From: a virus
Lineage: Duplodnaviria > Caudoviricetes
DNA length: 52,837 bases
Reading direction: 5' to 3' (one strand)
IMG/VR virus record: IMGVR_UViG_3300002053_000024
Span: 1 to 52,837 of that record
The translations under genes and the position numbers were made by a program. How positions within the stretch are numbered: the first letter of the stretch is position 1; every line of letters starts with the position of its first letter. This document shows positions 1-52,837 of the stretch, piece by piece. A model generated the notes under the pieces. The model was not told where the DNA came from and searched no databases. It was given only the letters and a program-made list of their open reading frames with translations.

Positions 1-66
1 AGCGTTCCTATTACAGAACCGAAAAAGGCCAAAGGACAGGTCATACCACTAAGCAAAGAAGACTAA
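1..66 (+). CDS. 3' end of upstream gene, probably terminase small subunit (partial)
   Basis: Open frame SVPITEPKKAKGQVIPLSKED* ends in TAA directly before the TerL ATG; identity inferred from position only. Confidence 0.4.
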   Translation, partial: SVPITEPKKAKGQVIPLSKED

Positions 67-1425
67 ATGGCAGAAGTACTACCCTTCAACAGAATGTATC
101 CTTTGAAATACCATGAAGTGCAGGCCGCTTTATGGGCTTCGCAGGCGCGCTTCAATGTCGTACCGGCAGGCAGGCGAAGCGGTAAGACGGAAATTGTCGG
201 AAAAAGAAAAGTAGTATATCGCGCGCTTCGGGGGACACCTTATCCCGACCCGCGCTTTTTTTGCGCCGCCCCTACGCGCGACCAAGCGAAAAGAATTTAC
301 TGGAAAGACCTAAAGCTAATGGTTCCGCGCAATCTTATCTACCGTATCAGCGAATCCATGCTTCAAATATTTTTGCTTAACGGTGCGGAAATCCACGTAC
401 TAGGGATGGATAAGCCCGAACGTATTGAAGGTGTACCGTGGGATGGGGGCGTACTGGACGAATACGCAAACATGAAGAAGCAAACGTGGACAGACCACGT
501 ACGCGCTGCGCTATCGGATCGTAACGGATGGTGCGATTTTATCGGTGTTCCCGAAGGAAGAAATCACTACTACGAATTGGACAGGGAAGCGAAAGCGCGT
601 GCTATTGCAGACATAGCCGCAGGCCGCCCCCCGGTATGGAATAGCTTTTGGTGGCCTTCAAGCGATATACTACCCTCCGAAGAAATCGAAGAAGCCAAAC
701 GCGACCTTGACGAATTAACTTTTAAACAGGAATACGAAGGCAGTTTTATCAATTTCACCGGACGCGCGTACTATGCTTTTGAAGAACGTACGCATTGCGC
801 CCGCCTTGAATATGATGCTAATAAGCCGCTTTCGTTTTGCTTCGATTTCAACGTAAGCCCCGGCGTAGCGGTAGTAGTACAGGAACAATGGTTGCCGACA
901 AGCGAAGAAGAAGAAACGTGGGGCGACGGGATCATTGGGGAAGTATGGATTCCCCGCAATAGCAATACGAAGCGCGTTTGCGATAAGCTGTATGAAGACT
1001 ACAAAGACCATGCAGGCCCGATTATTTGCTATGGCGACCAAACGGGCGGAAGCAAGGGAACGGCAAAGCTATTAGGCAGCGATTGGCAGATTATCAAAGA
1101 CATTTTTTGGAACAAGTTCGGAAGTAGAAAAGTATCCTTTAAAGTCCCCCCGTCCAACCCCCGCGAACGCGACCGCGTAAATTCAGTAAACACAAGGCTT
1201 CGCACCGTTGACGGTAATATTAACTGCATGGTCGATCCGTCCCGCGCGCCTAATATGGTACGGGATTTCGAAGGGGTAGTACTTATCGAAGGGGGAACAG
1301 GGGAAATCGACAAAGATACCGATTCAACGTTAACGCATTTAACCGACGCATACGGTTATCGGGTTTGGCGCGAATATCCTTTGAAGAAGCGATACGCACG
1401 CACCGGTAGAACGCATTGGAAATAA
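67..1425 (+). CDS. terL: Terminase large subunit
   Basis: Walker A AGRRSGKT, Walker B GGVLDEYA, coupling motif IGVPEG, RNase H-like nuclease FDFN...D...HLTDA. Confidence 0.96.
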   Translation: MAEVLPFNRMYPLKYHEVQAALWASQARFNVVPAGRRSGKTEIVGKRKVVYRALRGTPYPDPRFFCAAPTRDQAKRIYWKDLKLMVPRNLIYRISESMLQIFLLNGAEIHVLGMDKPERIEGVPWDGGVLDEYANMKKQTWTDHVRAALSDRNGWCDFIGVPEGRNHYYELDREAKARAIADIAAGRPPVWNSFWWPSSDILPSEEIEEAKRDLDELTFKQEYEGSFINFTGRAYYAFEERTHCARLEYDANKPLSFCFDFNVSPGVAVVVQEQWLPTSEEEETWGDGIIGEVWIPRNSNTKRVCDKLYEDYKDHAGPIICYGDQTGGSKGTAKLLGSDWQIIKDIFWNKFGSRKVSFKVPPSNPRERDRVNSVNTRLRTVDGNINCMVDPSRAPNMVRDFEGVVLIEGGTGEIDKDTDSTLTHLTDAYGYRVWREYPLKKRYARTGRTHWK

Positions 1426-1440
1426 GGGGGTAGTAAAATG
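1426..1440 (+). promoter_or_regulatory. Phage-wide translation initiation motif GGGGGTAGTAAAATG (representative copy)
   Basis: Same or near-same motif before starts at 1438, 3020, 4810, 6068, 6583, 12927, 19102, 28716, 33668, 44968 (+) and 48038, 49289, 50526, 52388 (-). Confidence 0.85.
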
Positions 1441-3009
1441 GCAGGCACGATTAAAGGTGGAATGGACGAAGAAAAGCTTATCGAAACCAATTCGCTTTGG
1501 GATTTGTACTATTATGAATGGGTTTTTCTTAACGCCGCCTACGAAGGTGCGCGCGCGTTAATCAAGTTGGGCGCATTGTACCGGCACGAACGCGAAAGCA
1601 CAACGAACTATCAGCGCCGCGCAAACGAAGCATACGGTTTGTCGTATTCGCGAAGCATTATCGAAATATTGAATAGCTTTTTATTCAAAAACGAATTCGA
1701 CAGGCAGTTGGCAGAAAAGCTTGCTAACGATCCGCTTTTTCTTCTGTTTATGTCCGATTGCAATTTGCAGGGAACAAGTTTCGACCAGTTTTTTATCAAC
1801 TGGCAAAAAATGAGTTCGATCCAAGGTCACGCGGGAATACTGGTAGATAAACCTTTTTCTTCCGTTGCTACCCGACAAGAAGAAATAGACAAGCGCGTAT
1901 ATCCTTATTTGGCGGGCTATGCCCCGACTAACATACTAGATTGGGAATGGGAACGCGACGAATTCAACCGTCCATATCTAAGCTATTTGAAAGTAATTGA
2001 CAATGACGGGCAGTATAGAATATGGACAACCGAATATTGGGAAGTATGGGAATTGGCGGAAACCGAAGCGACCGTAGCAATTTCCCAAGAGCAGGCAACC
2101 CAAGTATCGATTACCGGAATACCCCCGAAAAGCCAAGCTGTAGGTCGTGCGGCGAATCTTATAAATGAAGGGGAAAACCAATTAGGCGAAATCCCTTTTA
2201 TTTGGCTTTTCAATGCTAGAAGTACTATCGATCCCGAAGTTGGCGTTAGCGACATTACCGATATAGCGCGAATTGATGCTTCGATTATCCGCAACCTTTC
2301 GCAGATAGAAGAAATTATCGACTACGCGGCTTTTCCAATGATGCGTATGCCTATGAAGGAAGCAGGCGCAGTAGATAAAAAGGACGAAGTGGGCGTAGTC
2401 GCCGTTTTGGAATTTGACCCCGAAAATCCAGATAGTAAACCAGATTGGTTGGATTCATCCGTAGCCGAACCGGTGGACGCAACGCTTTCGTTGATAGCGA
2501 AAAAGATAGAAGAAATATACCGTAGCAGTAATATAGGGGGTTTGGCAGCTACGGAAATTTCTTCGCAGGCCAAAAGTGGAGTAGCATTAAAAACTGAATT
2601 CCAGATGCTTAACAGTAAATTGGTGCAGAAGGGAAAGAACGTAGCAAAAGCGGAACGTGAAGCAATTAGGCTTTGGTTGAAATGGCAGAACATGGAAGAA
2701 CTAAACAAAGATACCCAAATAGGATCACCAGATACGTACGAAATCGAAGACCTTGCGGCAGACCTTGAAAACATGATGACAGGGGGAACTATCGTTAGCG
2801 GAAGTGAAACGTTTAAAAAGGAACTTCAAAAAGCAACGGTTCGAATGTTACTGCCAAGCTTGGATACGAAAATGCTATCAAAGATTGACAAAGAAATAGA
2901 CGCGGGCAAGCTTCCGACCATATCAAGTTCGCTATCAAGGGCGCGCGACCTATCGCAGCAGGGACGCGAAGATGAAGAATTCGAAGAAGAACCCGTAGAA
3001 GAAGAATAG
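1438..3009 (+). CDS. Portal protein
   Basis: Follows TerL; 523 aa; GHAGILVD, NQLGEIPFIWLFN and KSGVALK motifs typical of SPP1-like portals; acidic C-tail. Confidence 0.9.
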   Translation: MAGTIKGGMDEEKLIETNSLWDLYYYEWVFLNAAYEGARALIKLGALYRHERESTTNYQRRANEAYGLSYSRSIIEILNSFLFKNEFDRQLAEKLANDPLFLLFMSDCNLQGTSFDQFFINWQKMSSIQGHAGILVDKPFSSVATRQEEIDKRVYPYLAGYAPTNILDWEWERDEFNRPYLSYLKVIDNDGQYRIWTTEYWEVWELAETEATVAISQEQATQVSITGIPPKSQAVGRAANLINEGENQLGEIPFIWLFNARSTIDPEVGVSDITDIARIDASIIRNLSQIEEIIDYAAFPMMRMPMKEAGAVDKKDEVGVVAVLEFDPENPDSKPDWLDSSVAEPVDATLSLIAKKIEEIYRSSNIGGLAATEISSQAKSGVALKTEFQMLNSKLVQKGKNVAKAEREAIRLWLKWQNMEELNKDTQIGSPDTYEIEDLAADLENMMTGGTIVSGSETFKKELQKATVRMLLPSLDTKMLSKIDKEIDAGKLPTISSSLSRARDLSQQGREDEEFEEEPVEEE

Positions 3010-3019
3010 GGGGTAGCAA

Positions 3020-4786
3020 ATGCCAAGGATCATACGGACAAATAAACCCGTAAAGCGTCTTAGCATCCCAAGACCGCCGAAGCAGACCTATCGTAAGCAT
3101 GGTTTATCACATGGCAGCGCGGGGCGTTGGAAGACAGCGGAAGAAATAACGTATCCTGCTTATGTATGCGTTGCCGCCGATTACTTGGTGGATGGATACG
3201 AAGACCCTAACGGCAACGGCGGTTCGTTTTTTGGATACACCGGGGGGAACCAATCATGGGGGCAATCGTTTCTTGGCAATGGTGAATATCTGAAACGTGT
3301 CGGCGTACAATTATTTAGGCGCAACGATCCCCCCGACGCGAACGTTATATGTAGTATTTTCGCCCATAGCGGAACGTTTGGCTCTACCGGCGTGCCTACG
3401 GGAAGTGCGTTGGCAACTGCTTCCATTCCTTCCGGTAGGTTGAATCAAAATGCTACTCAGGATTTCCAATGGGAATACTTTGACTTCGACGGGACGCTGC
3501 AATTAGCAGATGGAACCCCATACTTCCTTGCAATCAGCGTTGATACCCCCGGCCCGAATAGTTCTAATTCTCATGGCATAGGTTGGGATAATAGTAGTCC
3601 TGTAGCCCCCGGTAATAGTGCTTTTCAAAATGCGGCCCTTTCTTGGGCCGCTTATCCTACTTCCGATTTGATGTTTGCTATTTGGACGGACGAAGCCAAA
3701 GACGCAGCGGACGTTAAGCCGTGGAATATCTATCCAATCTTGGGCAGTTATAATAATACAGGGGCCGTAACGGTTACGGGAAGAAATTATAGACAGTTGT
3801 ACTTGCCTTCTAGCACCGGACTAGGGCAAATGTCTACTTTACTATGTTTGGCAAGAATCCGCGTACAGGTATTTAACGATAATGGCGCTGCTGTTAACGT
3901 AGATTCACTTTACTTCGGGGAATACAGCGGAGCAGGCGGCAACTTCGCAGCAACCCCAACGCAAATTACTTTCGATGGTGCTTCCGGTTTTGTACTAGAC
4001 CCCGGCGAAACCCGTTGGTCGGATTGGGTAGATGTAAGTTGGCCGGGGACAACGGAAAACGGTTGGTTGTTTGCTTTCAAGTTTAGCAATAGCCCTTTTT
4101 CTGCCGTTACCCCGCGAACGCAGCCGGTTGTTTCCGTTGGTTGGTATAAGACCGACAGCGCGGACGAAAGTAGTTTGGTTACAATAAGCGGCTATAGTGA
4201 TGATACGGGGGGTACTCAAAGCAAATTGGTTGTCGCCGTACAGGGGCAAGCCGGTACGGACGTTTTTACTACCGCTTATCTAATGTCACAACTGGCAAGC
4301 CCCGGCGGGCCGTTTTCACAATTCAACGATGTAAACGTACGGCAGATTTTCCAAGCTTCGAATTTAACCGATATAGGAATAACCCCAACCCAAGTTCGGT
4401 TTTTACTATACGGTAGAAGTTCCGGTTTAAGCGGGGTTGAAAGTATGTACGTTGGATATCCCAACTTGCCGTGGGGCGCAGGCGAAGCAAATTTCAACGC
4501 CGCACCGGTTCCAGTTATTACTAGCAGATTTTCACTTCAAGCCGACGAATACCGTTGGACAGAATGGATAGATTTCGTTGTGGACGGTACAGATGATATT
4601 ATGATAGCACTTCGGGTTATCGATGGACGTACACAATTTAGCTTTGACAGCCCATTTACACCGGGGGGCGACGGGTACATTAGAACAAAGACCGGCGCGG
4701 ACGAAAGTAGTTTGCAGAATGTAACCGGATATGCCTACCCAAGTATCGACGATTTTGTGATGGTCATACGGATGGAGTCAAGATAA
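3020..4786 (+). CDS. Beta-rich multi-domain protein, probably virion-associated, with an internal duplication
   Basis: Basic N-terminus followed by G/S/T/aromatic-rich domains; two related modules (GETRWSDWVD..KTDSADESSL..SGY vs DEYRWTEWID..KTGADESSL..TGY). Confidence 0.6.
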   Translation: MPRIIRTNKPVKRLSIPRPPKQTYRKHGLSHGSAGRWKTAEEITYPAYVCVAADYLVDGYEDPNGNGGSFFGYTGGNQSWGQSFLGNGEYLKRVGVQLFRRNDPPDANVICSIFAHSGTFGSTGVPTGSALATASIPSGRLNQNATQDFQWEYFDFDGTLQLADGTPYFLAISVDTPGPNSSNSHGIGWDNSSPVAPGNSAFQNAALSWAAYPTSDLMFAIWTDEAKDAADVKPWNIYPILGSYNNTGAVTVTGRNYRQLYLPSSTGLGQMSTLLCLARIRVQVFNDNGAAVNVDSLYFGEYSGAGGNFAATPTQITFDGASGFVLDPGETRWSDWVDVSWPGTTENGWLFAFKFSNSPFSAVTPRTQPVVSVGWYKTDSADESSLVTISGYSDDTGGTQSKLVVAVQGQAGTDVFTTAYLMSQLASPGGPFSQFNDVNVRQIFQASNLTDIGITPTQVRFLLYGRSSGLSGVESMYVGYPNLPWGAGEANFNAAPVPVITSRFSLQADEYRWTEWIDFVVDGTDDIMIALRVIDGRTQFSFDSPFTPGGDGYIRTKTGADESSLQNVTGYAYPSIDDFVMVIRMESR

Positions 4787-4809
4787 ACAAAAGCAAAGGG
4801 GGTAGTAAA

Positions 4810-5223
4810 ATGAAACGTTACAAAAACTTTTTTAATTTGTTAGCGACTTTGATTATCGTTCTTCTTTTTGGCCTGCTGCTAATTCCTATGGCGCAGGCAG
4901 ACGATAAAAGCGTTACGTTTGCATGGGATTACCCGACCGATTACGACCAGATAACCCATTGGAAGCTATATTGGGGGACGCAGGCGGGCGGGCCTTATGA
5001 AACGGGCGAAGCGCAAATCAATAAATCCATGTTAGGAAGTACTACCCAAACGGATATTGTTATTCAGTACCCGCCAAATGCGAAGACCACGTATTATTAC
5101 GTATTGGTAGCATTTAAAGACGAACTTTACAGCGCGAATAGCAACGAAGTATCGGTAGAAGGGGATTTTCGCGAAAACCCCCTAGCCCCCCTTCAACTTC
5201 GGGTAATTTTATCAGGCGGTTGA
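4810..5223 (+). CDS. Signal-peptide protein with a single fibronectin type III-like domain
   Basis: Hydrophobic leader ending AQA; VTFAWD..WKLYWGT..GPY..TTYYYVLVAF..SANSNEVS Fn3 pattern. Confidence 0.75.
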   Translation: MKRYKNFFNLLATLIIVLLFGLLLIPMAQADDKSVTFAWDYPTDYDQITHWKLYWGTQAGGPYETGEAQINKSMLGSTTQTDIVIQYPPNAKTTYYYVLVAFKDELYSANSNEVSVEGDFRENPLAPLQLRVILSGG

Positions 5224-5254
5224 TTGCTTGGTTGTTGGAGTTGTTGGGGATAAA

Positions 5255-5726
5255 ATGAATAGTAATTACCCACGATTACGAAACATACTTTACGAAATCC
5301 TAACGGCGGGCGTCGATAGCGAACCTTCCGATATTACGGCTTTGCAGAATATGGGGGTTTCGCTATCTCCTGCCGATAACCAAAGTAACCGAAGCATTAA
5401 AGCTTTTAGACATTATCGACGCGCAGGCAGAACCCGAATTAGTTTTAGAAGCAGAAATTCCGTCGTCGATACCGAATATAAGGGAATTTATCGAAGAACG
5501 GTTGGAAAGGGAAATGTCACTAACCGGTTTTCTTCGTTTTATGGAAGTACTTTATATAATGATAGCAATAGAAACCTTGGGCGAAACAGAAACCAAACGC
5601 GTTCTACGTGTCCGCGAACAACGCATAGCGGCAGCGAAGGCGCAGAAAGGGACGGTAGAAAATGTCAGTAGTCAAACGCGGGGGGCGTTATTGAGTCGTG
5701 CATGGGCATCCCAAGAAAGCGGGTAG
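5255..5726 (+). CDS. Hypothetical helical protein with an apparent +1 frameshift at G5 (5353-5357)
   Basis: The frame from ATG 5255 reads protein-like up to ALQNMG; the +1 frame then continues FRYLLPITKVTEALKLLDIIDAQAEPEL..., while the original frame becomes R/S-rich off-frame-type text. Confidence 0.55.
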
Positions 5727-5847
5727 CAAAAGGGATAAGCCGAAGGGTTCGGCGATTAAATGCTACCCCGGCAATAAGGCAGGCTTGAAGAAAGCCCGCG
5801 CTATGCACTATGCTATTAGAATGTCGCAGGCACGAAGGGGGGGATAA
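5662..5847 (+). CDS. Small basic protein with in-frame TGA (candidate selenoprotein A, 61 aa)
   Basis: GGTAGAAAATG start; MSVVKRGGRY-[TGA 5692-5694]-VVHGHPKKAGSKRDKPKGSAIKCYPGNKAGLKKARAMHYAIRMSQARRGG*; frame stays open for 50 codons after the TGA. Confidence 0.6.
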
Positions 5848-5848
5848 C

Positions 5849-5917
5849 GTGGCGAAATCATGCGGCAGTAAAAAGAAGACCAAATCGAAGAAAGGAAAGA
5901 AAAAATGGCGCAAGTAG
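5849..5917 (+). CDS. Lys-rich microprotein (22 aa)
   Basis: GGGGGGGATAAC-GTG start; MAKSCGSKKKTKSKKGKKKWRK*; fills the gap between neighbours. Confidence 0.5.
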   Translation: MAKSCGSKKKTKSKKGKKKWRK

Positions 5918-6057
5918 GAAATCCGCAGCCCAATCAAGGCTTAGCAAGTCCGGTTAACCGTTCGTTGGCAACCCAAAAGGAAACCAACGTTAAACCTACA
6001 AAATGGATCAAGCGCAAAACCGGCGTTGTTAAGCCTGCAATCCCTAAAATGAAATAG
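5905..6057 (+). CDS. Small basic protein (50 aa)
   Basis: AAAGGA RBS; MAQVGNPQPNQGLASPVNRSLATQKETNVKPTKWIKRKTGVVKPAIPKMK*; its stop runs into the next RBS motif. Confidence 0.6.
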   Translation: MAQVGNPQPNQGLASPVNRSLATQKETNVKPTKWIKRKTGVVKPAIPKMK

Positions 6058-6067
6058 GGGGTAGTAA

Positions 6068-6250
6068 ATGGCGAAGCTACGCAAGGCCAAAAGCAAGTCG
6101 CAGGCGTGCGCTATCGGTTTTTCCAAAGCGCGCAAGGCAGGCGTATCCGGTAAATCAGCAGGCGCGGCTTGAGGAAAAGAAATGAAGCTTTTCCGGTCGG
6201 GAAAAGCAAGCCCGCGCAAGCTAGTTTTACCGCGCAAACGGAAGAAGTAA
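6068..6250 (+). CDS. Small basic protein with in-frame TGA and SECIS-like hairpin (candidate selenoprotein B, 60 aa)
   Basis: GGGGGTAGTAAATG start; MAKLRKAKSKSQACAIGFSKARKAGVSGKSAGAA-[TGA 6170-6172]-GKEMKLFRSGKASPRKLVLPRKRKK*. Confidence 0.65.
6187..6207 (+). promoter_or_regulatory. Bacterial SECIS-like hairpin GCTTTTCC-GGTCG-GGAAAAGC
   Basis: Perfect 8-bp stem; apical loop begins GGUC 22 nt after the in-frame UGA (E. coli fdhF SECIS loop is A-GGUC-U). Confidence 0.6.
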
Positions 6251-6259
6251 TGCTATTTT

Positions 6260-6553
6260 ATGACAGATGCACCGACGCTATCATTCGAAGAAAAGCGAAC
6301 TATCCGAAAGCAGATAAAACGCATAGGGGTAATTCGCTTTTTAGAAGAAGTCGCCAATATGTGCTTTGGCGAAGCCGAACGATTACGCCTGCATTGGGGC
6401 GATCCGCAATTTGCTAAGGTTTGGGCGCGTCGTGCGGAACTGTTTCATAGAATAGTTAGCAGTTTGCGCGAAGAAGAATTAACCGATCCACGACCAAAAA
6501 GGGTAGTAAAATCGAAATTCCCTTTGTTGGAATACTTTCGCAAAAGTGGCTGA
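6260..6553 (+). CDS. Hypothetical protein (97 aa)
   Basis: ORF in operon orientation with host-genome-typical codon use. Confidence 0.6.
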   Translation: MTDAPTLSFEEKRTIRKQIKRIGVIRFLEEVANMCFGEAERLRLHWGDPQFAKVWARRAELFHRIVSSLREEELTDPRPKRVVKSKFPLLEYFRKSG

Positions 6554-6582
6554 AATAATCAAGCTATCCGAAGGGGGTAGTA

Positions 6583-7011
6583 ATGGGCTTTCTAATGAAG
6601 GAAGAAGGGGGCGAAAGAAAGCTAAATATCGTCAACCTTTTAATCGCCGCTATAGTCGGCGTAGGCGTGCTATTAGGTGCGGGTTGGGGCGCACGCGAAT
6701 ACATGGACACGTACTGTACCGATAGCGAATTGCACGCGGCAGAAGTAAAGCTATCCGATAAAGACGCGGAATTGAAGAATTCCATTGCGGGGCTTTCCCG
6801 GCAGATAAACCAACAAAGTATTTTGATGCGTATTCGCGAATTGGAATCGCGCTTGGCGGACGCGGAAAAAACTTGCCCGCCCGATCCGCTTCATAATAGC
6901 AATTGCCCGCGCAGAATCAAATCCGACTATGAAGACGATTTGCGCGAATTAAATAAGCTACGTGACTTTATGCGGAAACTGGAAGAAAAGAACTTATTGG
7001 AAGCGCAATAA
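6583..7011 (+). CDS. Single-TM, coiled-coil membrane protein
   Basis: RBS motif; hydrophobic IVNLLIAAIVGVGVLLGAGWGA followed by a coiled coil with a Cys pair. Confidence 0.65.
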   Translation: MGFLMKEEGGERKLNIVNLLIAAIVGVGVLLGAGWGAREYMDTYCTDSELHAAEVKLSDKDAELKNSIAGLSRQINQQSILMRIRELESRLADAEKTCPPDPLHNSNCPRRIKSDYEDDLRELNKLRDFMRKLEEKNLLEAQ

Positions 7012-10000
7012 ATGGCACGCGACGTTGCAAAGATAGTAGAAAATACAGACGATTTCCTTAATCGGAATATCGACGGGCATCAACTACGTTTGCAAAAATC
7101 TATCGAAGACTTGGAAAAGCGTGTTATCAACCAAGTAAATTCGTTGCAAACAAACGCAGCGGGTAACTTGCTTGGGCCGAAGGTGAATTTAAAGCAGGCG
7201 CAGAAAGTACACAAGCAACTTACCGGGATTTTCGATAGTACTTATGGGGCAGGCGTGCGCGACGTTGTGGCAGGCTATGACGATGCCGCCGAACACGTTC
7301 TTACTTCGTATCGGGGTTTGGGCGTAGCTGCTAATTTCACCGGACAGGATAAAGCCCTTATCGATACATTGAAAGGAATTGACTTCGATAATTTTATGAA
7401 CTTGGGCCAAAGCGTAAACGAAGAAATCGTGCAGGCTATGTATAATGCCGTAGCAGGCGGGGCTTCGTTCGATTCGCTTTTAACGGCAGTAAAAGGAAAA
7501 CTAACCGGAAGCGTAGATGCCGCAGGCCGATCAATGGTTATCCATGCAAAGACATTAACCAACGATGCGTTAATGAATTTTCACAACCAAGTAAACCTTA
7601 ATCAAGCTAACGCCGCAGGCTTGAAGCATTTTCTTTACGTCGGCAACGTGATAGGAACCACGCGTGATTTTTGCGCCAAGCGCGCAGGCAAAGTATATTC
7701 GAAGAAAGTTATAGATAGTTGGAATTTCAATTGGCAGGGCAAAAGCGGGCCTGCGTTCACGCACCGGGGCGGTTATAATTGCCGCCACCATTGGCAGGGC
7801 GTAGACCCCGATTGGGTAGAAGGGGGTAGTATAGACGTACAGCGTTGGGAAGACTTGGACATAGAAGAACGCTACGATATTCTTCGCGGTGCGCTGTCCC
7901 CTTCCGAAAAGCTATTTAAGAAACGGTTGAATCAATTTCGCTACCATTTGAAAGTAAACAAATTCGGCGCGGACGGTGCGGGCTTCAACGTAGATGGTAA
8001 CATGGCGAAAATGTGGTATAACATTCCTGCCGCCGAACGCGCGAAGTTAATAGCAAGTTGGGAAAAGTCAAAGATCAATGTACCGGACGTGATAAAACAG
8101 AATTTAACGAAGCCGCTACCGCCTGCCGACTTTGTAGAAATACCGAAAAGCGTAGTTCCCGACAAACCCCCGATAAAACCGCCGCCCGCGCCGGTTGAAC
8201 CGCCGACGAAAGTAAAACCGCCCCCGATAGAAACGAATCCAGAGGAAATAATAGTAGCACCACCCGATCAACCCGCGCCTTCTAATGCAGGCGGGTATAA
8301 TTGGGGCGAATTAGACGAAAAGCAAAAGAAGTTAATGAACAATTTGCAATGGTACGTGAAAAGCGGGAAGAAGTTAGACCCCGACGGTGCTATGGTTTAT
8401 ACGTGGGATACGTTGAGCTATGAAACCCAACAAATGAAATTGAAGCAATGGACTTCGAAAGGTTTTACTATCCCGCCCGAACTGGTAATAAAAGGCGACA
8501 GCCTTACCGAAATTAATATTATTCAACAGGCAGCAGATATAGCAGATCAACCGTCCCCGAAGCCTTGGGCTTATAAATCCCTTGACGATGCGGTAGAACA
8601 AGTTAAAAAGGAATTCAAATTTAAAGACGGGGTGGATTTCGACGGGTTCGATACGGACGCGGATAAACTACTTCTTCTAAATGACTACGGCGCACATATG
8701 AACAATGTTTTACAAAGTAACCCGAAACTGCAAAGCATTGTAAACGATTGGGGGCATGGAACCAAGCTATCTTTTGCAAACCGTAGTACTTTAGGTGGCG
8801 GTACGTTGGGGGTTTACAGCGATACCGAATTTACTTTGAAGTTAGCAGCTAAACGCGCAATGAAAAACAACGCTGCGTTTGGTAAAAATGCTTTTACGGT
8901 GGGCGACGATTTCTTTACCGTGTCCCGGCACGAATTCGGACATTACGTAGACGAAACTATTCGAACATACCAAGGGCCGTGGCAGCAGGGGGGAACGAAA
9001 GGACTTGGGTTCAATCACCAAACCGAATGGCGCAAGGTTTTTCAATCTTATAGTAAAGAAGATTGGGCCAAAATGTTTGGAAAGTATTCTTCGGACAATA
9101 AATACGAAGGTTTTGCAGAAGTCTTCGCGCTTTACACTTCGTCTGAATATAAAGCCGGTACAATGCCATATAAGATCGAAGAATATATGCACCGGTTGTT
9201 AGGCGGGCCATTAGCAGAAGCGAATCCATCAACAGTAGTAAAACCAATAAAGAAGCCTAAAGTCACAAAGTCGGCAATACCGGCAAAGCTGCAAACTGCT
9301 TTTAAGAATCCCGAACACCAAGAAATGTTTAATCAAATGTTTACGGAATACCGGGAAAAGAAGCTAACTGTAGCGGAAATAAAAAACGAAATACGCGCAC
9401 GTTGTCCTAATGTCAGAACGGCATTAAATGATTGGCAGGGTAGTACGCAAACCCCGCGTGCTTCGGCGTTGAAGTTGAAAGCTGAATTGTTAGAAAATCG
9501 TAACGACATTAAATTTTTCGCCCGTAAGGGCAATACGCTTCAAATGAGTAAGATTCAGAGAATAGCAAACGAAATGCCCGACGAAGAATATTTGCGTATT
9601 CGTGCTATTGTCCAAGAATACTACGACCGCAAGAAAACAAAAACGGTTCCGCTTTATCGCGGAACAGACGGTAGAAATTCGGGGCCAGAATTTAGGCGAC
9701 GGATTAATGATGCTAAAGCTAGCATCCCCGAAGAAAATTGGAATACTGCCGAAGTACAGATAGAAGAACCAAGTTTGACGGGTTGGAGTTCTAGCGAAGC
9801 AATAGCAGACCGTTTCGGCGTGCGTTCGGGCGGCGTTACTGCTAGCGTGGATATTCCAACGGAAGAAATATTTATTCCCGATACCCTTTGGCCTAAAGTA
9901 AGCTATTCAACAGAAAAAGAATTTGTTGTTTTTAGCAAGTTTGAAGCGAAGTATAAATTATCCGAATTCAGAAGCGGTTATAAACCAACTATAGCAAAAG

Positions 10001-10395
10001 CGGCAAATGCGGAAGCATTGGCGCAAACTTCGTTGACCTTTTCTAAAGCGGTAGAATATCAGATACCCGATTTTTCATTGGTAATAGAATCCGAATTGCA
10101 AATGAAAGAAGCTATTTCTACTTACGTTGCGAAGCAGGCCGTAGCAACAGTAAATCAAACGGGCAAATTGTCTTCCGGTAACTGGAAAGCTTTGCTATCA
10201 AAGAAGATAAAAGGTGTAAAAGACGCAATAGCAAACGACGAAACCGTTAAAATATTTAATTCTAGCATAGGTTCGGATAAGAAGGAAAAGTTTTTAGAGC
10301 TATTGGAAGAAGCTTACAAGACCGTAGATTTATCGGGCGATAAGACCGGTGGCGAAATGAAGCTATTAAATATAATCATGGAAAGCTTGACATAA
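7012..10395 (+). CDS. MuF-family minor head protein with C-terminal metallopeptidase and ADP-ribosyltransferase-like domains
   Basis: MuF motif TTRDFC..HRGGYNCRHHW; Pro-rich linker; zincin HEFGH plus EGFAEVF; ART R-S-E-like pattern LYRGT..SLTGWSSS..TEKEFVV. Confidence 0.8.
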   Translation: MARDVAKIVENTDDFLNRNIDGHQLRLQKSIEDLEKRVINQVNSLQTNAAGNLLGPKVNLKQAQKVHKQLTGIFDSTYGAGVRDVVAGYDDAAEHVLTSYRGLGVAANFTGQDKALIDTLKGIDFDNFMNLGQSVNEEIVQAMYNAVAGGASFDSLLTAVKGKLTGSVDAAGRSMVIHAKTLTNDALMNFHNQVNLNQANAAGLKHFLYVGNVIGTTRDFCAKRAGKVYSKKVIDSWNFNWQGKSGPAFTHRGGYNCRHHWQGVDPDWVEGGSIDVQRWEDLDIEERYDILRGALSPSEKLFKKRLNQFRYHLKVNKFGADGAGFNVDGNMAKMWYNIPAAERAKLIASWEKSKINVPDVIKQNLTKPLPPADFVEIPKSVVPDKPPIKPPPAPVEPPTKVKPPPIETNPEEIIVAPPDQPAPSNAGGYNWGELDEKQKKLMNNLQWYVKSGKKLDPDGAMVYTWDTLSYETQQMKLKQWTSKGFTIPPELVIKGDSLTEINIIQQAADIADQPSPKPWAYKSLDDAVEQVKKEFKFKDGVDFDGFDTDADKLLLLNDYGAHMNNVLQSNPKLQSIVNDWGHGTKLSFANRSTLGGGTLGVYSDTEFTLKLAAKRAMKNNAAFGKNAFTVGDDFFTVSRHEFGHYVDETIRTYQGPWQQGGTKGLGFNHQTEWRKVFQSYSKEDWAKMFGKYSSDNKYEGFAEVFALYTSSEYKAGTMPYKIEEYMHRLLGGPLAEANPSTVVKPIKKPKVTKSAIPAKLQTAFKNPEHQEMFNQMFTEYREKKLTVAEIKNEIRARCPNVRTALNDWQGSTQTPRASALKLKAELLENRNDIKFFARKGNTLQMSKIQRIANEMPDEEYLRIRAIVQEYYDRKKTKTVPLYRGTDGRNSGPEFRRRINDAKASIPEENWNTAEVQIEEPSLTGWSSSEAIADRFGVRSGGVTASVDIPTEEIFIPDTLWPKVSYSTEKEFVVFSKFEAKYKLSEFRSGYKPTIAKAANAEALAQTSLTFSKAVEYQIPDFSLVIESELQMKEAISTYVAKQAVATVNQTGKLSSGNWKALLSKKIKGVKDAIANDETVKIFNSSIGSDKKEKFLELLEEAYKTVDLSGDKTGGEMKLLNIIMESLT

Positions 10396-10604
10396 TGGCA
10401 AAAGACTTATTTGGAGAAGAAATCGAGTTAAAACCGGTCGGCGTAGTAGTAGAATATTCCATGAACGCGCAGGACGCCGATTGGTTAATGGCAGTACAGT
10501 TGGATAAAGTAGCGAAGAATAGCAAAAAGCGTTTTAAGGACGAAGCCCAACGCCGATTGGACGCAATGGAAGAAGACCCAATGATTCGACCGGAAGGAAT
10601 GTAG
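10395..10604 (+). CDS. Hypothetical protein (69 aa), translationally coupled to MuF
   Basis: TAATG stop/start overlap. Confidence 0.6.
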   Translation: MAKDLFGEEIELKPVGVVVEYSMNAQDADWLMAVQLDKVAKNSKKRFKDEAQRRLDAMEEDPMIRPEGM

Positions 10605-10823
10605 ATGCTAACACCGCCGCAATGCTATTTACGCAGATGCAAACATTACCAAGGCGTGCGCCACTTGCGCGAAGCCGACGAATCGACCGAAGTAAACTAT
10701 TGTCCCGCGTTCCCCGAAGGAATACCGAACGATATAGCGTATGGTGCTAACTTACATACGGAACCGCACGCGGATCAAACGGTAGTAGAAGGGGAACCGG
10801 TTATTTTGTTCGAACCCGAATAA
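10605..10823 (+). CDS. Small Cys/His metal-binding protein of the CxAFPxGIP type seen next to MuF genes
   Basis: QC..RCKH..YCPAFPEGIP..H..P..FEP motif. Confidence 0.7.
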   Translation: MLTPPQCYLRRCKHYQGVRHLREADESTEVNYCPAFPEGIPNDIAYGANLHTEPHADQTVVEGEPVILFEPE

Positions 10824-10828
10824 TTTTC

Positions 10829-10857
10829 TTGCAAGGTTCTAAAAAACAAGGTAGAAA
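10829..10857 (+). promoter_or_regulatory. Possible sigma70-type promoter TTGCAA-N17-TAGAAA for the scaffold/capsid operon
   Basis: Lies in the largest intergenic gap of the head region; the -10 match is imperfect. Confidence 0.3.
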
Positions 10858-10911
10858 AAAGTACTATGAAGTCCGAAAATGACATAAAACTAATTAGCAG
10901 TTTGGCAAAGG

Positions 10912-10972
10912 GCTATCGGATGATAGCAACTTCTTCTTTTAACGTACCGGATGGTACAAGGGGGTGGATACC
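10912..10972 (+). promoter_or_regulatory. Three GGAU-loop hairpins in the scaffold leader
   Basis: GCTATC-GGAT-GATAGC (10912-10927), GTACC-GGAT-GGTAC (10944-10957), GGT-GGAT-ACC overlapping the RBS (10963-10972). Confidence 0.6.
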
Positions 10973-11836
10973 ATGCAAAAGCTAAAGTTGGATGAAAACG
11001 GAGTAGTAGTAGTACAAGACGGAAAGCCGATCTACTTGGACGCGGACGGAAAGGAATTAGCCGCCGACGTTCCCGCAATGTATCAGAAGATCATTGATTT
11101 GGGAAAAGAAGCTAAGAAGCACCGCGAATCGTCGGAAACATTCGCGGAAACTTTGAAGCTATTCGACGGAATCGAAGACCTTCCCGCATGGAAAGAAGAA
11201 GCCGTAAAAGCGATTGAAACCGTCGCCAATCTGAACGACAAGGATTGGATGAAAGCCGAAAAGGTCGAATCGCTTAAACGTCAAATGAAGGAAGCGCACG
11301 AACAGGAAGTAGTAAATCTGAAAGCTTCCTACGACAACAAAGGCAAGGAACAGGAAGCTATCATTTCGAAGCAGAAAGGGCAGATTCGGCAACTTCTGGT
11401 ATCTGCTAAGTTTGCTTCTTCCCCGCTTTTTTCGGGTGACAGCCCGAAAACCACGCTATCGCCCGATATCGCCGAAAGCTTCTTTGGAAAGAACTTTTCG
11501 GTAGAAGAAATCGACGGGGAACTGGTAGTACGCGCTTACTACAATAACGGCGACTTGATTTATTCCCGCGAAAACCCCGGCGAACCCGCTTCTTTCGAAG
11601 AAGGGATTATGGAAGTATTCGAAAAATATCCCGGCAAGGACAAGTATTTGAAGTCCGCGCAATCTTCGGGAAGTGGGGCAGGCGGCGGAACCAGAACCGG
11701 CGAACCGGAAACCGACATTCAAAAACTCGAAAAGCAGTACAAGGAAGCTATCGATAAAAAGCAGACCGGTTTAGCTATCACTATCAAAAACCGCTTGCAC
11801 GAAGCACGAATGAAAGCAAGGGGCAGGGCAGCTTAG
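10973..11836 (+). CDS. Capsid scaffolding protein
   Basis: Directly upstream of the capsid gene; coiled coil, SGSGAGGG linker, C-terminal helix; ATG 10973 follows the GGGGGT RBS. Confidence 0.8.
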   Translation: MQKLKLDENGVVVVQDGKPIYLDADGKELAADVPAMYQKIIDLGKEAKKHRESSETFAETLKLFDGIEDLPAWKEEAVKAIETVANLNDKDWMKAEKVESLKRQMKEAHEQEVVNLKASYDNKGKEQEAIISKQKGQIRQLLVSAKFASSPLFSGDSPKTTLSPDIAESFFGKNFSVEEIDGELVVRAYYNNGDLIYSRENPGEPASFEEGIMEVFEKYPGKDKYLKSAQSSGSGAGGGTRTGEPETDIQKLEKQYKEAIDKKQTGLAITIKNRLHEARMKARGRAA

Positions 11837-11898
11837 CTTTTCTGCGTTGCGGTCGCTTCCAAAATACTTTACTATCATTTAGAGAAAGGACTTAAACA

Positions 11899-12861
11899 AT
11901 GGGTAACGTATCCGCAGCCGCAACAGTATGGAATTGCCCGAACTATACCGGCGAACTGTTTTTGATCGGGGCGAACAAGACCCCGTTCCTTAACATGATC
12001 GGCGGTTTGCAGGGCAATGCTATTCGTACGGTTAAAGACTTCCAATTTCCCTTGGCGCAGCCTTGGGCGTTGGAAGCAGTTTCGCAACCGGCGATTTCCG
12101 AAACCGCTTCACTAACCGCGCCGACACCGGTTACATATGTCCGCGCGCAGGACGTGAACACCTGTCAAATCTACCAACGCAAAGTTTCCGTATCCTACGC
12201 GAAGCAAAGCGTTACCGGTCAAGTGACCGCCGACCCGACAACGGGGTTGATTGACATTTCCGACGTTCAGCCCGTCCAGAACGAAAGGGATTTTCAAATC
12301 AACGCCCATATGCGCCAACTGTCAATGAACATTGACTACACCTTTCTTAACGGCGCATATCAGCAGGCGACGGATGCCGCAACCGCAGCGAAAACGCGCG
12401 GCATTATCACCGGTTGTACTTCCAATACCGTCGATGCCGGGACCGCTGCACTCGACAAAGACCTTATCGACCAACTGCTACGCACAATGGCGACGACCGG
12501 CGCGGAGTTTATGAACCCGGTTATCTTCTGCGGTGCTTTCCAGAAGCAAAAGCTTTCCAATATCTACGGATATGCACCGGAAGACCGCAACGTGGGCGGT
12601 GTCAATATCAAGCAAATCGAAACGGACTTCGCGGTACTCGGTATCGTTTGGGCACCGAATGTTCCTGCCGCGACTTTGCTTGTCGCCGATGTAGCATTTT
12701 GTTCGCCGGTCTTTCTGCCCGTACCGGAAAAGGGCGTTCTGTTCTACGAAGAACTTTCCAAAACCGGTGCTTCGGAAGAAGGGCAGATTTACGGACAGGT
12801 CGGCCTTGACTATGGCCCGGAAGAAATGCATGGTACAATCACGAACCTTGCAACTTCCTAA
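11899..12861 (+). CDS. Major capsid protein (HK97 fold, DUF5309/SU10-like)
   Basis: TPFLNMIGG, NTCQIYQRKVSVSY, TRGII, LSKTGASEEGQIYGQVGLDYGPE..HG motifs; strongly biased codons. Confidence 0.9.
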   Translation: MGNVSAAATVWNCPNYTGELFLIGANKTPFLNMIGGLQGNAIRTVKDFQFPLAQPWALEAVSQPAISETASLTAPTPVTYVRAQDVNTCQIYQRKVSVSYAKQSVTGQVTADPTTGLIDISDVQPVQNERDFQINAHMRQLSMNIDYTFLNGAYQQATDAATAAKTRGIITGCTSNTVDAGTAALDKDLIDQLLRTMATTGAEFMNPVIFCGAFQKQKLSNIYGYAPEDRNVGGVNIKQIETDFAVLGIVWAPNVPAATLLVADVAFCSPVFLPVPEKGVLFYEELSKTGASEEGQIYGQVGLDYGPEEMHGTITNLATS

Positions 12862-12926
12862 CAAGCCGGTCGGCAAATAGTAAAAAGTACTTCGACCGAT
12901 TAACAAAACCAAGTTAGGGGGTAACA

Positions 12927-13085
12927 ATGGCAAGCAAAAAGAACGCGGAACGTCGTCGTCGCCTTGCGAACAATCCAAGCGTTCATCCCGAAATGCGTTG
13001 GCTTGTAGGACAGCTAAACGCAAGCGGAGTTTTCGGGACGACAACCACGACGACAAGTACTACCAGTACGACGACCACAACGTAA
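12927..13085 (+). CDS. Unannotated 52-aa protein with a poly-Thr C-tail, probably a capsid decoration protein
   Basis: GGGGGTAACAATG start; MASKKNAERRRRLANNPSVHPEMRWLVGQLNASGVFGTTTTTTSTTSTTTTT*. Confidence 0.75.
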   Translation: MASKKNAERRRRLANNPSVHPEMRWLVGQLNASGVFGTTTTTTSTTSTTTTT

Positions 13086-13129
13086 GCGGTCGTTCTTTGA
13101 CATACACCTTTTAACAGGGGGATTTTGCT

Positions 13130-13489
13130 ATGCGTTTTTATCAAGGCGGGCGACCCGCCGTAATTTGGAATCCTTCGACGAAACGACCCTTAGCAGAATT
13201 TGTAAAGGGCGTATTCGAAACGGAAGACCAAGCGATAATCAAAGTCCTAAAAGAAAAAGGGTACATGACGCAGCAGCAGCAGGAAGAACTTGTCAATATG
13301 CAACGGCAAAGCGGCTTTCAGCAGCAGGGTTACGCTGCCGCTACTCAAAATTTAGCGGCAGGCGGACAACAGATAACGCCAAACAGACAAGTTGGGCCTG
13401 CAACCGAAGAAGAAGCAATAGCTTCCGAAACGGAAGAAGCGTCGCCGAAACAATCAAGGGCTTTGAAGCGACCGCGAAAGAAGCGGTAG
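13130..13489 (+). CDS. Hypothetical head-region protein
   Basis: AEFVKGVFETED domain, Q-rich linker, basic C-terminus; lies between capsid and adaptor genes. Confidence 0.65.
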   Translation: MRFYQGGRPAVIWNPSTKRPLAEFVKGVFETEDQAIIKVLKEKGYMTQQQQEELVNMQRQSGFQQQGYAAATQNLAAGGQQITPNRQVGPATEEEAIASETEEASPKQSRALKRPRKKR

Positions 13490-13513
13490 TAAAGTCTTCC
13501 AAAGGAAATCGTT

Positions 13514-13960
13514 ATGCCCGACGTGGTGAAGGACAGACACTTGCGCCAAGTGCGCCCCGATATCTTCGAATTCGGACAGACAAATTTCAAAGCACAAATG
13601 GACGAAGCCGAAGACATAGTAAATAGGGCGTTGGATGCGCGTTGGTATCGGCGCGTCGCGCAAGACAATGGGCTTGACTACCAAACGACGCCCTTCGAAC
13701 CTGCGAAAATGCTAAATGCAGATTCGCAGTTATGGCGCGTCTATACCTATAAGTCGCTTGAACTGATATACTTGTTCCTAATGAAGAATACACCTAACGG
13801 CGACGCGTTCGACCGCCAAAGAAAGATATTCGCCGAACTCTACAAGGAAGAACTTAGCGAAATACTAACGGCGGGTATCGATTACGACTTCGGTGGCGAC
13901 GATTCGATAGGGGCAGGCGAAAATTTAGTTCCTTCGGTTCGGCGACTTGTACGGGTGTAG
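13514..13960 (+). CDS. Head-tail adaptor (connector) protein
   Basis: Position, size and helical pattern (EAEDIVNRAL..YKEEL..YDFGGD). Confidence 0.6.
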   Translation: MPDVVKDRHLRQVRPDIFEFGQTNFKAQMDEAEDIVNRALDARWYRRVAQDNGLDYQTTPFEPAKMLNADSQLWRVYTYKSLELIYLFLMKNTPNGDAFDRQRKIFAELYKEELSEILTAGIDYDFGGDDSIGAGENLVPSVRRLVRV

Positions 13961-13963
13961 TAT

Positions 13964-14446
13964 ATGCCTGCGCCAAATCCAGAATTACGGGTGGAAGGCG
14001 GGCAACGCCTAGTTCGTTTCTTGAATATCGTTACGGACGAAATGGTTAGCCCGCGTTTCCTAAACCGTATAGGAAACTTCGTTAGGACGCGGATTAAAAG
14101 CCGCACCCTAGTAGGCGTTGATGCAGACGGACACGCGTTCAAGCCCTATTCACCGTCTTATAAGCTATTCCGTATAAAGCATAGACGACCGGCGAATAAA
14201 GTCGATTTGTTCTATTCGGGATCGATGCTAAATGCTATCGATTACCAAGTAAGACCAAGGGAAGTACGAATTTTTATTCGTCCCGGTACGGATAGCAAAG
14301 GCACGTCCAACCCCGCCAAGGCATATTACATTCAAAACAAACAGAAGCGGAAATTCTTCGCTGTAAGCGCGGCAGACGAACTAAAGATTCGTGCAATGTT
14401 CGAAGAACGCGTAAAAGGAATTATCGACCGTGGCGGACGACAGTAA
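13964..14446 (+). CDS. Virion morphogenesis / tail completion protein (Mu gpG-like)
   Basis: G..FKPYSPSY..K..VDLFYSGSMLNAI..KAYY..RKFF motif. Confidence 0.7.
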   Translation: MPAPNPELRVEGGQRLVRFLNIVTDEMVSPRFLNRIGNFVRTRIKSRTLVGVDADGHAFKPYSPSYKLFRIKHRRPANKVDLFYSGSMLNAIDYQVRPREVRIFIRPGTDSKGTSNPAKAYYIQNKQKRKFFAVSAADELKIRAMFEERVKGIIDRGGRQ

Positions 14447-14900
14447 AAGGGAACGGATCATTAAGCGGGTAGAAGAACTTGTTCAATCCGTCGAAATGAT
14501 TAAGACGGTTAAGCGTATCATGCCTTCGCTAGAAGACTTGGAGAATTACGCGAATACTCAACTACCCCTTGCCGCTATCGTAGGTCAACTTCCAGTACCG
14601 CAGGCAAAAGTAAAAGGGCGCGGGCCGGGGGCTACGCGGGATTACTTTCGCAGTATGCTTCGGGTGAACGTCTATGTTTACTTCATGGACAACGAAGCCC
14701 CCGACGCAACCCTTTCGTTTTTACTAGACGAACTTTGGCGAATACTATATGCAGACCAACAGCTACAAAGCGAACAAGCTACCGGACTTGCATATGGAAT
14801 CGAACTGCGACCAGAAATGGAACCGGAAGTTTACTATCCCTATTACGCTTTTCTACTGTCCGTCGATGTAACTTACTTTCACCAAATAGAAGGGATATAA
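14430..14900 (+). CDS. Tail terminator-like protein
   Basis: Position directly before the tail tube; KRERII N-terminus and alpha/beta pattern. Confidence 0.6.
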   Translation: MADDSKRERIIKRVEELVQSVEMIKTVKRIMPSLEDLENYANTQLPLAAIVGQLPVPQAKVKGRGPGATRDYFRSMLRVNVYVYFMDNEAPDATLSFLLDELWRILYADQQLQSEQATGLAYGIELRPEMEPEVYYPYYAFLLSVDVTYFHQIEGI

Positions 14901-14903
14901 GAA

Positions 14904-15449
14904 ATGCCTACACCGCCAAGTACAGACAACTACGTTATCGGCAAAGGCGTTATGTCCATTGCCGAATGGTCGGGCGGCGCACCGGGGGCGTATATCGATA
15001 TGGGTAACTGCCCTGTAGTAGACTTGGAACCGACAGTAGAACGGTTAGATCACTTTTCTTCGCGCGCGGAACTTCGCGAAAAAGACAAAAGCATTATAGT
15101 CGAAGTCGGCTACAATTTGACTTTCGATTGCGACGAAATCGCGGCGCGAAATCTGAAACGTTTTCTACTCGGCGACATTACGGGCGGTAACATTGTTTAC
15201 GCAATGCAGAACCCGAACCAAGAATACGCCTTGAAGTTCGTTACCGATAATCCGGTTGGGCCGAACTACACTTGGGAATTTTGGAAAGCTACTCTTGCCC
15301 CCAATGGCCCTATGTCGTTGATCGGGGAAGAATGGATGGTTATGTCATTCCTAGCCGAAGGACTCGCAGACCGCGCGAATCATCCCGAAAGTCCGTTTAT
15401 AACGGTGACAGGAATTACTACCACAACCACTTCTACCACGACAACCTAA
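14904..15449 (+). CDS. Tail tube protein with poly-Thr C-tail
   Basis: NYVIGKG..DMGNC..HFSSR..DNPVGPN..L.P.G..SLIGEEW motifs; ends ITVTGITTTTTSTTTT. Confidence 0.85.
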   Translation: MPTPPSTDNYVIGKGVMSIAEWSGGAPGAYIDMGNCPVVDLEPTVERLDHFSSRAELREKDKSIIVEVGYNLTFDCDEIAARNLKRFLLGDITGGNIVYAMQNPNQEYALKFVTDNPVGPNYTWEFWKATLAPNGPMSLIGEEWMVMSFLAEGLADRANHPESPFITVTGITTTTTSTTTT

Positions 15450-15480
15450 CCAACGGACGTAAAGCAAAGGAAGCGGCGTA

Positions 15481-15834
15481 ATGAGAAATAGGGAAATCGT
15501 AAAAATCGACGAAGAAGAATTTTCTATCAAGGAACTAACGGTTAAAGAAATTATCGACCTGTATAACGGTATCCTTGAAGAAGACTTGTCGGCAGAAAAC
15601 TTCAAAACACAAATTCCAGAAGTTTTGAAATTGGTCTGTCCCGAATTGACATTGGAAAGGCTACAATCGTTTACACCTTCTGCAATAATGAAACTTTGGC
15701 AAGGATTTACTACTGCGAATTCATCTTTTTTCGACATAGCGCGAACCTTCGGAATCCAACAGTTAGCAGAAGAAGTTCGCGCCAACGTGGTAGAAATTCT
15801 TCGGGGGGAATTTTCAAAGCGTGTTGCAGATTAA
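15481..15834 (+). CDS. Tail assembly chaperone (G-like)
   Basis: Between tube and tape measure; IKELTVKEI and ANSSFF motifs. Confidence 0.8.
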   Translation: MRNREIVKIDEEEFSIKELTVKEIIDLYNGILEEDLSAENFKTQIPEVLKLVCPELTLERLQSFTPSAIMKLWQGFTTANSSFFDIARTFGIQQLAEEVRANVVEILRGEFSKRVAD

Positions 15835-16007
15835 TCGAAGCGGGGCATACCAACGTTCTGAATTATGGTTTTTCCTATTTCCTTACTGCCGTAGAAGTCC
15901 ATGCCGAAATTGTTTTAGACGATCTTAAAAGTACTGCGTTAGCAACGCGTATCGCCTTCGGCTCGGACAAAAAAGAATTCCGACGCTTTATGAAGTTGAA
16001 ATCGTAG
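15803..16007 (+). CDS. Tail assembly chaperone GT extension, reached by a -1 frameshift
   Basis: The -1 frame overlapping the chaperone end (CRLIEAGHTNVLNYGFSYF...) has no start/RBS of its own; G6 run at 15803-15808. Confidence 0.65.
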
Positions 16008-16017
16008 GGGGTACGGG

Positions 16018-18462
16018 ATGCCGCAGGCAGTAGATATAATAATATCCTTCCGCGATAAATTCAGCGCGGGGATACGAAAAGTAAAATCCGAAATGAAGGG
16101 TCTAGGCCAAGAAGCAAAAGGTCTAGGCGCAAGGCTTAAAACGGTACAAGGTGCGTTGGGTGCTTTCGGGCTTGCGGCAGGCGGCGCGGCAGTAGTCGCC
16201 GCCTTTTCCAAAGCTGTAGGCACGTTCAAAGAATTTGACGATACCATGCGTGCCGTTGGCGCGGTTTCGGGTGCTACTACCGAAGAACTTCAAATGCTTC
16301 GGGATACCGCCGAAAAAATGGGGGCGGAAACCCGATTTAGCGCAAGCGAAGCCGCAGATGGTCTTCGCTTGCTATCAATGGCGGGCTTAAGCGCCGCAGA
16401 TTCTATAGAAGTACTACCTTCCGTTTTGCAGTTGGCTTCGGCAGGCATGGTTGATCTTGGAACCGCTGCCGATATTGCTACAAATGTAATGTCCGCTTTC
16501 GGCCTTACGGTCGAAGAACTTCCCCGCGTTAATGACGTTCTGGTAAAAACCTTCACTTCTACAAATACTACCCTTGGCGAACTCGGCGAAGCGTTCAAGC
16601 TTGTAGGCCCAATTGCTAAAGGACTTGGCGCGGACTTCGAAGACTTGAACGCGGCGTTAGGACAGTTGGGTAATGCCGGTCTTAAAGGTTCGCTTGCCGG
16701 TACTTCTTTGCGTGGTGCGCTTAATGCACTATTTAATCCGACCAAAGAAGAAGCTAAATTGATGGAAGATTTAAGCCAACGTATCGGCGGGGCGGGTTTA
16801 CAGATTAAAAATGCCGAAGGGGGGTTCATTGGATTTGTAGAAGTAATAAAGCAATTAGAACAAGCCGCACTTACCGGCGACGAAGCATTAAGACTTTTTG
16901 GACAGCGTGCGGGGCCGGGAATTGCCGCACTTTTGCAACAGGGTAGTAAAAGTCTTGAAGACCTTCGGGAAAAACTGCGTACCGCAGGCGGAACCGCAGA
17001 AAGAATAGCACAACAGATGGAAGCAGGATTAGGCGGCGCGTTCCGTAGATTGCTTGCGGCAACCGAAGGGGTATCAATAGCTTTAATTGATTTAATTTCC
17101 CCTGCACTTAACAATATAATAGATTCGATAGCAAAATCGTTATCAAGCATAAGCCAAGAATTAAAAAATATCCAGAAGAACGCGGATACAAAAGCAGTAT
17201 TAGCAGGATTGGGAACAATTGTAGGTTGGTTGTTTAGGATAATCGGATTCCTTGGAAAGATAACAGTATTATTCAGCCCGATTACCAACGCGATAAAATC
17301 CCTTGGCAGATTTACGTTAGCATGGAGAAAAGCCTTTCCGAAAGAAGAAATAGATAAAGCCAATGATGGTCTTACCGAAACCGAACGCAAAGCCCAAGAC
17401 GCATCTAAAGCTATTGGTACGGCAGGCTTTGAAGCCGCAAGATTGGCGAATAATTTAGAAGCGTCGAACGAAGAAGTAGCAGCTTTTGAAAAGCAGGCCA
17501 AAAAAGTTTACAAAGCTGCTATTGAAGAAGCGAAAAAATATGGCGAAGAAGTTTTAAAAATTGAACAAGAAATAGCACTTTCGCGATTGTCGGCGGAAGA
17601 TCGTATAAGAGAACTTCGAAGAAGGACGTTATCAGAAACCGAACAATTCGAAGACAAACAAATACAGGCAGCAGAAAAATTAAAGGCCGCGCGCGAAGCA
17701 GCGGCAGAAGGGGATATAGAAGGGGTACGTCGCTTTACGGATCAAGCCAAAAACCTGTATTCTTCGCTTGCCGGGGTAGTGGAAGAAGACTTGGGCGGCG
17801 GAACCAAAACAGTTATAAAGGATATTAACGAAACAACCGACGTAGCGATTCAAGGCATTAGGGAATCGCAGGCGGTACTAGAAGAAGCCTTGGGCGCGCA
17901 GGCGGACAAGATACGGGAAAACCAAAGCGCCGCGCAAGAATTAGCAGATACGGCTAAAGAAGCTTTGGACGAAATTGCCGGGGACAGGGAAGCAAATGTT
18001 ACTATCGAATTGGAGAATTTGGAACAAGCCCAATCCGATATAAACGATCTAATAAAAGACGAAACCAAACGCATACGGATAGAAGTAGAAAAGGTCGAGA
18101 AATCGCAAACAGGCGGGTTTATTCCGCGAAGTAAAAAGCTATCCGGTTATGGCGGCGGGGACAGAATCAAAGCCTTGTTAGAAGGCGGCGAATATATTAT
18201 GCGTAAGGAAGCAGTTCGCAAATACGGCGCGGGAATGATGGAACAAATAAACGCTATGAAATTCAAATTGGGCGGACTAGTAGATAATTTCAATATGCCG
18301 AAGTTGCAAACGGGTGGGGCAGTTAGCAGCAGCGAACTAAAAGACTTCGGCAGGGTTGATATCGTCGTAGGCGACCGCGCCTTTCCGGTGTTGGCGCAAG
18401 CCGGGGTAGTAGAACAGTTGAAGGAACATATAACGCGCGAAAATTTAACGCGGAGTAATTAA
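16018..18462 (+). CDS. Tape measure protein (TP901-like core)
   Basis: TRFSASEAADG..LSMAG, GLKGSLAGTSL, GTAERIAQQME; C-terminal GGGDRIKALLEGGEYIM. Confidence 0.93.
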   Translation: MPQAVDIIISFRDKFSAGIRKVKSEMKGLGQEAKGLGARLKTVQGALGAFGLAAGGAAVVAAFSKAVGTFKEFDDTMRAVGAVSGATTEELQMLRDTAEKMGAETRFSASEAADGLRLLSMAGLSAADSIEVLPSVLQLASAGMVDLGTAADIATNVMSAFGLTVEELPRVNDVLVKTFTSTNTTLGELGEAFKLVGPIAKGLGADFEDLNAALGQLGNAGLKGSLAGTSLRGALNALFNPTKEEAKLMEDLSQRIGGAGLQIKNAEGGFIGFVEVIKQLEQAALTGDEALRLFGQRAGPGIAALLQQGSKSLEDLREKLRTAGGTAERIAQQMEAGLGGAFRRLLAATEGVSIALIDLISPALNNIIDSIAKSLSSISQELKNIQKNADTKAVLAGLGTIVGWLFRIIGFLGKITVLFSPITNAIKSLGRFTLAWRKAFPKEEIDKANDGLTETERKAQDASKAIGTAGFEAARLANNLEASNEEVAAFEKQAKKVYKAAIEEAKKYGEEVLKIEQEIALSRLSAEDRIRELRRRTLSETEQFEDKQIQAAEKLKAAREAAAEGDIEGVRRFTDQAKNLYSSLAGVVEEDLGGGTKTVIKDINETTDVAIQGIRESQAVLEEALGAQADKIRENQSAAQELADTAKEALDEIAGDREANVTIELENLEQAQSDINDLIKDETKRIRIEVEKVEKSQTGGFIPRSKKLSGYGGGDRIKALLEGGEYIMRKEAVRKYGAGMMEQINAMKFKLGGLVDNFNMPKLQTGGAVSSSELKDFGRVDIVVGDRAFPVLAQAGVVEQLKEHITRENLTRSN

Positions 18463-18464
18463 AA

Positions 18465-19091
18465 ATGGCAATTACATTAGGCGGCATATCACTACCGGAC
18501 GTTGTTATAGAAAATGAATTTTCACAACGACAGGTAAGGGCAGTAGTAGAATTTTCTTTAGGGGGATCGCCGCTTATTTGGGAAGACAATTATTATGGAA
18601 AGGATATTACTTTAGTTGGCGCAGACGATTTCGCTTGGATCGACCGAAGTACATTGCAGCAGTTATTTGCTATAGCAGGCGTACCGAACGCGTTTTATAC
18701 TTTGGATTATGAAGGGGAACTTTACAGCGTTCGATTTAAACATGAAATGCCCCCAGTAATATCTGCTACGCCTATCGTACCAAGGCCAAACCACGACAGC
18801 GGCGACTATTACAATAATTTGGAAATCCGGTTAATGGAAATCGAACCGGAAAGTATCAGTATTAGCATAAGCCAAAGCAGTAGTAGCGAATCGGAAAGCA
18901 AGTCTTCCGAATCGTCGAGTAGCGAAAGTTCGCAAAGCAGTAGTTCTTCTTCGGAATCAGTTAGCAAGTCAAGTTCTTCCGAATCAAGCGTAAGCGTATC
19001 GTCACAAAGTAGCGAATCGTCCGAATCGTCTTTTCCGATAACAACGACAACGACGACAACTACTACCAGTACGACAACGACGGGAACATAG
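18465..19091 (+). CDS. Distal tail-like protein with a Ser- then Thr-rich C-terminal extension
   Basis: ITLGGISLP..SLGG..GKDITL..AWIDRSTL; last ~80 aa mostly Ser/Glu, then TTTTTTTTTSTTTTGT. Confidence 0.7.
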   Translation: MAITLGGISLPDVVIENEFSQRQVRAVVEFSLGGSPLIWEDNYYGKDITLVGADDFAWIDRSTLQQLFAIAGVPNAFYTLDYEGELYSVRFKHEMPPVISATPIVPRPNHDSGDYYNNLEIRLMEIEPESISISISQSSSSESESKSSESSSSESSQSSSSSSESVSKSSSSESSVSVSSQSSESSESSFPITTTTTTTTTSTTTTGT

Positions 19092-19101
19092 GGGGTAGAA
19101 A

Positions 19102-20538
19102 ATGACTATCGCAATATCGGACGTTAAATTTCGAAAGCCTGTAACCATTACGGATACGGGCGTTAACGGGGGAAGAAAAAGCAGCGTCCAACGTTTGACC
19201 AACGTTCGACATTCGCTTTTCCCGCGCGTTACCAAAGCCGAACGCACCGCAGGGGTAACGCGCTACAGGAAAGATTTTTGGTGCAACGAAAACGCGTTGG
19301 ACGAAATCGCTTACGATGTACTATTGTATATCGAATTTCCTTCCAATGGCGGCGACCGTTTTTATATCGGACGTGGTACGCAATCCGATATCCAAAGCGA
19401 AATGCTATTAGACCCGCCGATATGGGGCGGTTGCGGAAAGCTGAATAGCTCACTTGTGGGCGGGGAAGGTTCTGTAGACTTGCTAATGGAAGCAGACGAT
19501 TTCGAATTTCGAAACGGCGGAATACTTCATTTGTCCGACAAGTTCAAAACCGGACAGACCGTAGATAGCGACGTTCAAATTGGCGATAGCGTTACGTACA
19601 GCGGCGGAACTTGGTCTAAGATTGCTTCTACTACCGATATTATCTACCCCAACGGCGTATATGTAGGAAGCAACGTTGTTATGACAAATGAAACCGGCGT
19701 TAGCAACGAAGAATTTTTAACTATCGCCGAAAACCTTACGACCGACGAAGACATAGGCAACGGGAACGGAAGCTCTACTTCCCCGGCATTAACCGATCTT
19801 GCTAACGTTACCAACGGGCTTGTCGGCAAGGCAGGCTTTCAACCGGTAATTACTGCTACGTGCGGCGGTACGCAGCGGACAGTTACCATAGATGAAAACG
19901 GCGATTGCAGCGGCTACTGTTCTGCCGGTCAAATCAATATGGATACGGGCGTATGGATTACCGATATTACATGGACAACCGCACCGGACAATGCGACCGA
20001 TATTTTAGCTACCTATTACGACAAGCCTTATTCGTATTCGGGCAACGTCGCTACGGTAGAACTTGAAAGCGGGGTTACGGTAGCGAACGCATATTCTTCT
20101 ACCAATACGTACGGGGCGGATTGCGTAGAAAATGACGACGACGAAGTAAAACCGCTTGTATCCAACTGGAACGAAAATAGCGTAAGTGGAACCTACGACG
20201 AAACAAGCTACCCGTTGGCATTAAACAATGACGGGGCAGAAGAAGACCAATGGACAATTACCTTTACTTCTGCTACGGCATTTACGGTTAGCGGTCTGTA
20301 TGCCGGTAGCGTCGGAACTGGAAGTATTTCCGCCGACTTCATTCCTATTAATCCTAACACCGGACAACCTTTCTTCACTTTACTTTCTGCCGGTTGGGGC
20401 GGAACGTGGGCGAACGGGGAAACCTTGCAATTCAGAACGCACCCCGCCGCGCTTCCGGTTTGGTGGAAAGAAATAGTTCCCGCTGCAACGGCAGCAGAAA
20501 ATAACAACTTGTCAATCATGGGTTGGTATGCAGAATAA
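19102..20538 (+). CDS. Tail tip/baseplate structural protein
   Basis: DVKFRK..NGG..LFPRVTKAERTAG..YRK N-terminus; NPNTGQPFFTL..GWGGTW..F.T.PA..PVW C-terminus; tail gene context. Confidence 0.65.
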   Translation: MTIAISDVKFRKPVTITDTGVNGGRKSSVQRLTNVRHSLFPRVTKAERTAGVTRYRKDFWCNENALDEIAYDVLLYIEFPSNGGDRFYIGRGTQSDIQSEMLLDPPIWGGCGKLNSSLVGGEGSVDLLMEADDFEFRNGGILHLSDKFKTGQTVDSDVQIGDSVTYSGGTWSKIASTTDIIYPNGVYVGSNVVMTNETGVSNEEFLTIAENLTTDEDIGNGNGSSTSPALTDLANVTNGLVGKAGFQPVITATCGGTQRTVTIDENGDCSGYCSAGQINMDTGVWITDITWTTAPDNATDILATYYDKPYSYSGNVATVELESGVTVANAYSSTNTYGADCVENDDDEVKPLVSNWNENSVSGTYDETSYPLALNNDGAEEDQWTITFTSATAFTVSGLYAGSVGTGSISADFIPINPNTGQPFFTLLSAGWGGTWANGETLQFRTHPAALPVWWKEIVPAATAAENNNLSIMGWYAE

Positions 20539-20551
20539 AAGGTAGTAAATT

Positions 20552-23500
20552 ATGGGTTGGCTCGGTAATTGGGCGTATCGTCGCAAGATTGTTATTCCCG
20601 CGTCAAAGATCGATGATACGTTAAATAACTTCCCCTTGCTAATAATATTCGGCCCGTCCGATACGGACTTTCACGCCGAAATGACTACAAGCGATTGGGG
20701 CAAGATAGCTTGTACGACCGATGATGGAGTAACGCAGATAAAGGGGGTAGTAAACCGATCCCGCAGTTCCCCCGATAATCATTGGTCGGGTACAGTAATA
20801 GTTCCGCAGATAGATAAGAACGTAGATACAATTCTTTACTTCTATTACGATTCTTCCCAAGCTTTTAATACTACTTATTGGGGAAGCGCACAACACCCAA
20901 CGAATTCGCCTGCCGCCGACGTATGGAATTCAAATTTTATCGGAGTATATCAATTTGGACAAGCCCCTTCGACCGGGGACGAACTTTGGGATTCTACCGG
21001 CAACGATAACTACGGTGATGCTATCGGGGCCGTATCGCGCGTAGACAATGAATTTGGCGCAGCTTGGAATTTCGATGGTTCTACCGGTTATGCAGAAGTA
21101 TTTGATACTTCGCCCTTTGTCGGCCTTTCTGCTATTACTATTGAAATTCGATTTAAGAAGGATTCTGAAATTGATTGGATGAAGTTAGTAGACCTTCGTA
21201 AATCCGATCTTTCAAACGATGTCTTTCGAATCTACTTGGACGACGATGTAACCGACCGCGATTTTGATTGTCAAATGTTCAATGATTCGGATGCCGTAAT
21301 GTTTACGCTTCATTCGAACGGGGGGTTCAATAATGACGAATGGTACACGCTTCAAGTTACTTATGATAAAAATACCAATACTGCACGAATGTACGTCAAT
21401 GGTGAATTTCGCGACGAAGTTACAGGGACAAGCGAAGACCTTAATTCTTCTACCGATAACGGACTTTACTTCGGAAGAATACCAACGGGTAGCGGTCATT
21501 TTTTAGACGGGCAACTTTTTGAAGTCCGCTTTTCTGATATCGCCCGCCCCGTCGCGTGGTTGAAAGCAACGCATCTTAGTTTATCAAATGAACTAATCAC
21601 AATCGAAGAAGAAAACAGCAGCGAATCGAGTTTTTCGCAAACAAGCAAATCGAGCAGTTCCGAAAGCAATAGTTCTTCTTCCGAATCGTCCGGTTCTTCT
21701 TCTTCCAGTTCCGAAGACAGTAAAAGCCAATCGTCCGCTTCCGATGGATGGTTGCCGGGATACCGCTATAGAGTAAAATTAACTATCGATAACACGAAGG
21801 TTGATGGCGACCGGACAAATCAACACGCGGGCATACACATTAGCGCAGACAGCGGCCCGTCAAGTCAAGACCTTACTTGGCTTTTTGATTGGTTGCCAAA
21901 CCCGCGCGATTGGCGAAGACTTGCGTTTACACAAGGCGACGGGGTTTCGCGTCTATATGCAGACGTAGAACGGTGGACACCAGAAGACAACGAAGCTTGG
22001 ATATGGGTTGGTGATAGTACAGGCGCGTGGACGTGGTTTGGTTCATCCGATACGGAATTCTATTTATACTTCGATCCACTTACTTCCGACGAAACTTATA
22101 TTAGCAAGGGTGGTGGTGTTGGCGGCGACGCTTATACTTCTTCTTTACCTTATATATTTAATATAGACGAAGATGCAGTAGAAAATAAATTTCAATACGA
22201 CAGCGGTTATGCGGATTCCGCCAACGATTTACAAATGTTTGGCGAATGGATGCCCGAACATTTTGTAGAAGGGCCAAACGGACATAGGGCGCTAGTATTT
22301 AACAACGGGGAAGGATTTAGATTTTTACGTGGGGCATCTAATGATTTTAGTCAATTAAAGGGGGCAACTACCGGCATTTCTATTGAAATGCTGATTAAAT
22401 TTACTGCTACTCCGCCACAATTAGATACCATACTTGATTTTTCAGAAATAGGCAGCCGTGGCGTGGCAAGAGTAGTAAAAGTACGTTATTCGTCAACAAA
22501 TGGAATTATACTTATTGTTTTTGATTCCAGTAATAGTGAAATAGATATTCTAAATACCGCTTGGTTTCCTTCAATCGGAACTTGGTATTATGTAGCCCTT
22601 ATGTATAATCCAGTTGGTACGCAGGCAGTATTACAAGTTAATACTACCGAACAAGCCAACGATACTTCTTTTGGATCGGGACAATTAGCAGGCGGGGGAA
22701 CGGGAAATACTATATACATAGGCGCTAGCGCAAGCGCAGATGCAAGCGACCAACAGAATACACGATGGTCGAACGTAGAAATAGCAAGAATAGAATTTAG
22801 CAGCACAAGTAGGGGAAAGGCTTATCGTGATACCCAATACTATCAATATATAGACGACGCGATTACATGGGGGGCGTTAGAAGGTGATGTTTCCGAAAGT
22901 CCGTCGTCGCTATCATGGAGTAGTAGCCTTAGTTCTTCTTCCAATTCGTCAGAATCATCGGCAAGTAGTATATCGTCTACGTCGTCGAGTTCGTCCAGTT
23001 TAAGTGTTTCCAAAAGTTCTACTTCTTCTTTGTCTGAATCCAGTTCGTCGCAATCAGTTAGCAAAAGTTCCAGTTCCGAATCGTCGGTATCGTCGGAATC
23101 CAGTACCAGTAGTTCTTCTTCGTCCGAATCGTCTACGTCGTCGAGCAGCGAATCAAGCGAATCAAGCCGAAGCAAGATTAGCGACGTTGCCGGGATTATC
23201 GGACATATTGGCGGAATGGGCGAACAAGCCTTCGCCGCGAATATAAACCCATTGGGAATTCAAAACCATATTACTGCTATTAATACTTTAGTCGAACCGG
23301 TGCTATCGCAGATAACCGCTATAAATGAATTAAGCGGCGACCCTGCTAGCGCAGTAATCGTAGCAACGAACGAAATAAGCGATAAGGACATAGCGCAGGG
23401 AATAGTAAAGAACTTAATCACAATCGGATCATACGGCGCGCAGTTTCAAAGCGTTGATTGGAATATATTTTTGGACGGGGTTAGCATCCGTAACAAGATA

Positions 23501-24823
23501 AACGAAGAATCGATATCGGTACAATTCAACGAAGCGACCGTACATAATACTATCAATTTTTCTTCAATTGACCGAAGCTTGTTTTTACGGTGCGATACTC
23601 TTATTAATTATGGTCAACCGCGTTTGCGATTGGATATAAGCGGGCGTACCTTTTGGTTTTTGCTTGAACGACGCGCAGGCGACGAAATTAATTTTCAAAT
23701 TTGGGGAAGAAGTATTTCTGCCTTGGACGACGAACCATATGCTACTACGGTGGATTTCACGCTAACGCAACCGACAAGCGCGAAAGAAGTTGCGGAAACG
23801 ATAGTACAATCAAACGCGGTTGATTTCCAAGTTATCGATTGGGTTTTGCCAATCGATTTCGAATTCAGCGGAACACCAGTAGAAGGACTTCTGGAAATTG
23901 CCAACGCGATTGGCGGTGTATTACGTTGTAAAGACGACGGTAGCTTTTTGATTAGAAGAAAGTACCCCGTTCGTCCGGTTAATATTCCTAATGCCGCTGC
24001 GAACGTCAACTATGATAGGGTAGCAAATATAATCCAATTAAGTTTCGAAGACATTAAAGGCAGCGGTTGGGATAGGGTAGAAGTAATAGGCTATGCCCCC
24101 GGCGCGCAAATCCCTGTTTTGGAATTGGAAGAAAGTTCACCGGTACGCGGAACGGAAGTACACCTTCGCGTATATTGGGCGAACAACGCCCCGACCGAAG
24201 AAGTAGAAGAATTCGTAACAGATGGTTTGATTTCCGATCTTGGAAGCTATACCGAACAGAAAACCGAAACCGTCGTATTTACAGAAGGTACGGCAGATAC
24301 ACAATATCCGATTACTTCGCTTGACAGTTTCGAATTTATCGGCTTCGATGCAGGCATTATAACGGCAACGCAATACACAACCGAATTGAATTTAAGCAGT
24401 ACAGATTTATACGCTATTGCTACGGTTACATATACTACCACTTATCAACGCTATATGATGTTCGACCACGACGTTGTAAAGCTTTTAACGGTGCTATCCA
24501 TACCGACCGCAAGCGATACGTCAATAATCGTTCAAATGGGTGAAGGCTTGAATCCTTCCCCGCGCAATATCGAACAAGGATTGCTAACAAATGAAGCCGT
24601 AGCGGTAGAACGTGGTTTGGCTTTCTTGGATTTGAACCGTTACGACCGTCGAAGAATAGTACTATCCGTTCCTTATTCGGACAGTACTCAAGACGGAAAC
24701 ATTGCATATTTGAATGAAGACGAACTAAGCATTGTCGGCAACGTGCATATATCGGCGGTAGAAATTAATTTCAAAGGCCCGCAAGTAACCAATAGGGTAG
24801 AAGTAGAACTATGCCTACTTTAA
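20552..24823 (+). CDS. Two (DUF2341-like + LamG-like) adhesion units joined by poly-Ser linkers to a tail tip/hub-like C-terminal region
   Basis: WLGNWAYRRKI and WLPGYRYRVKLTIDN starts; LYFYY; FDGSTGY..WYTLQVTYD..MYVNG..LYFG..LDGQLFEVRFS LamG pattern; EIANAIGGVLRC in the C-terminal part. Confidence 0.75.
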   Translation: MGWLGNWAYRRKIVIPASKIDDTLNNFPLLIIFGPSDTDFHAEMTTSDWGKIACTTDDGVTQIKGVVNRSRSSPDNHWSGTVIVPQIDKNVDTILYFYYDSSQAFNTTYWGSAQHPTNSPAADVWNSNFIGVYQFGQAPSTGDELWDSTGNDNYGDAIGAVSRVDNEFGAAWNFDGSTGYAEVFDTSPFVGLSAITIEIRFKKDSEIDWMKLVDLRKSDLSNDVFRIYLDDDVTDRDFDCQMFNDSDAVMFTLHSNGGFNNDEWYTLQVTYDKNTNTARMYVNGEFRDEVTGTSEDLNSSTDNGLYFGRIPTGSGHFLDGQLFEVRFSDIARPVAWLKATHLSLSNELITIEEENSSESSFSQTSKSSSSESNSSSSESSGSSSSSSEDSKSQSSASDGWLPGYRYRVKLTIDNTKVDGDRTNQHAGIHISADSGPSSQDLTWLFDWLPNPRDWRRLAFTQGDGVSRLYADVERWTPEDNEAWIWVGDSTGAWTWFGSSDTEFYLYFDPLTSDETYISKGGGVGGDAYTSSLPYIFNIDEDAVENKFQYDSGYADSANDLQMFGEWMPEHFVEGPNGHRALVFNNGEGFRFLRGASNDFSQLKGATTGISIEMLIKFTATPPQLDTILDFSEIGSRGVARVVKVRYSSTNGIILIVFDSSNSEIDILNTAWFPSIGTWYYVALMYNPVGTQAVLQVNTTEQANDTSFGSGQLAGGGTGNTIYIGASASADASDQQNTRWSNVEIARIEFSSTSRGKAYRDTQYYQYIDDAITWGALEGDVSESPSSLSWSSSLSSSSNSSESSASSISSTSSSSSSLSVSKSSTSSLSESSSSQSVSKSSSSESSVSSESSTSSSSSSESSTSSSSESSESSRSKISDVAGIIGHIGGMGEQAFAANINPLGIQNHITAINTLVEPVLSQITAINELSGDPASAVIVATNEISDKDIAQGIVKNLITIGSYGAQFQSVDWNIFLDGVSIRNKINEESISVQFNEATVHNTINFSSIDRSLFLRCDTLINYGQPRLRLDISGRTFWFLLERRAGDEINFQIWGRSISALDDEPYATTVDFTLTQPTSAKEVAETIVQSNAVDFQVIDWVLPIDFEFSGTPVEGLLEIANAIGGVLRCKDDGSFLIRRKYPVRPVNIPNAAANVNYDRVANIIQLSFEDIKGSGWDRVEVIGYAPGAQIPVLELEESSPVRGTEVHLRVYWANNAPTEEVEEFVTDGLISDLGSYTEQKTETVVFTEGTADTQYPITSLDSFEFIGFDAGIITATQYTTELNLSSTDLYAIATVTYTTTYQRYMMFDHDVVKLLTVLSIPTASDTSIIVQMGEGLNPSPRNIEQGLLTNEAVAVERGLAFLDLNRYDRRRIVLSVPYSDSTQDGNIAYLNEDELSIVGNVHISAVEINFKGPQVTNRVEVELCLL

Positions 24824-25062
24824 AAAGAATGTTAGCCCCCGCACCGGAACGCAAGGTTCTTTCGGGGGAAGTAATAAACAAAAATGCCAATAATACTTAC
24901 AATGTTAGCATTGGCGGACGTATTTTAATCGTGCGTTCTACTGATACTGCTATTAAGAAGGGAACGCGGGTTGTTATTAATAAAGCCGACGAAGGGTATT
25001 ATATAATTACTACTGAAAAACGAAGAACCAGAAACTTGCAAACGGTGATTGTCAATGGTTGA
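24811..25062 (+). CDS. Small beta-rich tail protein (OB-fold-like)
   Basis: GEVI..YNVSIGG..VRS..KGTRVVI pattern; overlaps both neighbours. Confidence 0.55.
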   Translation: MPTLKRMLAPAPERKVLSGEVINKNANNTYNVSIGGRILIVRSTDTAIKKGTRVVINKADEGYYIITTEKRRTRNLQTVIVNG

Positions 25063-25858
25063 AAAAGTAACCCATATAACGGATTTCGACGAAGAATACA
25101 CTACCCTTGCCGAAGGAATCACTATCGAACTTGACGATAGCGCGAATCTTTCCGCTAACAATGAAGTTCGCAGCGATTTCGCACCGGACGGAGTAGACAA
25201 AGCTTTTCTTCGTGTAATTGTCGATAACCGGGACTTCGAATACGAAATAAAGCACAATGGAACCAAGATAACAAAAGAAGGTACAAATATTGCTATCGAG
25301 CATACGGAAACGTTGAAGTTCTATGACGAAGCGACGCAGGAATTAGCCTACAAGCCGATAGTATCTAAAGACCCGTACGTATATACTTTTATCGGGGCGC
25401 AGCCGAAAAATGAAAATGGAAAACTGCTAGTACCAACGTTTGACGGTAAGACGGTTCGCTTTCCCGAATCTGTAGTAGCGTCAATAGAAGTAACGTACAA
25501 ATATTCGGCGGATCGTTGGGGACTTACAAGCCAGTATAGCGGCGATATTCTGGTAGTGGCAATACAAGACCGCAACGGAGAAATAGCAAAGGATACCGAA
25601 GACGTAACCTTTACAGCAGAAGCAGGCGAAACGCAAGAATACACATTGGTAGTAAAAGACTTTTGCGACGATGCAGAAATAGCAGGGGCAACCGTATATT
25701 TAAATGGGGCTTTGGTCGGAACTACCGGAAACGACGGTACGATTTTTCTTGGCGAATTATTTATAGGACAGGAATACTTCTTACGCGTAACAAAAACAGG
25801 ATATATAAATTCAGATGAAGACACGCTTCTAAACGATAGCTTTATACCGGAATCGTAA
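25055..25858 (+). CDS. Tail-associated protein with a C-terminal PEGA/Ig-like domain
   Basis: IAGATVYLNG..GTTGNDG..L..G.EY.LRVTKTGY. Confidence 0.6.
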   Translation: MVEKVTHITDFDEEYTTLAEGITIELDDSANLSANNEVRSDFAPDGVDKAFLRVIVDNRDFEYEIKHNGTKITKEGTNIAIEHTETLKFYDEATQELAYKPIVSKDPYVYTFIGAQPKNENGKLLVPTFDGKTVRFPESVVASIEVTYKYSADRWGLTSQYSGDILVVAIQDRNGEIAKDTEDVTFTAEAGETQEYTLVVKDFCDDAEIAGATVYLNGALVGTTGNDGTIFLGELFIGQEYFLRVTKTGYINSDEDTLLNDSFIPES

Positions 25859-26812
25859 ATGAAAACGTTAACCGTCCATTTGTGTAGAAAAACATTAGGC
25901 GAAAGGGCGGGGCAAGTTTCGTTTGACGATCAAGCCGACGTGATAGAAGTAGATGCAGAAAATAAAACTATCACTACCAAGATCATTGAACGCAGCCCGC
26001 CCGATACTTGCCGCAGGCCAATTCGTCGTTTAATACAAACTTATTTATTATCCGAAGCCTTTGGGGGAGTAGGCGGGGTAGCGATATCGGAATGTAACCC
26101 CGGTTGCTTCTGGTACGACCCTGTAAAGAAAAGCTACGTACGTTGGGATCGTGCGCGGATCGTAGGCGAAGACACGATTTACGATACGTACCCAATTATA
26201 GAGTACTATAATCCCGATCATTGTCATTGGTTTAGAACTGAATTCTTAGTAGACGGGCCACCGAACGTACCGGAAGACTATGGTGAAGGTTTGGATTTAT
26301 TGGCCTTTACAGAACCGGACGCACCAAATAGAATACCGGATCAAAGCGACCCCGATTCGCAATTTACTGGTAGTACTTGGACGGAATACATTTTAAATCA
26401 AAATGTAATAGTCCCCGGTATGCGAATGTTAGCATTTCATTGGTTCAATGACCGAAGACAAACTTCGCGATTAATTGGTAGCTATTCATGGGAATATCTT
26501 TGTACGTGTTGTCTTACCGGGGGAACAATATTAGCAAGGGTAGGCGAAGTAAAAGACCCGCTGCATTTTTATATTGTCGGCGTGGAAGGAATAGCACAAA
26601 AGGGCGTACCGTCCGATTTCATAGATTGGCAAGTGGGCGATTGGGTTTATTTACTGCCGATGCCCGTTAGCGACGATTGCCAAGACGTGCTACGAAAAGC
26701 CCCTTGTAAAGCGGCTTGTGGTAAATGGCATCCAAGCGAATCGGATAGGGATACACAAGGTAGTAGAACTTTTATGATTATCCCGTTAAAGATTTGGGAA
26801 TATGGCGCATGA
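25859..26812 (+). CDS. Cys-rich hypothetical tail-region protein
   Basis: ORF abuts neighbours; many Cys; C-terminal PSDFIDWQVGDWVYL. Confidence 0.6.
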   Translation: MKTLTVHLCRKTLGERAGQVSFDDQADVIEVDAENKTITTKIIERSPPDTCRRPIRRLIQTYLLSEAFGGVGGVAISECNPGCFWYDPVKKSYVRWDRARIVGEDTIYDTYPIIEYYNPDHCHWFRTEFLVDGPPNVPEDYGEGLDLLAFTEPDAPNRIPDQSDPDSQFTGSTWTEYILNQNVIVPGMRMLAFHWFNDRRQTSRLIGSYSWEYLCTCCLTGGTILARVGEVKDPLHFYIVGVEGIAQKGVPSDFIDWQVGDWVYLLPMPVSDDCQDVLRKAPCKAACGKWHPSESDRDTQGSRTFMIIPLKIWEYGA

Positions 26813-28286
26813 AACAATAAAATACGGCTTGAATGACGTTCCCGAATTATTCAATACTTGTTTTATCAAGGGAACAATAATAGCCGTAAACGAATTCAAT
26901 AATTCCGCCGATATTTCAACGGCAGAATTCGGAACGCTTTACGGTGTTCCAATTTTCTATCATTGTCCAGATTCAAGCGATACTTCGAACGGATGGAACG
27001 CGTTTGAAGAAGACGACGAAGTAGTAGTAATTGTTCCAAACGCGGTTAATAACTTAGCCCCGAATCCGAATAAAATAAAGATAGTCGGTTTTTGGGATAA
27101 CCAACCGCGCCCCTGTATCGGCGAAGGCTTCTTCGTGGCAAGGGCGGGCAATTGGATCGTTGTATGGGACATAGCAAAAAGACAATATGCCAAAGGAATA
27201 ATAGACGACTACGATCAAGAAGTACTATCGTGGCCTAAAAATATAAACGACTTGGACGATTGGTACGCACTTACTTTCCAAATAGGCGAAACCGGGATAG
27301 GTCAATGGGGCGGCAGCGATCTTTGGCAACAGTTCGTAACGTGCGGTTTTACTACTTCCCCTAACTGCGTTTTGCGCTCGGATAATAAATACGCAGAAAA
27401 TACAGTTTATATATTGGGCGAAGGGGGCGATCCAGTAGACGATCATTGCGAATCTACGCGTTGGTCGTGTAACCAAACGGTTCGTACGGAATATTGCGAT
27501 CCCCCCAACGAAACGGATAAAAAAGAAGAAGAAGTAAATATTCGCAATCAAAGAACAACGGGGGGCGGTTTAGCAGGATTAGACAAAGCTTGGACAGGTT
27601 CTAATTTATGGGGAACTTATAATGCTACTGTAAATGGCGTAACTATTCAAATTGCGGGCGTTAGTGGGGGCGGAAACGACGAAGGGGACGAAACAACCAT
27701 AATTTCATATTATTCCTGCCCCGGCGAAGTCCCTGCGGGTTGGGAATGTGAATATTTTTCTTGGCAGTATAGTGATTTTATAGGGGAAGTACATACCCCT
27801 TGGGGGAAAATGTTTGAAGACGTAGCAATGGTAGATCGTTTTTTGGAATATACCGGGGATAAAAGCGGGGGTGGATCATATACGGGTTGTGAAATTGACG
27901 CTTGTACCGGGTACAGTAAAGTAGCATTATTAAATAATCCGGTACGCGATACAAGATATGCTAGAAGGTTTTACCAAGAAGCAGTAGGGGGTTTTTCCGA
28001 AGGAAACGCACTAGGGGTTTTTATCGTCGGATTTTGTAAACAGGCTTATTATACGTATGGTACTTGTAGTCCGGTGCAAGGGGACGATATAAAACAACTA
28101 GATGCAATCGGCGTTATTGGATTTTACGAAGATAATACTACCATAGATTTAACGGCAGAAACCGAAACACCGGACGTAAGGGAAGGATTGATTAATTTAG
28201 TAGAAGCCTACCACGACGACGTAGGGGATTTTAGTTCGATTCAAACATTTAGGGTATATCATAGAAAGTACTTGACCGACTTATGA
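26802..28286 (+). CDS. Cys-rich tail spike/fiber-like protein
   Basis: N-terminal GTIIAV..VPIFYHC..AFEEDDEVVV OB-like domain followed by a variable G/C/W-rich body. Confidence 0.55.
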   Translation: MAHETIKYGLNDVPELFNTCFIKGTIIAVNEFNNSADISTAEFGTLYGVPIFYHCPDSSDTSNGWNAFEEDDEVVVIVPNAVNNLAPNPNKIKIVGFWDNQPRPCIGEGFFVARAGNWIVVWDIAKRQYAKGIIDDYDQEVLSWPKNINDLDDWYALTFQIGETGIGQWGGSDLWQQFVTCGFTTSPNCVLRSDNKYAENTVYILGEGGDPVDDHCESTRWSCNQTVRTEYCDPPNETDKKEEEVNIRNQRTTGGGLAGLDKAWTGSNLWGTYNATVNGVTIQIAGVSGGGNDEGDETTIISYYSCPGEVPAGWECEYFSWQYSDFIGEVHTPWGKMFEDVAMVDRFLEYTGDKSGGGSYTGCEIDACTGYSKVALLNNPVRDTRYARRFYQEAVGGFSEGNALGVFIVGFCKQAYYTYGTCSPVQGDDIKQLDAIGVIGFYEDNTTIDLTAETETPDVREGLINLVEAYHDDVGDFSSIQTFRVYHRKYLTDL

Positions 28287-28300
28287 TAAGGGGGGTAGGT

Positions 28301-28711
28301 ATGGCAGAAGAACAATTCCCGCATATAGTACTACCGGAATACGAAGGCCCGGAACGAAGGCGGACGTACCAATGCTTCTGTCATCCTAAACACCAAAAAG
28401 CTATTACTACGTTGGAAAAGCGCATGGATAAAAACGAAGACAGATTGGGCGGTACTGTACCGTGGAAAATATTTATTCCGATTATGGCCCCGCTAATGCT
28501 ATTGTTTGTCGCTGCGCTTTGGGGGATATTCGACAAGATATCCCAAATAAACGCAGATATGGCGGCTTTAAACACGCGTGCTATAACAACAGAAGAAAGG
28601 GTTGAACGAACGAACAATAAGATAGACAAATTGCACGACCAGATAGAAACGATAAAAGTCGAAATGCGGAAGTTAAACGGACACCATAAAGCAGGGGAAG
28701 CAGGGGGGTAG
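28301..28711 (+). CDS. Single-TM coiled-coil membrane protein (possible lysis accessory)
   Basis: YEGPERR motif, TM segment WKIFIPIMAPLMLLFVAALWGIF, coiled coil. Confidence 0.55.
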   Translation: MAEEQFPHIVLPEYEGPERRRTYQCFCHPKHQKAITTLEKRMDKNEDRLGGTVPWKIFIPIMAPLMLLFVAALWGIFDKISQINADMAALNTRAITTEERVERTNNKIDKLHDQIETIKVEMRKLNGHHKAGEAGG

Positions 28712-28715
28712 TAAA

Positions 28716-30986
28716 ATGACAAGGAAGATCATCTTTTCGCACCGTAGAGCAGTAGGGGACGCCCTAATGTTTACGTGCGGAGTAAGAGATTTCAAGCTAT
28801 TGTTTCCAGAAATTGAAATCGATGTAAGTAGTAATTTTAAGGATTCGGTTTTTCTTCACAATCCTTACCTAACCAAATTAAACAAAAAAGACGAAGGGGT
28901 AGAATTTTACAAAGTAGGATATCCGATTATCAATAACGCGAACGCGGCTAGTACGCATTTTACGCAAGGCTTTTTGTTCGATATGCTAGCGGCAGCGGAT
29001 TACCACGAACGTTTACCAATGCCGATTTATAAACTAATGTCCATGTTTTCAAACGGACGGATCGGCGACCCCGATATAAAAGTAGAAGAATTAAAACCGT
29101 ATCGCGATATCTGCAAAGACTTTCACCGGCAACGCCCCGACGTTCATCTAACCAAAGACGAAAAACGAACTAATATTATCCGCGATATGTACGGGGTAGA
29201 AAAGTATTGGGTTATCGCACCGGGGGGAAAGCGGGATTGCACGACAAAGATTTGGGATTGGCGGCGATTCCAAAAGGTAGTAGATTATTTCGACGGACAA
29301 ATAAAATTCGTGGTTGTCGGTCGAAGCGATCATTTGGTAGAGAAGCTACGCGGCGTTTTGGATTTGACGGACAAGTTCAATGATAACTTGCGCGGAATTT
29401 TCCCGCTTGTTTATCATAGCGAAGGGGTAGTAAGTGGCGTATCGTTTCTTATGCACCTTGCCGCTGCGTTCCCGGCAACGCACGAACAATTCGAAGCAAA
29501 GGGAAGAAAGCCCTGCGTAGCAATTTATGGCGGACGCGAACCGACTACTTTTACGTGCTATACCAATCACCAAGTTTTGCATACGAACGGAGCTTGGACG
29601 TGTTGCGATAACGGCGGGTGTTGGCAAAGTCGCGTCGTACCTATTATAAAAGACCCCGACAAAAATAATAGAATGTGTCATAACACCGTTGTTCGCGAAG
29701 GCAGAACTATCCAAGGTTGTATGGATAACATTACTGCCGACGATGTTATTCGTTCAATCGAAAAGTACTACCAAGGCAATATCTATCGCTACGCAATTAA
29801 AACGCGGACAACCAAAATAGAAGTACTACCAACCCAAGACAAAGTTACCGGTATTTCTTTATTGGGCTTAAAACCAAAACCGCTTTTTTATCGCCTGCGA
29901 CCAAGCAAGAAAGAAATCATTTTTCTTGCGTCCATGAAAAGCAAAGGCGGCGGCGAACAAAGCGCAGCGCATATAGTAGAACTAATGCGGGCGGCGGGTT
30001 GGAAAGTCCACTTTGTACCATATGCAGACGTACACGAAAACTTCAAAGGAATACAGTTAGCCCCGTACGACTTTTCCACGCTTGCGGCTAACCAGAAGCC
30101 CGATATACCCCTTTTCTTTTATGCCAACGATCAGATATGGGATTTTTGCGAAAAGGCCCAAGAAATCGTTGCTAAAGCGTCTGCGGTCGGTATTGGGATC
30201 AACTTTGCGAACGGTTCGCTACCGAAATGTAAATGGTTGCACGAAACCGGCAAATTGAAAGCGGTAGTATTTCAGAATGAAGAAAAGCGCGACGAATTCG
30301 ACCGGGACGTTATCGGATTCGAAAACACAAACAGAGTAGTACTTTTTGGCGCAATCAATCTTGATAAGTTCCTTGATATTTGTCCGCCGAATCGAAACGG
30401 TAGCGGTAGCAAAGACTTTGTTGTATTGAAACATGGTCTACCGGATTGGCGCAAATACGTTACTAACCAAAGCCAAGGAACCGGGGACAAGATTCATATT
30501 TGGCAAAAGAAGTTCTTTAAGGAAACCGACGCCGAATTTTATTCCCGCTTGCTAAAAGATATTCCCGATATCCGATTCGAATTCATGGAAGCGCACCCCG
30601 AAGTAATAGACGCTTTCAAAGACGAACCGCGAATGAAGTTCTACAAGTTTAACGAAATACCGGTAGAAGAATTCTTGGCGCGCGGACACGTCTACTTGCA
30701 TCGTATGTCTAACGCGTGGCGCGACCAGTACCCCCGCGTAGTTGCCGAAGCATTGGCAGCGGGCCTGCCGGTACTATCCGAACCGCGCGACGGAACGAAG
30801 GACAGGATCATTCACGGCAATACTGGCTTTTACTGCTGTCATTACGACGAATACCTTTTGAATTTGAAAACCCTTAAACGAAAGGAAGGACTTCGTTCTA
30901 CTATGGGGCAGTTTGCAAAGGATTGGGCGCGGCAGAATTTAGACCCGCGCCGATGGTTGGACGTTCTAGAACAGAATCTTTTTTAA
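28716..30986 (+). CDS. Fused glycosyltransferase: GT9 (heptosyltransferase-like) plus GT4-like GT-B domain
   Basis: RAVGDALM..HNPY..IAPGGK..KIW..SFLMHLAAA..CVAIYGG; second half GGGEQS..DQYPRVVAEALAAGLPVLS..HGNTGF. Confidence 0.85.
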   Translation: MTRKIIFSHRRAVGDALMFTCGVRDFKLLFPEIEIDVSSNFKDSVFLHNPYLTKLNKKDEGVEFYKVGYPIINNANAASTHFTQGFLFDMLAAADYHERLPMPIYKLMSMFSNGRIGDPDIKVEELKPYRDICKDFHRQRPDVHLTKDEKRTNIIRDMYGVEKYWVIAPGGKRDCTTKIWDWRRFQKVVDYFDGQIKFVVVGRSDHLVEKLRGVLDLTDKFNDNLRGIFPLVYHSEGVVSGVSFLMHLAAAFPATHEQFEAKGRKPCVAIYGGREPTTFTCYTNHQVLHTNGAWTCCDNGGCWQSRVVPIIKDPDKNNRMCHNTVVREGRTIQGCMDNITADDVIRSIEKYYQGNIYRYAIKTRTTKIEVLPTQDKVTGISLLGLKPKPLFYRLRPSKKEIIFLASMKSKGGGEQSAAHIVELMRAAGWKVHFVPYADVHENFKGIQLAPYDFSTLAANQKPDIPLFFYANDQIWDFCEKAQEIVAKASAVGIGINFANGSLPKCKWLHETGKLKAVVFQNEEKRDEFDRDVIGFENTNRVVLFGAINLDKFLDICPPNRNGSGSKDFVVLKHGLPDWRKYVTNQSQGTGDKIHIWQKKFFKETDAEFYSRLLKDIPDIRFEFMEAHPEVIDAFKDEPRMKFYKFNEIPVEEFLARGHVYLHRMSNAWRDQYPRVVAEALAAGLPVLSEPRDGTKDRIIHGNTGFYCCHYDEYLLNLKTLKRKEGLRSTMGQFAKDWARQNLDPRRWLDVLEQNLF

Positions 30987-30997
30987 AAGGGGACAAA

Positions 30998-31630
30998 ATG
31001 GACGATACGCGAACGGGTTATGATTATCTGCTTAATCATCTTATGGAAGCGGAAGTGCTACATTCCGACGAAGAAATGATTAAGTTAGGTAACAACTGTT
31101 TTATTCACAAAAGCGTTATTCTTGGGCAAGGGGTAAAGCTTGGCGTGGGGGTAGTAATTGAAAAGAACTGCAAGGTCGGTGATAATACGATTCTTGCTAA
31201 CTACGTTGTTATGCGTCCGAACGTTACCATTGGCGACGATTGTAAAATTGGGCATCATGTCGTTTTTGAAGGCGACGCAACTATTCACAATTGCGTTACG
31301 GTTCAATCGCTTTCGGAAGTATGCCGGTTTTCTACTATCGAAGACCATGTATTTATCGGCCCGCATTTCAGCGGGGCGGACGAACCATTTATAGCGAATA
31401 GCATACGCCGCACCTACCCGAAATATTCCAAGATAGACCAAGTAGGGCAATACTTCGGACGTGGCGCGCGACTTGGAAACGGCGTACAGGCTATTCCCGG
31501 TATTAGCATAGGGGAAAATGCTTTTGTCGGCGTTGGATCGTTGCTAACAAAGGACATACCGAAGGGCGAATTATGGTTGGGACGACCGGCTAAGTTTGTT
31601 AAGTATGTTCCTAAAGATGAATGGGTATAG
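30998..31630 (+). CDS. Hexapeptide-repeat (left-handed beta-helix) sugar acetyltransferase
   Basis: IGDDCKIG, IEDHVFIGP, IGENAFVGVGSLLTKDIP..GRPAK. Confidence 0.9.
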   Translation: MDDTRTGYDYLLNHLMEAEVLHSDEEMIKLGNNCFIHKSVILGQGVKLGVGVVIEKNCKVGDNTILANYVVMRPNVTIGDDCKIGHHVVFEGDATIHNCVTVQSLSEVCRFSTIEDHVFIGPHFSGADEPFIANSIRRTYPKYSKIDQVGQYFGRGARLGNGVQAIPGISIGENAFVGVGSLLTKDIPKGELWLGRPAKFVKYVPKDEWV

Positions 31631-31633
31631 TAA

Positions 31634-32362
31634 ATGCAAATAGGACAAACGACAAGACGTTGGCGAAAGCTAAGTAAAATAGCCGTATGTGTTCCCTTTT
31701 ATCCTTGGTATAGAGAACACGACCGGACGAACGACATATTCGAAGCATTGATAGCGTCAATGCTAAAAGTAAAGTACTATCATCTTTTATCCTTATCGAT
31801 TGTCGATTGTGGCATACGCGACGTTTGGGGACGCGACCGCGTACACGACGCAGACGCTTTCCTAGAAAGGCTTTCCGAAGAATGGCCCTTCGAACTTATC
31901 TACAGTTTTCAAGATTTCTTTGTGGATAATCGTTGGCATCTTGCGCGGTCGGTGCAACACGCGGTTATGCAAAGTGCGGGGGAATTCATTTTTCTTTCCG
32001 GTACGGATATTATACTACCCAAAAATTTCGTAGAAATGTATCATTCGAAGGTGCGGAAGAAAAGGGAAGTTTGGGTTCCCTTCGCGTATAACATTCTTCG
32101 CGGCGCGCCTTGGGAAATACCGAAGAATCCGCCCGTTGGGTTTACGTGGCATACGGCAAAGGGAATTGTCGGATTATCCAAAGACGATTTTACTACTGTA
32201 GGCGGATACCCAATGGACAGAATAAAAGACCATTCGGATAGTGATTTTTACCATAGAGTCAAATCCCGCTTTCACGTTAACGAAGAAAAGTGCGAAAGTA
32301 TGTTTCACTTGGCGCACCCCGGTTCGCACGCTAGCAGAATATGGGACGTTAGCCAATTATGA
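31634..32362 (+). CDS. GT-A glycosyltransferase (GT2/GT7-like), paralog of 34927-35610
   Basis: SIVD, FIFLSGTDIILP, DFTTVGGYP, DSDF, FHLAH. Confidence 0.75.
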   Translation: MQIGQTTRRWRKLSKIAVCVPFYPWYREHDRTNDIFEALIASMLKVKYYHLLSLSIVDCGIRDVWGRDRVHDADAFLERLSEEWPFELIYSFQDFFVDNRWHLARSVQHAVMQSAGEFIFLSGTDIILPKNFVEMYHSKVRKKREVWVPFAYNILRGAPWEIPKNPPVGFTWHTAKGIVGLSKDDFTTVGGYPMDRIKDHSDSDFYHRVKSRFHVNEEKCESMFHLAHPGSHASRIWDVSQL

Positions 32363-33003
32363 AAATTTGCGTAGTCGGTTGGTATTTCGACAGGGAATTT
32401 ATACGTCTTCTTCATTTAGTGAATATTCACTATCCAGTATTTATTGTCTGTCACCGTCCGCCCGAATACTACTTCGATTTGCCTTTCGTGGTAACGGATA
32501 ACGTGGGTTTGGAATTCGGGGCGTATTCTTGGTATCTTGATTATGCTTGGGACGGGCATAGCAATGTTTTCTTTACCCACGACGATACAAAAGTGGAAGA
32601 CATAAATACTTTTCACGCGATAGCAGAAATACCGCACGATTGCGCGTATGTTTTTCGTGACGAAGCGGAAGAAAAGGCAAACGGCGGAAAGCATGGAAGG
32701 GCCATTTTTTGTTCTTCAGCCTTTCTAAAAAAACTATCCGAAGACGGGGGCTTTTGGTACGACGAAGAAAATACAGGATATAACGGAAACGGGCAACCGC
32801 GACCGATTCGCGCAGATGGTATGCCAATGGATTTTAACGCAGGCATTTTCACGTTTCATAAATACTTGGGAAACGTGCGCGACCAAAAGATAGGATTGGA
32901 CGTAGTAAACCGTGTCTTCGTTGATTCATTCGAAGCAGGCAGGCGGGGAACATGGCGACATAAGGAAAGGGAAAAGGCGCGCTATGGAAGAATACGACCT
33001 TAG
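32359..33003 (+). CDS. Putative GT-A glycosyltransferase
   Basis: NVGLEFGAY and VFFTHDD motifs; within the GT cluster. Confidence 0.6.
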   Translation: MKICVVGWYFDREFIRLLHLVNIHYPVFIVCHRPPEYYFDLPFVVTDNVGLEFGAYSWYLDYAWDGHSNVFFTHDDTKVEDINTFHAIAEIPHDCAYVFRDEAEEKANGGKHGRAIFCSSAFLKKLSEDGGFWYDEENTGYNGNGQPRPIRADGMPMDFNAGIFTFHKYLGNVRDQKIGLDVVNRVFVDSFEAGRRGTWRHKEREKARYGRIRP

Positions 33004-33664
33004 CATAATAATTCCGGTTCTGAATTCGCATGAGGTAGTAAAACGACAAATGCTTTATTGGAATACGTTAGACCTTTGTTGCTGCGAAATAATTCTGGTA
33101 GACGATGGAAGTACCCCGCCTATATTGCCTTACTTCGATTCGAAATACGAACTAACGGTTATCTATACAAACGATCCGCGCCCTTGGTCGCAACCTTGTG
33201 CGCGCAATCGGGGTGCAGAAATATCACGATCCGAAATGCTACTTATGACAGACATAGACCATATTATTTCGCAGGAACAAATAAACGCGGGGAAAGCATT
33301 TAATGGGGACAAAATGATATTCCCGCGCCAATGGGCGGTATTGGATACAGCGGGCGGACTACACCAAGAAAAAGAAGTACTATTACAATATGGATTAGAC
33401 CCCAAGCTTTACGAACAACGCGGTCTTAGCGGCGGTTCGCACGCCAATACTTTTTGTATGCAGAAAAGTATTTTCGACGAACTAGGCGGGTATGATGAAA
33501 GCTTTTGTGGAAAATACGGGGGCGACGATACGGATTTTAACGACCGATACGGTCGATTGCATAGACAAGGGCTAGTGGCGCGGCACGTTGTAGGCCCGCG
33601 AATGTTTGTGTTTCCCGATCCGCGAAGGGACGCACAAAACCTTTTTCATTCTTTAAGGGGGTAG
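32984..33664 (+). CDS. GT2 family glycosyltransferase
   Basis: LSIIIPVLN, EIILVDDGS, ARNRGA, MTDID, GGYDESF..YGGDDTDF. Confidence 0.9.
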   Translation: MEEYDLSIIIPVLNSHEVVKRQMLYWNTLDLCCCEIILVDDGSTPPILPYFDSKYELTVIYTNDPRPWSQPCARNRGAEISRSEMLLMTDIDHIISQEQINAGKAFNGDKMIFPRQWAVLDTAGGLHQEKEVLLQYGLDPKLYEQRGLSGGSHANTFCMQKSIFDELGGYDESFCGKYGGDDTDFNDRYGRLHRQGLVARHVVGPRMFVFPDPRRDAQNLFHSLRG

Positions 33665-33667
33665 TAA

Positions 33668-34930
33668 ATGAAAATCGGTATCTTGACACATTTTCTCGGA
33701 TTCCAAGATTCGTACGCGCTACACGTCGGATGGTTGGAACGGGCAAAATTGTTGGAGTACTTCGGACAGGATTTCGACTTTCTGGTAGATCACAAATGCC
33801 CGGAAGGTCTTTATCCAAATCAAAAATCGATTCTTCCCCGAATAAAAGAAAGCCGGGACTTCGAAGCAAAGGTAACTTTTTTCGAAGAAGCGTACAAAGC
33901 TTTGCTAAAAGATTACGATGCTATTCTTACCGCCGATATCATGTACCAATCAAAGAATAACTTCCTTTGCTATAACCAAGCGGTACGTAATGCGGCGAAA
34001 GAATTAAAAGCGCATTGGTATCATTGGATACATTCAAGTTGGAACTATCGGCCTAATGGCATACGGTATCCAGAAACACTTCGCTACGATTACATGGAAG
34101 GTAGTAAAATAATCTACCTTAGTTCCTACGAATTAAATCAGGTAGCACAAATGTATAATACTTCGCCGAAGAACGTCTATTGTGTTTATAATCCAAAGGA
34201 CGTTCGAAGCTTTTTTGACTTCGATCCGTTAGCGTGGAAAATATGCAAAGAATTAGAGCTATGGAAAAAGGACGTTGTTCAAATTTTCCCGCATTGTTCT
34301 ACCCGAATGAAAGCAAAAGGGGTACACGCGATAGCTAAAGTATTTTCAGCTTTGAAACGTGCGGGCCTGCAAGTTGCTATTATCTTTGCCAACGCCAATT
34401 CCCGAAGCGTGCAAAATGAATTAGCAGAATTCAAAAAGCACCTTGAAACAAAATACAAACTTTATGAAGGCTACGATTTCATTTTTACTAGCGATATGAT
34501 GGAAAATTTTAAACCGCTTCCACGTAAAGCCGTAGCCGATCTATATAGGGTAGCTAATTTATTTGTCTTCGGCAGTTGGCGCGAAACAGTCGGCAACGCA
34601 TTTCAAGAAGCAATGATTAGCGATAACCTTTTGGTTCTTAATCAGAACGTCCCTTCAAACGTAGAAATGGCGGGGCGTGATGCTATCTACTTCGAATATC
34701 ATTATGTAACCCCCGGCAAATTAGCTAGCGGGCCTGCTAAAATGCAAAGCGGGAATTTTAAGGTTATCAAATACGGGGATGGATCATTGGAACACGAAGA
34801 AGGATATTTTGATAATATCGCAAAGCGCATTATTGGAATACTACCTTCGCGCGAACACATTTGGAAATTCTCTTATGAATGGATTTGGGAAAATCAGCTA
34901 AGACCGCTTTTGTACGGGGTGGATATATGA
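33668..34930 (+). CDS. GT-B (GT4-like) glycosyltransferase
   Basis: MKIGILT, WIHS, KGVH, DLYRVANLFVFGSWRETVGNAFQEAM. Confidence 0.8.
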   Translation: MKIGILTHFLGFQDSYALHVGWLERAKLLEYFGQDFDFLVDHKCPEGLYPNQKSILPRIKESRDFEAKVTFFEEAYKALLKDYDAILTADIMYQSKNNFLCYNQAVRNAAKELKAHWYHWIHSSWNYRPNGIRYPETLRYDYMEGSKIIYLSSYELNQVAQMYNTSPKNVYCVYNPKDVRSFFDFDPLAWKICKELELWKKDVVQIFPHCSTRMKAKGVHAIAKVFSALKRAGLQVAIIFANANSRSVQNELAEFKKHLETKYKLYEGYDFIFTSDMMENFKPLPRKAVADLYRVANLFVFGSWRETVGNAFQEAMISDNLLVLNQNVPSNVEMAGRDAIYFEYHYVTPGKLASGPAKMQSGNFKVIKYGDGSLEHEEGYFDNIAKRIIGILPSREHIWKFSYEWIWENQLRPLLYGVDI

Positions 34931-35610
34931 TTTCCGTTTGTACTGTCTTCTATCCTTGGACAAAGGAAATCGAGCGAACCGAAGAACTATTCGACGCTTT
35001 GATTCCTTCGATTCAACGATGCGAAGAAAACAACCGAATTGAACTATCCATAGTCGATACCGGGACAAGGGATATATTCAACCGCAGGCGGAAGCACGAT
35101 TGGATAAATTTCAAAGAACGGATACTAAAGGAACTGCCGACCGCCAAATATCAAATAGCCGATTGTCTGGTAGGCCAAAAATGGCATATGAGTAAAGCCT
35201 TAATGATAGCGGCAGCGCAGGCGAAAGGGGAACTATTCTTTTTCAGCGGAATTGATTTAATACTTCCAAAAGGCTTTGTTCATATGATGGATTTATTCGT
35301 AGGCAAAGGCGAAGTTTGGGTTCCGCTTTGTTATAATTTACTACCCGGTCAAGAATGGACGATACCAGAAAAGCCCGAAGAAATGAACGGTTGGCGCGTG
35401 GCAAAGGGAATAATGGGAATACGGCGCGAAGACTTTTACAGCGTTGGCGGGTATCCGGTAGAAAAAATAGGTTTTCGCGTTGGTATCGACAATGCCCTTT
35501 TGCAGAAGTGTTCTAAAAAATACAAGGTGAATAGCGTTAAATGCGAAGGGCTTTTTCATTTACACCATGCGTATTCGAAGGCATCTTTGCCGGGAAAAAT
35601 AGAAAGGTAG
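34927..35610 (+). CDS. GT-A glycosyltransferase (GT2/GT7-like), paralog of 31634-32362
   Basis: FYPW, SIVD, LFFFSGIDLILP, EVWVP, DFYSVGGYP, FHLHH are shared with the paralog. Confidence 0.75.
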   Translation: MISVCTVFYPWTKEIERTEELFDALIPSIQRCEENNRIELSIVDTGTRDIFNRRRKHDWINFKERILKELPTAKYQIADCLVGQKWHMSKALMIAAAQAKGELFFFSGIDLILPKGFVHMMDLFVGKGEVWVPLCYNLLPGQEWTIPEKPEEMNGWRVAKGIMGIRREDFYSVGGYPVEKIGFRVGIDNALLQKCSKKYKVNSVKCEGLFHLHHAYSKASLPGKIER

Positions 35611-35615
35611 TAAAT

Positions 35616-36713
35616 ATGAAACGGATAATGGTTATGGGCGGCGACGGTTTCTTGGGTTGGCCTACGGCTTTGTACTTCTCTAATCAAGGGCATTTCGTAA
35701 CAATCGTCGATAGCTTTGCAAGGCGCAATGACGATATCGCGTTGGGTATTGAATCCTTAACCCCTATCCGTACTATGAATGAACGCTTAAACGTATGGAA
35801 GAATAAGACAGAACACAAAATACTTTTCAAGCGGCTTGATTTGTCGAAGAACTATCGTGGGCTTTTGGGAATATTGATTAAGCTTCGACCGGACGTAATT
35901 ATTCATTGCGCGGAACAACGCAGCGCGCCTTATTCCATGAAGTCTTTTTATCATAGGCGCGCAACCATTGATAACAACGTAAATGCTACCCATAATCTTT
36001 TGTCGGCTATTGTGGAAAGCGGACGCGATACGCACTTGATACACGTAGGCGCGGTTGGATTGATAAACGGCGCGGGAAGTGTTTTCGACCTTTCAAAAAT
36101 ATTCGATTGCCAAATGATAAATTTTTACAATTATAACGACCAAGTTAGAATTTCCCAAGTTAGATTGGGGATCATTTGGGGAAGTAGTACTATCGAAACA
36201 GAAATGGACGAAAAACTTGTTAATCGATTTGACTACGACGGAGAATACGGAACGGTTATCAACCGCTTTATCGCGCAAGGGGTTTGCGGGCATCCATTGA
36301 CGGTTTACGGGGACGGTACGCAGAAGCGAACGTTTATCCATATCCAAGATAGCATAGAGTTTATAAAACATATGATCGACTATCCGCCCAAGTGCGGCGA
36401 ACCGGTAGATTTTATGGACGGGACAGTAGAAGAACTATCCATTATTCAAATAGCGGAACTTGTTTCGTCGATAACCGGAGCGCAAATAAAATTTTATCAG
36501 AATCCGCGAAATGAAAGCATAAAGGAAGAAGTAGAAGAAAAGCTATTGTTAGGCGGGCTTAAACATAGCGAAGGCAGGCGAATAACCGAAAAGGACATAG
36601 AAGAAATTTGCAAGTTGGTTTATCGGTACAAAACACGGTGCGATTTTTCGAAGATGTTAACGACAACGGTATGGAATAAGGACAAAAAAATTGATCTGGA
36701 AGGAACGTCATAA
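35616..36713 (+). CDS. sqdB: UDP-sulfoquinovose synthase-like extended SDR with an altered active site
   Basis: GGDGFLGWPTAL, SLTPI, AEQRSAPYSMKS, NNVNATHNLL, NRFDYDGEYGTVINRF, PLTVYG, NPR; canonical GTMG and YHxxK appear here as GAVG and FDLSK. Confidence 0.85.
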   Translation: MKRIMVMGGDGFLGWPTALYFSNQGHFVTIVDSFARRNDDIALGIESLTPIRTMNERLNVWKNKTEHKILFKRLDLSKNYRGLLGILIKLRPDVIIHCAEQRSAPYSMKSFYHRRATIDNNVNATHNLLSAIVESGRDTHLIHVGAVGLINGAGSVFDLSKIFDCQMINFYNYNDQVRISQVRLGIIWGSSTIETEMDEKLVNRFDYDGEYGTVINRFIAQGVCGHPLTVYGDGTQKRTFIHIQDSIEFIKHMIDYPPKCGEPVDFMDGTVEELSIIQIAELVSSITGAQIKFYQNPRNESIKEEVEEKLLLGGLKHSEGRRITEKDIEEICKLVYRYKTRCDFSKMLTTTVWNKDKKIDLEGTS

Positions 36714-36714
36714 A

Positions 36715-37395
36715 ATGATAGTAATTATTATTGGTATGCACCGGTCGGGAACGTCCGCGCTTGCGGGCCTGCTACATTCAAATAATATTAGCATGGGAAA
36801 GGACGGGGACTTTTACCCGCCGCCTGCAAAGGAAAACCCGAAAGGGTTTTACGAAAACGTGCGCTTCCGTAGGGTTAACGACGCTATACTAGCCCTTCAT
36901 GGATACAAAGTAAAATCATTCAGCCCGACGATTCCAACCGTCGTGTCGGCAAGTGATGAAATAAATACTGCTATGGGAAATCTGATTTTGGAATACTGCC
37001 CGCTTGGGAATTGGGGATGGAAAGACCCGCGAACCTGTTTAACCATATACGCTTGGCTTTCCATATTGGAACGAATCGGAAAGTTGAAGAAAGTAAGGAT
37101 AGTAGTTATCGAACGATCATACGAAAGCGTGGCCCGATCTATGCGCGCGCGGGGCAACAAAGAACAATATGATTTGCAGTTTGTAAAATTAGCAAGTCAA
37201 TACCAGTTTTATTTCCAAAAAGGATTTATTTCTTTTGTGAAGGAACACGGCGAAGATATTCCGATCACTAGCATTAATTTTCGCGAACTTATTTTCGATA
37301 CGGCAAATACTGCTATTAAGCTTTCCGATTTTCTGGAACACGATATAACAGATATTTCCTTTGTCGAAGAAGGGATAGCTAAAAATGTCCCGTAA
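36715..37395 (+). CDS. PAPS-dependent sulfotransferase family protein
   Basis: GMHRSGTS 5'-PSB loop, NPKGFYE, WGWKDPRT, R..S 3'-PB motif. Confidence 0.88.
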   Translation: MIVIIIGMHRSGTSALAGLLHSNNISMGKDGDFYPPPAKENPKGFYENVRFRRVNDAILALHGYKVKSFSPTIPTVVSASDEINTAMGNLILEYCPLGNWGWKDPRTCLTIYAWLSILERIGKLKKVRIVVIERSYESVARSMRARGNKEQYDLQFVKLASQYQFYFQKGFISFVKEHGEDIPITSINFRELIFDTANTAIKLSDFLEHDITDISFVEEGIAKNVP

Positions 37396-37927
37396 CGATC
37401 TTTGGATAGACGTTAAAATGCCCTACGCCGAAGGAAAGAAGCTTGCCTACGCATATAATCGGGCTATGGAAAGTACTACTGCCGAATGGGTACTTTTTTT
37501 AGATCAAGACCTTTTCATTTGTAATAAAAGATGGTATGAAATGTCAATACGCGCTATCCGTCAAGTTGGACACGACGCGGGTTGGATTACTGCCGTTACC
37601 AATCGGATAGGAAACCCCGGACAACGTGCGCCTAATGCACCGGCTACGCATGATCTTGTCGAACATATAGCATATGCTAAGCATATGTACGAAACGTTCG
37701 GCGATCAAGTAGTACGGTTTAGGGGCGCTTTGTGCGGGTTTTTTATTTTGACTTCCAAGACCGCTTGGAAAAAAGCAGGCGGATTTAACGAAGGACGTAC
37801 CGGCTTGAACGGTGTAGATAATGATTATAGCAGGGCAGTACAACGGGCAGGCTACACGCTTTACGGTATGCCGGGGCTTTATTTTTATCATATGTGGCGC
37901 GAAAAAAATAGATTAATGAAATGGTAG
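37385..37927 (+). CDS. Small GT2-like glycosyltransferase
   Basis: AYAYNRAM, WVLFLDQD, WKKAGGF, VDNDY, YFYH. Confidence 0.75.
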   Translation: MSRNDLWIDVKMPYAEGKKLAYAYNRAMESTTAEWVLFLDQDLFICNKRWYEMSIRAIRQVGHDAGWITAVTNRIGNPGQRAPNAPATHDLVEHIAYAKHMYETFGDQVVRFRGALCGFFILTSKTAWKKAGGFNEGRTGLNGVDNDYSRAVQRAGYTLYGMPGLYFYHMWREKNRLMKW

Positions 37928-37931
37928 TAAA

Positions 37932-39470
37932 ATGGCATTATTAGACGCTTGGACTTCCGCCGCCGCTACTTCGCTAGCAAAAAGTGTTAGCGCCGGTACG
38001 GATCGATTATTGGTAGTAGTAATCGGTGCGGAACATTCTGCCGCCGTTACCGTTACTGGTGTTACCTACGGCGATCAAAATATGGTTCATGCCTACGACG
38101 GTTCCGTATATGCCGAAGCAAGGGGAAATGCCGGGGGCGGATTCGAAGCCCTTGTGTCCATTTGGTATTTATTAGACGATGAAATAGAAGCGGCAAGTGG
38201 AACTACTATTACACCGTCTTTTTCCGCTACCCCCGCCGACGTTGTTGTTGCAGCGGGTTCATACGACAATATGGAACAAGCCGGGGGAACTACTACCGTA
38301 CTTGAATGTCATATTGCCGAAACTGCCGCAGCAACACCAAACCCGCTTTCGGTAACAATGGGAAATGGCGTAGCAGGGGATTTGATCGTTGCCGGGGCTA
38401 CGGCAGGCAACGCTACTACTTATACATGGACAGGGGTTAGCGAAGTATTCGATCAAATAGCAGCGTCAAGCTGTACTTCGGGCGGTACGCTTATTAGAAC
38501 CGGTACGGGCGACGTTGTTTGTGCGCCGACTTGTGCAAGCCAAAACCGCGCGGGAACTGCTGCCGTTGTATTTGCCCAAGCAACTGCAAGTAGTTCTTCT
38601 TCTTCGTCCGAATCAAGCCAATCAAGCCAAAGTTCCATTTCAAAACCGGAAGGGACAGCGGTTTGGGGGCATCATACTAGCGTAGAAGAAGATTGGGATA
38701 GAAACTTTTGGGGTGAATGGTCGGGCGACGGTTTAATACTTGGTTCGGGCGATAACGAAGTAATGCGCCTTGAAGCCGGTCAATCAATGGAAAGCATAAC
38801 TTGGCATTTTGGATCGGGCGAAGTAGCAATAATTAGGGACAAATATCAAACCGGGGGAAATTGTGGTGATTTGATAACGGAATACAAAACCGCTGCTACA
38901 GAAGCGGCTTGCGACGCGGCTTCGTATATTGGTTATACGGGGCCGTTTACGTCGTTAGGTTGGATAAAAATTAGGGTAAGAAGATTGGAAGGGGGCGAAA
39001 TGTGGACATACGGTAGTATAGTAACTTTGACTTCCGGTACAGCGCATCTTTTGGCATCCGGTTTGCCAAGTGGCTTAAAAGAAATTGAAATTCTTCTGAA
39101 TGGGGTTAGCACCAACACGGCAAACCAACCGCCCGTTATTCGATTAGGGGACGCGGGGGGAATAGAAACAACGGGGTATACTAGTATTGCGCGGGTAGGT
39201 GCAAACACTTCCGCCCAAACTGCATATTTTCAATTCTTCCGCGCAACGGATTTCGCTGCGGCAGAAGCTTTATCGGGGGTTATGCGTTTAGCCCGTTGGG
39301 ATTCGTCTTTGCATTTGTGGCTAATGACGTGTTTAGCAACAGAAGCGGCGCAGATAAGCCATTCCACCGGAAGAAAAACATTGTCAGAAGAATTAACCCA
39401 AATTCAAATTACTACCCCCGGTGGAGCAGCGACTTTTGATTTGGGTTCAGCGCGGGTTAGATACCGATAA
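37932..39470 (+). CDS. Modular virion/adhesion protein with a short poly-Ser linker
   Basis: Ala/Thr/Gly-rich beta domain (GTDRLLVVVI), ASSSSSSSESSQSSQSS linker, further beta domains, fiber-like C-terminus. Confidence 0.6.
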   Translation: MALLDAWTSAAATSLAKSVSAGTDRLLVVVIGAEHSAAVTVTGVTYGDQNMVHAYDGSVYAEARGNAGGGFEALVSIWYLLDDEIEAASGTTITPSFSATPADVVVAAGSYDNMEQAGGTTTVLECHIAETAAATPNPLSVTMGNGVAGDLIVAGATAGNATTYTWTGVSEVFDQIAASSCTSGGTLIRTGTGDVVCAPTCASQNRAGTAAVVFAQATASSSSSSSESSQSSQSSISKPEGTAVWGHHTSVEEDWDRNFWGEWSGDGLILGSGDNEVMRLEAGQSMESITWHFGSGEVAIIRDKYQTGGNCGDLITEYKTAATEAACDAASYIGYTGPFTSLGWIKIRVRRLEGGEMWTYGSIVTLTSGTAHLLASGLPSGLKEIEILLNGVSTNTANQPPVIRLGDAGGIETTGYTSIARVGANTSAQTAYFQFFRATDFAAAEALSGVMRLARWDSSLHLWLMTCLATEAAQISHSTGRKTLSEELTQIQITTPGGAATFDLGSARVRYR

Positions 39471-39490
39471 TTAATTAAAGGAATTTTACA

Positions 39491-39832
39491 ATGGCAGATT
39501 GGACATACAATTTGAATCAAGATTGCTTGGACATATTTACCCAAGTAGTAGAAGATATTAAACCCGGCGTTTCCGGTTGGAAAGGGGTAGAAGACGAAAC
39601 TTATGCAATGAACGCGTTAATCCTAATTGCTATGCAAGAATTAGGATACGATATGGAAGACGAATGGGCAGTAGTAGTTCAAAACAGAATTTACGAAGTA
39701 TGGACAGATGAACTAGGCCCGCCGGGGGAAGGTATAGACAATTCGGGGGCGCGCGAATCGACAGCGGTTCCCGGTCAAGTTAACGTAGCAAATGCCGCAA
39801 CGTTAGACTACTTCGAATCGAAGCTTGACTAA
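39491..39832 (+). CDS. Hypothetical acidic protein
   Basis: AAGGA RBS; TAATG coupling to the next gene. Confidence 0.65.
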   Translation: MADWTYNLNQDCLDIFTQVVEDIKPGVSGWKGVEDETYAMNALILIAMQELGYDMEDEWAVVVQNRIYEVWTDELGPPGEGIDNSGARESTAVPGQVNVANAATLDYFESKLD

Positions 39833-42800
39833 TGGCGTATAAAAACATCGACATAGATAATGGCGGTACTACTACCGGTTATGATCCGACTTTAACGGTT
39901 CCTGCTAATGCCGTTGAAGGCGATTTGATGGTTGCTATCGTCTTCACGTCGGATAATAACCCTGATATAACACCTACCCCGCCGACGTTGGAGACATGGA
40001 CGCTTTGGCCATCTGCCTCTATGCCGGTTGATGGGACGGCTGCGGTATCGCCGCCTGCTGCTTGGATTTACTGGAAAGATGTATCGGCAGCAGACGAAGC
40101 CGCTGCCGGTTCGCGTAGCTATACGTGGACGTTTAGCGGTGCGGAAGAACAAATAGGCGTACTTTTACTATTCGATCCCGGTCAAGTCGGACAGTTTGCC
40201 AAAAATGAATTGACGGGAACGCGAACTACTATCGATGCCCCTTCGGTAGATACGACAACCCAAAGTGAAATTGTTTACCATTGTGCTATTAAAGACGGGT
40301 ATGTTCAGTTTAGCGGAATCCCGTCCGGTGATGCTACAAGGGCAGATTTAACAACAGGTGGAACAAGCGACGCGTACTTTGCCCTAGCGATTGTCGAAGA
40401 AACATACGATTCGCCTACGACAACGGGGGCAAAGACGTTCACCTTGGCAACTAATGAAGCCAATGGTTTTACGTTTTCGGTAACGGACGAAGGGGCGCAA
40501 TCGTCTTCTTCTTCGTCCAGTTCTGAATCGTCACAATCAAGCAGTTCGGCGGAATTCTGCGAAATAGAAGATATTGCCGCCGCTGCCGGTTCGGAATCCA
40601 GTACAAGTAGTATTTCTTCTTCGTCGCTATCCTCGTACAGCTCCAGCAGTTCAGAGTCAAGTCTGTCGTCGTCATCTTCGTTATCATCGTCATCGCAGAG
40701 TTCCCAGGAGTGCCAGGATCTGACGATTCTGGATGAAGGATTTGAAGGTACAGGATACGAAAATACGTGGGTTGAGACTGAGGCAAATGGCGGACAGATA
40801 GATCCAGATGCATCAGCTCCTGCCAGTGCGCCGCATTGGTGGGGAAGCCAGTCACTGTTCATAAATGTGCCGACGTCTGGAACAGATATTCAGGCGTATG
40901 CAACACATACGTTTGTAGACGATTATCAACGACTGCATATAAGAGTAGAGTTTAATGTTCCGACTGCGGGTACAGTGAACTACCCGCGTGAGATCCTGAC
41001 TCTACGTAATGCTGCTGATGAGGATCTGCTAAAACTGACGTGGCTACGTACTGCGCCTCCTGAATTTATGGCGCGGCTGGCCATAGGCAGCCAAAACTGG
41101 CCCTCAACTGATACTACGTTAGACAATGATGCTAATCATGTATTAGAAGCGATTTATGACTACCAGAGTGATGAAGTACAGTGGTGGGTTGATGGAGTAC
41201 TGGAAGACACGATCACCCTGAGTGATTATTCGACAGCCTCAGATGGTAGAGCGAAGAAAGTCCTGCTTGGGCAGCTTACCGGCCCTCCCGATCCGACTGG
41301 AGGCGATTATTACATTGATAATGTAGTAATAAAGGACTGTACGTTTTATAGTCAAAGCAGCCTGTCGTCCAGCTCGGAGTCGTCCAGCTCTGCGGAGAGC
41401 ACCAGTTCGTCATCAAGCAGCTCGCTGTCCAGTTTGTCAAGTTCGTCTGAATCGTCGCTGTCGAGTAGTTCTGAAAGCAGCGAATCGTCGAGTAGCGAAT
41501 CAAGCCTTAGTTCTTCTTCGTCCAGTTCTTTGTCAAGCGAAAGCAGCAGTTCGGAATCCAGTTTATCGTCGAGTTCGTCCAGTTCGGAAAGTTCGCTTTC
41601 ATCCAGTAGCGAATCCAGTTTAAGTAGTAGTTCTGAAAGTTCGCTTTCGTCGCTTTCATCCAGTAGCGAATCGTCGCTATCCAGTTCTTCGGAATCGTCG
41701 TTATCATCCAGTTCCAGTAGCGAATCGTCGCTATCCAGTTCTTCGGAATCCAGTTCCAGTAGTATTTCTTCGTCGTCCGAATCGTCGCTTTCTTCGTCGA
41801 GCGAATCAAGTTCCAGTTCGGAATCCAGTTCGTCGGAATCGTCGCTATCGTCGAGTAGCGAATCAAGCCTTAGTTCTTCTTCGTCCAGTTCGGAAAGTTC
41901 GCTATCCAGTTCGTCTTCGTCGTCGTTAAGTTCCAGTAGCGAATCGTCTACGTCGTCGAGTTCATCCAGTAGCGAATCCAGTAGCAGTAGTTCTTCCAGT
42001 TCGTCGCTAAGTTCCAGTTCGGAATCGTCCGAATCGTCCACGTCGTCAAGTTCGGAATCTAGTATTTCTTCTTCGTCTGAATCGTCTACGTCGTCCAGTT
42101 CCGAATCTTCGGGTTCTTCTTCGTCGATAAGTTCGGATAGTTCTTTTTCTTCGTCGTCTAGTTCGCAATCCAGTTCGTCGAGTCTATCCAGTTCTTCTTC
42201 GTCGAGCGAATCAAGCCTAAGTTCCAGTTCGCAATCGTCGCTAAGTTCCAGTTCCCTTTCTTCGGATAGTTCTTCTTCGTCGCTATCCAGTTCGTCGGAA
42301 TCGTCCACTTCGTCGAGTAGTGAAAGTTCTTCTTCGTCTGCTATTCCTTGGTTTCAGCCGGTAGAACATATCGTACAAATATGTACCGTCGATTCGGGAA
42401 GCGTGGACGATATACGCGACGATGGGGGTGTGGTTCTACAATTAGCAGAATGTACCGGCGCGCCTGCCTTCACGCATGATTTTTACTTCGAAGGTGTAGC
42501 AAATGAAGAATTACAAGTAACCTTTGATTATCGCTATTCGGGCAATCTTGGTCATAATATAAAAATCCGCATTTACAATTTTAATACCCCCGGTTGGGAA
42601 GACTTAACTGCAAATACAAAGGACTTTAACGATACCGGGGCTTCGTATGAAATTGTATCCTATCCGCTTCCGAATCCGCTTACCAATTATCTTAGCAGCG
42701 GGGAAATACGACTTAGGATAGTACACAATACGGCAGGCAATACCGCACATAAATTTTATATCGATTATATCCATTTAAGCCAAACGTCGTCTTCGTCGTC

Positions 42801-43947
42801 GTTAAGCGTTTCCAAAAGTTCTTCTTCCGAATCGTCTACGTCGTCCAGTAGCGAATCGTCGTCGTCTTCGTCGCTGTCGTCTTCGTCGTCGTCGGAATCG
42901 TCTACGTCGTCCAGTTCGCAATCGTCGTTTAGTTCGTCGTCGTCGAGTAGCGAAAGTTCGTCGTCTTCGTCGTCGTCGGAATCGTCGCTAAGTTCGGATA
43001 GCTCTTTTTCTTCGTCGTCGTCAAGTTCGATATCGTCCAGTAGCGAATCGTCGCTATCCAGTTCTTCGGAATCTGTTAGCAGTAGTTCGTTATCGGTTTC
43101 CAAATCCAGTTCGTCGAGTTCATCCAGTAGCGAAAGCTTGGCTTCGCCTTCGTCTGAATCCAGTATTAGCAGTAGTTCGGAATCGTCGCTATCCAGTTCT
43201 TCTTCGTCGGAATCCGTTAGCAAATCAAGTTCCAGTTCCAGTAGCGAAAGTTCGCAAAGTATTAGTTCTTCTTCGTCGGAATCGTCCAGTTCCAGTAGCG
43301 AAAGTTCTCTATCGTCGCTGTCGTCGAGTTCGTCGAGTTCGTCGGAAAGCTTAGTAAGCGCAAGTTCGGAAAGTAGCATTTCTTCCCTGTCGAGTTCGTC
43401 GGAATCGTCTTCGTCCAGTAGCGAATCGTCTTCGTCCAGTAGCGAATCCAGTTCGTCCGAATCGGTTAGCAAGTCGAGTTCGTCCGAATCCAGTAGCAGT
43501 AGTTCGTCGCTATCCCGTTCGTCCGAATCCAGTAGTAGCAGTTCTTCTTCTGAATCATCCAGTAGCGAATCGTCGGAATCGTCCAGTTCGCAATCCAGTT
43601 CGTCGAGTTCGGAAAGTTCCAGTTCCAGTAGCTTTTCTTCTTCGTCGCAATCCAGTTCGTCGAGTTCGGAAAGTTCCAGTTCCAGTAGTTCTTCTTCGAC
43701 AAGTTCGCTGTCGTCGAGTTCGTCGAGTCTATCTATATCCAGTACGTCTTCCAGTTCCGATAGTTCTTATTCGTCCGAAAGCGTTGAAAGCAAATCCAGT
43801 TCGTCGAGTTCTTCGTCATATATACCGGTCGATCCGGTAATAGTCGTACGGTCGAAAGCAAAACCGCGATATATTGCAAAGCAGAAGAAACAAAAGTATA
43901 TTTCCGCAAAGGCAAAACCGCGATTCATCACAAAGGAAAGGTCGTAA
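39832..43947 (+). CDS. Giant serine-rich repeat protein: three globular domains separated by poly-Ser/Glu tracts, with a basic C-terminal tail
   Basis: Domains at about 39832-40497, 40708-41350 (lectin/LamG-like) and 42343-42777; Ser tracts of up to several hundred residues; C-terminal KAKPRYI..KAKPRFI repeat. Confidence 0.8.
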   Translation: MAYKNIDIDNGGTTTGYDPTLTVPANAVEGDLMVAIVFTSDNNPDITPTPPTLETWTLWPSASMPVDGTAAVSPPAAWIYWKDVSAADEAAAGSRSYTWTFSGAEEQIGVLLLFDPGQVGQFAKNELTGTRTTIDAPSVDTTTQSEIVYHCAIKDGYVQFSGIPSGDATRADLTTGGTSDAYFALAIVEETYDSPTTTGAKTFTLATNEANGFTFSVTDEGAQSSSSSSSSESSQSSSSAEFCEIEDIAAAAGSESSTSSISSSSLSSYSSSSSESSLSSSSSLSSSSQSSQECQDLTILDEGFEGTGYENTWVETEANGGQIDPDASAPASAPHWWGSQSLFINVPTSGTDIQAYATHTFVDDYQRLHIRVEFNVPTAGTVNYPREILTLRNAADEDLLKLTWLRTAPPEFMARLAIGSQNWPSTDTTLDNDANHVLEAIYDYQSDEVQWWVDGVLEDTITLSDYSTASDGRAKKVLLGQLTGPPDPTGGDYYIDNVVIKDCTFYSQSSLSSSSESSSSAESTSSSSSSSLSSLSSSSESSLSSSSESSESSSSESSLSSSSSSSLSSESSSSESSLSSSSSSSESSLSSSSESSLSSSSESSLSSLSSSSESSLSSSSESSLSSSSSSESSLSSSSESSSSSISSSSESSLSSSSESSSSSESSSSESSLSSSSESSLSSSSSSSESSLSSSSSSSLSSSSESSTSSSSSSSESSSSSSSSSSLSSSSESSESSTSSSSESSISSSSESSTSSSSESSGSSSSISSDSSFSSSSSSQSSSSSLSSSSSSSESSLSSSSQSSLSSSSLSSDSSSSSLSSSSESSTSSSSESSSSSAIPWFQPVEHIVQICTVDSGSVDDIRDDGGVVLQLAECTGAPAFTHDFYFEGVANEELQVTFDYRYSGNLGHNIKIRIYNFNTPGWEDLTANTKDFNDTGASYEIVSYPLPNPLTNYLSSGEIRLRIVHNTAGNTAHKFYIDYIHLSQTSSSSSLSVSKSSSSESSTSSSSESSSSSSLSSSSSSESSTSSSSQSSFSSSSSSSESSSSSSSSESSLSSDSSFSSSSSSSISSSSESSLSSSSESVSSSSLSVSKSSSSSSSSSESLASPSSESSISSSSESSLSSSSSSESVSKSSSSSSSESSQSISSSSSESSSSSSESSLSSLSSSSSSSSESLVSASSESSISSLSSSSESSSSSSESSSSSSESSSSESVSKSSSSESSSSSSSLSRSSESSSSSSSSESSSSESSESSSSQSSSSSSESSSSSSFSSSSQSSSSSSESSSSSSSSSTSSLSSSSSSLSISSTSSSSDSSYSSESVESKSSSSSSSSYIPVDPVIVVRSKAKPRYIAKQKKQKYISAKAKPRFITKERS
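41352..42340 (+). repeat. Degenerate Ser-codon tandem repeat tract (SSSSESSL units)
   Basis: For example a 45-nt identical block at 41484-41528 and 41847-41891. Confidence 0.9.
42778..43818 (+). repeat. Second long degenerate Ser-codon repeat tract
   Basis: Recurrent TCCAGTAGCGAATCGTC / TCGTCGAGTTC units; SVSKSSSS peptides. Confidence 0.9.
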
Positions 43948-43948
43948 A

Positions 43949-44299
43949 ATGGGAACCGAAGCAGATATCGTTATCGAAAAACAACCTTACGAAAAATGGC
44001 CCTTGGCGGTAGACTTTACCGACGATTTGGAACCAACGAACGAAAATATCGTTTTGGCAAATAGTACTATTACCGCCGAAGACGTAAACGAAGACGATGC
44101 AACGTCTTCCATTCTTGCGGGTCAGAAAGCATTAGCTACCAGTACAGAACGTACCGACGCCCGCGTTAATGCTTCCTTACAGGAAGTAATTTTGAACGGT
44201 GATCCAGATTTGAGTCCGTACAAGGTAACATATCGTATTGTTACGGATGCGGGAAACCAATTCGAAAAGGACATTATTATCCTAGTATCGGATCGGTAG
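43949..44299 (+). CDS. Putative fiber/appendage adaptor protein
   Basis: EKQPYE..VDF..G..YKVTYRIVTDAGNQFEKD pattern, directly after the Ser-rich gene. Confidence 0.5.
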   Translation: MGTEADIVIEKQPYEKWPLAVDFTDDLEPTNENIVLANSTITAEDVNEDDATSSILAGQKALATSTERTDARVNASLQEVILNGDPDLSPYKVTYRIVTDAGNQFEKDIIILVSDR

Positions 44300-44335
44300 G
44301 CCCGCTATTCCAATTAGAAAGGGGGTGATAATCCT

Positions 44336-44578
44336 ATGGTCAAGATCATGTTAAACACCATTGTAGCTGTACTAGCGCAACTTCTTACACCGGATAATAT
44401 GAAGCTATTCGCCGACAAAATGTTAGATTGGGCGGAAGACTTCATAGCGTCAACGGATAATCAAATCGACGACGCGCTAGTACTTCCTGTCATTAAAGGG
44501 ATTAGAACAACGTTCAATATTCCCGATAATGACGAACCGGCAGCGGAATTAGCAGAAACAACGCCGCCGCAACCGTAA
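44336..44578 (+). CDS. Small hypothetical protein (lysis-cassette-like)
   Basis: GGGGGT RBS; amphipathic helix; STDNQIDD motif. Confidence 0.55.
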   Translation: MVKIMLNTIVAVLAQLLTPDNMKLFADKMLDWAEDFIASTDNQIDDALVLPVIKGIRTTFNIPDNDEPAAELAETTPPQP

Positions 44579-44589
44579 GGGGGTGCAAT

Positions 44590-44964
44590 TTGAAGCGAAG
44601 AACAATCGTTCCAATTCTTCTACTTGTGCTGTTTGTCTTCGTGTCGTGTTCTGGTATGCAGTTGGGCGCGCCCGACGATTCGCCCAAGCTAAAGCAGGAA
44701 AAAGCATACTTGGCGGCGCGGAAAGAATTCGCCTTAACGTTGAAGAAATACAACGATTACTACGATAGGGCGGACGCGGCAACCAAAGCCAAGTGGAAGG
44801 AACAAATCGACCCCCTATTTCAGAAAACCGATAAAGCGTTGAAGGCGTGGAAACTTGCTATAGATGAAGGCTTCGACGCGACAAGTCAAGAACAGTTCTA
44901 CCTTGATATGAAAGGGGAATTGTTCATGCTACTTGTGGACGTTTTCAACTTGGAAGGGGGGTAG
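44590..44964 (+). CDS. Lipoprotein
   Basis: Basic N-terminus, hydrophobic core, lipobox FVS-C; GGGGGT RBS before the TTG start. Confidence 0.75.
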   Translation: MKRRTIVPILLLVLFVFVSCSGMQLGAPDDSPKLKQEKAYLAARKEFALTLKKYNDYYDRADAATKAKWKEQIDPLFQKTDKALKAWKLAIDEGFDATSQEQFYLDMKGELFMLLVDVFNLEGG

Positions 44965-44967
44965 TAA

Positions 44968-45141
44968 ATGCCATTAACTGCCGCGCACGTAATGCTAATG
45001 GACGTTCTTTTGGATCGTATCATTACGGCTTCGACAACGTTAAAAACCGTTCCCGGCATGACCGAAGAAGAAGTAAAAGCGGAAACTGCCAAGTGGGAAA
45101 AAATGTCGGATTCCGAAATGGGACGACTAGAAGGACATTAG
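44968..45141 (+). CDS. Unannotated 57-aa protein, last gene of the + operon
   Basis: GGGGGGTAGTAAATG start; MPLTAAHVMLMDVLLDRII...GRLEGH*; its stop overlaps the convergent gene's stop (TTAG). Confidence 0.7.
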   Translation: MPLTAAHVMLMDVLLDRIITASTTLKTVPGMTEEEVKAETAKWEKMSDSEMGRLEGH

Positions 45142-45485
45142 ACGAAACAACCATAATCGGCAAGGGTTCCGCTTTCTTCGTGTTTGAAACACCATTCGCA
45201 AAGAAAGCGGTTCCCTTTTTTTCTTGGTCGGACGCCGCAACAGGAACAAAGATTATCCGGTTTAGATAGTACTTCCCTTTGTGTTATTTCTTTTCTTGCG
45301 CCTTGTTTTATTGCCTTTACAAGCGTGTAGCTGCAATTAAAAAAGTCCGCAGTTTTAGCTATCGAATACCCTTCCTTCAACTTCGCTTCTACGTCTTCGT
45401 TTTTTATGTCGTAGCGATAGCGTTTAGGCGTTGGGTTTCTTTTCAACTGCTGTAGACGGTGCAACGTACGTTCCAACTTTCTCAT
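45138..45485 (-). CDS. HTH plus Cys4 zinc-finger protein (putative regulator)
   Basis: GYSIAKTADFFNCSYTLV HTH; CSCC..CEWC; GGGGG RBS before ATG 45485. Confidence 0.65.
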   Translation of the reverse strand: MRKLERTLHRLQQLKRNPTPKRYRYDIKNEDVEAKLKEGYSIAKTADFFNCSYTLVKAIKQGARKEITQREVLSKPDNLCSCCGVRPRKKGNRFLCEWCFKHEESGTLADYGCFV

Positions 45486-45897
45486 TTTGCGCCCCCAATG
45501 ATTCAAGAAAAGTGTCAATGTTTTTTACTACCTTTTCTTCGTTATACTTTTCCAGAATTTTTGGAACGCGTTTAATAAGTCCGCGCAGTTCTTCGCCTTC
45601 GTTTACCAATTTCTTCTTTCTGTTTATAAAGCCCATGCGCGACTTATTATACAGGCGTAGCAAATTATTTCTGTTCCACCAGTAAGCGTAGACATACTTT
45701 AGTTGTGCATCGTCGGTTTCTTTTATTTTGTTCCATAGCGGACGGTTAAAAGCCCCCGACCATATTTCCCATTCATCCATGTAAAGTTTCGTATCTGCCG
45801 TTTTGATAGCTTTTAATCCGGTTTTGAAATGCTTATCGATTTGGTCGGTTAAATAAAACGGTTCGAATTTTGCTACTTCTTTTGGTATAATGCTCAT
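45424..45897 (-). CDS. Hypothetical protein
   Basis: TAATG coupling to the upstream gene. Confidence 0.6.
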   Translation of the reverse strand: MSIIPKEVAKFEPFYLTDQIDKHFKTGLKAIKTADTKLYMDEWEIWSGAFNRPLWNKIKETDDAQLKYVYAYWWNRNNLLRLYNKSRMGFINRKKKLVNEGEELRGLIKRVPKILEKYNEEKVVKNIDTFLESLGAQNEKVGTYVAPSTAVEKKPNA

Positions 45898-46508
45898 TAG
45901 TCCACCCTTTCTACTTTTGAAATTCCATCATGCGTTACAATATACTTTGTATCCGCCATTGATGCAAGTTCGCTTTCGTGCGTAACTACTATCAATTGCA
46001 CGCCTAACCGGTCGGCGATTTCCCTTAACACGTTACCGGCGCGTTCCAATAGTAAACCTTTTCCGACAAACTTCATTGGTTCGTCGAGAATAAATAGGTT
46101 ACGCGCTTTCGGATTTTCGATAGACCAAAGAACAACCCGCATAGCAAAAGAAGTAATATCAATGATACCGCCGCCCACGTCTTCTTTAGGGATATATTCT
46201 TTATCCCCTTCCATTATCCTTGGCGTACATTCAACCCGTCCGCGCTTGCGTTCGAATTGCAAATCGAAAGTAAATGGACGGTCGAATATGGAAGAAATTG
46301 CTAACGTTACCAAAGCATCTACACGCGCTTTTAATTTTTCTTGCGTCAAACGAACTACTTCCGTTATTACCCATTGCGCTTTAATTAGGTTTTTTTCCTG
46401 TTCGCGCAGGCTTTCTTTTTTCAGAAGTAGTTTTTTCTTCGTATTCGTCAATATCGTCCGCTTCGAATACAAGGTGTCTATCCTTGATTGCATTGTCGAT
46501 AAATTCAT
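45897..46508 (-). CDS. sbcC: SbcC/Rad50-like ATPase, C-terminal half
   Basis: Coiled coil, signature-like VGGG, Walker B LFILDEP, H-loop VTHE; no Walker A. Confidence 0.8.
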   Translation of the reverse strand: MNLSTMQSRIDTLYSKRTILTNTKKKLLLKKESLREQEKNLIKAQWVITEVVRLTQEKLKARVDALVTLAISSIFDRPFTFDLQFERKRGRVECTPRIMEGDKEYIPKEDVGGGIIDITSFAMRVVLWSIENPKARNLFILDEPMKFVGKGLLLERAGNVLREIADRLGVQLIVVTHESELASMADTKYIVTHDGISKVERVD

Positions 46509-46860
46509 CTACGCGGCCTTTTACATAAACTTCATTGTTACGGGTATATTGTACTAAGGTTTCCATCATAACATATTGGCGCGCTTGCGTCATTTCGATT
46601 TCTACTTCAAGTTCTTTCAGTTCTTTTCTTATGGCGCGCATTTCTTCTTCGAACAATTGTTTTTGTACTTTCAATTTATCGCGCGCGTCCCTATGTTCTG
46701 AATGTGTTAGCGGTTCGGGGCGCGTAATAACCGTCATAGCAGTTAATCCCCCATAACCAATAATACTACCTACCAACGATCCGATAAGAACAGATATATA
46801 AATATGTTCTTCGATGAAATCGGAAAAAGAATTTTTCCATCTTCTAATAGTTCTAAACAT
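46381..46860 (-). CDS. Single-TM coiled-coil hypothetical protein
   Basis: Hydrophobic IYISVLIGSLVGSIIGYGGL followed by a coiled coil. Confidence 0.55.
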   Translation of the reverse strand: MFRTIRRWKNSFSDFIEEHIYISVLIGSLVGSIIGYGGLTAMTVITRPEPLTHSEHRDARDKLKVQKQLFEEEMRAIRKELKELEVEIEMTQARQYVMMETLVQYTRNNEVYVKGRVDEFIDNAIKDRHLVFEADDIDEYEEKTTSEKRKPARTGKKPN

Positions 46861-47104
46861 GGTTGTATTTCTCCAATTTTTTTTCTACAGAACGTAGCAA
46901 ATTTTTAGCGCGCTTCTCCAATTCCAAAACTTCGGCGGTAAGCTTCTTCTGCAATTTTTCTACTTCATCCAAAGAAGCCGAAACGCCAAATTCATTTTTA
47001 AGCGTTTCGGCTAATTCTTTCTTTTTGGATTCGTAGATAGCTTTGTTTGTTTTTAAATTATCGATTCTTTCTTTTATTTCAGCTATCCGTTGCGCGAAGT
47101 CCAT
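46853..47104 (-). CDS. Small coiled-coil protein
   Basis: Heptad-rich 83 aa in the SbcCD cluster. Confidence 0.65.
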   Translation of the reverse strand: MDFAQRIAEIKERIDNLKTNKAIYESKKKELAETLKNEFGVSASLDEVEKLQKKLTAEVLELEKRAKNLLRSVEKKLEKYNHV

Positions 47105-48038
47105 TTAATAACCTTTCCACTATTTTTACTACTTCCCGGTTCAAATTCTTTACTGTTTTCATGTATTCCGACAAGGCAACGTGTATATCAATAGTGGCGC
47201 TATCTACCTGTTGCATTGATTCCGTAAACTCCGTTAGCATCTGCGTTATTTCTTTATCCCGGTCTAAATGTTCGCGCGTCAATACTTGTTCTGCCGGTCG
47301 CACGTCTAACGGGATCGTATGAATTTTATTTGTAACGGTATCAAGTAATGCTACTATTGGTTGGTGATTGAACATATTCGCTTCGGCAGTATTTCGCATT
47401 AAAGGCCCGGTATTGATAATAGACCTTTCATATGCCCCGCCTTCGCCCGCCCGCAAATAAAAGTATTTGTGGATATCCCCACAAAGGATAACGTCATAGT
47501 CGGGGTGATTCTTTAAGAATTCCAACGCGGGCGTACAGGGGACGTGCGGAAAGTTTTCGGGCTTTTCCGTTATTCTGTCGTGAATAACAAGTATATTATA
47601 CATTTCCTTTCCATTTTCTTCTACTACTGGAACTTGTTCACCCCAACTTGCACCATATACGCGGACGCTTGCGCTATTGGAATACATACCGCCTAATAGC
47701 AAAGGTCTTTCGTGTAATAATGATACGTACCCCATGTTTAAAAGCGTGCTAACAACGTTAATGCTTTTGCGGTTGCGTTGATAAATATCGTGCTGTCCGA
47801 ATACAGTAGCGATATCTACGTTGCGGTGTCGAAGTAATGCTACCATTAAATTCAGATATTCCCATTCGCGCGCTTGGTCGCCGAAATCCCCTGCTATCAA
47901 TATTGGGGCATTGGCATCCTTGGCAATTTTTAACACCTGTCGGAACTTGTGTAGAAAGGTCGCCGAATAGTCTTCGTCGGTACGCGCAATCGGTCTTTTG
48001 GTCGTGCCGTGTACGTCCGATAAAAGAACAAGTTTCAT
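47079..48038 (-). CDS. sbcD: SbcD/Mre11-like metallophosphoesterase nuclease
   Basis: SDVH, AGDFGD, GQHD, GDIH motifs. Confidence 0.88.
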   Translation of the reverse strand: MKLVLLSDVHGTTKRPIARTDEDYSATFLHKFRQVLKIAKDANAPILIAGDFGDQAREWEYLNLMVALLRHRNVDIATVFGQHDIYQRNRKSINVVSTLLNMGYVSLLHERPLLLGGMYSNSASVRVYGASWGEQVPVVEENGKEMYNILVIHDRITEKPENFPHVPCTPALEFLKNHPDYDVILCGDIHKYFYLRAGEGGAYERSIINTGPLMRNTAEANMFNHQPIVALLDTVTNKIHTIPLDVRPAEQVLTREHLDRDKEITQMLTEFTESMQQVDSATIDIHVALSEYMKTVKNLNREVVKIVERLLNGLRATDS

Positions 48039-49123
48039 TTTGCTACCCCTTCCGCTATTATGTTTACGGTTTGTGTATCGATTTTTCTAAAACAAGTCGG
48101 ACAAATTTTATGTTCTTTCATAAGGGTAGTATAATCTTCGATTAGGGTTCCGATTTGTTCATTGGTGATTTGAAGTATGGATTCTTCCAGAAGATACGCT
48201 TCTATGGTATCAATTAGTCCCTTTTTCCGTTCAATTTGGCCTACCAGATGCCCAATTTCGGCTTTTTGGGGGTCTACGGCACGTAGGGTACTTGTAATTT
48301 CGGATAAGTCCGAATTTAAGCGTCTAAGCGCGTCGGCAGTTTGGATAGTATTTTGTTTCAAATCGAGTTCGTCGATAATCGCTTGGGCCTTTTTAAAACT
48401 GAAAACGACCTTCCGCAAATCTACATATATATATAATTTTTCTACTACCGCTTCCAATTCCCTTTTAAGCTTTTCAAGCTTTATCCATTTGCCGCTTGCG
48501 CGTTCGGATTCTGTTTTTGTTTTCTTAGCTTTTTCTAACGCGGATTTTACGTCGTCGAGTCCGTCCAGTTCGGATAGTTCTTCTTTTATTTCGTCTATGT
48601 CGTTATCAATCGTTTTAACGTCCCTTCGGGCATCACGAATAGCTGTCCCTAATTCAGATACCCACTTGTCGGCATCGTCGGCTTTGGTTATTCGATTTAT
48701 TGCCTTTGCTATTTCGCCGCCCGAAGACGTTATAAGAAAAGGGGCGTCAAGTTGTTTTTGCAAATTGATTTCGGAAATGTTTAGTACTTCTTTTACAAGA
48801 TCGGGAACATCTGTTCCGAATTTCGAAAATCGGTTTATGTTTCCTTCGGGGTCTTTTACAACGTAGGTGCTATTGTTTGCGGTCTTGCGAAGGGTTACGC
48901 GGTATCCTTCCATCGTTTCAATCGTAACGCTTGTAGGCTTGTCGGCGTCGTGTCGCTTGAATCTGAATCCGGTCGGTCTGTTTTCTACTACCCAACGAAG
49001 GGCGCGCAGAATAGCGGTCTTGCCTGTCATAGATCGACCGACAATCGCGTTAACTCCCGGCGTAAATACAATCTTGGTGTATTTATGACTTTGGAAGTTG
49101 CTTATCGCGATTTGCTTTAGCAC
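48035..49123 (-). CDS. sbcC: SbcC/Rad50-like ATPase, N-terminal half ending at the zinc hook
   Basis: NFQSH, Walker A GRSMTGKT, Q-loop QKQLD, coiled coil, CPTC hook. Confidence 0.85.
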   Translation of the reverse strand: MLKQIAISNFQSHKYTKIVFTPGVNAIVGRSMTGKTAILRALRWVVENRPTGFRFKRHDADKPTSVTIETMEGYRVTLRKTANNSTYVVKDPEGNINRFSKFGTDVPDLVKEVLNISEINLQKQLDAPFLITSSGGEIAKAINRITKADDADKWVSELGTAIRDARRDVKTIDNDIDEIKEELSELDGLDDVKSALEKAKKTKTESERASGKWIKLEKLKRELEAVVEKLYIYVDLRKVVFSFKKAQAIIDELDLKQNTIQTADALRRLNSDLSEITSTLRAVDPQKAEIGHLVGQIERKKGLIDTIEAYLLEESILQITNEQIGTLIEDYTTLMKEHKICPTCFRKIDTQTVNIIAEGVAK

Positions 49124-49289
49124 GTAACCCCATATATTCGTTAAGCTTGCTTGCAAGCCGCTTGCATAGCTGAATGTAAAGCCTTTTGGTTATTCCTACT
49201 TGTCCGTCGCCTATCAGAAAAGAATCCGACCACGTACGGTAGGTAAGACCGTCTTCGTAAATATCGATTGAAATTTTGACGTACGGCAT
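49083..49289 (-). CDS. Hypothetical protein
   Basis: GGGGGTAGTAAATG start. Confidence 0.65.
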   Translation of the reverse strand: MPYVKISIDIYEDGLTYRTWSDSFLIGDGQVGITKRLYIQLCKRLASKLNEYMGLRAKANRDKQLPKS

Positions 49290-49299
49290 TTACTACCCC

Positions 49300-49527
49300 C
49301 TATTCGGGTACGGCTTGCAATTGTCGTTTCTGCCCTTCACTTAAAACGATTTCCGCACCCAACCATGATCCTTTAGCAAAACATCGAAAGGCTTGATTTT
49401 TTGGTTCTACCAATAAAATCAAATCCCCATTTTGTGTTATAGCAAATGCTTTTGCTTCTTTAAATTCTTCATCAAGCGGAACAGTCAATCCATATGCCTT
49501 TGGGTCTAGCCTTACTTTTACTGCCAT
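49300..49527 (-). CDS. Hypothetical protein
   Basis: AAGGGGGA RBS. Confidence 0.65.
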   Translation of the reverse strand: MAVKVRLDPKAYGLTVPLDEEFKEAKAFAITQNGDLILLVEPKNQAFRCFAKGSWLGAEIVLSEGQKRQLQAVPE

Positions 49528-49536
49528 TGTTCCCCC

Positions 49537-49784
49537 TTAATGTGTACTACCTAATTTCGGGTTATCAATCAGTTTCAATTTGTCGGGGTCTGCCATATTG
49601 ACGATTTGTTGAATAGCTGCTATCAAACCATGTAGGTTCGTATGCGCTAATATCAAAAGTCCTGCGTAGATTTCCGCGCCACAATCGGTTTGAACGCGTC
49701 CAATAAAATATGTAGTTCTTTTTTGCAATGTCCGCAAATAACGGGTGGGCCTTTGTCGTGGTCTTTGATTATTTCGATTACCAT
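49537..49784 (-). pseudogene. Zinc-ribbon protein interrupted by a frameshift/deletion near 49690
   Basis: MVIEIIKDHDKGPPVICGHCKKELHILLDAFK (ATG 49784) continues in another frame as DCGAEIYAGLLILAH...; one Cys of the second CxxC is missing. Confidence 0.5.
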
Positions 49785-49785
49785 T

Positions 49786-50341
49786 TTACACCTTCCCCAT
49801 GCTTTCGGGCCTGCACCATTGGAAGAATTCATACAATGGTAGTATAACTAATGGATGCCCGCCCGCTTTGACTTTGATAAAATTTTTTTGATACGATGAA
49901 TGAAAAATTTTATTGTTCGTATATATCAAGTCGGCAAAAAATGTATAGGATATGATAATACAAGGTTCTTTGCGGTCGCGTTTAAATACGATCATGTACC
50001 GTTCGCGTTTAGCACGTCTGCGGATTTTGTTTACCTTCATCAACGGGGGGCGTATCCAAAAGGGATAGTAAAGATACCGTTCGTTTTTGATTTCTTTTTT
50101 TGGAATACCCGCGCTTTAATTCGATAACTACTTTATTGGTAAGAGGCTTGCCGATTTCGTGCATTGCCATTAAATCCCCGTAGCTATCCGCTGTCTGCAA
50201 GCCTGCTTTATGCCGCGTTGTCGCGCGTCCGCCGCTAGCATGGGTACGCCAAAAAATATCGTCGCGTTCGCTTTTTGTCCACCATAGGCTAAACGCGCGC
50301 GCCATATCCCTTTCGAATTCGCCCCCCTTTTTACTACTCAT
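49786..50341 (-). CDS. Holliday junction resolvase (PD-(D/E)xK), split by a frameshift near 50045
   Basis: KGGEFER..SGGRAT..GDL..IELKRGY in one frame; the expected C-terminal MIVFKRDR lies in the +1 frame. Confidence 0.7.
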
Positions 50342-50526
50342 TTTTTTATAATCCTGTTTAATTCGTCTTGGCATTTTTGACAAAGCCCGATTTCCTTATA
50401 TTCTGCATATTCTTCCGGTGTTTTGAATGTTAGCTTCGTCGCGCGCCCTTTGCAGGAAACACAAGTACTTGTTGCTTGGGCTGTCTTTACCGATCTACCA
50501 AAGAATTCTTTTGCTAAGTCTTCCAT
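50338..50526 (-). CDS. Small Cys4 zinc-binding protein
   Basis: CVSC..EY..IGLCQKCQD. Confidence 0.7.
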   Translation of the reverse strand: MEDLAKEFFGRSVKTAQATSTCVSCKGRATKLTFKTPEEYAEYKEIGLCQKCQDELNRIIKK

Positions 50527-50538
50527 TGCCTACCCCCT

Positions 50539-51387
50539 TCATAAGTCGAATTGTTTTTCCCATTTGGCAAACTGTTCTTCTTTTAAGTGATATACAAAAC
50601 GAAGCCGGTCGAACGTATCTATAAAAGCTTCGCGGTTAAATTTATTCTTGCGTTTCAAAATCCGCAGCGGTTTATCAAATGGAAGTTTTACTAACTTCAA
50701 AGTTGAATGGTAAATACTCCAACTGATTTTTATTTGTTGGTATGCTTTGCTATTCGGTTTTAATTCCCCCTTCCAAAACTTAATAGCAGTTTTTTCGCCA
50801 ACGCCGAAAACCCCTTTCAGATTATCGGAAGAACAACCGGCAATAGCTTTAACGTCCGCCCATTTGTCGGGGGTAATGTCGTATTCTTTTTTAAAAGCAG
50901 ACGCAGTATATACTTTTTTGGATTTCACTTTGTATATGCGTACGCGTGGTTGCAGGCATTGGTAAAGGTCTTCGTCGCTGCTAACAATGACGATATCGCG
51001 TTTGCCCGCGTATTGATTAACCAAATGTGCTATTAGATCGTCGGCTTCGAATCCGACCGACATAAACACATTGTTAAATCCAAGATTGGGTAGTATATCG
51101 CTTCGTAGTTCCATTACTTGACGGTGCAAATGTTCAAATAACCAAAGTTCTTCGTCGGTATATTCTTTTTCGTCGCGATTAGCTTTGTATGAAGGAAGAA
51201 TAAGTTTGCGCCAACTTTTCTTCGAATCGAAACAAAAAACAAGATCGTTGTCTTCGAATTTGGTAGCAATAGAAAGGACGTAATTCAAGAAACCAAACGT
51301 AACGCCGGTCGGAACGTCGTCGTTTGAAAGTTCGCCCATAGCATAATGCGCTATATAGCATAGGTTTGGCGCGTCTATCAATATCAT
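50539..51387 (-). CDS. 5'-3' exonuclease / flap endonuclease (T4 RNase H/T5 FEN-like)
   Basis: ILIDAPN, YKANR, GFEADDLI, SSDEDLYQ, GCSSDNLKGVFGVGEKTA. Confidence 0.93.
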   Translation of the reverse strand: MILIDAPNLCYIAHYAMGELSNDDVPTGVTFGFLNYVLSIATKFEDNDLVFCFDSKKSWRKLILPSYKANRDEKEYTDEELWLFEHLHRQVMELRSDILPNLGFNNVFMSVGFEADDLIAHLVNQYAGKRDIVIVSSDEDLYQCLQPRVRIYKVKSKKVYTASAFKKEYDITPDKWADVKAIAGCSSDNLKGVFGVGEKTAIKFWKGELKPNSKAYQQIKISWSIYHSTLKLVKLPFDKPLRILKRKNKFNREAFIDTFDRLRFVYHLKEEQFAKWEKQFDL

Positions 51388-52388
51388 ATGATTTCTTTCG
51401 GCTTGCGCGTCGTATTGAATTTCTTTGCAACTTCGCCCCAAGCTTCTACTACCATTTCGCGAATTTCGGATTCTAAATTGTTCCTTTCGATATATTCTAT
51501 AGCACGTTCAATCGGCCCAAATTTTTTTCGACCGAATTCGTAGCCTTTCGTTCCGCGTACTTCCTTCAACCATTGAAGGTTGGCGCGTATATCGTCAATG
51601 CCATATCCAAAGATTATGTATATCGGGGCGTACCGGTACGGTACGTCGATAGAAGATTTTACTATCGTCGCTTCGCTTATGATCCCTACAGGAAGCTTTA
51701 CCTTTTTGCTTCCTATTGCCCGTTCCCGGTAAATCTTGCTTTTGGGAAATCCTGCGGCTATTCGAATCCGCAATGACGAATAATACGGTATCGCCTTTCC
51801 ACCGGGAGTAGTAGTTCCCTTGGGGGTCATTCTTTCTTGATTGCTTGCGACTATCAACCATTTGTTGTTTGCTATTAATCGTGCGGTTTTGCGAAGTCCT
51901 TCGCTGAATTCCTTCGCGCGTTTCATTCCCATTTTGTCTTCGCTTTCCATTTCCATTTCCGTAGAAAGCGCCGCTAACGAATCTGCTGCTATCACATTAA
52001 TAGCACCTTTTCTGCTTCGCGGTTCCCATGTTATTATACGGTCGAACATTTCGCTTACAAGATCGGGGCGGTCGTAATCCTTAGCACTTAATTTAACCCC
52101 ATATATGCGGCAGTATTCTTTGTCAAGTCTGCTTTCGGGGTCTAAGAATTTAACCGCCCCGCCCCTTGCCTGCGCGCTTGCAGCAATAGAAGCTAACAAC
52201 GCGGTTTTGCCCGTACCGGTCGGGCCGAATATTTCTACTATGATTCCCCCCGGCAATCCGCCGTGCGGTGATTTGTTAGACGAAATAGCAAGGTCTAACA
52301 AAGTCGATCCGGTAGAAATCATTTTTCGAAATGAAGGCGGCTTCGGCGCATCTGGTACAGCGCACGTTCCGCGTTGCAGCTTCCGCAT
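51384..52388 (-). CDS. recA: RecA/UvsX-like recombinase
   Basis: ISTGSTLLDLAI..GGLPGG..EIFGPTGTGKT, FLDPE, ADSLAAL, NQ, TPGGKAIPYYSSLRI. Confidence 0.92.
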   Translation of the reverse strand: MRKLQRGTCAVPDAPKPPSFRKMISTGSTLLDLAISSNKSPHGGLPGGIIVEIFGPTGTGKTALLASIAASAQARGGAVKFLDPESRLDKEYCRIYGVKLSAKDYDRPDLVSEMFDRIITWEPRSRKGAINVIAADSLAALSTEMEMESEDKMGMKRAKEFSEGLRKTARLIANNKWLIVASNQERMTPKGTTTPGGKAIPYYSSLRIRIAAGFPKSKIYRERAIGSKKVKLPVGIISEATIVKSSIDVPYRYAPIYIIFGYGIDDIRANLQWLKEVRGTKGYEFGRKKFGPIERAIEYIERNNLESEIREMVVEAWGEVAKKFNTTRKPKEII

Positions 52389-52402
52389 TTTACTACCCCT
52401 TG

Positions 52403-52837
52403 TTATCTGCCGCGTCGAAGCGTCCGTTTGGGTTTACCGGACGTTCTAGGCTTCGGCTTTCTTCGGGTTTCCTTTGCCGCGTGTTCGGCTTCGGCGCATT
52501 GTTCCCAAATTTCGCATTGGTCGCAATCTTCTAGTTCGTTAGTATCTTTTCCGAATTCGCCCCCGGCAGGACAAACCAATTCCCCTTCGTCCCCGTCGTC
52601 GGGTTCCGGTTCCCCGTCGTCGGGTTCCGGTTCCCCTTCGTATCCTTCGTCGGGTTCCCCTTCGTCCCCGTCGTCGTAGTATTCTTCGCTTTCTTCGCCG
52701 CCCCGGTCGTCCCCTTCGTCGGGGTCTTCGCCCCAATATTCCCGGTAGATTTCATCATAAGAAAGAAATGCTACCAATTGGTCGAGTTGGTGCGCTTGTT
52801 CCAAAATATCGTCTTCTATCGTGTAGTCGCGTCCTTC
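52403..52837 (-). CDS. C-terminal part of a probable ssDNA-binding protein (acidic tail plus Cys4 motif); truncated by the window edge
   Basis: LSYDEI then a D/E/G/P-rich tract, CPAGGEFG..CDQC..WEQC; directly upstream of RecA. Confidence 0.55.
   Translation of the reverse strand, partial: EGRDYTIEDDILEQAHQLDQLVAFLSYDEIYREYWGEDPDEGDDRGGEESEEYYDDGDEGEPDEGYEGEPEPDDGEPEPDDGDEGELVCPAGGEFGKDTNELEDCDQCEIWEQCAEAEHAAKETRRKPKPRTSGKPKRTLRRGR
52590..52636 (+). repeat. 21-nt tandem repeat (about 2.2 copies) encoding EPEPDDG on the - strand
   Basis: TCCCCGTCGTCGGGTTCCGGT x2, plus degenerate copies extending to about 52720. Confidence 0.8.

What the first reader, a model, noticed from the sequence alone, without database searches (positions are those of the whole stretch)
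5662..6250. Candidate phage selenoprotein pair: two neighbouring microproteins, each with in-frame UGA plus one Cys
Seen: two ~60-aa Lys/Arg-rich ORFs 400 nt apart, both with this phage's start motif. Each is interrupted by one TGA, continues with the same composition to a TAA, and has exactly one Cys 21-23 residues from the TGA. TGA is a normal stop elsewhere (ATGA overlaps at 28283, 32359, 34927), so this is not global recoding. Established: bacterial Sec insertion needs UGA plus a 3' SECIS read by host SelB/tRNA-Sec. Inference: the phage borrows host Sec machinery to make Sec-Cys redox-switchable basic proteins (possibly DNA-condensing core proteins), or uses readthrough as a selenium sensor. 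I know of no well-established phage selenoproteins.
Basis: partly seen in the sequence, partly recalled or inferred. Interest (0 to 1): 0.88.

Follow-up and report, generated by a model that had tools for sequence, protein, structure and literature searches.

The report
Phage head-module selenoprotein candidates
Two tiny basic proteins of an uncultured sediment phage carry an in-frame UGA exactly where related phages have a conserved, paired cysteine, the classic mark of selenocysteine, which would make them the first selenoproteins described in a bacteriophage.

Summary

**ORF A (5662-5847):**
- Its TGA aligns with an otherwise near-invariant Cys of a phage-only family.
- Among 41 distinct gene copies, 11 have TGA, 29 have TGT/TGC, and 1 has lost both Cys.
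- TGA and Cys forms are interleaved on the tree, needing at least 5-8 switches.
- Both flanks evolve under the same in-frame purifying selection as in Cys forms.
- A hairpin 11 nt after the UGA is kept in TGA forms (86% of cells paired, with compensatory changes) but not in Cys forms (56%, equal to shuffles).

**ORF B (6068-6250):**
- It belongs to a second family with two coupled Cys positions: five members have C..C and four have neither.
- The window has C..TGA. A related phage has TGA..C.

**Code and machinery:**
- TGA is an ordinary stop elsewhere in the window.
- No tRNA, tRNA-Sec, SelA or SelB was found in five phage records.

**Most likely:** host SelB-dependent Sec insertion makes Sec-Cys pairs in small basic proteins of the head and packaging module.

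**Not shown:** the host, selenium incorporation, and function. ORF B rests on few sequences.

No phage selenoprotein was found in six full-text searches.

The parts
5654..5664 (+). Start motif GGTAGAAAATG ending in the ATG of ORF A
   Evidence: One of 15 matches to GGTAGNAA(0-3)ATG against 0.27 expected. It places initiation upstream of the TGA.
5662..5847 (+). ORF A: 61-codon basic protein, read through as MSVVKRGGRY-U-VVHGHPKK...; member of a phage-only family
   Evidence: The AF2 model has pLDDT 91.3 with strands 2-6, 9-13 and 31-36 and helix 39-58.
5692..5694 (+). In-frame TGA (codon 11), proposed selenocysteine
   Evidence: It aligns with Cys in 29 of 41 distinct homologous segments and with TGA in 11. 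It is identical in contigs of other runs.
5706..5727 (+). Candidate SECIS hairpin of ORF A, starting 11 nt after the UGA: GC-A-UCCC [8-nt loop] GGGU-A-GC. Five of 6 family pairs form in the window. An alternative stem is AUCCC 5708-5712 with GGGAU 5732-5736.
   Evidence: The window's own version is weak (-5.9 kcal/mol).
5761..5763 (+). Partner Cys34 codon (TGC) of ORF A
   Evidence: Nearly invariant in the family. It is lost together with position 11 in L055, L058 and L059. A related strain has the synonymous TGT (place 5763).
5849..5917 (+). 22-codon Lys-rich micro-ORF (GTG start) between A and B
   Evidence: Read from the sequence. No homologue was found in the fetched loci. Whether it belongs to the system is not shown.
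5905..6057 (+). 50-codon basic micro-ORF between A and B
   Evidence: no family and no clear homologue.
6060..6070 (+). Start motif GGTAGTAAATG ending in the ATG of ORF B
6068..6250 (+). ORF B: 60-codon basic protein, a distant DUF6496 relative with an added second helix
   Evidence: AF2 gives pLDDT 79.7 with helices 10-24 and 28-44.
6107..6109 (+). Cys14 codon (TGC) of ORF B. The same position is TGA in the homologue on L032.
6170..6172 (+). In-frame TGA (codon 35), proposed selenocysteine
   Evidence: It aligns with Cys in P0014, P0016, P0017, P0018, P0024 and L032.
6187..6207 (+). Candidate SECIS hairpin of ORF B: 8-bp stem GCUUUUCC/GGAAAAGC with loop GGUCG, starting 14 nt after the UGA
   Evidence: It is the minimum-free-energy structure of 6170-6229, but the whole-segment z-score is only -0.76. 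No second TGA-bearing sequence was available to test conservation.

Best explanation
Both ORFs are selenoprotein genes of a lytic-type tailed phage. Ribosomes start at ATG 5662 and ATG 6068. At the in-frame UGA, the host's SelB carrying Sec-tRNA(Sec), recruited by a small hairpin in the coding sequence 11-14 nt downstream, inserts selenocysteine, so that full-length proteins of 61 and 60 residues are made. In each protein the Sec replaces one member of a conserved cysteine pair. In ORF A these are residue 11 on strand 2 and Cys34 on strand 3. In ORF B they are Cys14 on helix 1 and residue 35 on helix 2. The product therefore carries a Sec-Cys pair, most simply a selenylsulfide cross-link or redox or metal centre. 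The proteins are small, very basic components of the head and packaging module and probably bind DNA. Shown here: TGA/Cys alternation, selection on both flanks, pairing of the two positions, hairpin enrichment, and no decoding machinery found in the phage records searched. Inferred: Sec insertion itself, the host's Sec competence, the chemistry of the pair, and the function in the virion.
For: 1. ORF A site. At the window's TGA position, 10 of 30 viral-contig copies (window plus L004-L032) have TGA and 20 have TGT/TGC. Of 27 metagenome loci, 6 have TGA, 18 have Cys and 3 have Ala. After removing duplicates there are 41 distinct segments: 11 TGA, 29 Cys, 1 other.
2. Interleaving. TGA and Cys forms are mixed on the tree. 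It needs 8 changes, of which at least 5 are forced by well-supported branches; shuffled labels need 9.8.
3. Selection on both flanks. In TGA forms pN/pS is 0.55 over the 8 codons upstream and 0.18 over the 24 codons downstream. Cys forms give 0.58 and 0.19. The upstream stretch read off-frame gives 0.98 and 1.49.
4. Start upstream of the TGA. The start motif sits before both ATGs. Seven of the 11 TGA forms have no ATG, GTG or TTG in the two codons after the TGA, so re-initiation there is not a general answer.
5. Fold. In the AF2 model the N-terminal hairpin, strands 2-6 and 9-13, spans the TGA at codon 11 (pLDDT 91.3).
6. Hairpin. In TGA forms 86.4% of cells pair and 3 pairs carry compensatory changes (0 of 500 shuffles reach this). 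In Cys forms 56.2% pair against a shuffled mean of 56.7%. Mean local energy is -7.0 against -3.4 kcal/mol. At least 5 of 6 pairs form in 9/11 against 7/27. CCC at the Pro codon occurs in 10/11 against 4/27, and G at +23 in 8/11 against 2/27.
7. Paired positions. In family A both Cys are lost together in L055, L058 and L059. In family B there are 5 C..C members and 4 with neither; the window is C..TGA and L032 is TGA..C.
8. TGA is a normal stop here.
9. No tRNA, tRNA-Sec, SelA or SelB-wing in five phage records, one of them 100% complete.
10. By the criteria of the Sargasso Sea selenoproteome study (PMC1088965, passages read), family A counts as a 'new selenoprotein'. Those criteria are at least 2 Cys homologues, at least 2 different sequences with a conserved in-frame TGA, and a downstream stem-loop with a G in a small apical loop.
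Against: There is no direct evidence of selenium insertion and no RNA or protein data. The host is unknown, so its selABCD status is untested.

The window's own ORF A hairpin is weak: 5 of 6 pairs, -5.9 kcal/mol, and loop AAGAAAGC without G at +23. Its sister L004 keeps only 2 of 6 pairs, and an alternative 5-bp stem with a 19-nt loop has to be invoked. Seven of 27 Cys forms also have the hairpin, which overlaps Pro (CCN) and Gly (GGN) codons.

Whole-segment folding z-scores are unremarkable: -0.34 for ORF A, -0.76 for ORF B and -0.91 for L032. The phylogenetically independent test has only 5 pairs; the trait went the same way in 2.3-3.7 of them and the opposite way in 0, with p of 0.125-0.5. 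No Rfam SECIS family matches.

For ORF B, each TGA site rests on one DNA sequence (the window for site 35, L032 for site 14). P0020 is only inferred to stop at a TGA. I could not read model coordinates, so the closeness of the two paired residues in space is not measured.
Confidence: 0.78

Rival explanations
1. The UGA is read through, but not as selenocysteine. It could be decoded by near-cognate tRNAs (Trp, Cys or Arg) at low efficiency as a regulatory attenuator. Or a SelB-dependent tRNA charged with Cys could insert Cys at the site (tRNA(Sec)-like tRNA(Cys) species of anaerobes; recalled, not checked here).
For: Selection on both flanks and the hairpin would also fit programmed read-through. 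No Sec machinery or host was identified.
Against: The site alternates only with Cys, never Trp, Arg or Gly, in 29 distinct Cys forms. It is one half of a coupled Cys pair in two unrelated families. A Trp or Arg there would destroy the pair. No bacterial case of routine Cys insertion at UGA by standard tRNAs is known to me.
Confidence: 0.08
2. The TGAs are real stops. ORF A gives a 10-residue peptide and a 49-residue protein re-initiated at GTG 5698. ORF B gives a 34-residue DUF6496-like protein and a separate 22-residue ORF from ATG 6182.
For: Gene callers made exactly these calls: P0015 (34 aa), P0007 and P0010 starting at VVHGH or VHGH, and P0020 (39 aa). GTG 5698 and ATG 6182 exist. True DUF6496 members end about where the 34-residue product ends.
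Against: Seven of 11 TGA forms of ORF A have no ATG, GTG or TTG in the two codons after the TGA. The upstream 8 codons are under the same in-frame selection as in Cys forms. They form strand 1 and part of strand 2 of a confidently predicted fold. The strong start motif lies before the upstream ATGs, not before 5698 or 6182. Met39 of ORF B is Ile or Val in 9 of the 10 other members that reach this column. Stops falling only on the paired Cys codons is not what random truncation would give: each window ORF has 5 other codons one step from TGA.
Confidence: 0.08
3. The TGAs are nonsense mutations in decaying genes, or they are sequencing or assembly errors.
For: TGC or TGT to TGA is a single substitution. 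The window is a metagenome contig. A possible frame problem lies just upstream, at about 5390.
Against: There are 11 distinct TGA-bearing sequences from many contigs with intact downstream frames. The stretch is identical in contigs from other runs. Purifying selection acts downstream.
Confidence: 0.02
4. The phage and its host use a code in which TGA is a sense codon throughout (table 4, Trp, or table 25, Gly).
For: Such codes exist in bacteria and some phages (established knowledge).
Against: 11 of 48 long window ORFs that I picked end in TGA, some in ATGA overlaps. Table 11 already gives 96% coverage by long open frames, and ORFs of up to 1423 codons carry no internal TGA. The TGA-bearing loci of relatives look the same. 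The aligned residue is Cys, not Trp or Gly.
Confidence: 0.02

Closest known systems
Bacterial selenoproteins decoded by SelB with a SECIS hairpin just 3' of the UGA in the coding region (as described in PMC1088965, passages read)
   Same: In-frame UGA aligned with Cys in homologues; sporadic Sec forms among more common Cys forms; a stem-loop immediately downstream with a small loop holding a G; a partner Cys.
   Different: The genes are on phage genomes without any Sec machinery of their own. The proteins are about 60-residue basic proteins of the head and packaging module, with no thioredoxin-like CxxU motif and no recognisable enzyme fold. The pair is 21-23 residues apart. Most selenoproteins of the Sargasso Sea survey were predicted redox proteins with a catalytic Sec.
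Poxvirus glutathione peroxidase selenoproteins (molluscum contagiosum virus, fowlpox virus), the only viral selenoproteins named in the review PMC8310308 (passages read)
   Same: A virus-encoded gene whose UGA is redefined as Sec by host machinery. In fowlpox the SECIS lies in the coding region.
   Different: Those are captured cellular GPx enzymes of eukaryotic viruses using the eukaryotic SECIS and SBP2 system. These are phage-specific families with no cellular counterpart found, presumably using the bacterial SelB system.
Stop-codon recoded phages (genome-wide TAG or TGA reassignment; recalled from the literature, not read here)
   Same: In-frame stop codons in phage structural genes that gene callers truncate.
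   Different: Here only one site per gene, always a paired Cys, is affected. TGA remains a normal stop, and no suppressor tRNA is encoded.
Pfam DUF6496 (PF20106), for ORF B only
   Same: Residues 6-25 of ORF B match profile positions 32-51 of 58. The family profile retrieves PF20106-carrying proteins at E about 2e-4.
   Different: The score is below Pfam's cut-off (22.9 against 24 bits). The three true members that I aligned have a long N-terminal extension, Ile or Val at the first Cys position, and no second helix.

Membership tests
Bacterial-type selenoprotein gene (comparative criteria of PMC1088965) | In-frame TGA aligned with Cys in at least two homologues | tested here: met
   ORF A: 29 distinct Cys forms. 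ORF B site 35: Cys in P0014, P0016, P0017, P0018, P0024 and L032.
Bacterial-type selenoprotein gene (comparative criteria of PMC1088965) | [quoted passage not shown] | tested here: met
   ORF A: 11 distinct TGA-bearing sequences. ORF B does NOT meet this: one DNA sequence per site (the window at 35, L032 at 14), and P0020 is only inferred. ORF B is therefore a 'candidate' by that paper's rule.
Bacterial-type selenoprotein gene (comparative criteria of PMC1088965) | Sequence conservation on both sides of the TGA, in frame | tested here: met
   pN/pS is 0.55 upstream and 0.18 downstream in TGA forms, against 0.58 and 0.19 in Cys forms; off-frame controls give 0.98 and 1.49. For ORF B see the alignments.
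Bacterial-type selenoprotein gene (comparative criteria of PMC1088965) | Stem-loop immediately downstream of the UGA with a small apical loop containing G | tested here: inconclusive
   Family A: a hairpin 11 nt after the UGA with an 8-nt loop holding a G, enriched in TGA forms. But the window's copy is weak, L004 lacks it, and the independent-pair test is underpowered. ORF B: 8-bp stem with loop GGUCG, from a single sequence. bSECISearch was not available, and Rfam gave no SECIS match.
Bacterial-type selenoprotein gene (comparative criteria of PMC1088965) | Sec-decoding machinery (selA, selB, selC, selD) present in the translating cell | not testable with these tools
   Host unknown. The phage records hold no tRNA-Sec, tRNA, SelA or SelB-wing.
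Bacterial-type selenoprotein gene (comparative criteria of PMC1088965) | Selenium actually incorporated at the site | not testable with these tools
   Needs 75Se labelling or mass spectrometry.
Genome-wide TGA reassignment (tables 4 or 25) | TGA frequent inside genes and not used as a terminator | tested here: not met
   11 of 48 picked ORFs end in TGA. Long ORFs are intact under table 11.
Pfam DUF6496 (ORF B) | Score at or above Pfam's gathering cut-off over the domain | tested here: not met
   22.9 bits against a cut-off of 24; only profile positions 32-51 of 58 match. It is a distant relative by profile search.
Three-stranded-sheet-plus-helix DNA-binding domains (AP2, lambda Int N-domain) or bba-metal (HNH-like) nucleases (ORF A) | Clear structural or profile match | tested here: inconclusive
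   Best structural matches: Z 5.1 (half of a PH domain), Z 4.8 (AP2, 6sy0), Z 3.5 (lambda Int, 2wcc). All are below the level the tool calls meaningful. Foldseek found nothing at E <= 0.001 in PDB or BFVD. No Pfam or PHROG family.

The most novel reading that the evidence does not exclude
Tailed phages of anoxic marine sediments build selenocysteine into structural, DNA-associated proteins of the head and packaging module. They use a selenylsulfide where relatives use a disulfide. Virion assembly then depends on the host's Sec machinery and on selenium supply. That is a new kind of host-range and nutrient gate, and the first selenoproteins whose role is architectural rather than catalytic. Repeated Cys-to-Sec switching (at least 5 times in one 60-residue family) would mean the trade-off is being re-decided constantly as these phages move between Sec-competent and Sec-incompetent hosts.
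Probability: 0.3. Interest if true: 0.92.

Novelty: new variant of a known kind. Interest (0 to 1): 0.86.

Why it matters
Selenocysteine decoding is known in cells and, among viruses, only in two poxviruses that captured a host enzyme (PMC8310308). A phage that needs the host's SelB pathway for its own head-module proteins would add several things. It would add a new class of host dependency that bears on host-range prediction. It would mean gene callers are systematically mis-annotating these virome genes (they truncate them: P0007, P0010, P0015, P0020). It would add two new selenoprotein families with no enzyme fold. It would also offer a compact natural system, a 60-residue protein with a short hairpin, for studying why Sec is chosen over Cys. 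All of this is directly testable with a reporter and with 75Se labelling.

Tried and rejected
- **Phage GenBank collection:** blastn of 5200-6600 and tblastn of ORF A found no match.
- **Syntenic relatives** through the 588-aa protein, the 1127-aa protein and the portal: only one near-identical 16.7-kb contig, which stops before the region.
- **More ORF B relatives in viral contigs.**
  - The profile scan with A2 found none.
  - The scan with A4 found only the Cys-less L065 and L066.
  - Two back-translated DNA patterns aimed at TGA-bearing ORF B genes gave only chance matches plus L032's own contig.
- **Genome contigs.**
  - One short contig of a metagenome-assembled genome holds a Cys form (L060).
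  - Four Clostridium loci share only a 22-residue stretch inside an unrelated protein.
  - This gave no host lead.
- **Rfam:** no SECIS or other credible family in 5600-6300 or in 11 related loci.
- **Fold searches** of the ORF A model: no convincing match. I could not read model coordinates, so no Cys-Sec distance was measured.
- **ESM Atlas.**
  - A natural Cys homologue (P0003) gave only unnamed, all-viral clusters.
- **Sequencing runs.**
  - No RNA holder is listed, which says nothing about expression.
  - Nothing from X4 or X5 covers the TGA at 6170.
  - Considered because of the C-x2-H-x-H ... C ... H pattern and its position next to the terminase.
  - There is no profile or fold support, so it is kept only as a lead.
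- **Literature.**
  - Six full-text searches for phage selenoproteins listed no paper whose title or abstract start reports one, or no paper at all.
  - A search for viral selenoproteins found only eukaryotic viruses.
  - The Sargasso Sea and GOS selenoproteome papers do not contain the word 'phages'.
  - Supplementary files of papers were closed and may list families that I could not see.
Full report
**What is there**

The window is a whole IMG/VR virus record of 52,837 bases, estimated 62% complete. Its left end is a head and packaging module: large terminase 67-1425, portal 1438-3009, a 1127-residue protein with a head-maturation-protease match, scaffold, and major head protein.

Between the portal block and the protease gene lies a cluster of very small basic ORFs. 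ORF A runs from 5662 to 5847, with TGA at codon 11 and its single Cys at codon 34. ORF B runs from 6068 to 6250, with its single Cys at codon 14 and TGA at codon 35.

Both ATGs are preceded by the phage's start motif, GGTAGNAA(0-3)ATG. It occurs 15 times against 0.27 expected by chance.

TGA ends 11 of 48 long ORFs that I picked, and long ORFs are intact under table 11. ARAGORN finds no tRNA in the window.

**ORF A is a member of a phage-only family in which the TGA alternates with Cys**

A search with the read-through protein gave 11 proteins.
- All nine full-length ones have Cys exactly at the TGA position, in the motif C-V-V-H-G-H.
- The two closest were called from VVHGH or VHGH onward, that is, from just after that position.

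I then counted the codon at the window's TGA position in DNA loci that encode the family.
- Viral contigs: TGA in 10 of 30 copies (window plus 29 loci), Cys codons in 20.
- Metagenome contigs: TGA in 6 of 27 loci, Cys in 18, Ala in 3.
- After removing identical 108-nt segments: 41 distinct, of which 11 have TGA, 29 have Cys and 1 has neither. L058, L059 and L060 were not in this set.

A tree was built without the codon and the hairpin columns, on 83 columns, so it is only roughly resolved. It needs 8 changes between TGA and Cys, of which at least 5 are forced by well-supported branches. Shuffled labels need 9.8. The TGA forms are thus not one clade and not one accident.

**Both sides of the TGA are translated in one frame**

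| Stretch | TGA forms, pN/pS | Cys forms, pN/pS |
|---|---|---|
| 8 codons upstream | 0.55 | 0.58 |
| 24 codons downstream | 0.18 | 0.19 |
| Upstream, read in the other two frames | 0.98 and 1.49 | not done |

Synonymous sites are near saturation, so the ratios are comparative only.

Seven of the 11 TGA forms have no ATG, GTG or TTG in the two codons after the TGA.

AlphaFold2 on a 41-sequence alignment gives a confident model (pLDDT 91.3). It has strands 2-6, 9-13 and 31-36 and helix 39-58, so the N-terminal hairpin spans the TGA at codon 11.

**The TGA position is half of a pair**

Family A:
- Cys34 is nearly invariant.
- Three members have lost position 11 and position 34 together: L055 (Ala, Glu), L058 (Ala, Lys) and L059 (Ala, Ser).
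- One member, L046, keeps Cys11 with Ser at 34.

Family B is unrelated in sequence. It is a two-helix model, with helices 10-24 and 28-44 and pLDDT 79.7. The pattern there is cleaner:

| Pattern at sites 14 and 35 | Members |
|---|---|
| Cys at both | P0014, P0016, P0017, P0018, P0024 |
| Cys at neither | P0019, P0021, P0022, P0025 |
| Cys14 and TGA35 | the window |
| TGA14 and Cys35 | homologue next to the ORF A homologue on L032 |
| Ends just before site 35 | P0020 |

Two families in one phage each place a TGA on one member of a coupled Cys pair. A relative places it on the other member. That is hard to explain other than by a Cys-like residue being inserted.

**Candidate SECIS elements**

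In family A a hairpin starts 11 nt after the UGA: GC-A-UCCC, an 8-nt loop, then GGGA-A-GC.

| Measure | TGA forms | Cys forms |
|---|---|---|
| Cells paired | 86.4% | 56.2% (shuffled mean 56.7%) |
| Mean local energy | -7.0 kcal/mol | -3.4 kcal/mol (one-sided Mann-Whitney p = 0.0012) |
| At least 5 of 6 pairs | 9/11 | 7/27 (p = 0.003) |
| Pro codon CCC | 10/11 | 4/27 |
| G at +23 | 8/11 | 2/27 |

In TGA forms three pairs show compensatory changes, for example CCCG/CGGG in L026; 0 of 500 shuffles reach this. None of the p values above is corrected for relatedness.

The test on phylogenetically independent pairs has only 5 pairs. The trait went the same way in 2.3-3.7 of them and the opposite way in 0, which cannot reach significance.

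The window's own copy is weak: 5 of 6 pairs and -5.9 kcal/mol. Its sister L004 keeps 2 of 6. Both share an alternative stem, AUCCC with GGGAU.

For ORF B the minimum-energy fold puts an 8-bp stem with loop GGUCG 14 nt after the UGA. From memory, the E. coli fdhF SECIS exposes a G and a U at positions 23 and 24 counted from the U of the UGA. Here G-U lies at 27-28. There is no second sequence to test conservation.

Whole-segment z-scores are unremarkable, and Rfam has no match. I rate the SECIS evidence as suggestive for the family and open for the window's two genes.

**Machinery**

Five phage records were searched, one of them 100% complete at 89 kb and carrying a TGA form. None holds a tRNA-Sec, any other tRNA, a SelB-wing domain or SelA. 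Decoding must therefore be done by the host.

The host is unknown. Runs that hold the stretch are labelled marine sediment, seawater or lagoon metagenomes (X2-X5 were laid). From general knowledge, Sec-using anaerobes are common in such places, but this was not tested.

**What the proteins may do**

No Pfam or PHROG family matches ORF A. No convincing fold match was found. Look-alike clusters in the ESM Atlas are all viral and unnamed.

The gene context is consistent in the five related loci I annotated:
- between terminase and portal in L009 and L032;
- just upstream of the terminase in L021 and L031;
- downstream of the terminase in L014.

In other phages the domain is fused to the N-terminus of larger proteins:
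- proteins matching head-maturation-protease families and DUF2213 (L011, and L026, which carries TGA);
- a D12-class DNA methyltransferase (L012).

Together with the very basic composition, this points to a small DNA-binding or head-interior module. This is inference.

Why Sec is used is also inference. From memory, selenylsulfides are harder to reduce than disulfides, so a Sec-Cys link could persist in reducing cytoplasm or anoxic sediment where a disulfide would not. A metal site is an alternative for ORF A, given the invariant His14 and the nearly invariant His49.

**Comparison with what is known, and verdict**

By the comparative criteria of the Sargasso Sea selenoproteome study (PMC1088965, passages read), family A would be classed as a new selenoprotein family. 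Family B would be a selenoprotein candidate.

A 2021 review of viral recoding names only the two poxvirus glutathione peroxidases as viral selenoproteins (PMC8310308, passages read). My searches for phage selenoproteins listed no paper whose title or abstract start reports one, or no paper at all. The library lacks most subscription journals, and supplements were closed.

I put the probability that these UGAs encode Sec at about 0.78, higher for ORF A than for ORF B. I rate the finding as a new variant of a known kind: known decoding chemistry, in a new biological carrier and in new, non-enzymatic protein families.

Noticed in passing
window 5255-5726: A gene starting at ATG 5255 reads like protein only to about 5390. 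From there a different frame, open from 5304 to 5726 with no ATG, GTG or TTG before 5502, reads like protein (…KLLDIIDAQAEPEL…). This looks like a +1 frameshift, programmed or an assembly indel, or a non-canonical start. That frame also overlaps the start of ORF A by 65 nt. No homologues were found in the fetched loci.
   Followed up: partly
window, 15 sites (e.g. 1429-1440, 3012-3022, 4801-4812, 28707-28718): A strongly conserved translation-start motif, GGTAGNAA(0-3)ATG, often preceded by GGG. It occurs 15 times against 0.27 expected. It is an unusual ribosome-binding context that might help host prediction.
   Followed up: partly
window 5849-5917 and 5905-6057: Two more basic micro-ORFs (22 and 50 codons) lie between ORF A and ORF B. 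The first has one Cys. No homologues or families were found.
   Followed up: partly
window 7012-10395: A 1127-residue head protein. Residues 93-527 match a head-maturation-protease PHROG. Residues 636-712 give a sub-threshold Pfam hit (23.4 bits against a cut-off of 27.4) to the ATLF domain family. It is probably a multi-domain head-internal protein.
   Followed up: no
window 45424-52388, minus strand: A recombination and replication module: a calcineurin-like phosphoesterase plus an AAA_23 ATPase (SbcCD-like pair), a PDDEXK endonuclease, a 5'-3' exonuclease, and a RecA-like protein.
   Followed up: no
L012 3031-4530 (and L042): The ORF A-type domain (Cys form) is fused to the N-terminus of a D12-class N6-adenine DNA methyltransferase.
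   Followed up: partly
L026 2986-4734: In a 100%-complete 89-kb phage record, the TGA-bearing ORF A-type domain is the N-terminus of a protein of about 580 residues that matches DUF2213 and head-maturation-protease PHROGs. If the TGA is read as Sec, this is a large phage selenoprotein.
   Followed up: partly
L017 2821-2973, L044 2321-2473, L056 540-695: Just upstream of the ORF A homologue lies another small Lys-rich protein with two Cys (…KCV…NPEAVCA…). It is possibly a third family of paired-Cys micro-proteins in these head modules.
   Followed up: no
L003 (contig of 16,762 bases, 100% identical over the portal gene): A near-identical contig extends about 12 kb beyond the window's left end, so more of this phage genome exists in the collection.
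   Followed up: no
window 5763: A related strain in run X5 has C>T here (one contig at depth 2.6, which may be an error), turning the partner Cys34 codon TGC into the synonymous TGT.
   Followed up: yes

What the first reader, a model, noticed from the sequence alone, without database searches (positions are those of the whole stretch)
6068..6250. Selenoprotein candidate B with an fdhF-like SECIS and a bistable alternative pairing
Seen: UGA (6170-6172), 14 nt, then GCUUUUCC-GGUCG-GGAAAAGC. The loop starts GGUC as in the E. coli fdhF SECIS and lies 22 nt from the UGA, within the usual bacterial SECIS spacing. CUUUUCC can alternatively pair with GGAAAAG at 6173-6179, which a ribosome paused on the UGA would mask, so the SECIS fold would be favoured exactly during decoding. 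Alternatives: GAGGA plus ATG 6182 could start a separate 22-aa peptide, or the hairpin could terminate antisense transcription.
Basis: partly seen in the sequence, partly recalled or inferred. Interest (0 to 1): 0.82.

Follow-up and report, generated by a model that had tools for sequence, protein, structure and literature searches.

The report
Candidate selenoprotein gene in a phage
A tiny, very basic protein gene in an uncultured marine phage is interrupted by a UGA codon exactly where its relatives carry a conserved cysteine, and is followed by the kind of hairpin that directs selenocysteine insertion, so it is probably a phage-borne selenoprotein, something I could not find described.

Summary
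UGA 6170-6172 is in frame. After 14 nt comes a perfect 8-bp hairpin with loop GGUCG (6187-6207, -12.1 kcal/mol). It meets all four published constraints of the bacterial SECIS model.

The window is a tailed-phage contig, and the gene starts behind the phage's stereotyped ribosome-binding motif. Read through, it gives a 60-aa basic protein.

Comparative evidence:
- All 6 full-length relatives span the UGA column, and 5 of them have Cys there. The sixth lacks both conserved Cys.
- A 39-aa relative ends exactly before that column.
- A related phage (L036) has an in-frame TGA at the other conserved Cys column.
- None of the 6 full-length relatives can encode the hairpin in that register.
- Against its closest Cys relative, the part after the UGA is better conserved (20 of 24) than the part before it (23 of 33).

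TGA is an ordinary stop elsewhere in the window (14 of 58 ORFs).

Best reading: Sec recoding that depends on the host's machinery (about 0.62).

Main rival: a split gene whose second half restarts at GAGGA-AUG 6182.

The "bistable" pairing is not supported (-7.7 kcal/mol, pair probability 0.03).

Still open: the host and its Sec machinery, the stop codon of the 39-aa relative, and the lack of a consensus SECIS in L036.

The parts
6057..6067 (+). Stereotyped translation-start motif GGGGGTAGTAA directly before ATG 6068
   Evidence: There are 18 matches with at most 1 mismatch in the window, against 0.74 expected. Many lie directly before gene starts: portal 1438, and 3020, 4810, 6068, 6583, 19102, 28716, 33668.
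6068..6169 (+). N-terminal half of the small basic protein (34 codons). It carries the DUF6496-like motif QACAIGFSKARKAG and the first conserved Cys (TGC 6107-6109).
   Evidence: Pfam DUF6496 scores 21.4 bits, below the cut-off of 24. phrog_2423 matches at E 0.0056.
6170..6172 (+). In-frame UGA, the proposed Sec codon (residue 35)
   Evidence: It aligns with Cys in P0002, P0004, P0005, P0006 and P0009. P0008 ends one residue before this column.
6173..6250 (+). C-terminal half (25 codons plus TAA) with the conserved E-[IM]-x5-G-x2-SPRKL motif
   Evidence: 20 of 24 residues are identical to P0002. phmmer alignments of P0004, P0005, P0006 and P0007 run across the UGA column. Against L036, pN is 0.30 and pS 0.97.
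6187..6207 (+). Candidate bacterial SECIS: 8-bp perfect stem with apical loop GGUCG (6195-6199)
   Evidence: It meets the bSECIS constraints quoted. It cannot be encoded in the same register by any of the 6 full-length homologs. No equivalent hairpin exists in the Val-form gene of L003.
6162..6217 (+). Lower helix GCGCGGCUU / AAGC-CCGCGC. It encloses the UGA, a 16-nt 5' internal loop and the upper hairpin.
   Evidence: It appears in the minimum-energy structures (-27.8 kcal/mol for 70 nt). Pair probabilities are 0.39-1.0. A ribosome on the UGA would melt it, and its role is unknown.
6171..6184 (+). GAGGA (6171-6175), 6 nt, then AUG 6182: a possible restart site for a separate 22-aa peptide (rival reading)
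   Evidence: The AUG lies 2 nt before the 8-bp hairpin, and the GAGGA overlaps the weak alternative helix.
6173..6179 (+).
   Evidence: -7.7 kcal/mol against -12.1, and pair probability 0.03.

Best explanation
The 183-nt ORF 6068-6250 is one gene of a tailed phage. It encodes a 60-residue, very basic protein whose residue 35 is selenocysteine.

Proposed mechanism, all inferred. A ribosome reaching UGA 6170 has about a dozen downstream nucleotides inside its mRNA channel. The 8-bp hairpin 6187-6207 stands just outside it. Its apical GGUCG loop is bound by the host's SelB carrying Sec-tRNA(Sec), which delivers Sec to the A site in competition with release factor 2. Translation then runs on through 25 more codons to TAA 6248. 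When selenium or SelB is limiting, the 34-residue N-terminal product is made instead.

The phage supplies only the UGA and the hairpin. tRNA-Sec, SelA, SelB and SelD must come from the host.

Sec35 and Cys14 are the two conserved cysteine positions of this small family. They probably act as a pair, either a selenylsulfide/disulfide or a shared metal ligand.

The protein sits in the head-morphogenesis block, between the portal and the large minor-head protein. Its C-terminal motif resembles the N-terminus of the neighbouring 588-aa protein, so I infer a virion-associated role.

Shown here: the sequence features, the Cys/UGA alignment, the fit to the SECIS model, and the conservation of both halves.

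Inferred: Sec insertion itself, SelB binding, pairing of the two positions, and the virion role.
For: 1. The gene is real. It starts behind the phage's stereotyped start motif. It has 8 relatives: 7, with E-values 2e-24 to 5e-8 in the profile search, plus the gene in L036.

2. Cys/UGA pairing. All 6 full-length relatives (57-65 aa) align across the UGA column without a gap in the downstream part. Five of them have Cys at that column: P0002, P0004, P0005, P0006, P0009. The sixth, P0007, has no Cys there and has Ile at the first Cys column too. The two Cys therefore come and go together.

3. P0008 (39 aa, 5 contigs, 74% identical) ends exactly one residue before the column.

4. In L036, a phage whose TerL is 62% identical, the homologous gene has an in-frame TGA at the other Cys column and TGT at this one. 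No in-frame ATG, GTG or TTG follows that TGA until near the end of the gene (sequence). Its closest relative, P0005, is Cys/Cys. If nonsense changes fell at random, two independent stops both on the Cys columns would have p of about 0.005.

5. The hairpin meets all four bSECIS constraints given in the review passage: a 3-9 nt loop (here 5), a 4-16 bp stem (here 8), G in the first two loop positions followed by G or U (here GGU), a loop 16-37 nt from the UGA (here 22), and MFE of -7.5 kcal/mol or lower (here -12.1). Only 8 of 999 TGA triplets in the window have such a hairpin.

6. The hairpin is specific to the UGA form. None of the 6 full-length relatives can encode it in that register with any codon choice (0-3 contiguous pairs from the loop). 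Three of the 4 differences between the window and P0002 after the UGA lie in hairpin codons: F42, S44 and A47. The Val-form DNA has no such hairpin.

7. The downstream half is under protein-level constraint. It is 20 of 24 identical to P0002, against 23 of 33 upstream. Against L036, pN is 0.30 where pS is 0.97.

8. TGA is otherwise a normal stop: 14 of 58 ORFs end in TGA, and the long genes are intact under table 11. Genome-wide recoding therefore does not explain it.

9. The TGA is reproducible across sources and studies.
Against: 1. The host is unknown, so the presence of selA/selB/selC/selD cannot be checked. Named TerL relatives point only loosely to Alphaproteobacteria, and the nearest cultured portal relatives are at most 31% identical. 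No tRNA-Sec was found in the window or in the overlapping record, as expected if the host supplies it.

2. The stop codon and the downstream DNA of P0008 could not be seen. TAA or TAG there would count against Sec.

3. The TGA in L036 has no hairpin that meets the bSECIS model. The best constrained fold is -6.1 kcal/mol, and the stable local hairpin starts within the UGA. L036 is also a single contig.

4. A good restart signal sits at the UGA: GAGGA, 6 nt, then AUG 6182.

5. The two Cys are 20 residues apart rather than in a CxxU-type motif. The family has no known redox function.

6. No Rfam family, SECIS or other, matched at E of 10 or lower in 6140-6260.

7. The E. coli-specific determinants are absent: the 11-nt spacing and the bulged U (passage).

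8. The family is small (9 sequences), and DNA was available for only 3 of them.
Confidence: 0.62

Rival explanations
1. Split gene. UGA 6170 is a true stop. The terminating ribosome restarts 9 nt downstream at AUG 6182, using GAGGA 6171-6175. The phage then makes a 34-aa N-terminal peptide and a 22-aa C-terminal peptide, and the hairpin is incidental.
For: GAGGA, 6 nt, then AUG is a good Shine-Dalgarno arrangement overlapping the stop. Met at residue 39 is shared only with the closest relative P0002, and all the others have Ile. The C-half motif also occurs as the N-terminus of separate large proteins: window 3020, L034 2912/2918 and L037 5206. A peptide starting at this Met is therefore not absurd. 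The reading also explains why the downstream half stays conserved.
Against: It does not explain why the stop sits on the Cys column (about 0.08 by chance). It does not explain why L036 has a TGA on the other Cys column with no in-frame start after it. It does not explain the hairpin, which fits the SECIS model (8 of 999 by chance) and whose stem needs exactly the residues that differ from P0002. The 8-bp hairpin begins 2 nt after AUG 6182, and the alternative helix covers part of the GAGGA; both would hinder free initiation. Splitting would also separate the DUF6496-like half from the motif shared with the 588-aa protein.
Confidence: 0.15
2. Plain nonsense mutation. The gene is truncated to a 34-aa product, either functional or a pseudogene, and the downstream 25 codons are an untranslated remnant that has not yet decayed.
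For: TGC or TGT to TGA is a single change. The N-half alone keeps the DUF6496-like motif. A second relative, P0008, is also on record only as the short form. L036 lacks a consensus SECIS, so at least that TGA could be a defect.
Against: The remnant is open, has no indels, and is more conserved against P0002 than the translated half (20 of 24 against 23 of 33). If P0008 shares the stop, it has persisted over about 26% protein divergence without decay in the window. Stops fall on Cys columns in two sublineages. The TGA is fixed in contigs from three sources and in an independent study. The hairpin is left unexplained.
Confidence: 0.13
3. Read-through without SECIS or SelB. UGA is read at low level by a near-cognate tRNA (Trp or Cys), or by an opal suppressor tRNA of the host or in the unseen 38% of the phage genome.
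For: The record is only 62% complete, so a phage tRNA cannot be excluded. The TGA in L036 has no consensus SECIS.
Against: No tRNA was found in the window or in L002. TGA ends 14 of 58 ORFs with normal gene junctions, and no long gene carries an in-frame TGA. Near-cognate reading gives no reason for the TGAs to sit on Cys columns, or for the hairpin.
Confidence: 0.06
4. The hairpin serves another purpose unrelated to the UGA, such as a terminator for antisense transcripts or an mRNA stability element.
For: On the minus strand the same stem is followed by TTCATTTCTT, and the simple terminator scan flags it.
Against: That scan found 3 sites in 4500-8000 where shuffles give 5.2 on average, so the pattern is at chance level. 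No minus-strand gene is supported here. The plus-strand gene has homologs and the start motif. There is no T-run on the plus strand. This reading is not exclusive of the others.
Confidence: 0.04

Closest known systems
Bacterial selenoprotein genes with an in-ORF SECIS (type case: E. coli fdhF, formate dehydrogenase H)
   Same: An in-frame UGA at a position that is Cys in homologs. A stem-loop inside the coding sequence just downstream, with G and then G/U at the start of a small apical loop. The loop lies 22 nt from the UGA, within the 16-37 nt model range. As I recall for fdhF, the UGA lies at the foot of a longer helix.
   Different: The stem starts 14 nt after the UGA rather than 11. It is a perfect 8-bp stem without the bulged U that E. 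coli SelB needs (passage). The gene belongs to a phage rather than a cell. The protein is a 60-aa basic peptide of unknown function rather than an oxidoreductase. SelB dependence is untested.
Small hypothetical selenoproteins found in metagenomes by Sec/Cys pairing (for example GOS_A/B/C in PMC2398784, and the small Cys-motif proteins listed in the review PMC13188914)
   Same: Recognised by the same three criteria: a TGA aligned to Cys, conservation on both sides, and a bSECIS-like hairpin. Few members, and no known function.
   Different: Those families mostly carry CxxU/UxxC-type motifs (passages). Here the two positions are 20 residues apart. The genomic setting here is clearly a tailed phage's structural module. 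The name DUF6496 / PF20106 occurs in no paper of the library.
DUF6496 (PF20106) and phrog_2423
   Same: They share the motif K-Q-A-x-A-I-G-x-S-K-A-R-K-A-G. The bacterial members fetched (L008, P0010, P0011, P0014) are small basic proteins.
   Different: The window protein scores 21.4 bits, below Pfam's cut-off of 24. Bacterial members have Ile or Leu where this clade has Cys14. They place the motif at the C-terminal end, and they lack the E-I-x5-G-x2-SPRKL half.
Selenoproteins of viruses of eukaryotes
   Same: A virus borrowing the host's Sec machinery. The abstract of PMC8310308 (listing) states that in a few viruses a UGA is redefined as Sec.
   Different: As I recall, and not checked here, those use eukaryotic 3'-UTR SECIS elements and are glutathione-peroxidase homologs. 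This would be a bacterial-type in-ORF element in a phage.
Stop-codon-recoded phages (genome-wide TAG or TGA reassignment; recalled, not checked here)
   Same: An in-frame stop codon inside a phage late-region gene.
   Different: Here TGA ends 14 of 58 ORFs, and the large genes have no in-frame TGA. Only this one codon, on a Cys column, is affected.

Membership tests
Bacterial selenoprotein gene (Sec-UGA plus bSECIS) | In-frame UGA with conserved coding sequence on both sides | tested here: met
   The read-through product is 60 aa. Homolog alignments span the column. Against P0002, identity is 23 of 33 upstream and 20 of 24 downstream.
Bacterial selenoprotein gene (Sec-UGA plus bSECIS) | Homologs carry Cys at the UGA column | tested here: met
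   5 of 6 full-length homologs have Cys. The sixth lacks both conserved Cys.
Bacterial selenoprotein gene (Sec-UGA plus bSECIS) | bSECIS consensus: 3-9 nt loop, 4-16 bp upper stem, G in the first two loop positions, loop 16-37 nt from the UGA, MFE -7.5 kcal/mol or lower (as given in PMC13188914) | tested here: met
   Loop GGUCG (5 nt), 8-bp stem, 22 nt, -12.1 kcal/mol.
Bacterial selenoprotein gene (Sec-UGA plus bSECIS) | Recurrence of the UGA, with its SECIS, in independent diverged sequences | tested here: inconclusive
   P0008 ends before the same column, but its DNA is out of reach. L036 has a TGA at the other Cys column but no hairpin meeting the model. Pattern scans of IMG/VR and of JGI metagenomes gave only chance hits: 6 and 11 stretches, none with the upstream motif.
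Bacterial selenoprotein gene (Sec-UGA plus bSECIS) | Organism has tRNA-Sec, SelA, SelB and SelD | not testable with these tools
   The host is unknown. No tRNA-Sec was found in the window or the overlapping record. TerL relatives are named only as Alphaproteobacteria MAGs.
Bacterial selenoprotein gene (Sec-UGA plus bSECIS) | Selenium incorporated, and read-through dependent on SelB and on the loop bases | not testable with these tools
   This needs an experiment. No RNA or protein data are available.
E. coli fdhF-type SECIS specifically | Upper stem-loop 11 nt from the UGA, bulged U17, and G23/U24 in the apical loop (passage of PMC8659212) | tested here: not met
   GU is present in the loop. 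However, the spacing is 14 nt and the stem is perfect with no bulge.
Rfam RNA families (including any SECIS models it holds) | Covariance-model match | tested here: not met
   There is no match at gathering score in the window. At E of 10 or lower in 6140-6260 there are three unrelated weak hits.
DUF6496 (PF20106) | Score at or above Pfam's gathering cut-off | tested here: not met
   21.4 bits against a cut-off of 24. The match covers residues 6-26 and profile positions 32-52 of 58.
Translationally coupled split gene | Shine-Dalgarno sequence and start codon at the stop | tested here: met
   GAGGA 6171-6175, 6 nt, then AUG 6182, in frame. Whether it is used is untested.
Intrinsic terminator (minus strand) | G+C-rich stem followed by a T-run | tested here: inconclusive
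   The pattern scan flags it. The stem has 4 G-C pairs, and the region holds fewer such sites (3) than shuffles do on average (5.2).

The most novel reading that the evidence does not exclude
A family of tiny virion-module proteins of uncultured tailed phages uses selenocysteine at either member of a conserved Cys pair: residue 35 in this window, residue 16 in L036. This would be a selenoprotein encoded by a bacteriophage. The ratio of its full-length to truncated product would depend on the host's SelB and selenium supply. The pair would form a selenylsulfide or a metal site in a protein that travels with, or helps build, the capsid.
Probability: 0.55. Interest if true: 0.85.

Novelty: new variant of a known kind. 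Interest (0 to 1): 0.78.

Why it matters
If the reading is right, bacterial-type Sec recoding (UGA plus an in-ORF SECIS read by host SelB) is used by a phage gene.

I found no report of a phage-encoded selenoprotein:
- The phrase searches, read as listings and abstracts only, showed none.
- A 2026 review of the prokaryotic selenoproteome contains none of the words phage, virus or viral.
- A 2021 marine survey says the selenoprotein families it examined lack or have very few viral sequences (passage).
- The supplements of these papers could not be read and might list such cases.

It would tie phage protein output to host selenium status. It would add a selenoprotein family with an unusual, widely spaced Cys/Sec pair and no oxidoreductase fold.

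It would also show that gene callers cut such phage genes. The window's product is on record only as the 34-aa form, and the gene in L036 appeared in none of the protein searches.

The case is directly testable with a 183-nt reporter.

Tried and rejected
- The look-up of encoding contigs is marked closed and was not called. The DNA behind P0002, P0004, P0005, P0006, P0008 and P0009 therefore stayed out of reach.
- Structure prediction could not be run. The machine was busy, and the tool was not accepting jobs. No fold or Cys-Cys distance is available.

**Searches that found nothing useful**
- Searches for relatives' DNA with the family alignment found nothing in IMG/VR or JGI metagenomes.
- In species genomes they found only ordinary DUF6496 genes (L005-L008).
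- In IMG/VR they found only the two P0007 contigs again.
- The portal query found only one identical overlapping contig, which stops 1.3 kb after the portal.
- Degenerate DNA patterns for other TGA forms gave only chance hits: 6 IMG/VR stretches, 11 metagenome stretches, and 1 out-of-frame stretch plus L036 itself.
- Cultured phages gave no DNA match and no tblastn match.

**Sequencing runs**
- No RNA holder was listed.
- Runs X4 and X6 did not cover the TGA, and X5 laid nothing. No population variation at the codon was seen.

**Readings rejected**
- Genome-wide TGA reassignment was rejected: 14 of 58 ORFs end in TGA and the long genes are intact.
- A phage tRNA-Sec was not found.
- The 'bistable switch' was rejected on energies.
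- The other in-frame-TGA pair nearby (5702-5788 / 5810-5917) overlaps, in another frame, a 49-aa ORF that is conserved in L036. I do not take that pair for a gene.
- The weak Rfam hits (L2 leader, CRISPR-DR28, Mico1) are far below their cut-offs.

**Weak tblastn hits in the TerL-related loci**
- The hit in L046 is a Cys-free protein carrying a DUF6496-like motif.
- The hit in L034 is the N-terminus of a large protein, not a family member.

Full report
**What the window is.** The window is a whole IMG/VR virus record: 52,837 bases, linear, estimated 62% complete. It is a tailed phage.
- Large terminase is at 67-1425 and portal at 1438-3009.
- A 1127-aa minor-head/protease-like protein is at 7012-10395. 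Scaffold, major head, major tail and tape-measure genes follow.
- A minus-strand arm carries RecA-like, 5'-3' exonuclease and SbcCD-like genes.
- Runs holding the DNA are labelled marine sediment, seawater and lagoon metagenomes.
- The nearest cultured portal relatives are at most 31% identical (Pelagibacter, Rhizobium and other proteobacterial phages).
- The only named TerL relatives are Alphaproteobacteria MAG entries at about 61% identity.

The host is therefore not known.

**The observation.**
- ATG 6068 opens a 34-codon frame that ends at TGA 6170-6172.
- The same frame continues for 25 codons to TAA 6248-6250 and contains ATG 6182.
- Fourteen nucleotides after the TGA comes GCUUUUCC-GGUCG-GGAAAAGC (6187-6207). 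It is the minimum-energy structure in every context tried, at -12.1 kcal/mol with pair probabilities 0.79-0.97.
- A lower helix (6162-6170 with 6208-6217) puts the UGA at the foot of a longer structure.
- Only 8 of 999 TGA triplets in the window are followed by a comparable hairpin. Only this one lies between sizeable in-frame open stretches.
- The region as a whole does not fold better than shuffles (z -1.2 to -1.5).
- The TGA is reproducible. The 34-aa product is recorded from 3 contigs in three sources. A contig from a different study is identical over 5650-6600.

**It is a real gene.** ATG 6068 is preceded by GGGGGTAGTAA. This motif occurs 18 times in the window, against 0.74 expected, and sits before many gene starts. 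The N-half carries a DUF6496-like motif: 21.4 bits, under the Pfam cut-off of 24, plus phrog_2423.

**The decisive comparison.** I searched with the read-through product (P0001).
- The word-indexed search and the exhaustive HMMER search found full-length relatives of 57-65 aa: P0002, P0004, P0005, P0006 and P0007. They also found the short forms P0003 (the window's own 34 aa) and P0008 (39 aa).
- The profile search added P0009.
- All 6 full-length relatives align across the UGA column and share the downstream motif E-[IM]-x5-G-x2-SPRKL.
- Five of the 6 have Cys at the UGA column.
- The sixth, P0007, has no Cys there. It also has Ile at the other conserved Cys, residue 14. Bacterial DUF6496 proteins likewise have Ile or Leu at that place.
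- The two Cys are therefore a derived, co-occurring pair.
- P0008, 74% identical to the window's N-half and seen on 5 contigs, ends exactly one residue before the column.

**A second TGA on the other Cys column.**
- An alignment of TerL homologs retrieved 80 related IMG/VR loci.
- tblastn with 8 family proteins against these 80 loci, the window and L003 found family members only in the window, L003 and L036.
- In L036, whose TerL is 62% identical, the gene at 2839-3012 reads MAKRTLRRAKSRMQA-TGA-AIGYSKAREAG...RAC(TGT)AAEIKLFAKGKKSPRRLVLL. Here the in-frame TGA sits on the first Cys column, and the second is Cys.
- No in-frame ATG, GTG or TTG follows that TGA until almost the end of the gene, so a restart cannot rescue it.
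- Its closest relative, P0005, is Cys/Cys, as is the window's closest relative, P0002.
- If nonsense changes fell at random among the codons one step from a stop, the chance that both stops hit the Cys columns is about 0.005.
- Selenocysteine is the only known mechanism that ties UGA to Cys positions. This last point is established knowledge, not a call.

**The hairpin as a SECIS.**
- A 2026 review states the bacterial model as follows: a 3-9 nt apical loop; a 4-16 bp upper stem; G in the first two loop positions, mostly followed by G or U; the loop 16-37 nt from the UGA; and MFE of -7.5 kcal/mol or lower (passage read).
- The window's element has a 5-nt GGUCG loop, an 8-bp stem, 22 nt of spacing and -12.1 kcal/mol. 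All four constraints are met.
- It is not a copy of the E. coli element. The stem starts 14 nt after the UGA rather than 11, and there is no bulged U (determinants from the passage).
- That the fdhF loop reads GGUC is my recollection.
- No Rfam model matched.
- The hairpin belongs to the UGA form only. None of the 6 full-length relatives could encode the 8 pairs in that register with any synonymous codons. The Val-form DNA in L003 has no such hairpin.
- Three of the four residues that differ from P0002 after the UGA (F42, S44, A47) are the ones that build the stem and loop.

**The downstream half is still a protein.**
- Against P0002 it is 20 of 24 identical, compared with 23 of 33 for the upstream half.
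- Against L036, synonymous sites are saturated (pS 0.97) while pN is 0.30 over 20 codons. The upstream half gives pS 0.92 and pN 0.39 over 33 codons.
- This argues against an untranslated remnant. It cannot date the TGA.

**What speaks against Sec, or stays open.**
- The host and its Sec genes are unknown, and the phage DNA seen has no tRNA-Sec.
- P0008's stop codon and downstream DNA could not be fetched.
- L036's TGA is not followed by a hairpin that meets the model. The best constrained fold is -6.1 kcal/mol, and the stable local hairpin overlaps the UGA itself. L036 is a single contig.
- GAGGA (6171-6175), 6 nt, then AUG 6182 is a credible restart site. A similar peptide motif forms the N-terminus of separate large proteins: window 3020, L034, L037.
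- Against the restart reading, the hairpin begins 2 nt after that AUG, and the reading explains neither the Cys columns nor the hairpin.
- The widely spaced Cys pair and the absence of any known redox fold are unusual for a selenoprotein.

**The 'bistable' claim.** GGAAAAG 6173-6179 can pair with CUUUUCC 6188-6194. That helix is worth -7.7 kcal/mol against -12.1, and it has pair probability 0.03 in a 201-nt context. The SECIS-like fold dominates with or without a ribosome, so no switch is needed or indicated.

**Other rivals.**
- Genome-wide reassignment is excluded: TGA ends 14 of 58 ORFs and the long genes are intact.
- The minus-strand terminator-like shape is flagged by a pattern scan. That scan finds fewer sites in the region (3) than in shuffles on average (5.2).

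**Comparison with what is known, and novelty.**
- The mechanism proposed is the ordinary bacterial one: an in-ORF SECIS, SelB and tRNA-Sec.
- What would be new is the carrier, a phage structural-module gene, and the family, DUF6496-like with Sec possible at either member of a Cys pair.
- My searches found no phage selenoprotein (read as listings and abstracts).
- The 2026 review contains none of the words phage, virus or viral.
- A 2021 marine survey says the selenoprotein families it examined lack or have very few viral sequences (passage).
- DUF6496 and PF20106 occur in no paper of the library.

**Verdict.** The selenoprotein reading is supported by independent comparative evidence, and I put it at about 0.62. 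The split-gene reading stands at about 0.15 and plain truncation at about 0.13; the rest is minor. The bistable pairing is not supported.

Noticed in passing
window, 18 sites, e.g. 1426-1436, 4798-4808, 6057-6067, 6573-6583, 28704-28714, 33657-33667, 44957-44967: The motif GGGGGTAGTAA occurs 18 times with at most 1 mismatch, against 0.74 expected. It usually lies directly before a start codon. It looks like a stereotyped ribosome-binding or start region for a subset of this phage's genes.
   Followed up: partly
window 6182-6247 and 3020-3085; L034 2912-2980; L037 5206: The C-terminal 22 residues of the small protein (MKLFRSGKASPRKLVLPRKRKK) resemble the N-termini of large proteins in this phage and in two related phages. 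The shared motif is [PV][RK][RK]Lx[LIV]P[RK] within about 20 residues of the Met. It could be a shared docking or targeting peptide.
   Followed up: partly
L036 2884-2886 (gene 2839-3012): In a related phage, the same small gene has an in-frame TGA at the first conserved Cys column. No consensus SECIS and no in-frame restart codon follow it.
   Followed up: yes
window 5255-5726: The frame starting at ATG 5255 reads like protein only up to about 5380. After that, the frame of ORF 5502-5726 reads like protein from about 5382 and has no start codon before 5502. This suggests a +1 frame change near AAC-C-AAA (about 5378-5384), or a sequencing error. It was read from the sequence by eye.
   Followed up: no
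window 5698-5847 and 5702-5917: A 49-aa basic ORF (5698-5847) is conserved next to the small gene in L036 (21 of 34 identical, E 6e-12). A second in-frame-TGA pair (5702-5788 / 5810-5917, TGA 5786) overlaps it in another frame and is probably not a gene.
   Followed up: partly
window 5698-6250: A run of four or five very small, lysine- and arginine-rich ORFs (49, about 22, 50 and 34+25 aa) lies between the portal-side genes and the 97-aa ORF at 6260. Only the 49-aa ORF and the UGA-containing gene were shown to have relatives.
   Followed up: partly
window 7012-10395: The 1127-aa protein has a sub-threshold match to a zinc-metallopeptidase-type domain (PF07737: 23.4 bits against a cut-off of 27.4, residues 636-712). 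It also has a weak PHROG match to head maturation protease. It looks like a large minor-head protein with an embedded peptidase-like domain.
   Followed up: no
L034 3000-3450: After its basic N-terminal motif, the 546-aa protein of L034 has a long Thr-rich low-complexity stretch (TTTSTTTTTVAP repeats).
   Followed up: no

Follow-up and report, generated by a model that had tools for sequence, protein, structure and literature searches.

Association of two phage glycosyltransferase families with serine/threonine tracts suggests O-glycosylation of particle proteins in a tailed phage

Does a tailed phage with Ser- and Thr-rich tracts on its structural proteins, and a block of glycan genes among the genes for those proteins, decorate its own particle with sugars? 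The question is raised by the window analysed here, a stretch of 52,837 nucleotides. We consider it rather likely that this uncultured phage attaches O-glycans to proteins of its own particle, and does so in the host cytoplasm while its late genes are expressed. Gene neighbourhood and composition, that is, comparative genomics, make such glycosylation probable. Features of the window are listed in Table 1.

Table 1. Predicted tract-bearing and glycan-related genes of the window (coordinates in nucleotides)
Feature	Position	Strand	Remarks
52-aa protein	12927..13085	+	directly 3' of major capsid gene; candidate acceptor
Tail tube protein	14904..15449	+	phrog_807, E 2.9e-27; candidate acceptor, many copies per particle
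Dit-like distal tail protein	18465..19091	+	phrog_4408, E 2.2e-19; directly 3' of tape measure gene
1423-aa tail-tip or fibre protein	20552..24823	+	Pfam Laminin_G_2, E 7e-5; phrog_24698, E 6e-14
GT756, 756-aa two-domain glycosyltransferase	28716..30986	+	GT9-like N half; GT1/GT4-like C half
Hexapeptide-repeat acyltransferase	30923..31630 (likely ATG 30998)	+	Pfam Hexapep, E 5.8e-23
242-aa protein	31634..32362	+	paralogue of 34879-35610; Glyco_transf_7C, E 0.06, faint GT-A-like signal
214-aa conserved protein of GT756 module	32359..33003	+	homologues in 5/24 GT756 viral loci
GT2 (GT-A) glycosyltransferase	32912..33664 (likely ATG 32984)	+	Pfam Glyco_tranf_2_2, E 2e-11
GT420, 420-aa GT-B/GT4-like glycosyltransferase	33668..34930	+	phage-specific family
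243-aa protein	34879..35610 (likely ATG 34927)	+	paralogue of 31634-32362; faint GT-A-like signal
SQD1-like SDR protein	35541..36713 (likely ATG 35616)	+	degenerate UDP-sulfoquinovose synthase homologue
Sulfotransferase-like protein	36691..37395 (likely ATG 36715)	+	Pfam Sulfotransfer_3, E 1e-4, under cut-off
180-aa GT2-like protein	37385..37927	+	Pfam Glyco_tranf_2_5, E 2.5e-6; phrog_26101, E 1.9e-10
512-aa two-domain protein, likely fibre component	37932..39470	+	homologues in GT756 loci L236, L251
113-aa protein	39491..39832	+	between the two Ser-rich genes
1371-aa protein, 44% Ser	39832..43947	+	layout resembles serine-rich repeat adhesin

Ser/Thr tracts were present on six proteins of the structural module, all at the positions originally claimed. 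Under one rule for the window and the control loci (a minimum of 10 Ser/Thr per 12 residues), tracts were carried by 6 of the 44 plus-strand ORFs of the window, compared with 2 of 1822 ORFs in 80 random viral loci. The tracts of the window comprised three Thr tails and 17 of the Ser type. Thr tails end the 52-aa protein, where a basic N-terminal part precedes the tail at aa 36-52 (nt 13032-13082; 15 Ser/Thr residues, mostly Thr; tract Thr fraction 0.87), the tail tube protein (aa 169-181, last residues TTTTTSTTTT) and the Dit-like protein. This last protein bears both tract types, with an N-domain (aa 10-126) followed by a Ser/Glu linker (~aa 128-190) and a Thr tail (aa 191-208). The 1423-aa protein combines a LamG-like domain with Ser/Glu linkers at aa 374-387 and 802-872, and a Ser/Glu/Gln linker lies at aa 218-232 of the 512-aa protein. 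In the 1371-aa protein, Ser/Glu regions at aa 222-290, 507-836 and 985-1330 (69, 330 and 346 aa) separate three globular parts, a domain at aa 837-986 matches GH114_assoc (E 7.4e-5), and a basic tail forms the C-terminus. Searches found no match for the 52-aa protein (Pfam and PHROG), the 512-aa protein (family searches including Pfam and PHROG) or the 113-aa protein (Pfam, PHROG and NCBIfam). The tracts are written in mixed synonymous codons and their tandem DNA repeats are weak, which rules out an origin as slippage runs and indicates selection at the protein level. The major capsid protein has no Ser/Thr tail, leaving the 52-aa protein as the one candidate for the proposed coat over the head, a part of the original prediction that we do not retain.

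The tail tube tail is a conserved property of its family. All 107 tail-tube homologues (40-100% identity) had at least 7 Ser/Thr among the last 12 residues, with the exact sequence variable. Poly-Thr tails occur on several particle proteins, the tail tube among them, of two phages whose tail tube is 52% identical to that of the window (G001 and G002), and of L106, whose tape measure is 64% identical. A GT420 homologue is present in G001 and in L106; the G002 record stops before that position.

The glycan genes do form a contiguous block, of ten ORFs instead of the nine first counted, at 28716-37927. These ORFs are co-directional with the structural-module genes and are predicted to be soluble, with no TM-like segments in a Kyte-Doolittle scan. 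Neither sigma-70-like promoters nor intrinsic terminators exceeded shuffled expectation between 24.8 and 44.7 kb, and profile searches of the window found no flippase, polymerase or priming transferase families. The GT2 enzyme is a probable chain-extending enzyme. The 180-aa GT2-like protein has homologues of 56-58% identity in two related phages (L029 and L030), where they accompany GT420, an SQD1 homologue and a sulfotransferase. The 242-aa protein is conserved in the GT756 clusters of G003 (G003b) and G005 at 36-37% identity (tblastn), and its paralogue (Glyco_transf_7C, E 0.031; Glycos_transf_2, E 0.12) matched the same genes. The 214-aa protein had no Pfam, PHROG or NCBIfam match.

Across other phages, gene neighbourhoods point to a strong link between the GT420 family and Ser/Thr-tract proteins, as the original prediction of co-occurring tracts and glycosyltransferase (GT) clusters would have it. 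The family comprises 557 representatives at E<=1e-30, and 42 members share residues E306, E314, R213 and K217 without exception. An AF2 model (pLDDT 91) shows a GT-B/GT4 fold with MshA, GlgM and BshA as best PDB matches. Tracts were encoded in 61 of 80 GT420-family viral loci (112 of 1802 ORFs), compared with 2 of the 80 random viral loci, which were fetched with an arbitrary 15-mer (Fisher p 3e-24). The association persisted after dereplication, with tracts in 49/67, 35/46 and 10/13 clusters at 90%, 70% and 50% identity, respectively. Tract ORFs were mostly upstream of GT420 (97, of which 78 within 2 kb, and 12 downstream) and on the same strand (104/109). C-terminal Ser/Thr tails were found on 86 ORFs in 56/80 GT420 loci and on 3 ORFs in 2/80 controls, and GT420-linked tracts were Thr-rich (T/(S+T) >=0.3 in 107/112). 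The link extends over siphovirus-like, sheath-bearing and GTA-like-tail phages. No tblastn match to GT420 or GT756 was found in 50,697 deposited phage records.

The GT756 family appears moderately linked to tract proteins, less so than GT420. Tract ORFs were present in 7 of 24 viral GT756 loci (random viral control 2/80) and, among metagenome loci, in 8 of the 27 that reached 10 kb, or about 30% of loci and 5 of 15 dereplicated clusters. These tracts are of the Ser/Glu type, with T/(S+T) <0.1 in 10/10 viral and 14/15 metagenome tract ORFs. The N half of GT756 resembles Pfam Glyco_transf_9 at aa 139-291 (E 3.8e-4, under cut-off), and the C half matches Glycos_transf_1 at aa 640-736 (E 1.7e-6), where alone GT4-structure profiles also match. 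Both enzymes and both tract types co-occur in the window.

Gene content for sugar modification is compatible with part of the glycan chemistry originally proposed. Acetylation is plausible, since the hexapeptide acyltransferase resembles the NeuD/PglB/VioB subfamily (TIGR03570, E 1.1e-21, under cut-off) and is a probable sugar N- or O-acetyltransferase. Sulfation is likewise plausible. The sulfotransferase-like protein has 545 homologues, most with PF13469, the PAPS-loop-like motifs HRSGTS and KDPR are invariant in the family, and a model (pLDDT 92.9) shows a sulfotransferase fold, with PAPS sulfotransferases as best PDB matches. Sulfonation, by comparison, is not upheld for this phage. The SQD1-like protein is homologous over its full length to the UDP-sulfoquinovose synthases SQD1/SqdB/Agl3 (E 2.4e-58 against SQD1 of Arabidopsis; environmental homologues 44-47% identical) but has a degenerate catalytic site, in which Thr is changed to Ala, Tyr to Phe and His to Asp relative to 9/9 homologues, and it lacks a ~33-residue loop kept by 9/9 compared synthases. 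It scored 257.7 bits with NF041015, whose cut-off is 575, and the NAD-binding GGDG motif is retained. In this phage it has probably ceased to function as a UDP-sulfoquinovose synthase. Intact SQD1 copies lie beside GT420 in the same module in three related phages (L029, L030 and L033).

The alternative that survives best, which we regard as unlikely, is that the tracts are unmodified, flexible, protease-resistant spacers or entropic bristles, and that the glycan genes have a different function, for example remodelling of host surface glycans (superinfection exclusion or release) or synthesis of a soluble or lipid-bound glycan. Excerpts of published work describe polyserine linkers in carbohydrate-degrading bacteria, where they occur in carbohydrate-active enzymes without any known sugar. 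In addition, the large GT756 clusters of G003 and G004 have no tract within the genome fragments examined, and tracts are absent from 19 of the 80 GT420 loci, including three (G008, G009 and G010) whose available records (30-48 kb, 38-57% complete) contain none over their full extent, so the GT420 family either does not always need tracts or uses other acceptors. The folds nearest to GT420 are also those of small-molecule and glycolipid GT4 enzymes with non-protein acceptors (MshA, BshA, GlgM and WaaG), and the Foldseek listing, whose 35 matches extend to rank 50, includes no protein-glycosylating enzyme. However, unmodified spacers leave unexplained the ~30-fold enrichment of tracts beside GT420, their upstream, same-strand position, and the division between Thr with GT420 and Ser with GT756. 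This reading also fits poorly with ten ORFs free of TM segments, with searches that found no membrane-bound transferase, flippase or polymerase, and with the embedding of the glycan genes among the late structural genes, where promoters and terminators were not in excess.

It is also conceivable, though we judge it improbable, that the GT420-tract link is real and the tracts are not the substrate, for example if both belong to one mobile tail-fibre cassette whose GT acts on a host receptor or another fibre site. In keeping with this, GT and tract genes travel together beside fibre and baseplate genes, the GT420 of the window lies 14-21 kb from the Thr-tailed genes and is not adjacent to them, and the glycosylated mycobacteriophage Che8 has single terminal Ser-containing ends and no tracts. 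However, tails occur beyond fibres, on tail tube, Dit-like and head-decoration-like proteins, and are universal in the tail-tube family, and tract composition follows GT family, consistent with matching of enzyme and acceptor. That the substrate of the transferases is phage DNA (hypermodified bases), which would thereby escape restriction, is very improbable: DNA-decorating phage GTs are well known (excerpts of PMC12619734, citing Pyle et al. 2024), and genes indicating another target could be missing from a record that is ~62% complete, but the window holds no hydroxymethylase or other base-modification gene, the glycan locus is situated in the structural block, and this explanation gives no reason for the GT-tract association. 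Genes on the minus strand of the window are Mre11/Rad50-like, PDDEXK, FEN and RecA-like.

If particle proteins are glycosylated, GT420, with its retaining-type GT4 fold, would add the first sugar to the tail tube, Dit-like and 52-aa proteins at their Thr tails, and GT756 may target the Ser/Glu linkers found in the Dit-like protein and in each of the three large fibre-like proteins. Chains could be extended by the GT-A enzymes at 32912 and 37385, and perhaps by the paralogues at 31634 and 34879, acetylated by the hexapeptide acyltransferase and sulfated by the sulfotransferase with host PAPS as donor. The expected product would be a hydrated, acidic, mucin-like brush on the tail and fibres. The tract links of both families and the tail-tube tails favour the O-glycan coat first envisaged for these parts, and sulfonation and a coat over the head are not upheld. 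Such a brush may shield the particle, reduce its stickiness, make the first contact with glycans of the host or, as first proposed, aid movement through EPS.

Serine-rich repeat adhesins of the GspB/Fap1 type, found in streptococci and staphylococci, are glycosylated with GtfA-GtfB. Like them, the 1371-aa protein alternates short and long Ser-rich regions with globular parts, its Ser tracts being spiked with Glu, Leu and Val, and as in their loci the same gene block also encodes a cytoplasmic GT4-fold enzyme. Unlike those loci, the window showed no accessory Sec genes, signal peptide or LPXTG anchor, in agreement with the earlier remark that the tract proteins lack Sec signals, and Pfam detected no DUF1975-type insert as in GtfA. 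The adhesins are secreted, whereas the window proteins are phage particle parts. Giant viruses also encode glycosylation of their particles, as in the chlorovirus capsid and mimivirus fibrils. They share with this phage a multi-gene glycan machinery of their own for particle proteins, independent of the host secretory route, but infect eukaryotes and use different enzymes and linkages.

The original prediction also drew a parallel with mycobacteriophages. Virion O-glycosylation is described for Che8, Corndog and Myrna (Freeman et al. 2023; excerpts of PMC12619734, PMC12363180 and PMC13445384), where capsid and tail tube subunits carry glycans at their C-terminal ends (excerpts of PMC12619734 and PMC12363180). 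In both cases soluble GTs encoded by the phage are proposed to act in the cytoplasm on proteins of its own particle, and the tail tube C-terminus, here a candidate, is an acceptor site. The parallel holds for function and stops short of the components. The capsid and tail proteins of Che8 terminate in ...GS and carry no Ser/Thr tract, whereas the putative acceptors of the window are long mucin-like tracts and its capsid protein is tail-less. The Che8 GTs are all GT-A types (gp108, GT2 plus methyltransferase; gp109, GT2; gp110, GT25). GT2 is present in both phages, with a weak match between the window enzyme at 32912 and gp109 (E 4.5e-6, 22% identity), and the essential gp110 has no relative in the window. 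By sequence comparison, GT420 and GT756 are unrelated to that essential Che8 enzyme and recur next to tracts in unrelated phages.

Six of the 44 window ORFs carried a Ser/Thr tract, defined by a fixed criterion of at least 10 Ser/Thr in 12 residues, compared with two of 1822 ORFs in 80 random viral loci. As originally predicted, the tail tube, the Dit-like protein and the 52-aa product of the gene that follows the capsid gene have Thr tails, and Ser tracts, here seen to be spiked with Glu, occur in the Dit-like, 1423-aa, 512-aa and 1371-aa proteins. The three Thr tails had T/(S+T) values of 0.87–0.93 and no Glu, and the 17 Ser tracts had values of at most 0.10. Ser made up 44% of the 1371-aa protein, whose Ser/Glu regions were 69, 330 and 346 residues long. 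Tract codons were mixed and tandem DNA repeats weak, which indicates that tract composition is selected at the protein level. The window capsid protein was without a tail. At least seven of the last 12 residues were Ser/Thr in all 107 tail tube homologues compared (40–100% identity); these tails were mostly Thr, with about a dozen Ser, and their exact sequence drifted. Composition kept without sequence fits an acceptor or a brush and argues against a chance appendage.

PHROG and Pfam names for the globular parts of the fibre proteins, and for the small Ser/Thr-tailed proteins of other phages, were mostly blank. The idea that the 512-aa and 1371-aa proteins share an N-terminal domain was rejected, as we found no similarity between them. 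An ORF overlapping the 3' end of the 1371-aa gene (likely start ATG ~43949) weakly matched a podophage fibre-tail adaptor family (Gp77, E 8e-5, under cut-off), and its predicted product may help attach the Ser-rich protein. Long antisense ORFs within the 1371-aa gene are best explained as by-products of low-complexity Ser-coding DNA, not genes.

The window is an entire IMG/VR record of 52,837 bases, judged ~62% complete, and its particle genes form a single co-directional block from 67 to ~44,578. The nearest deposited relatives of the capsid protein were actinophage proteins (31–37% identity). Within the head module, the 1127-aa protein contained an HEFGH zinc-metalloprotease motif (aa 640) and gave two weak matches, one to a Pfam family that takes its name from the anthrax lethal factor domain (E 5.4e-5, under cut-off) and one to a head-maturation-protease PHROG (E 8e-7). 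This protein may thus combine a protease domain with the role of a large minor head protein. Immediately 5' of the tape measure gene, an overlapping ORF pair occupies the position usual for tail assembly chaperones produced by programmed frameshift. The gene for a 142-aa protein separates the tail genes from the glycan block; this protein had one TM-like segment (~aa 58–90) and a coiled-coil C-terminal part, and it weakly matched Rz-like spanins (E 1e-4). We recognised no endolysin within the window.

The predicted glycan locus was real and contiguous at 28716–37927, although we counted ten ORFs rather than nine. TM-like segments were absent from all ten, and we found neither a flippase nor a polymerase nor a priming transferase. 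Promoter-like and terminator-like sites across 24.8–44.7 kb were fewer than the shuffled expectation.

Features of the window and of comparison loci (L numbers), with positions in each record
Record	Feature	Position	Strand	Description
Window	Head genes of particle block			Large terminase, portal, 1127-aa head-module protein, scaffold, SU10-type major capsid protein (Pfam E 1.2e-62)
Window	Tail genes of particle block			Tail tube (phrog_807), tape measure, Dit-like (phrog_4408), large tail-tip and fibre proteins
Window	Head-module protein	7012-10395	+	1127 aa
Window	52-aa protein	12927-13085		Thr tail
Window	Tail tube	14904-15449		Thr tail
Window	Overlapping ORF pair	15481-15834, 15696-16007	+	
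Window	Dit-like protein	18465-19091		Thr tail, Ser tracts
Window	142-aa protein	28283-28711	+	
Window	GT756	28716-30986	+	756 aa, two domains: GT9-like half and GT1/GT4-like half
Window	Hexapeptide acyltransferase			Glycan block
Window	Two paralogous proteins			242 and 243 aa; glycan block; faint GT-A signals only
Window	214-aa protein			Glycan block; no family match
Window	GT2	from 32912		Glycan block
Window	GT420	33668-34930	+	420 aa, GT4-like
Window	SQD1-like protein	35541-36713	+	Glycan block
Window	Sulfotransferase-like protein	36691-37395		Glycan block
Window	GT2-like protein			180 aa; glycan block
Window	1371-aa protein	39832-43947		Ser tracts
Window	Antisense ORFs	40305-43472	-	e.g. 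41352-42308, 318 aa
Window	Overlapping ORF	43874-44299	+	
Window	Mre11/Rad50-like, PDDEXK, flap-endonuclease, RecA-like genes	from 45.4 kb	-	
L053	Tandem small tailed proteins	8057-9038		Directly 5' of GT420 homologue
L060	Tandem small tailed proteins	8580-9293		Directly 5' of GT420 homologue
L078	Tandem small tailed proteins	8126-9096		Directly 5' of GT420 homologue
L082	Tandem small tailed proteins	8245-9150		Directly 5' of GT420 homologue
L024	Transferase and sugar genes	15133-19654		3' of GT420 homologue
L025	Transferase and sugar genes	8458-11520		3' of GT420 homologue
L029	Intact SQD1 homologue	12173-13408		
L030	Intact SQD1 homologue	12040-13239		
L033	Intact SQD1 homologue	15125-16315		

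Tracts were strongly associated with homologues of GT420, the GT4-like enzyme of the block. The original prediction had called for a check that tracts and glycosyltransferase clusters co-occur across phage genomes, and for GT420 they did: among 80 viral loci retrieved with the GT420 family alignment, 61 held at least one tract ORF (112 of 1802 ORFs), compared with two of 80 viral loci sampled at random by means of an arbitrary 15-mer (Fisher p 3e-24). Random loci were used because a control by tape-measure relatives gave three loci only, too few. The association survived dereplication, with tracts in 49 of 67 clusters (90% identity), 35 of 46 (70%) and 10 of 13 (50%). Tract ORFs lay mainly upstream of GT420 (97, 78 of them within 2 kb, versus 12 downstream) and on its strand (104/109). 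C-terminal Ser/Thr tails were found on 86 ORFs in 56 of the 80 loci, versus three ORFs in two of the 80 controls. Tracts were absent from 19 of the 80 GT420 loci, three of these records being without tracts over all 30–48 kb available.

Relatives of the window phage had the same features. Two records, G001 and G002, encode a tail tube 52% identical to the window's; poly-Thr terminates this tail tube, the capsid protein, a 198-aa protein of the head region and two fibre proteins. G001 holds a GT420 homologue (29% identity by tblastn, 33% in pairwise alignment), and the G002 record stops short of that position. A third relative, L106, yielded by the tape-measure search (64% identical tape measure), has a GT420 homologue, and its tail tube, a 347-aa tail protein and a head-decoration-like protein each finish in poly-Thr. 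Across the family, which includes sheath-bearing and GTA-like-tail phages, the typical locus holds two to three tandem small proteins, each with a ~50-residue N-domain and a 40–100-residue (Ser-Thr)n tail; those of four loci (table) had no PHROG or Pfam match. Genes flanking the conserved GT420 varied widely among phages. In two GTA-like-tail phages, L024 and L025, those downstream included further GT1, GT2 and GT17 transferases, a PseB-like dehydratase, an RmlD-like reductase, a UDP-glucose dehydrogenase and methyltransferases.

GT420 belongs to a family of 557 representatives (E<=1e-30) among 1.84 billion, and its nearest Atlas clusters are viral. A tblastn search of 50,697 phage records on deposit gave no match to it, and its matches elsewhere carry MAG labels scattered over phyla, to which we give little weight for host assignment. 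Its Pfam match to Glycos_transf_1 was under cut-off (E 0.0038). The predicted structure (pLDDT 91) adopts a GT-B/GT4 fold and most resembles MshA, GlgM and BshA (Foldseek E 1.5e-11 to MshA), with WaaG and PimA also among the matches. E306, E314, R213 and K217 were invariant in 42 sequences, and the two glutamates, eight residues apart, form what we take to be the EX7E motif of retaining GT4 enzymes. By this model and alignment, GT420 has the GT-B fold, glutamate pair and basic phosphate-binding residues of the retaining type. The fold gave no hint of a protein acceptor. Judged from these sequence patterns, the phage probably O-glycosylates its own particle proteins; the tract-free GT420 loci, the resemblance of the fold to enzymes that give no such hint and the incompleteness of the window record count against this reading.

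GT756, the two-domain transferase that opens the glycan block, showed a weaker link to tracts and a different tract type. Its relatives belong to further large glycan clusters of phages, which contain many transferases and methyltransferases and lie beside lectin-domain fibre genes. For its GT9-like half, a bacterial autotransporter heptosyltransferase of the TibC/Aah kind was rejected: there was no family-model match, a PDB-sequence profile search (E<=1) gave no TibC, and the only NCBIfam match (E<=0.01) was NF038229. Tract ORFs occurred in seven of 24 viral GT756 loci (p 4e-4 versus the random-locus control), in five of 15 clusters after dereplication at 90% identity, and in eight of 27 metagenome loci of at least 10 kb, several of which duplicate viral ones. 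Only about one GT756 locus in three thus has a tract, which counts against the O-glycosylation reading. When the two sets were combined without removing duplicates, 21 tract ORFs were upstream (12 within 1.5 kb) and four downstream. These tracts were of the Ser/Glu kind, with T/(S+T) under 0.1 in all 10 viral tract ORFs and in 14 of the 15 from metagenomes, whereas the value was at least 0.3 in 107 of 112 GT420-linked tract ORFs. We found no GT420 within 10 kb of GT756 in GT756 loci and no GT756 in GT420 loci; the window has both enzymes and both tract types.

Since tract type follows transferase family and the window holds both, we infer that GT420 would serve the Thr tails and GT756 the Ser/Glu linkers. 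This pairing of two enzymes with two acceptor types is a new, testable addition. A broader proposal is tentative, and we consider it possible rather than probable: that two acceptor codes, poly-Thr/(Ser-Thr)n tails and poly-Ser/Glu linkers, each have their own phage-specific initiating family (GT420 and GT756), building a mucin-like brush, partly sulfated or sulfoquinovose-bearing, on heads, tails and fibres, with the window combining both codes and the trait present in hundreds of phage lineages of several tail types.

Gene content in the block also bears on the predicted sulfur chemistry of the glycan. The SQD1-like protein is a UDP-sulfoquinovose synthase homologue (E 2.4e-58 to Arabidopsis SQD1), scoring 257.7 bits against NF041015, below the curated cut-off of 575. 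It keeps the NAD-binding glycines and its ORF looks intact. Alone among ten aligned sequences, however, it has Ala for Thr, Phe-Asp for Tyr-His and a ~33-residue deletion: its motifs are HVGAVG and AGSVFDLSK with the loop deleted, versus HLGT.G, the loop and PGS.YH.TK in nine of nine homologues. We take these positions, from SQD1 studies, to be the catalytic Thr, the Tyr-His-x-x-Lys motif and the substrate loop. The changes are not a read error, because the identical protein sequence was recorded from further contigs as well. The gene represents either a recent loss or a repurposed pseudoenzyme, and a sulfonated glycan, one of the options first proposed, is probably not made by this phage, whose copy is without the catalytic Thr, Tyr, His and loop.

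Three comparison loci (L029, L030, L033) encode SQD1 homologues that keep the catalytic motifs. In L029 and L030, GT420 (49–56% identity) is followed by the intact homologue and by counterparts of the window's small sulfotransferase (44–46%) and 180-aa GT2-like protein (56–58%). On this evidence a sulfoquinovose module exists in this phage group, but the window copy looks inactive. Alternatively, a GT4 enzyme beside an SQD1 homologue could make a sulfoquinovosyl lipid. We set this aside, since such neighbours occurred in only three of 81 family loci (the 80 plus L106; the window adds a fourth pair), the window homologue is degenerate and no sulfolipid transferase family of NCBIfam was matched. 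On the particle-glycan reading, the three related modules with an intact synthase gene suggest that phage particles bear sulfosugars.

The sulfation claim fared better with respect to fold. The sulfotransferase-like protein matched Sulfotransfer_3 over residues 3–212 of 216, under cut-off (E 1e-4, 23 bits, cut-off 27), and had 545 homologues, with PF13469 in most of the 120 listed. Its model (pLDDT 92.9) was closest to CurM ST, TPST1/2, Stf1, 3-OST and Stf0 (Foldseek E 6e-6 to 1e-3, TM about 0.5). HRSGTS, KDPR, R134 and S142 were invariant in 27 sequences; the HRSGTS and KDPR regions are presumably the PAPS-binding loops. The model and this conservation support a sulfotransferase fold with conserved PAPS-binding loops.

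If sugars do coat the tracts, mucin-like glycoprotein brushes would be carried by many environmental phages and would be the work of enzyme families without a characterised member. This would revise how phage surfaces are thought to contact particles, host envelopes, proteases and antibodies. The two simple enzyme-acceptor pairs, Thr tail with GT420 and Ser/Glu linker with GT756, might also serve as cytoplasmic protein-glycosylation tools.

Compared with known systems, the 1371-aa protein has a layout like that of a serine-rich repeat adhesin. Serine-rich repeat systems comprise GtfA with a DUF1975 insert, GtfB, SecA2/SecY2/Asp genes, a signal peptide and an LPXTG anchor. No GtfA, GtfB or accessory Sec Pfam family was found among 42 plus-strand, 14 minus-strand and two further plus-strand window proteins, and no LPXTG motif was seen in the tract proteins. 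In agreement with the predicted absence of Sec/SecA2 signals, the tract proteins were without an N-terminal hydrophobic segment, a borderline one in the 512-aa protein excepted.

The closest known case is mycobacteriophage particle glycosylation. To our knowledge, phage particles glycosylated by their own enzymes have been shown only in mycobacteriophages, at small C-terminal sites, and the literature searched gave nothing beyond that work on mucin-like or Ser/Thr-tailed phage proteins paired with glycosyltransferases. Of the two acceptors in the analogy drawn in the original prediction, the window tail tube has a candidate site at its C-terminus and the window capsid protein has no tail. The Che8 capsid and tail protein end in KTGS and SDGS, with no tracts, whereas the window tail tube ends in a Thr tail. 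Che8 uses two GT2 enzymes and a GT25 (gp110, by Pfam). No homologue of the essential Che8 gp110/Corndog gp38 was found among 44 window proteins (blastp, best E 0.54 for gp110), and gp109, weakly similar to the window GT2 (E 4.5e-6), was the sole match among gp108–110. Given no gp110 relative, no tracts in Che8 and only weak similarity to gp109, the window locus is, by sequence comparison, a predicted analogue of mycobacteriophage glycosylation, built from other enzymes and acting on other acceptors.
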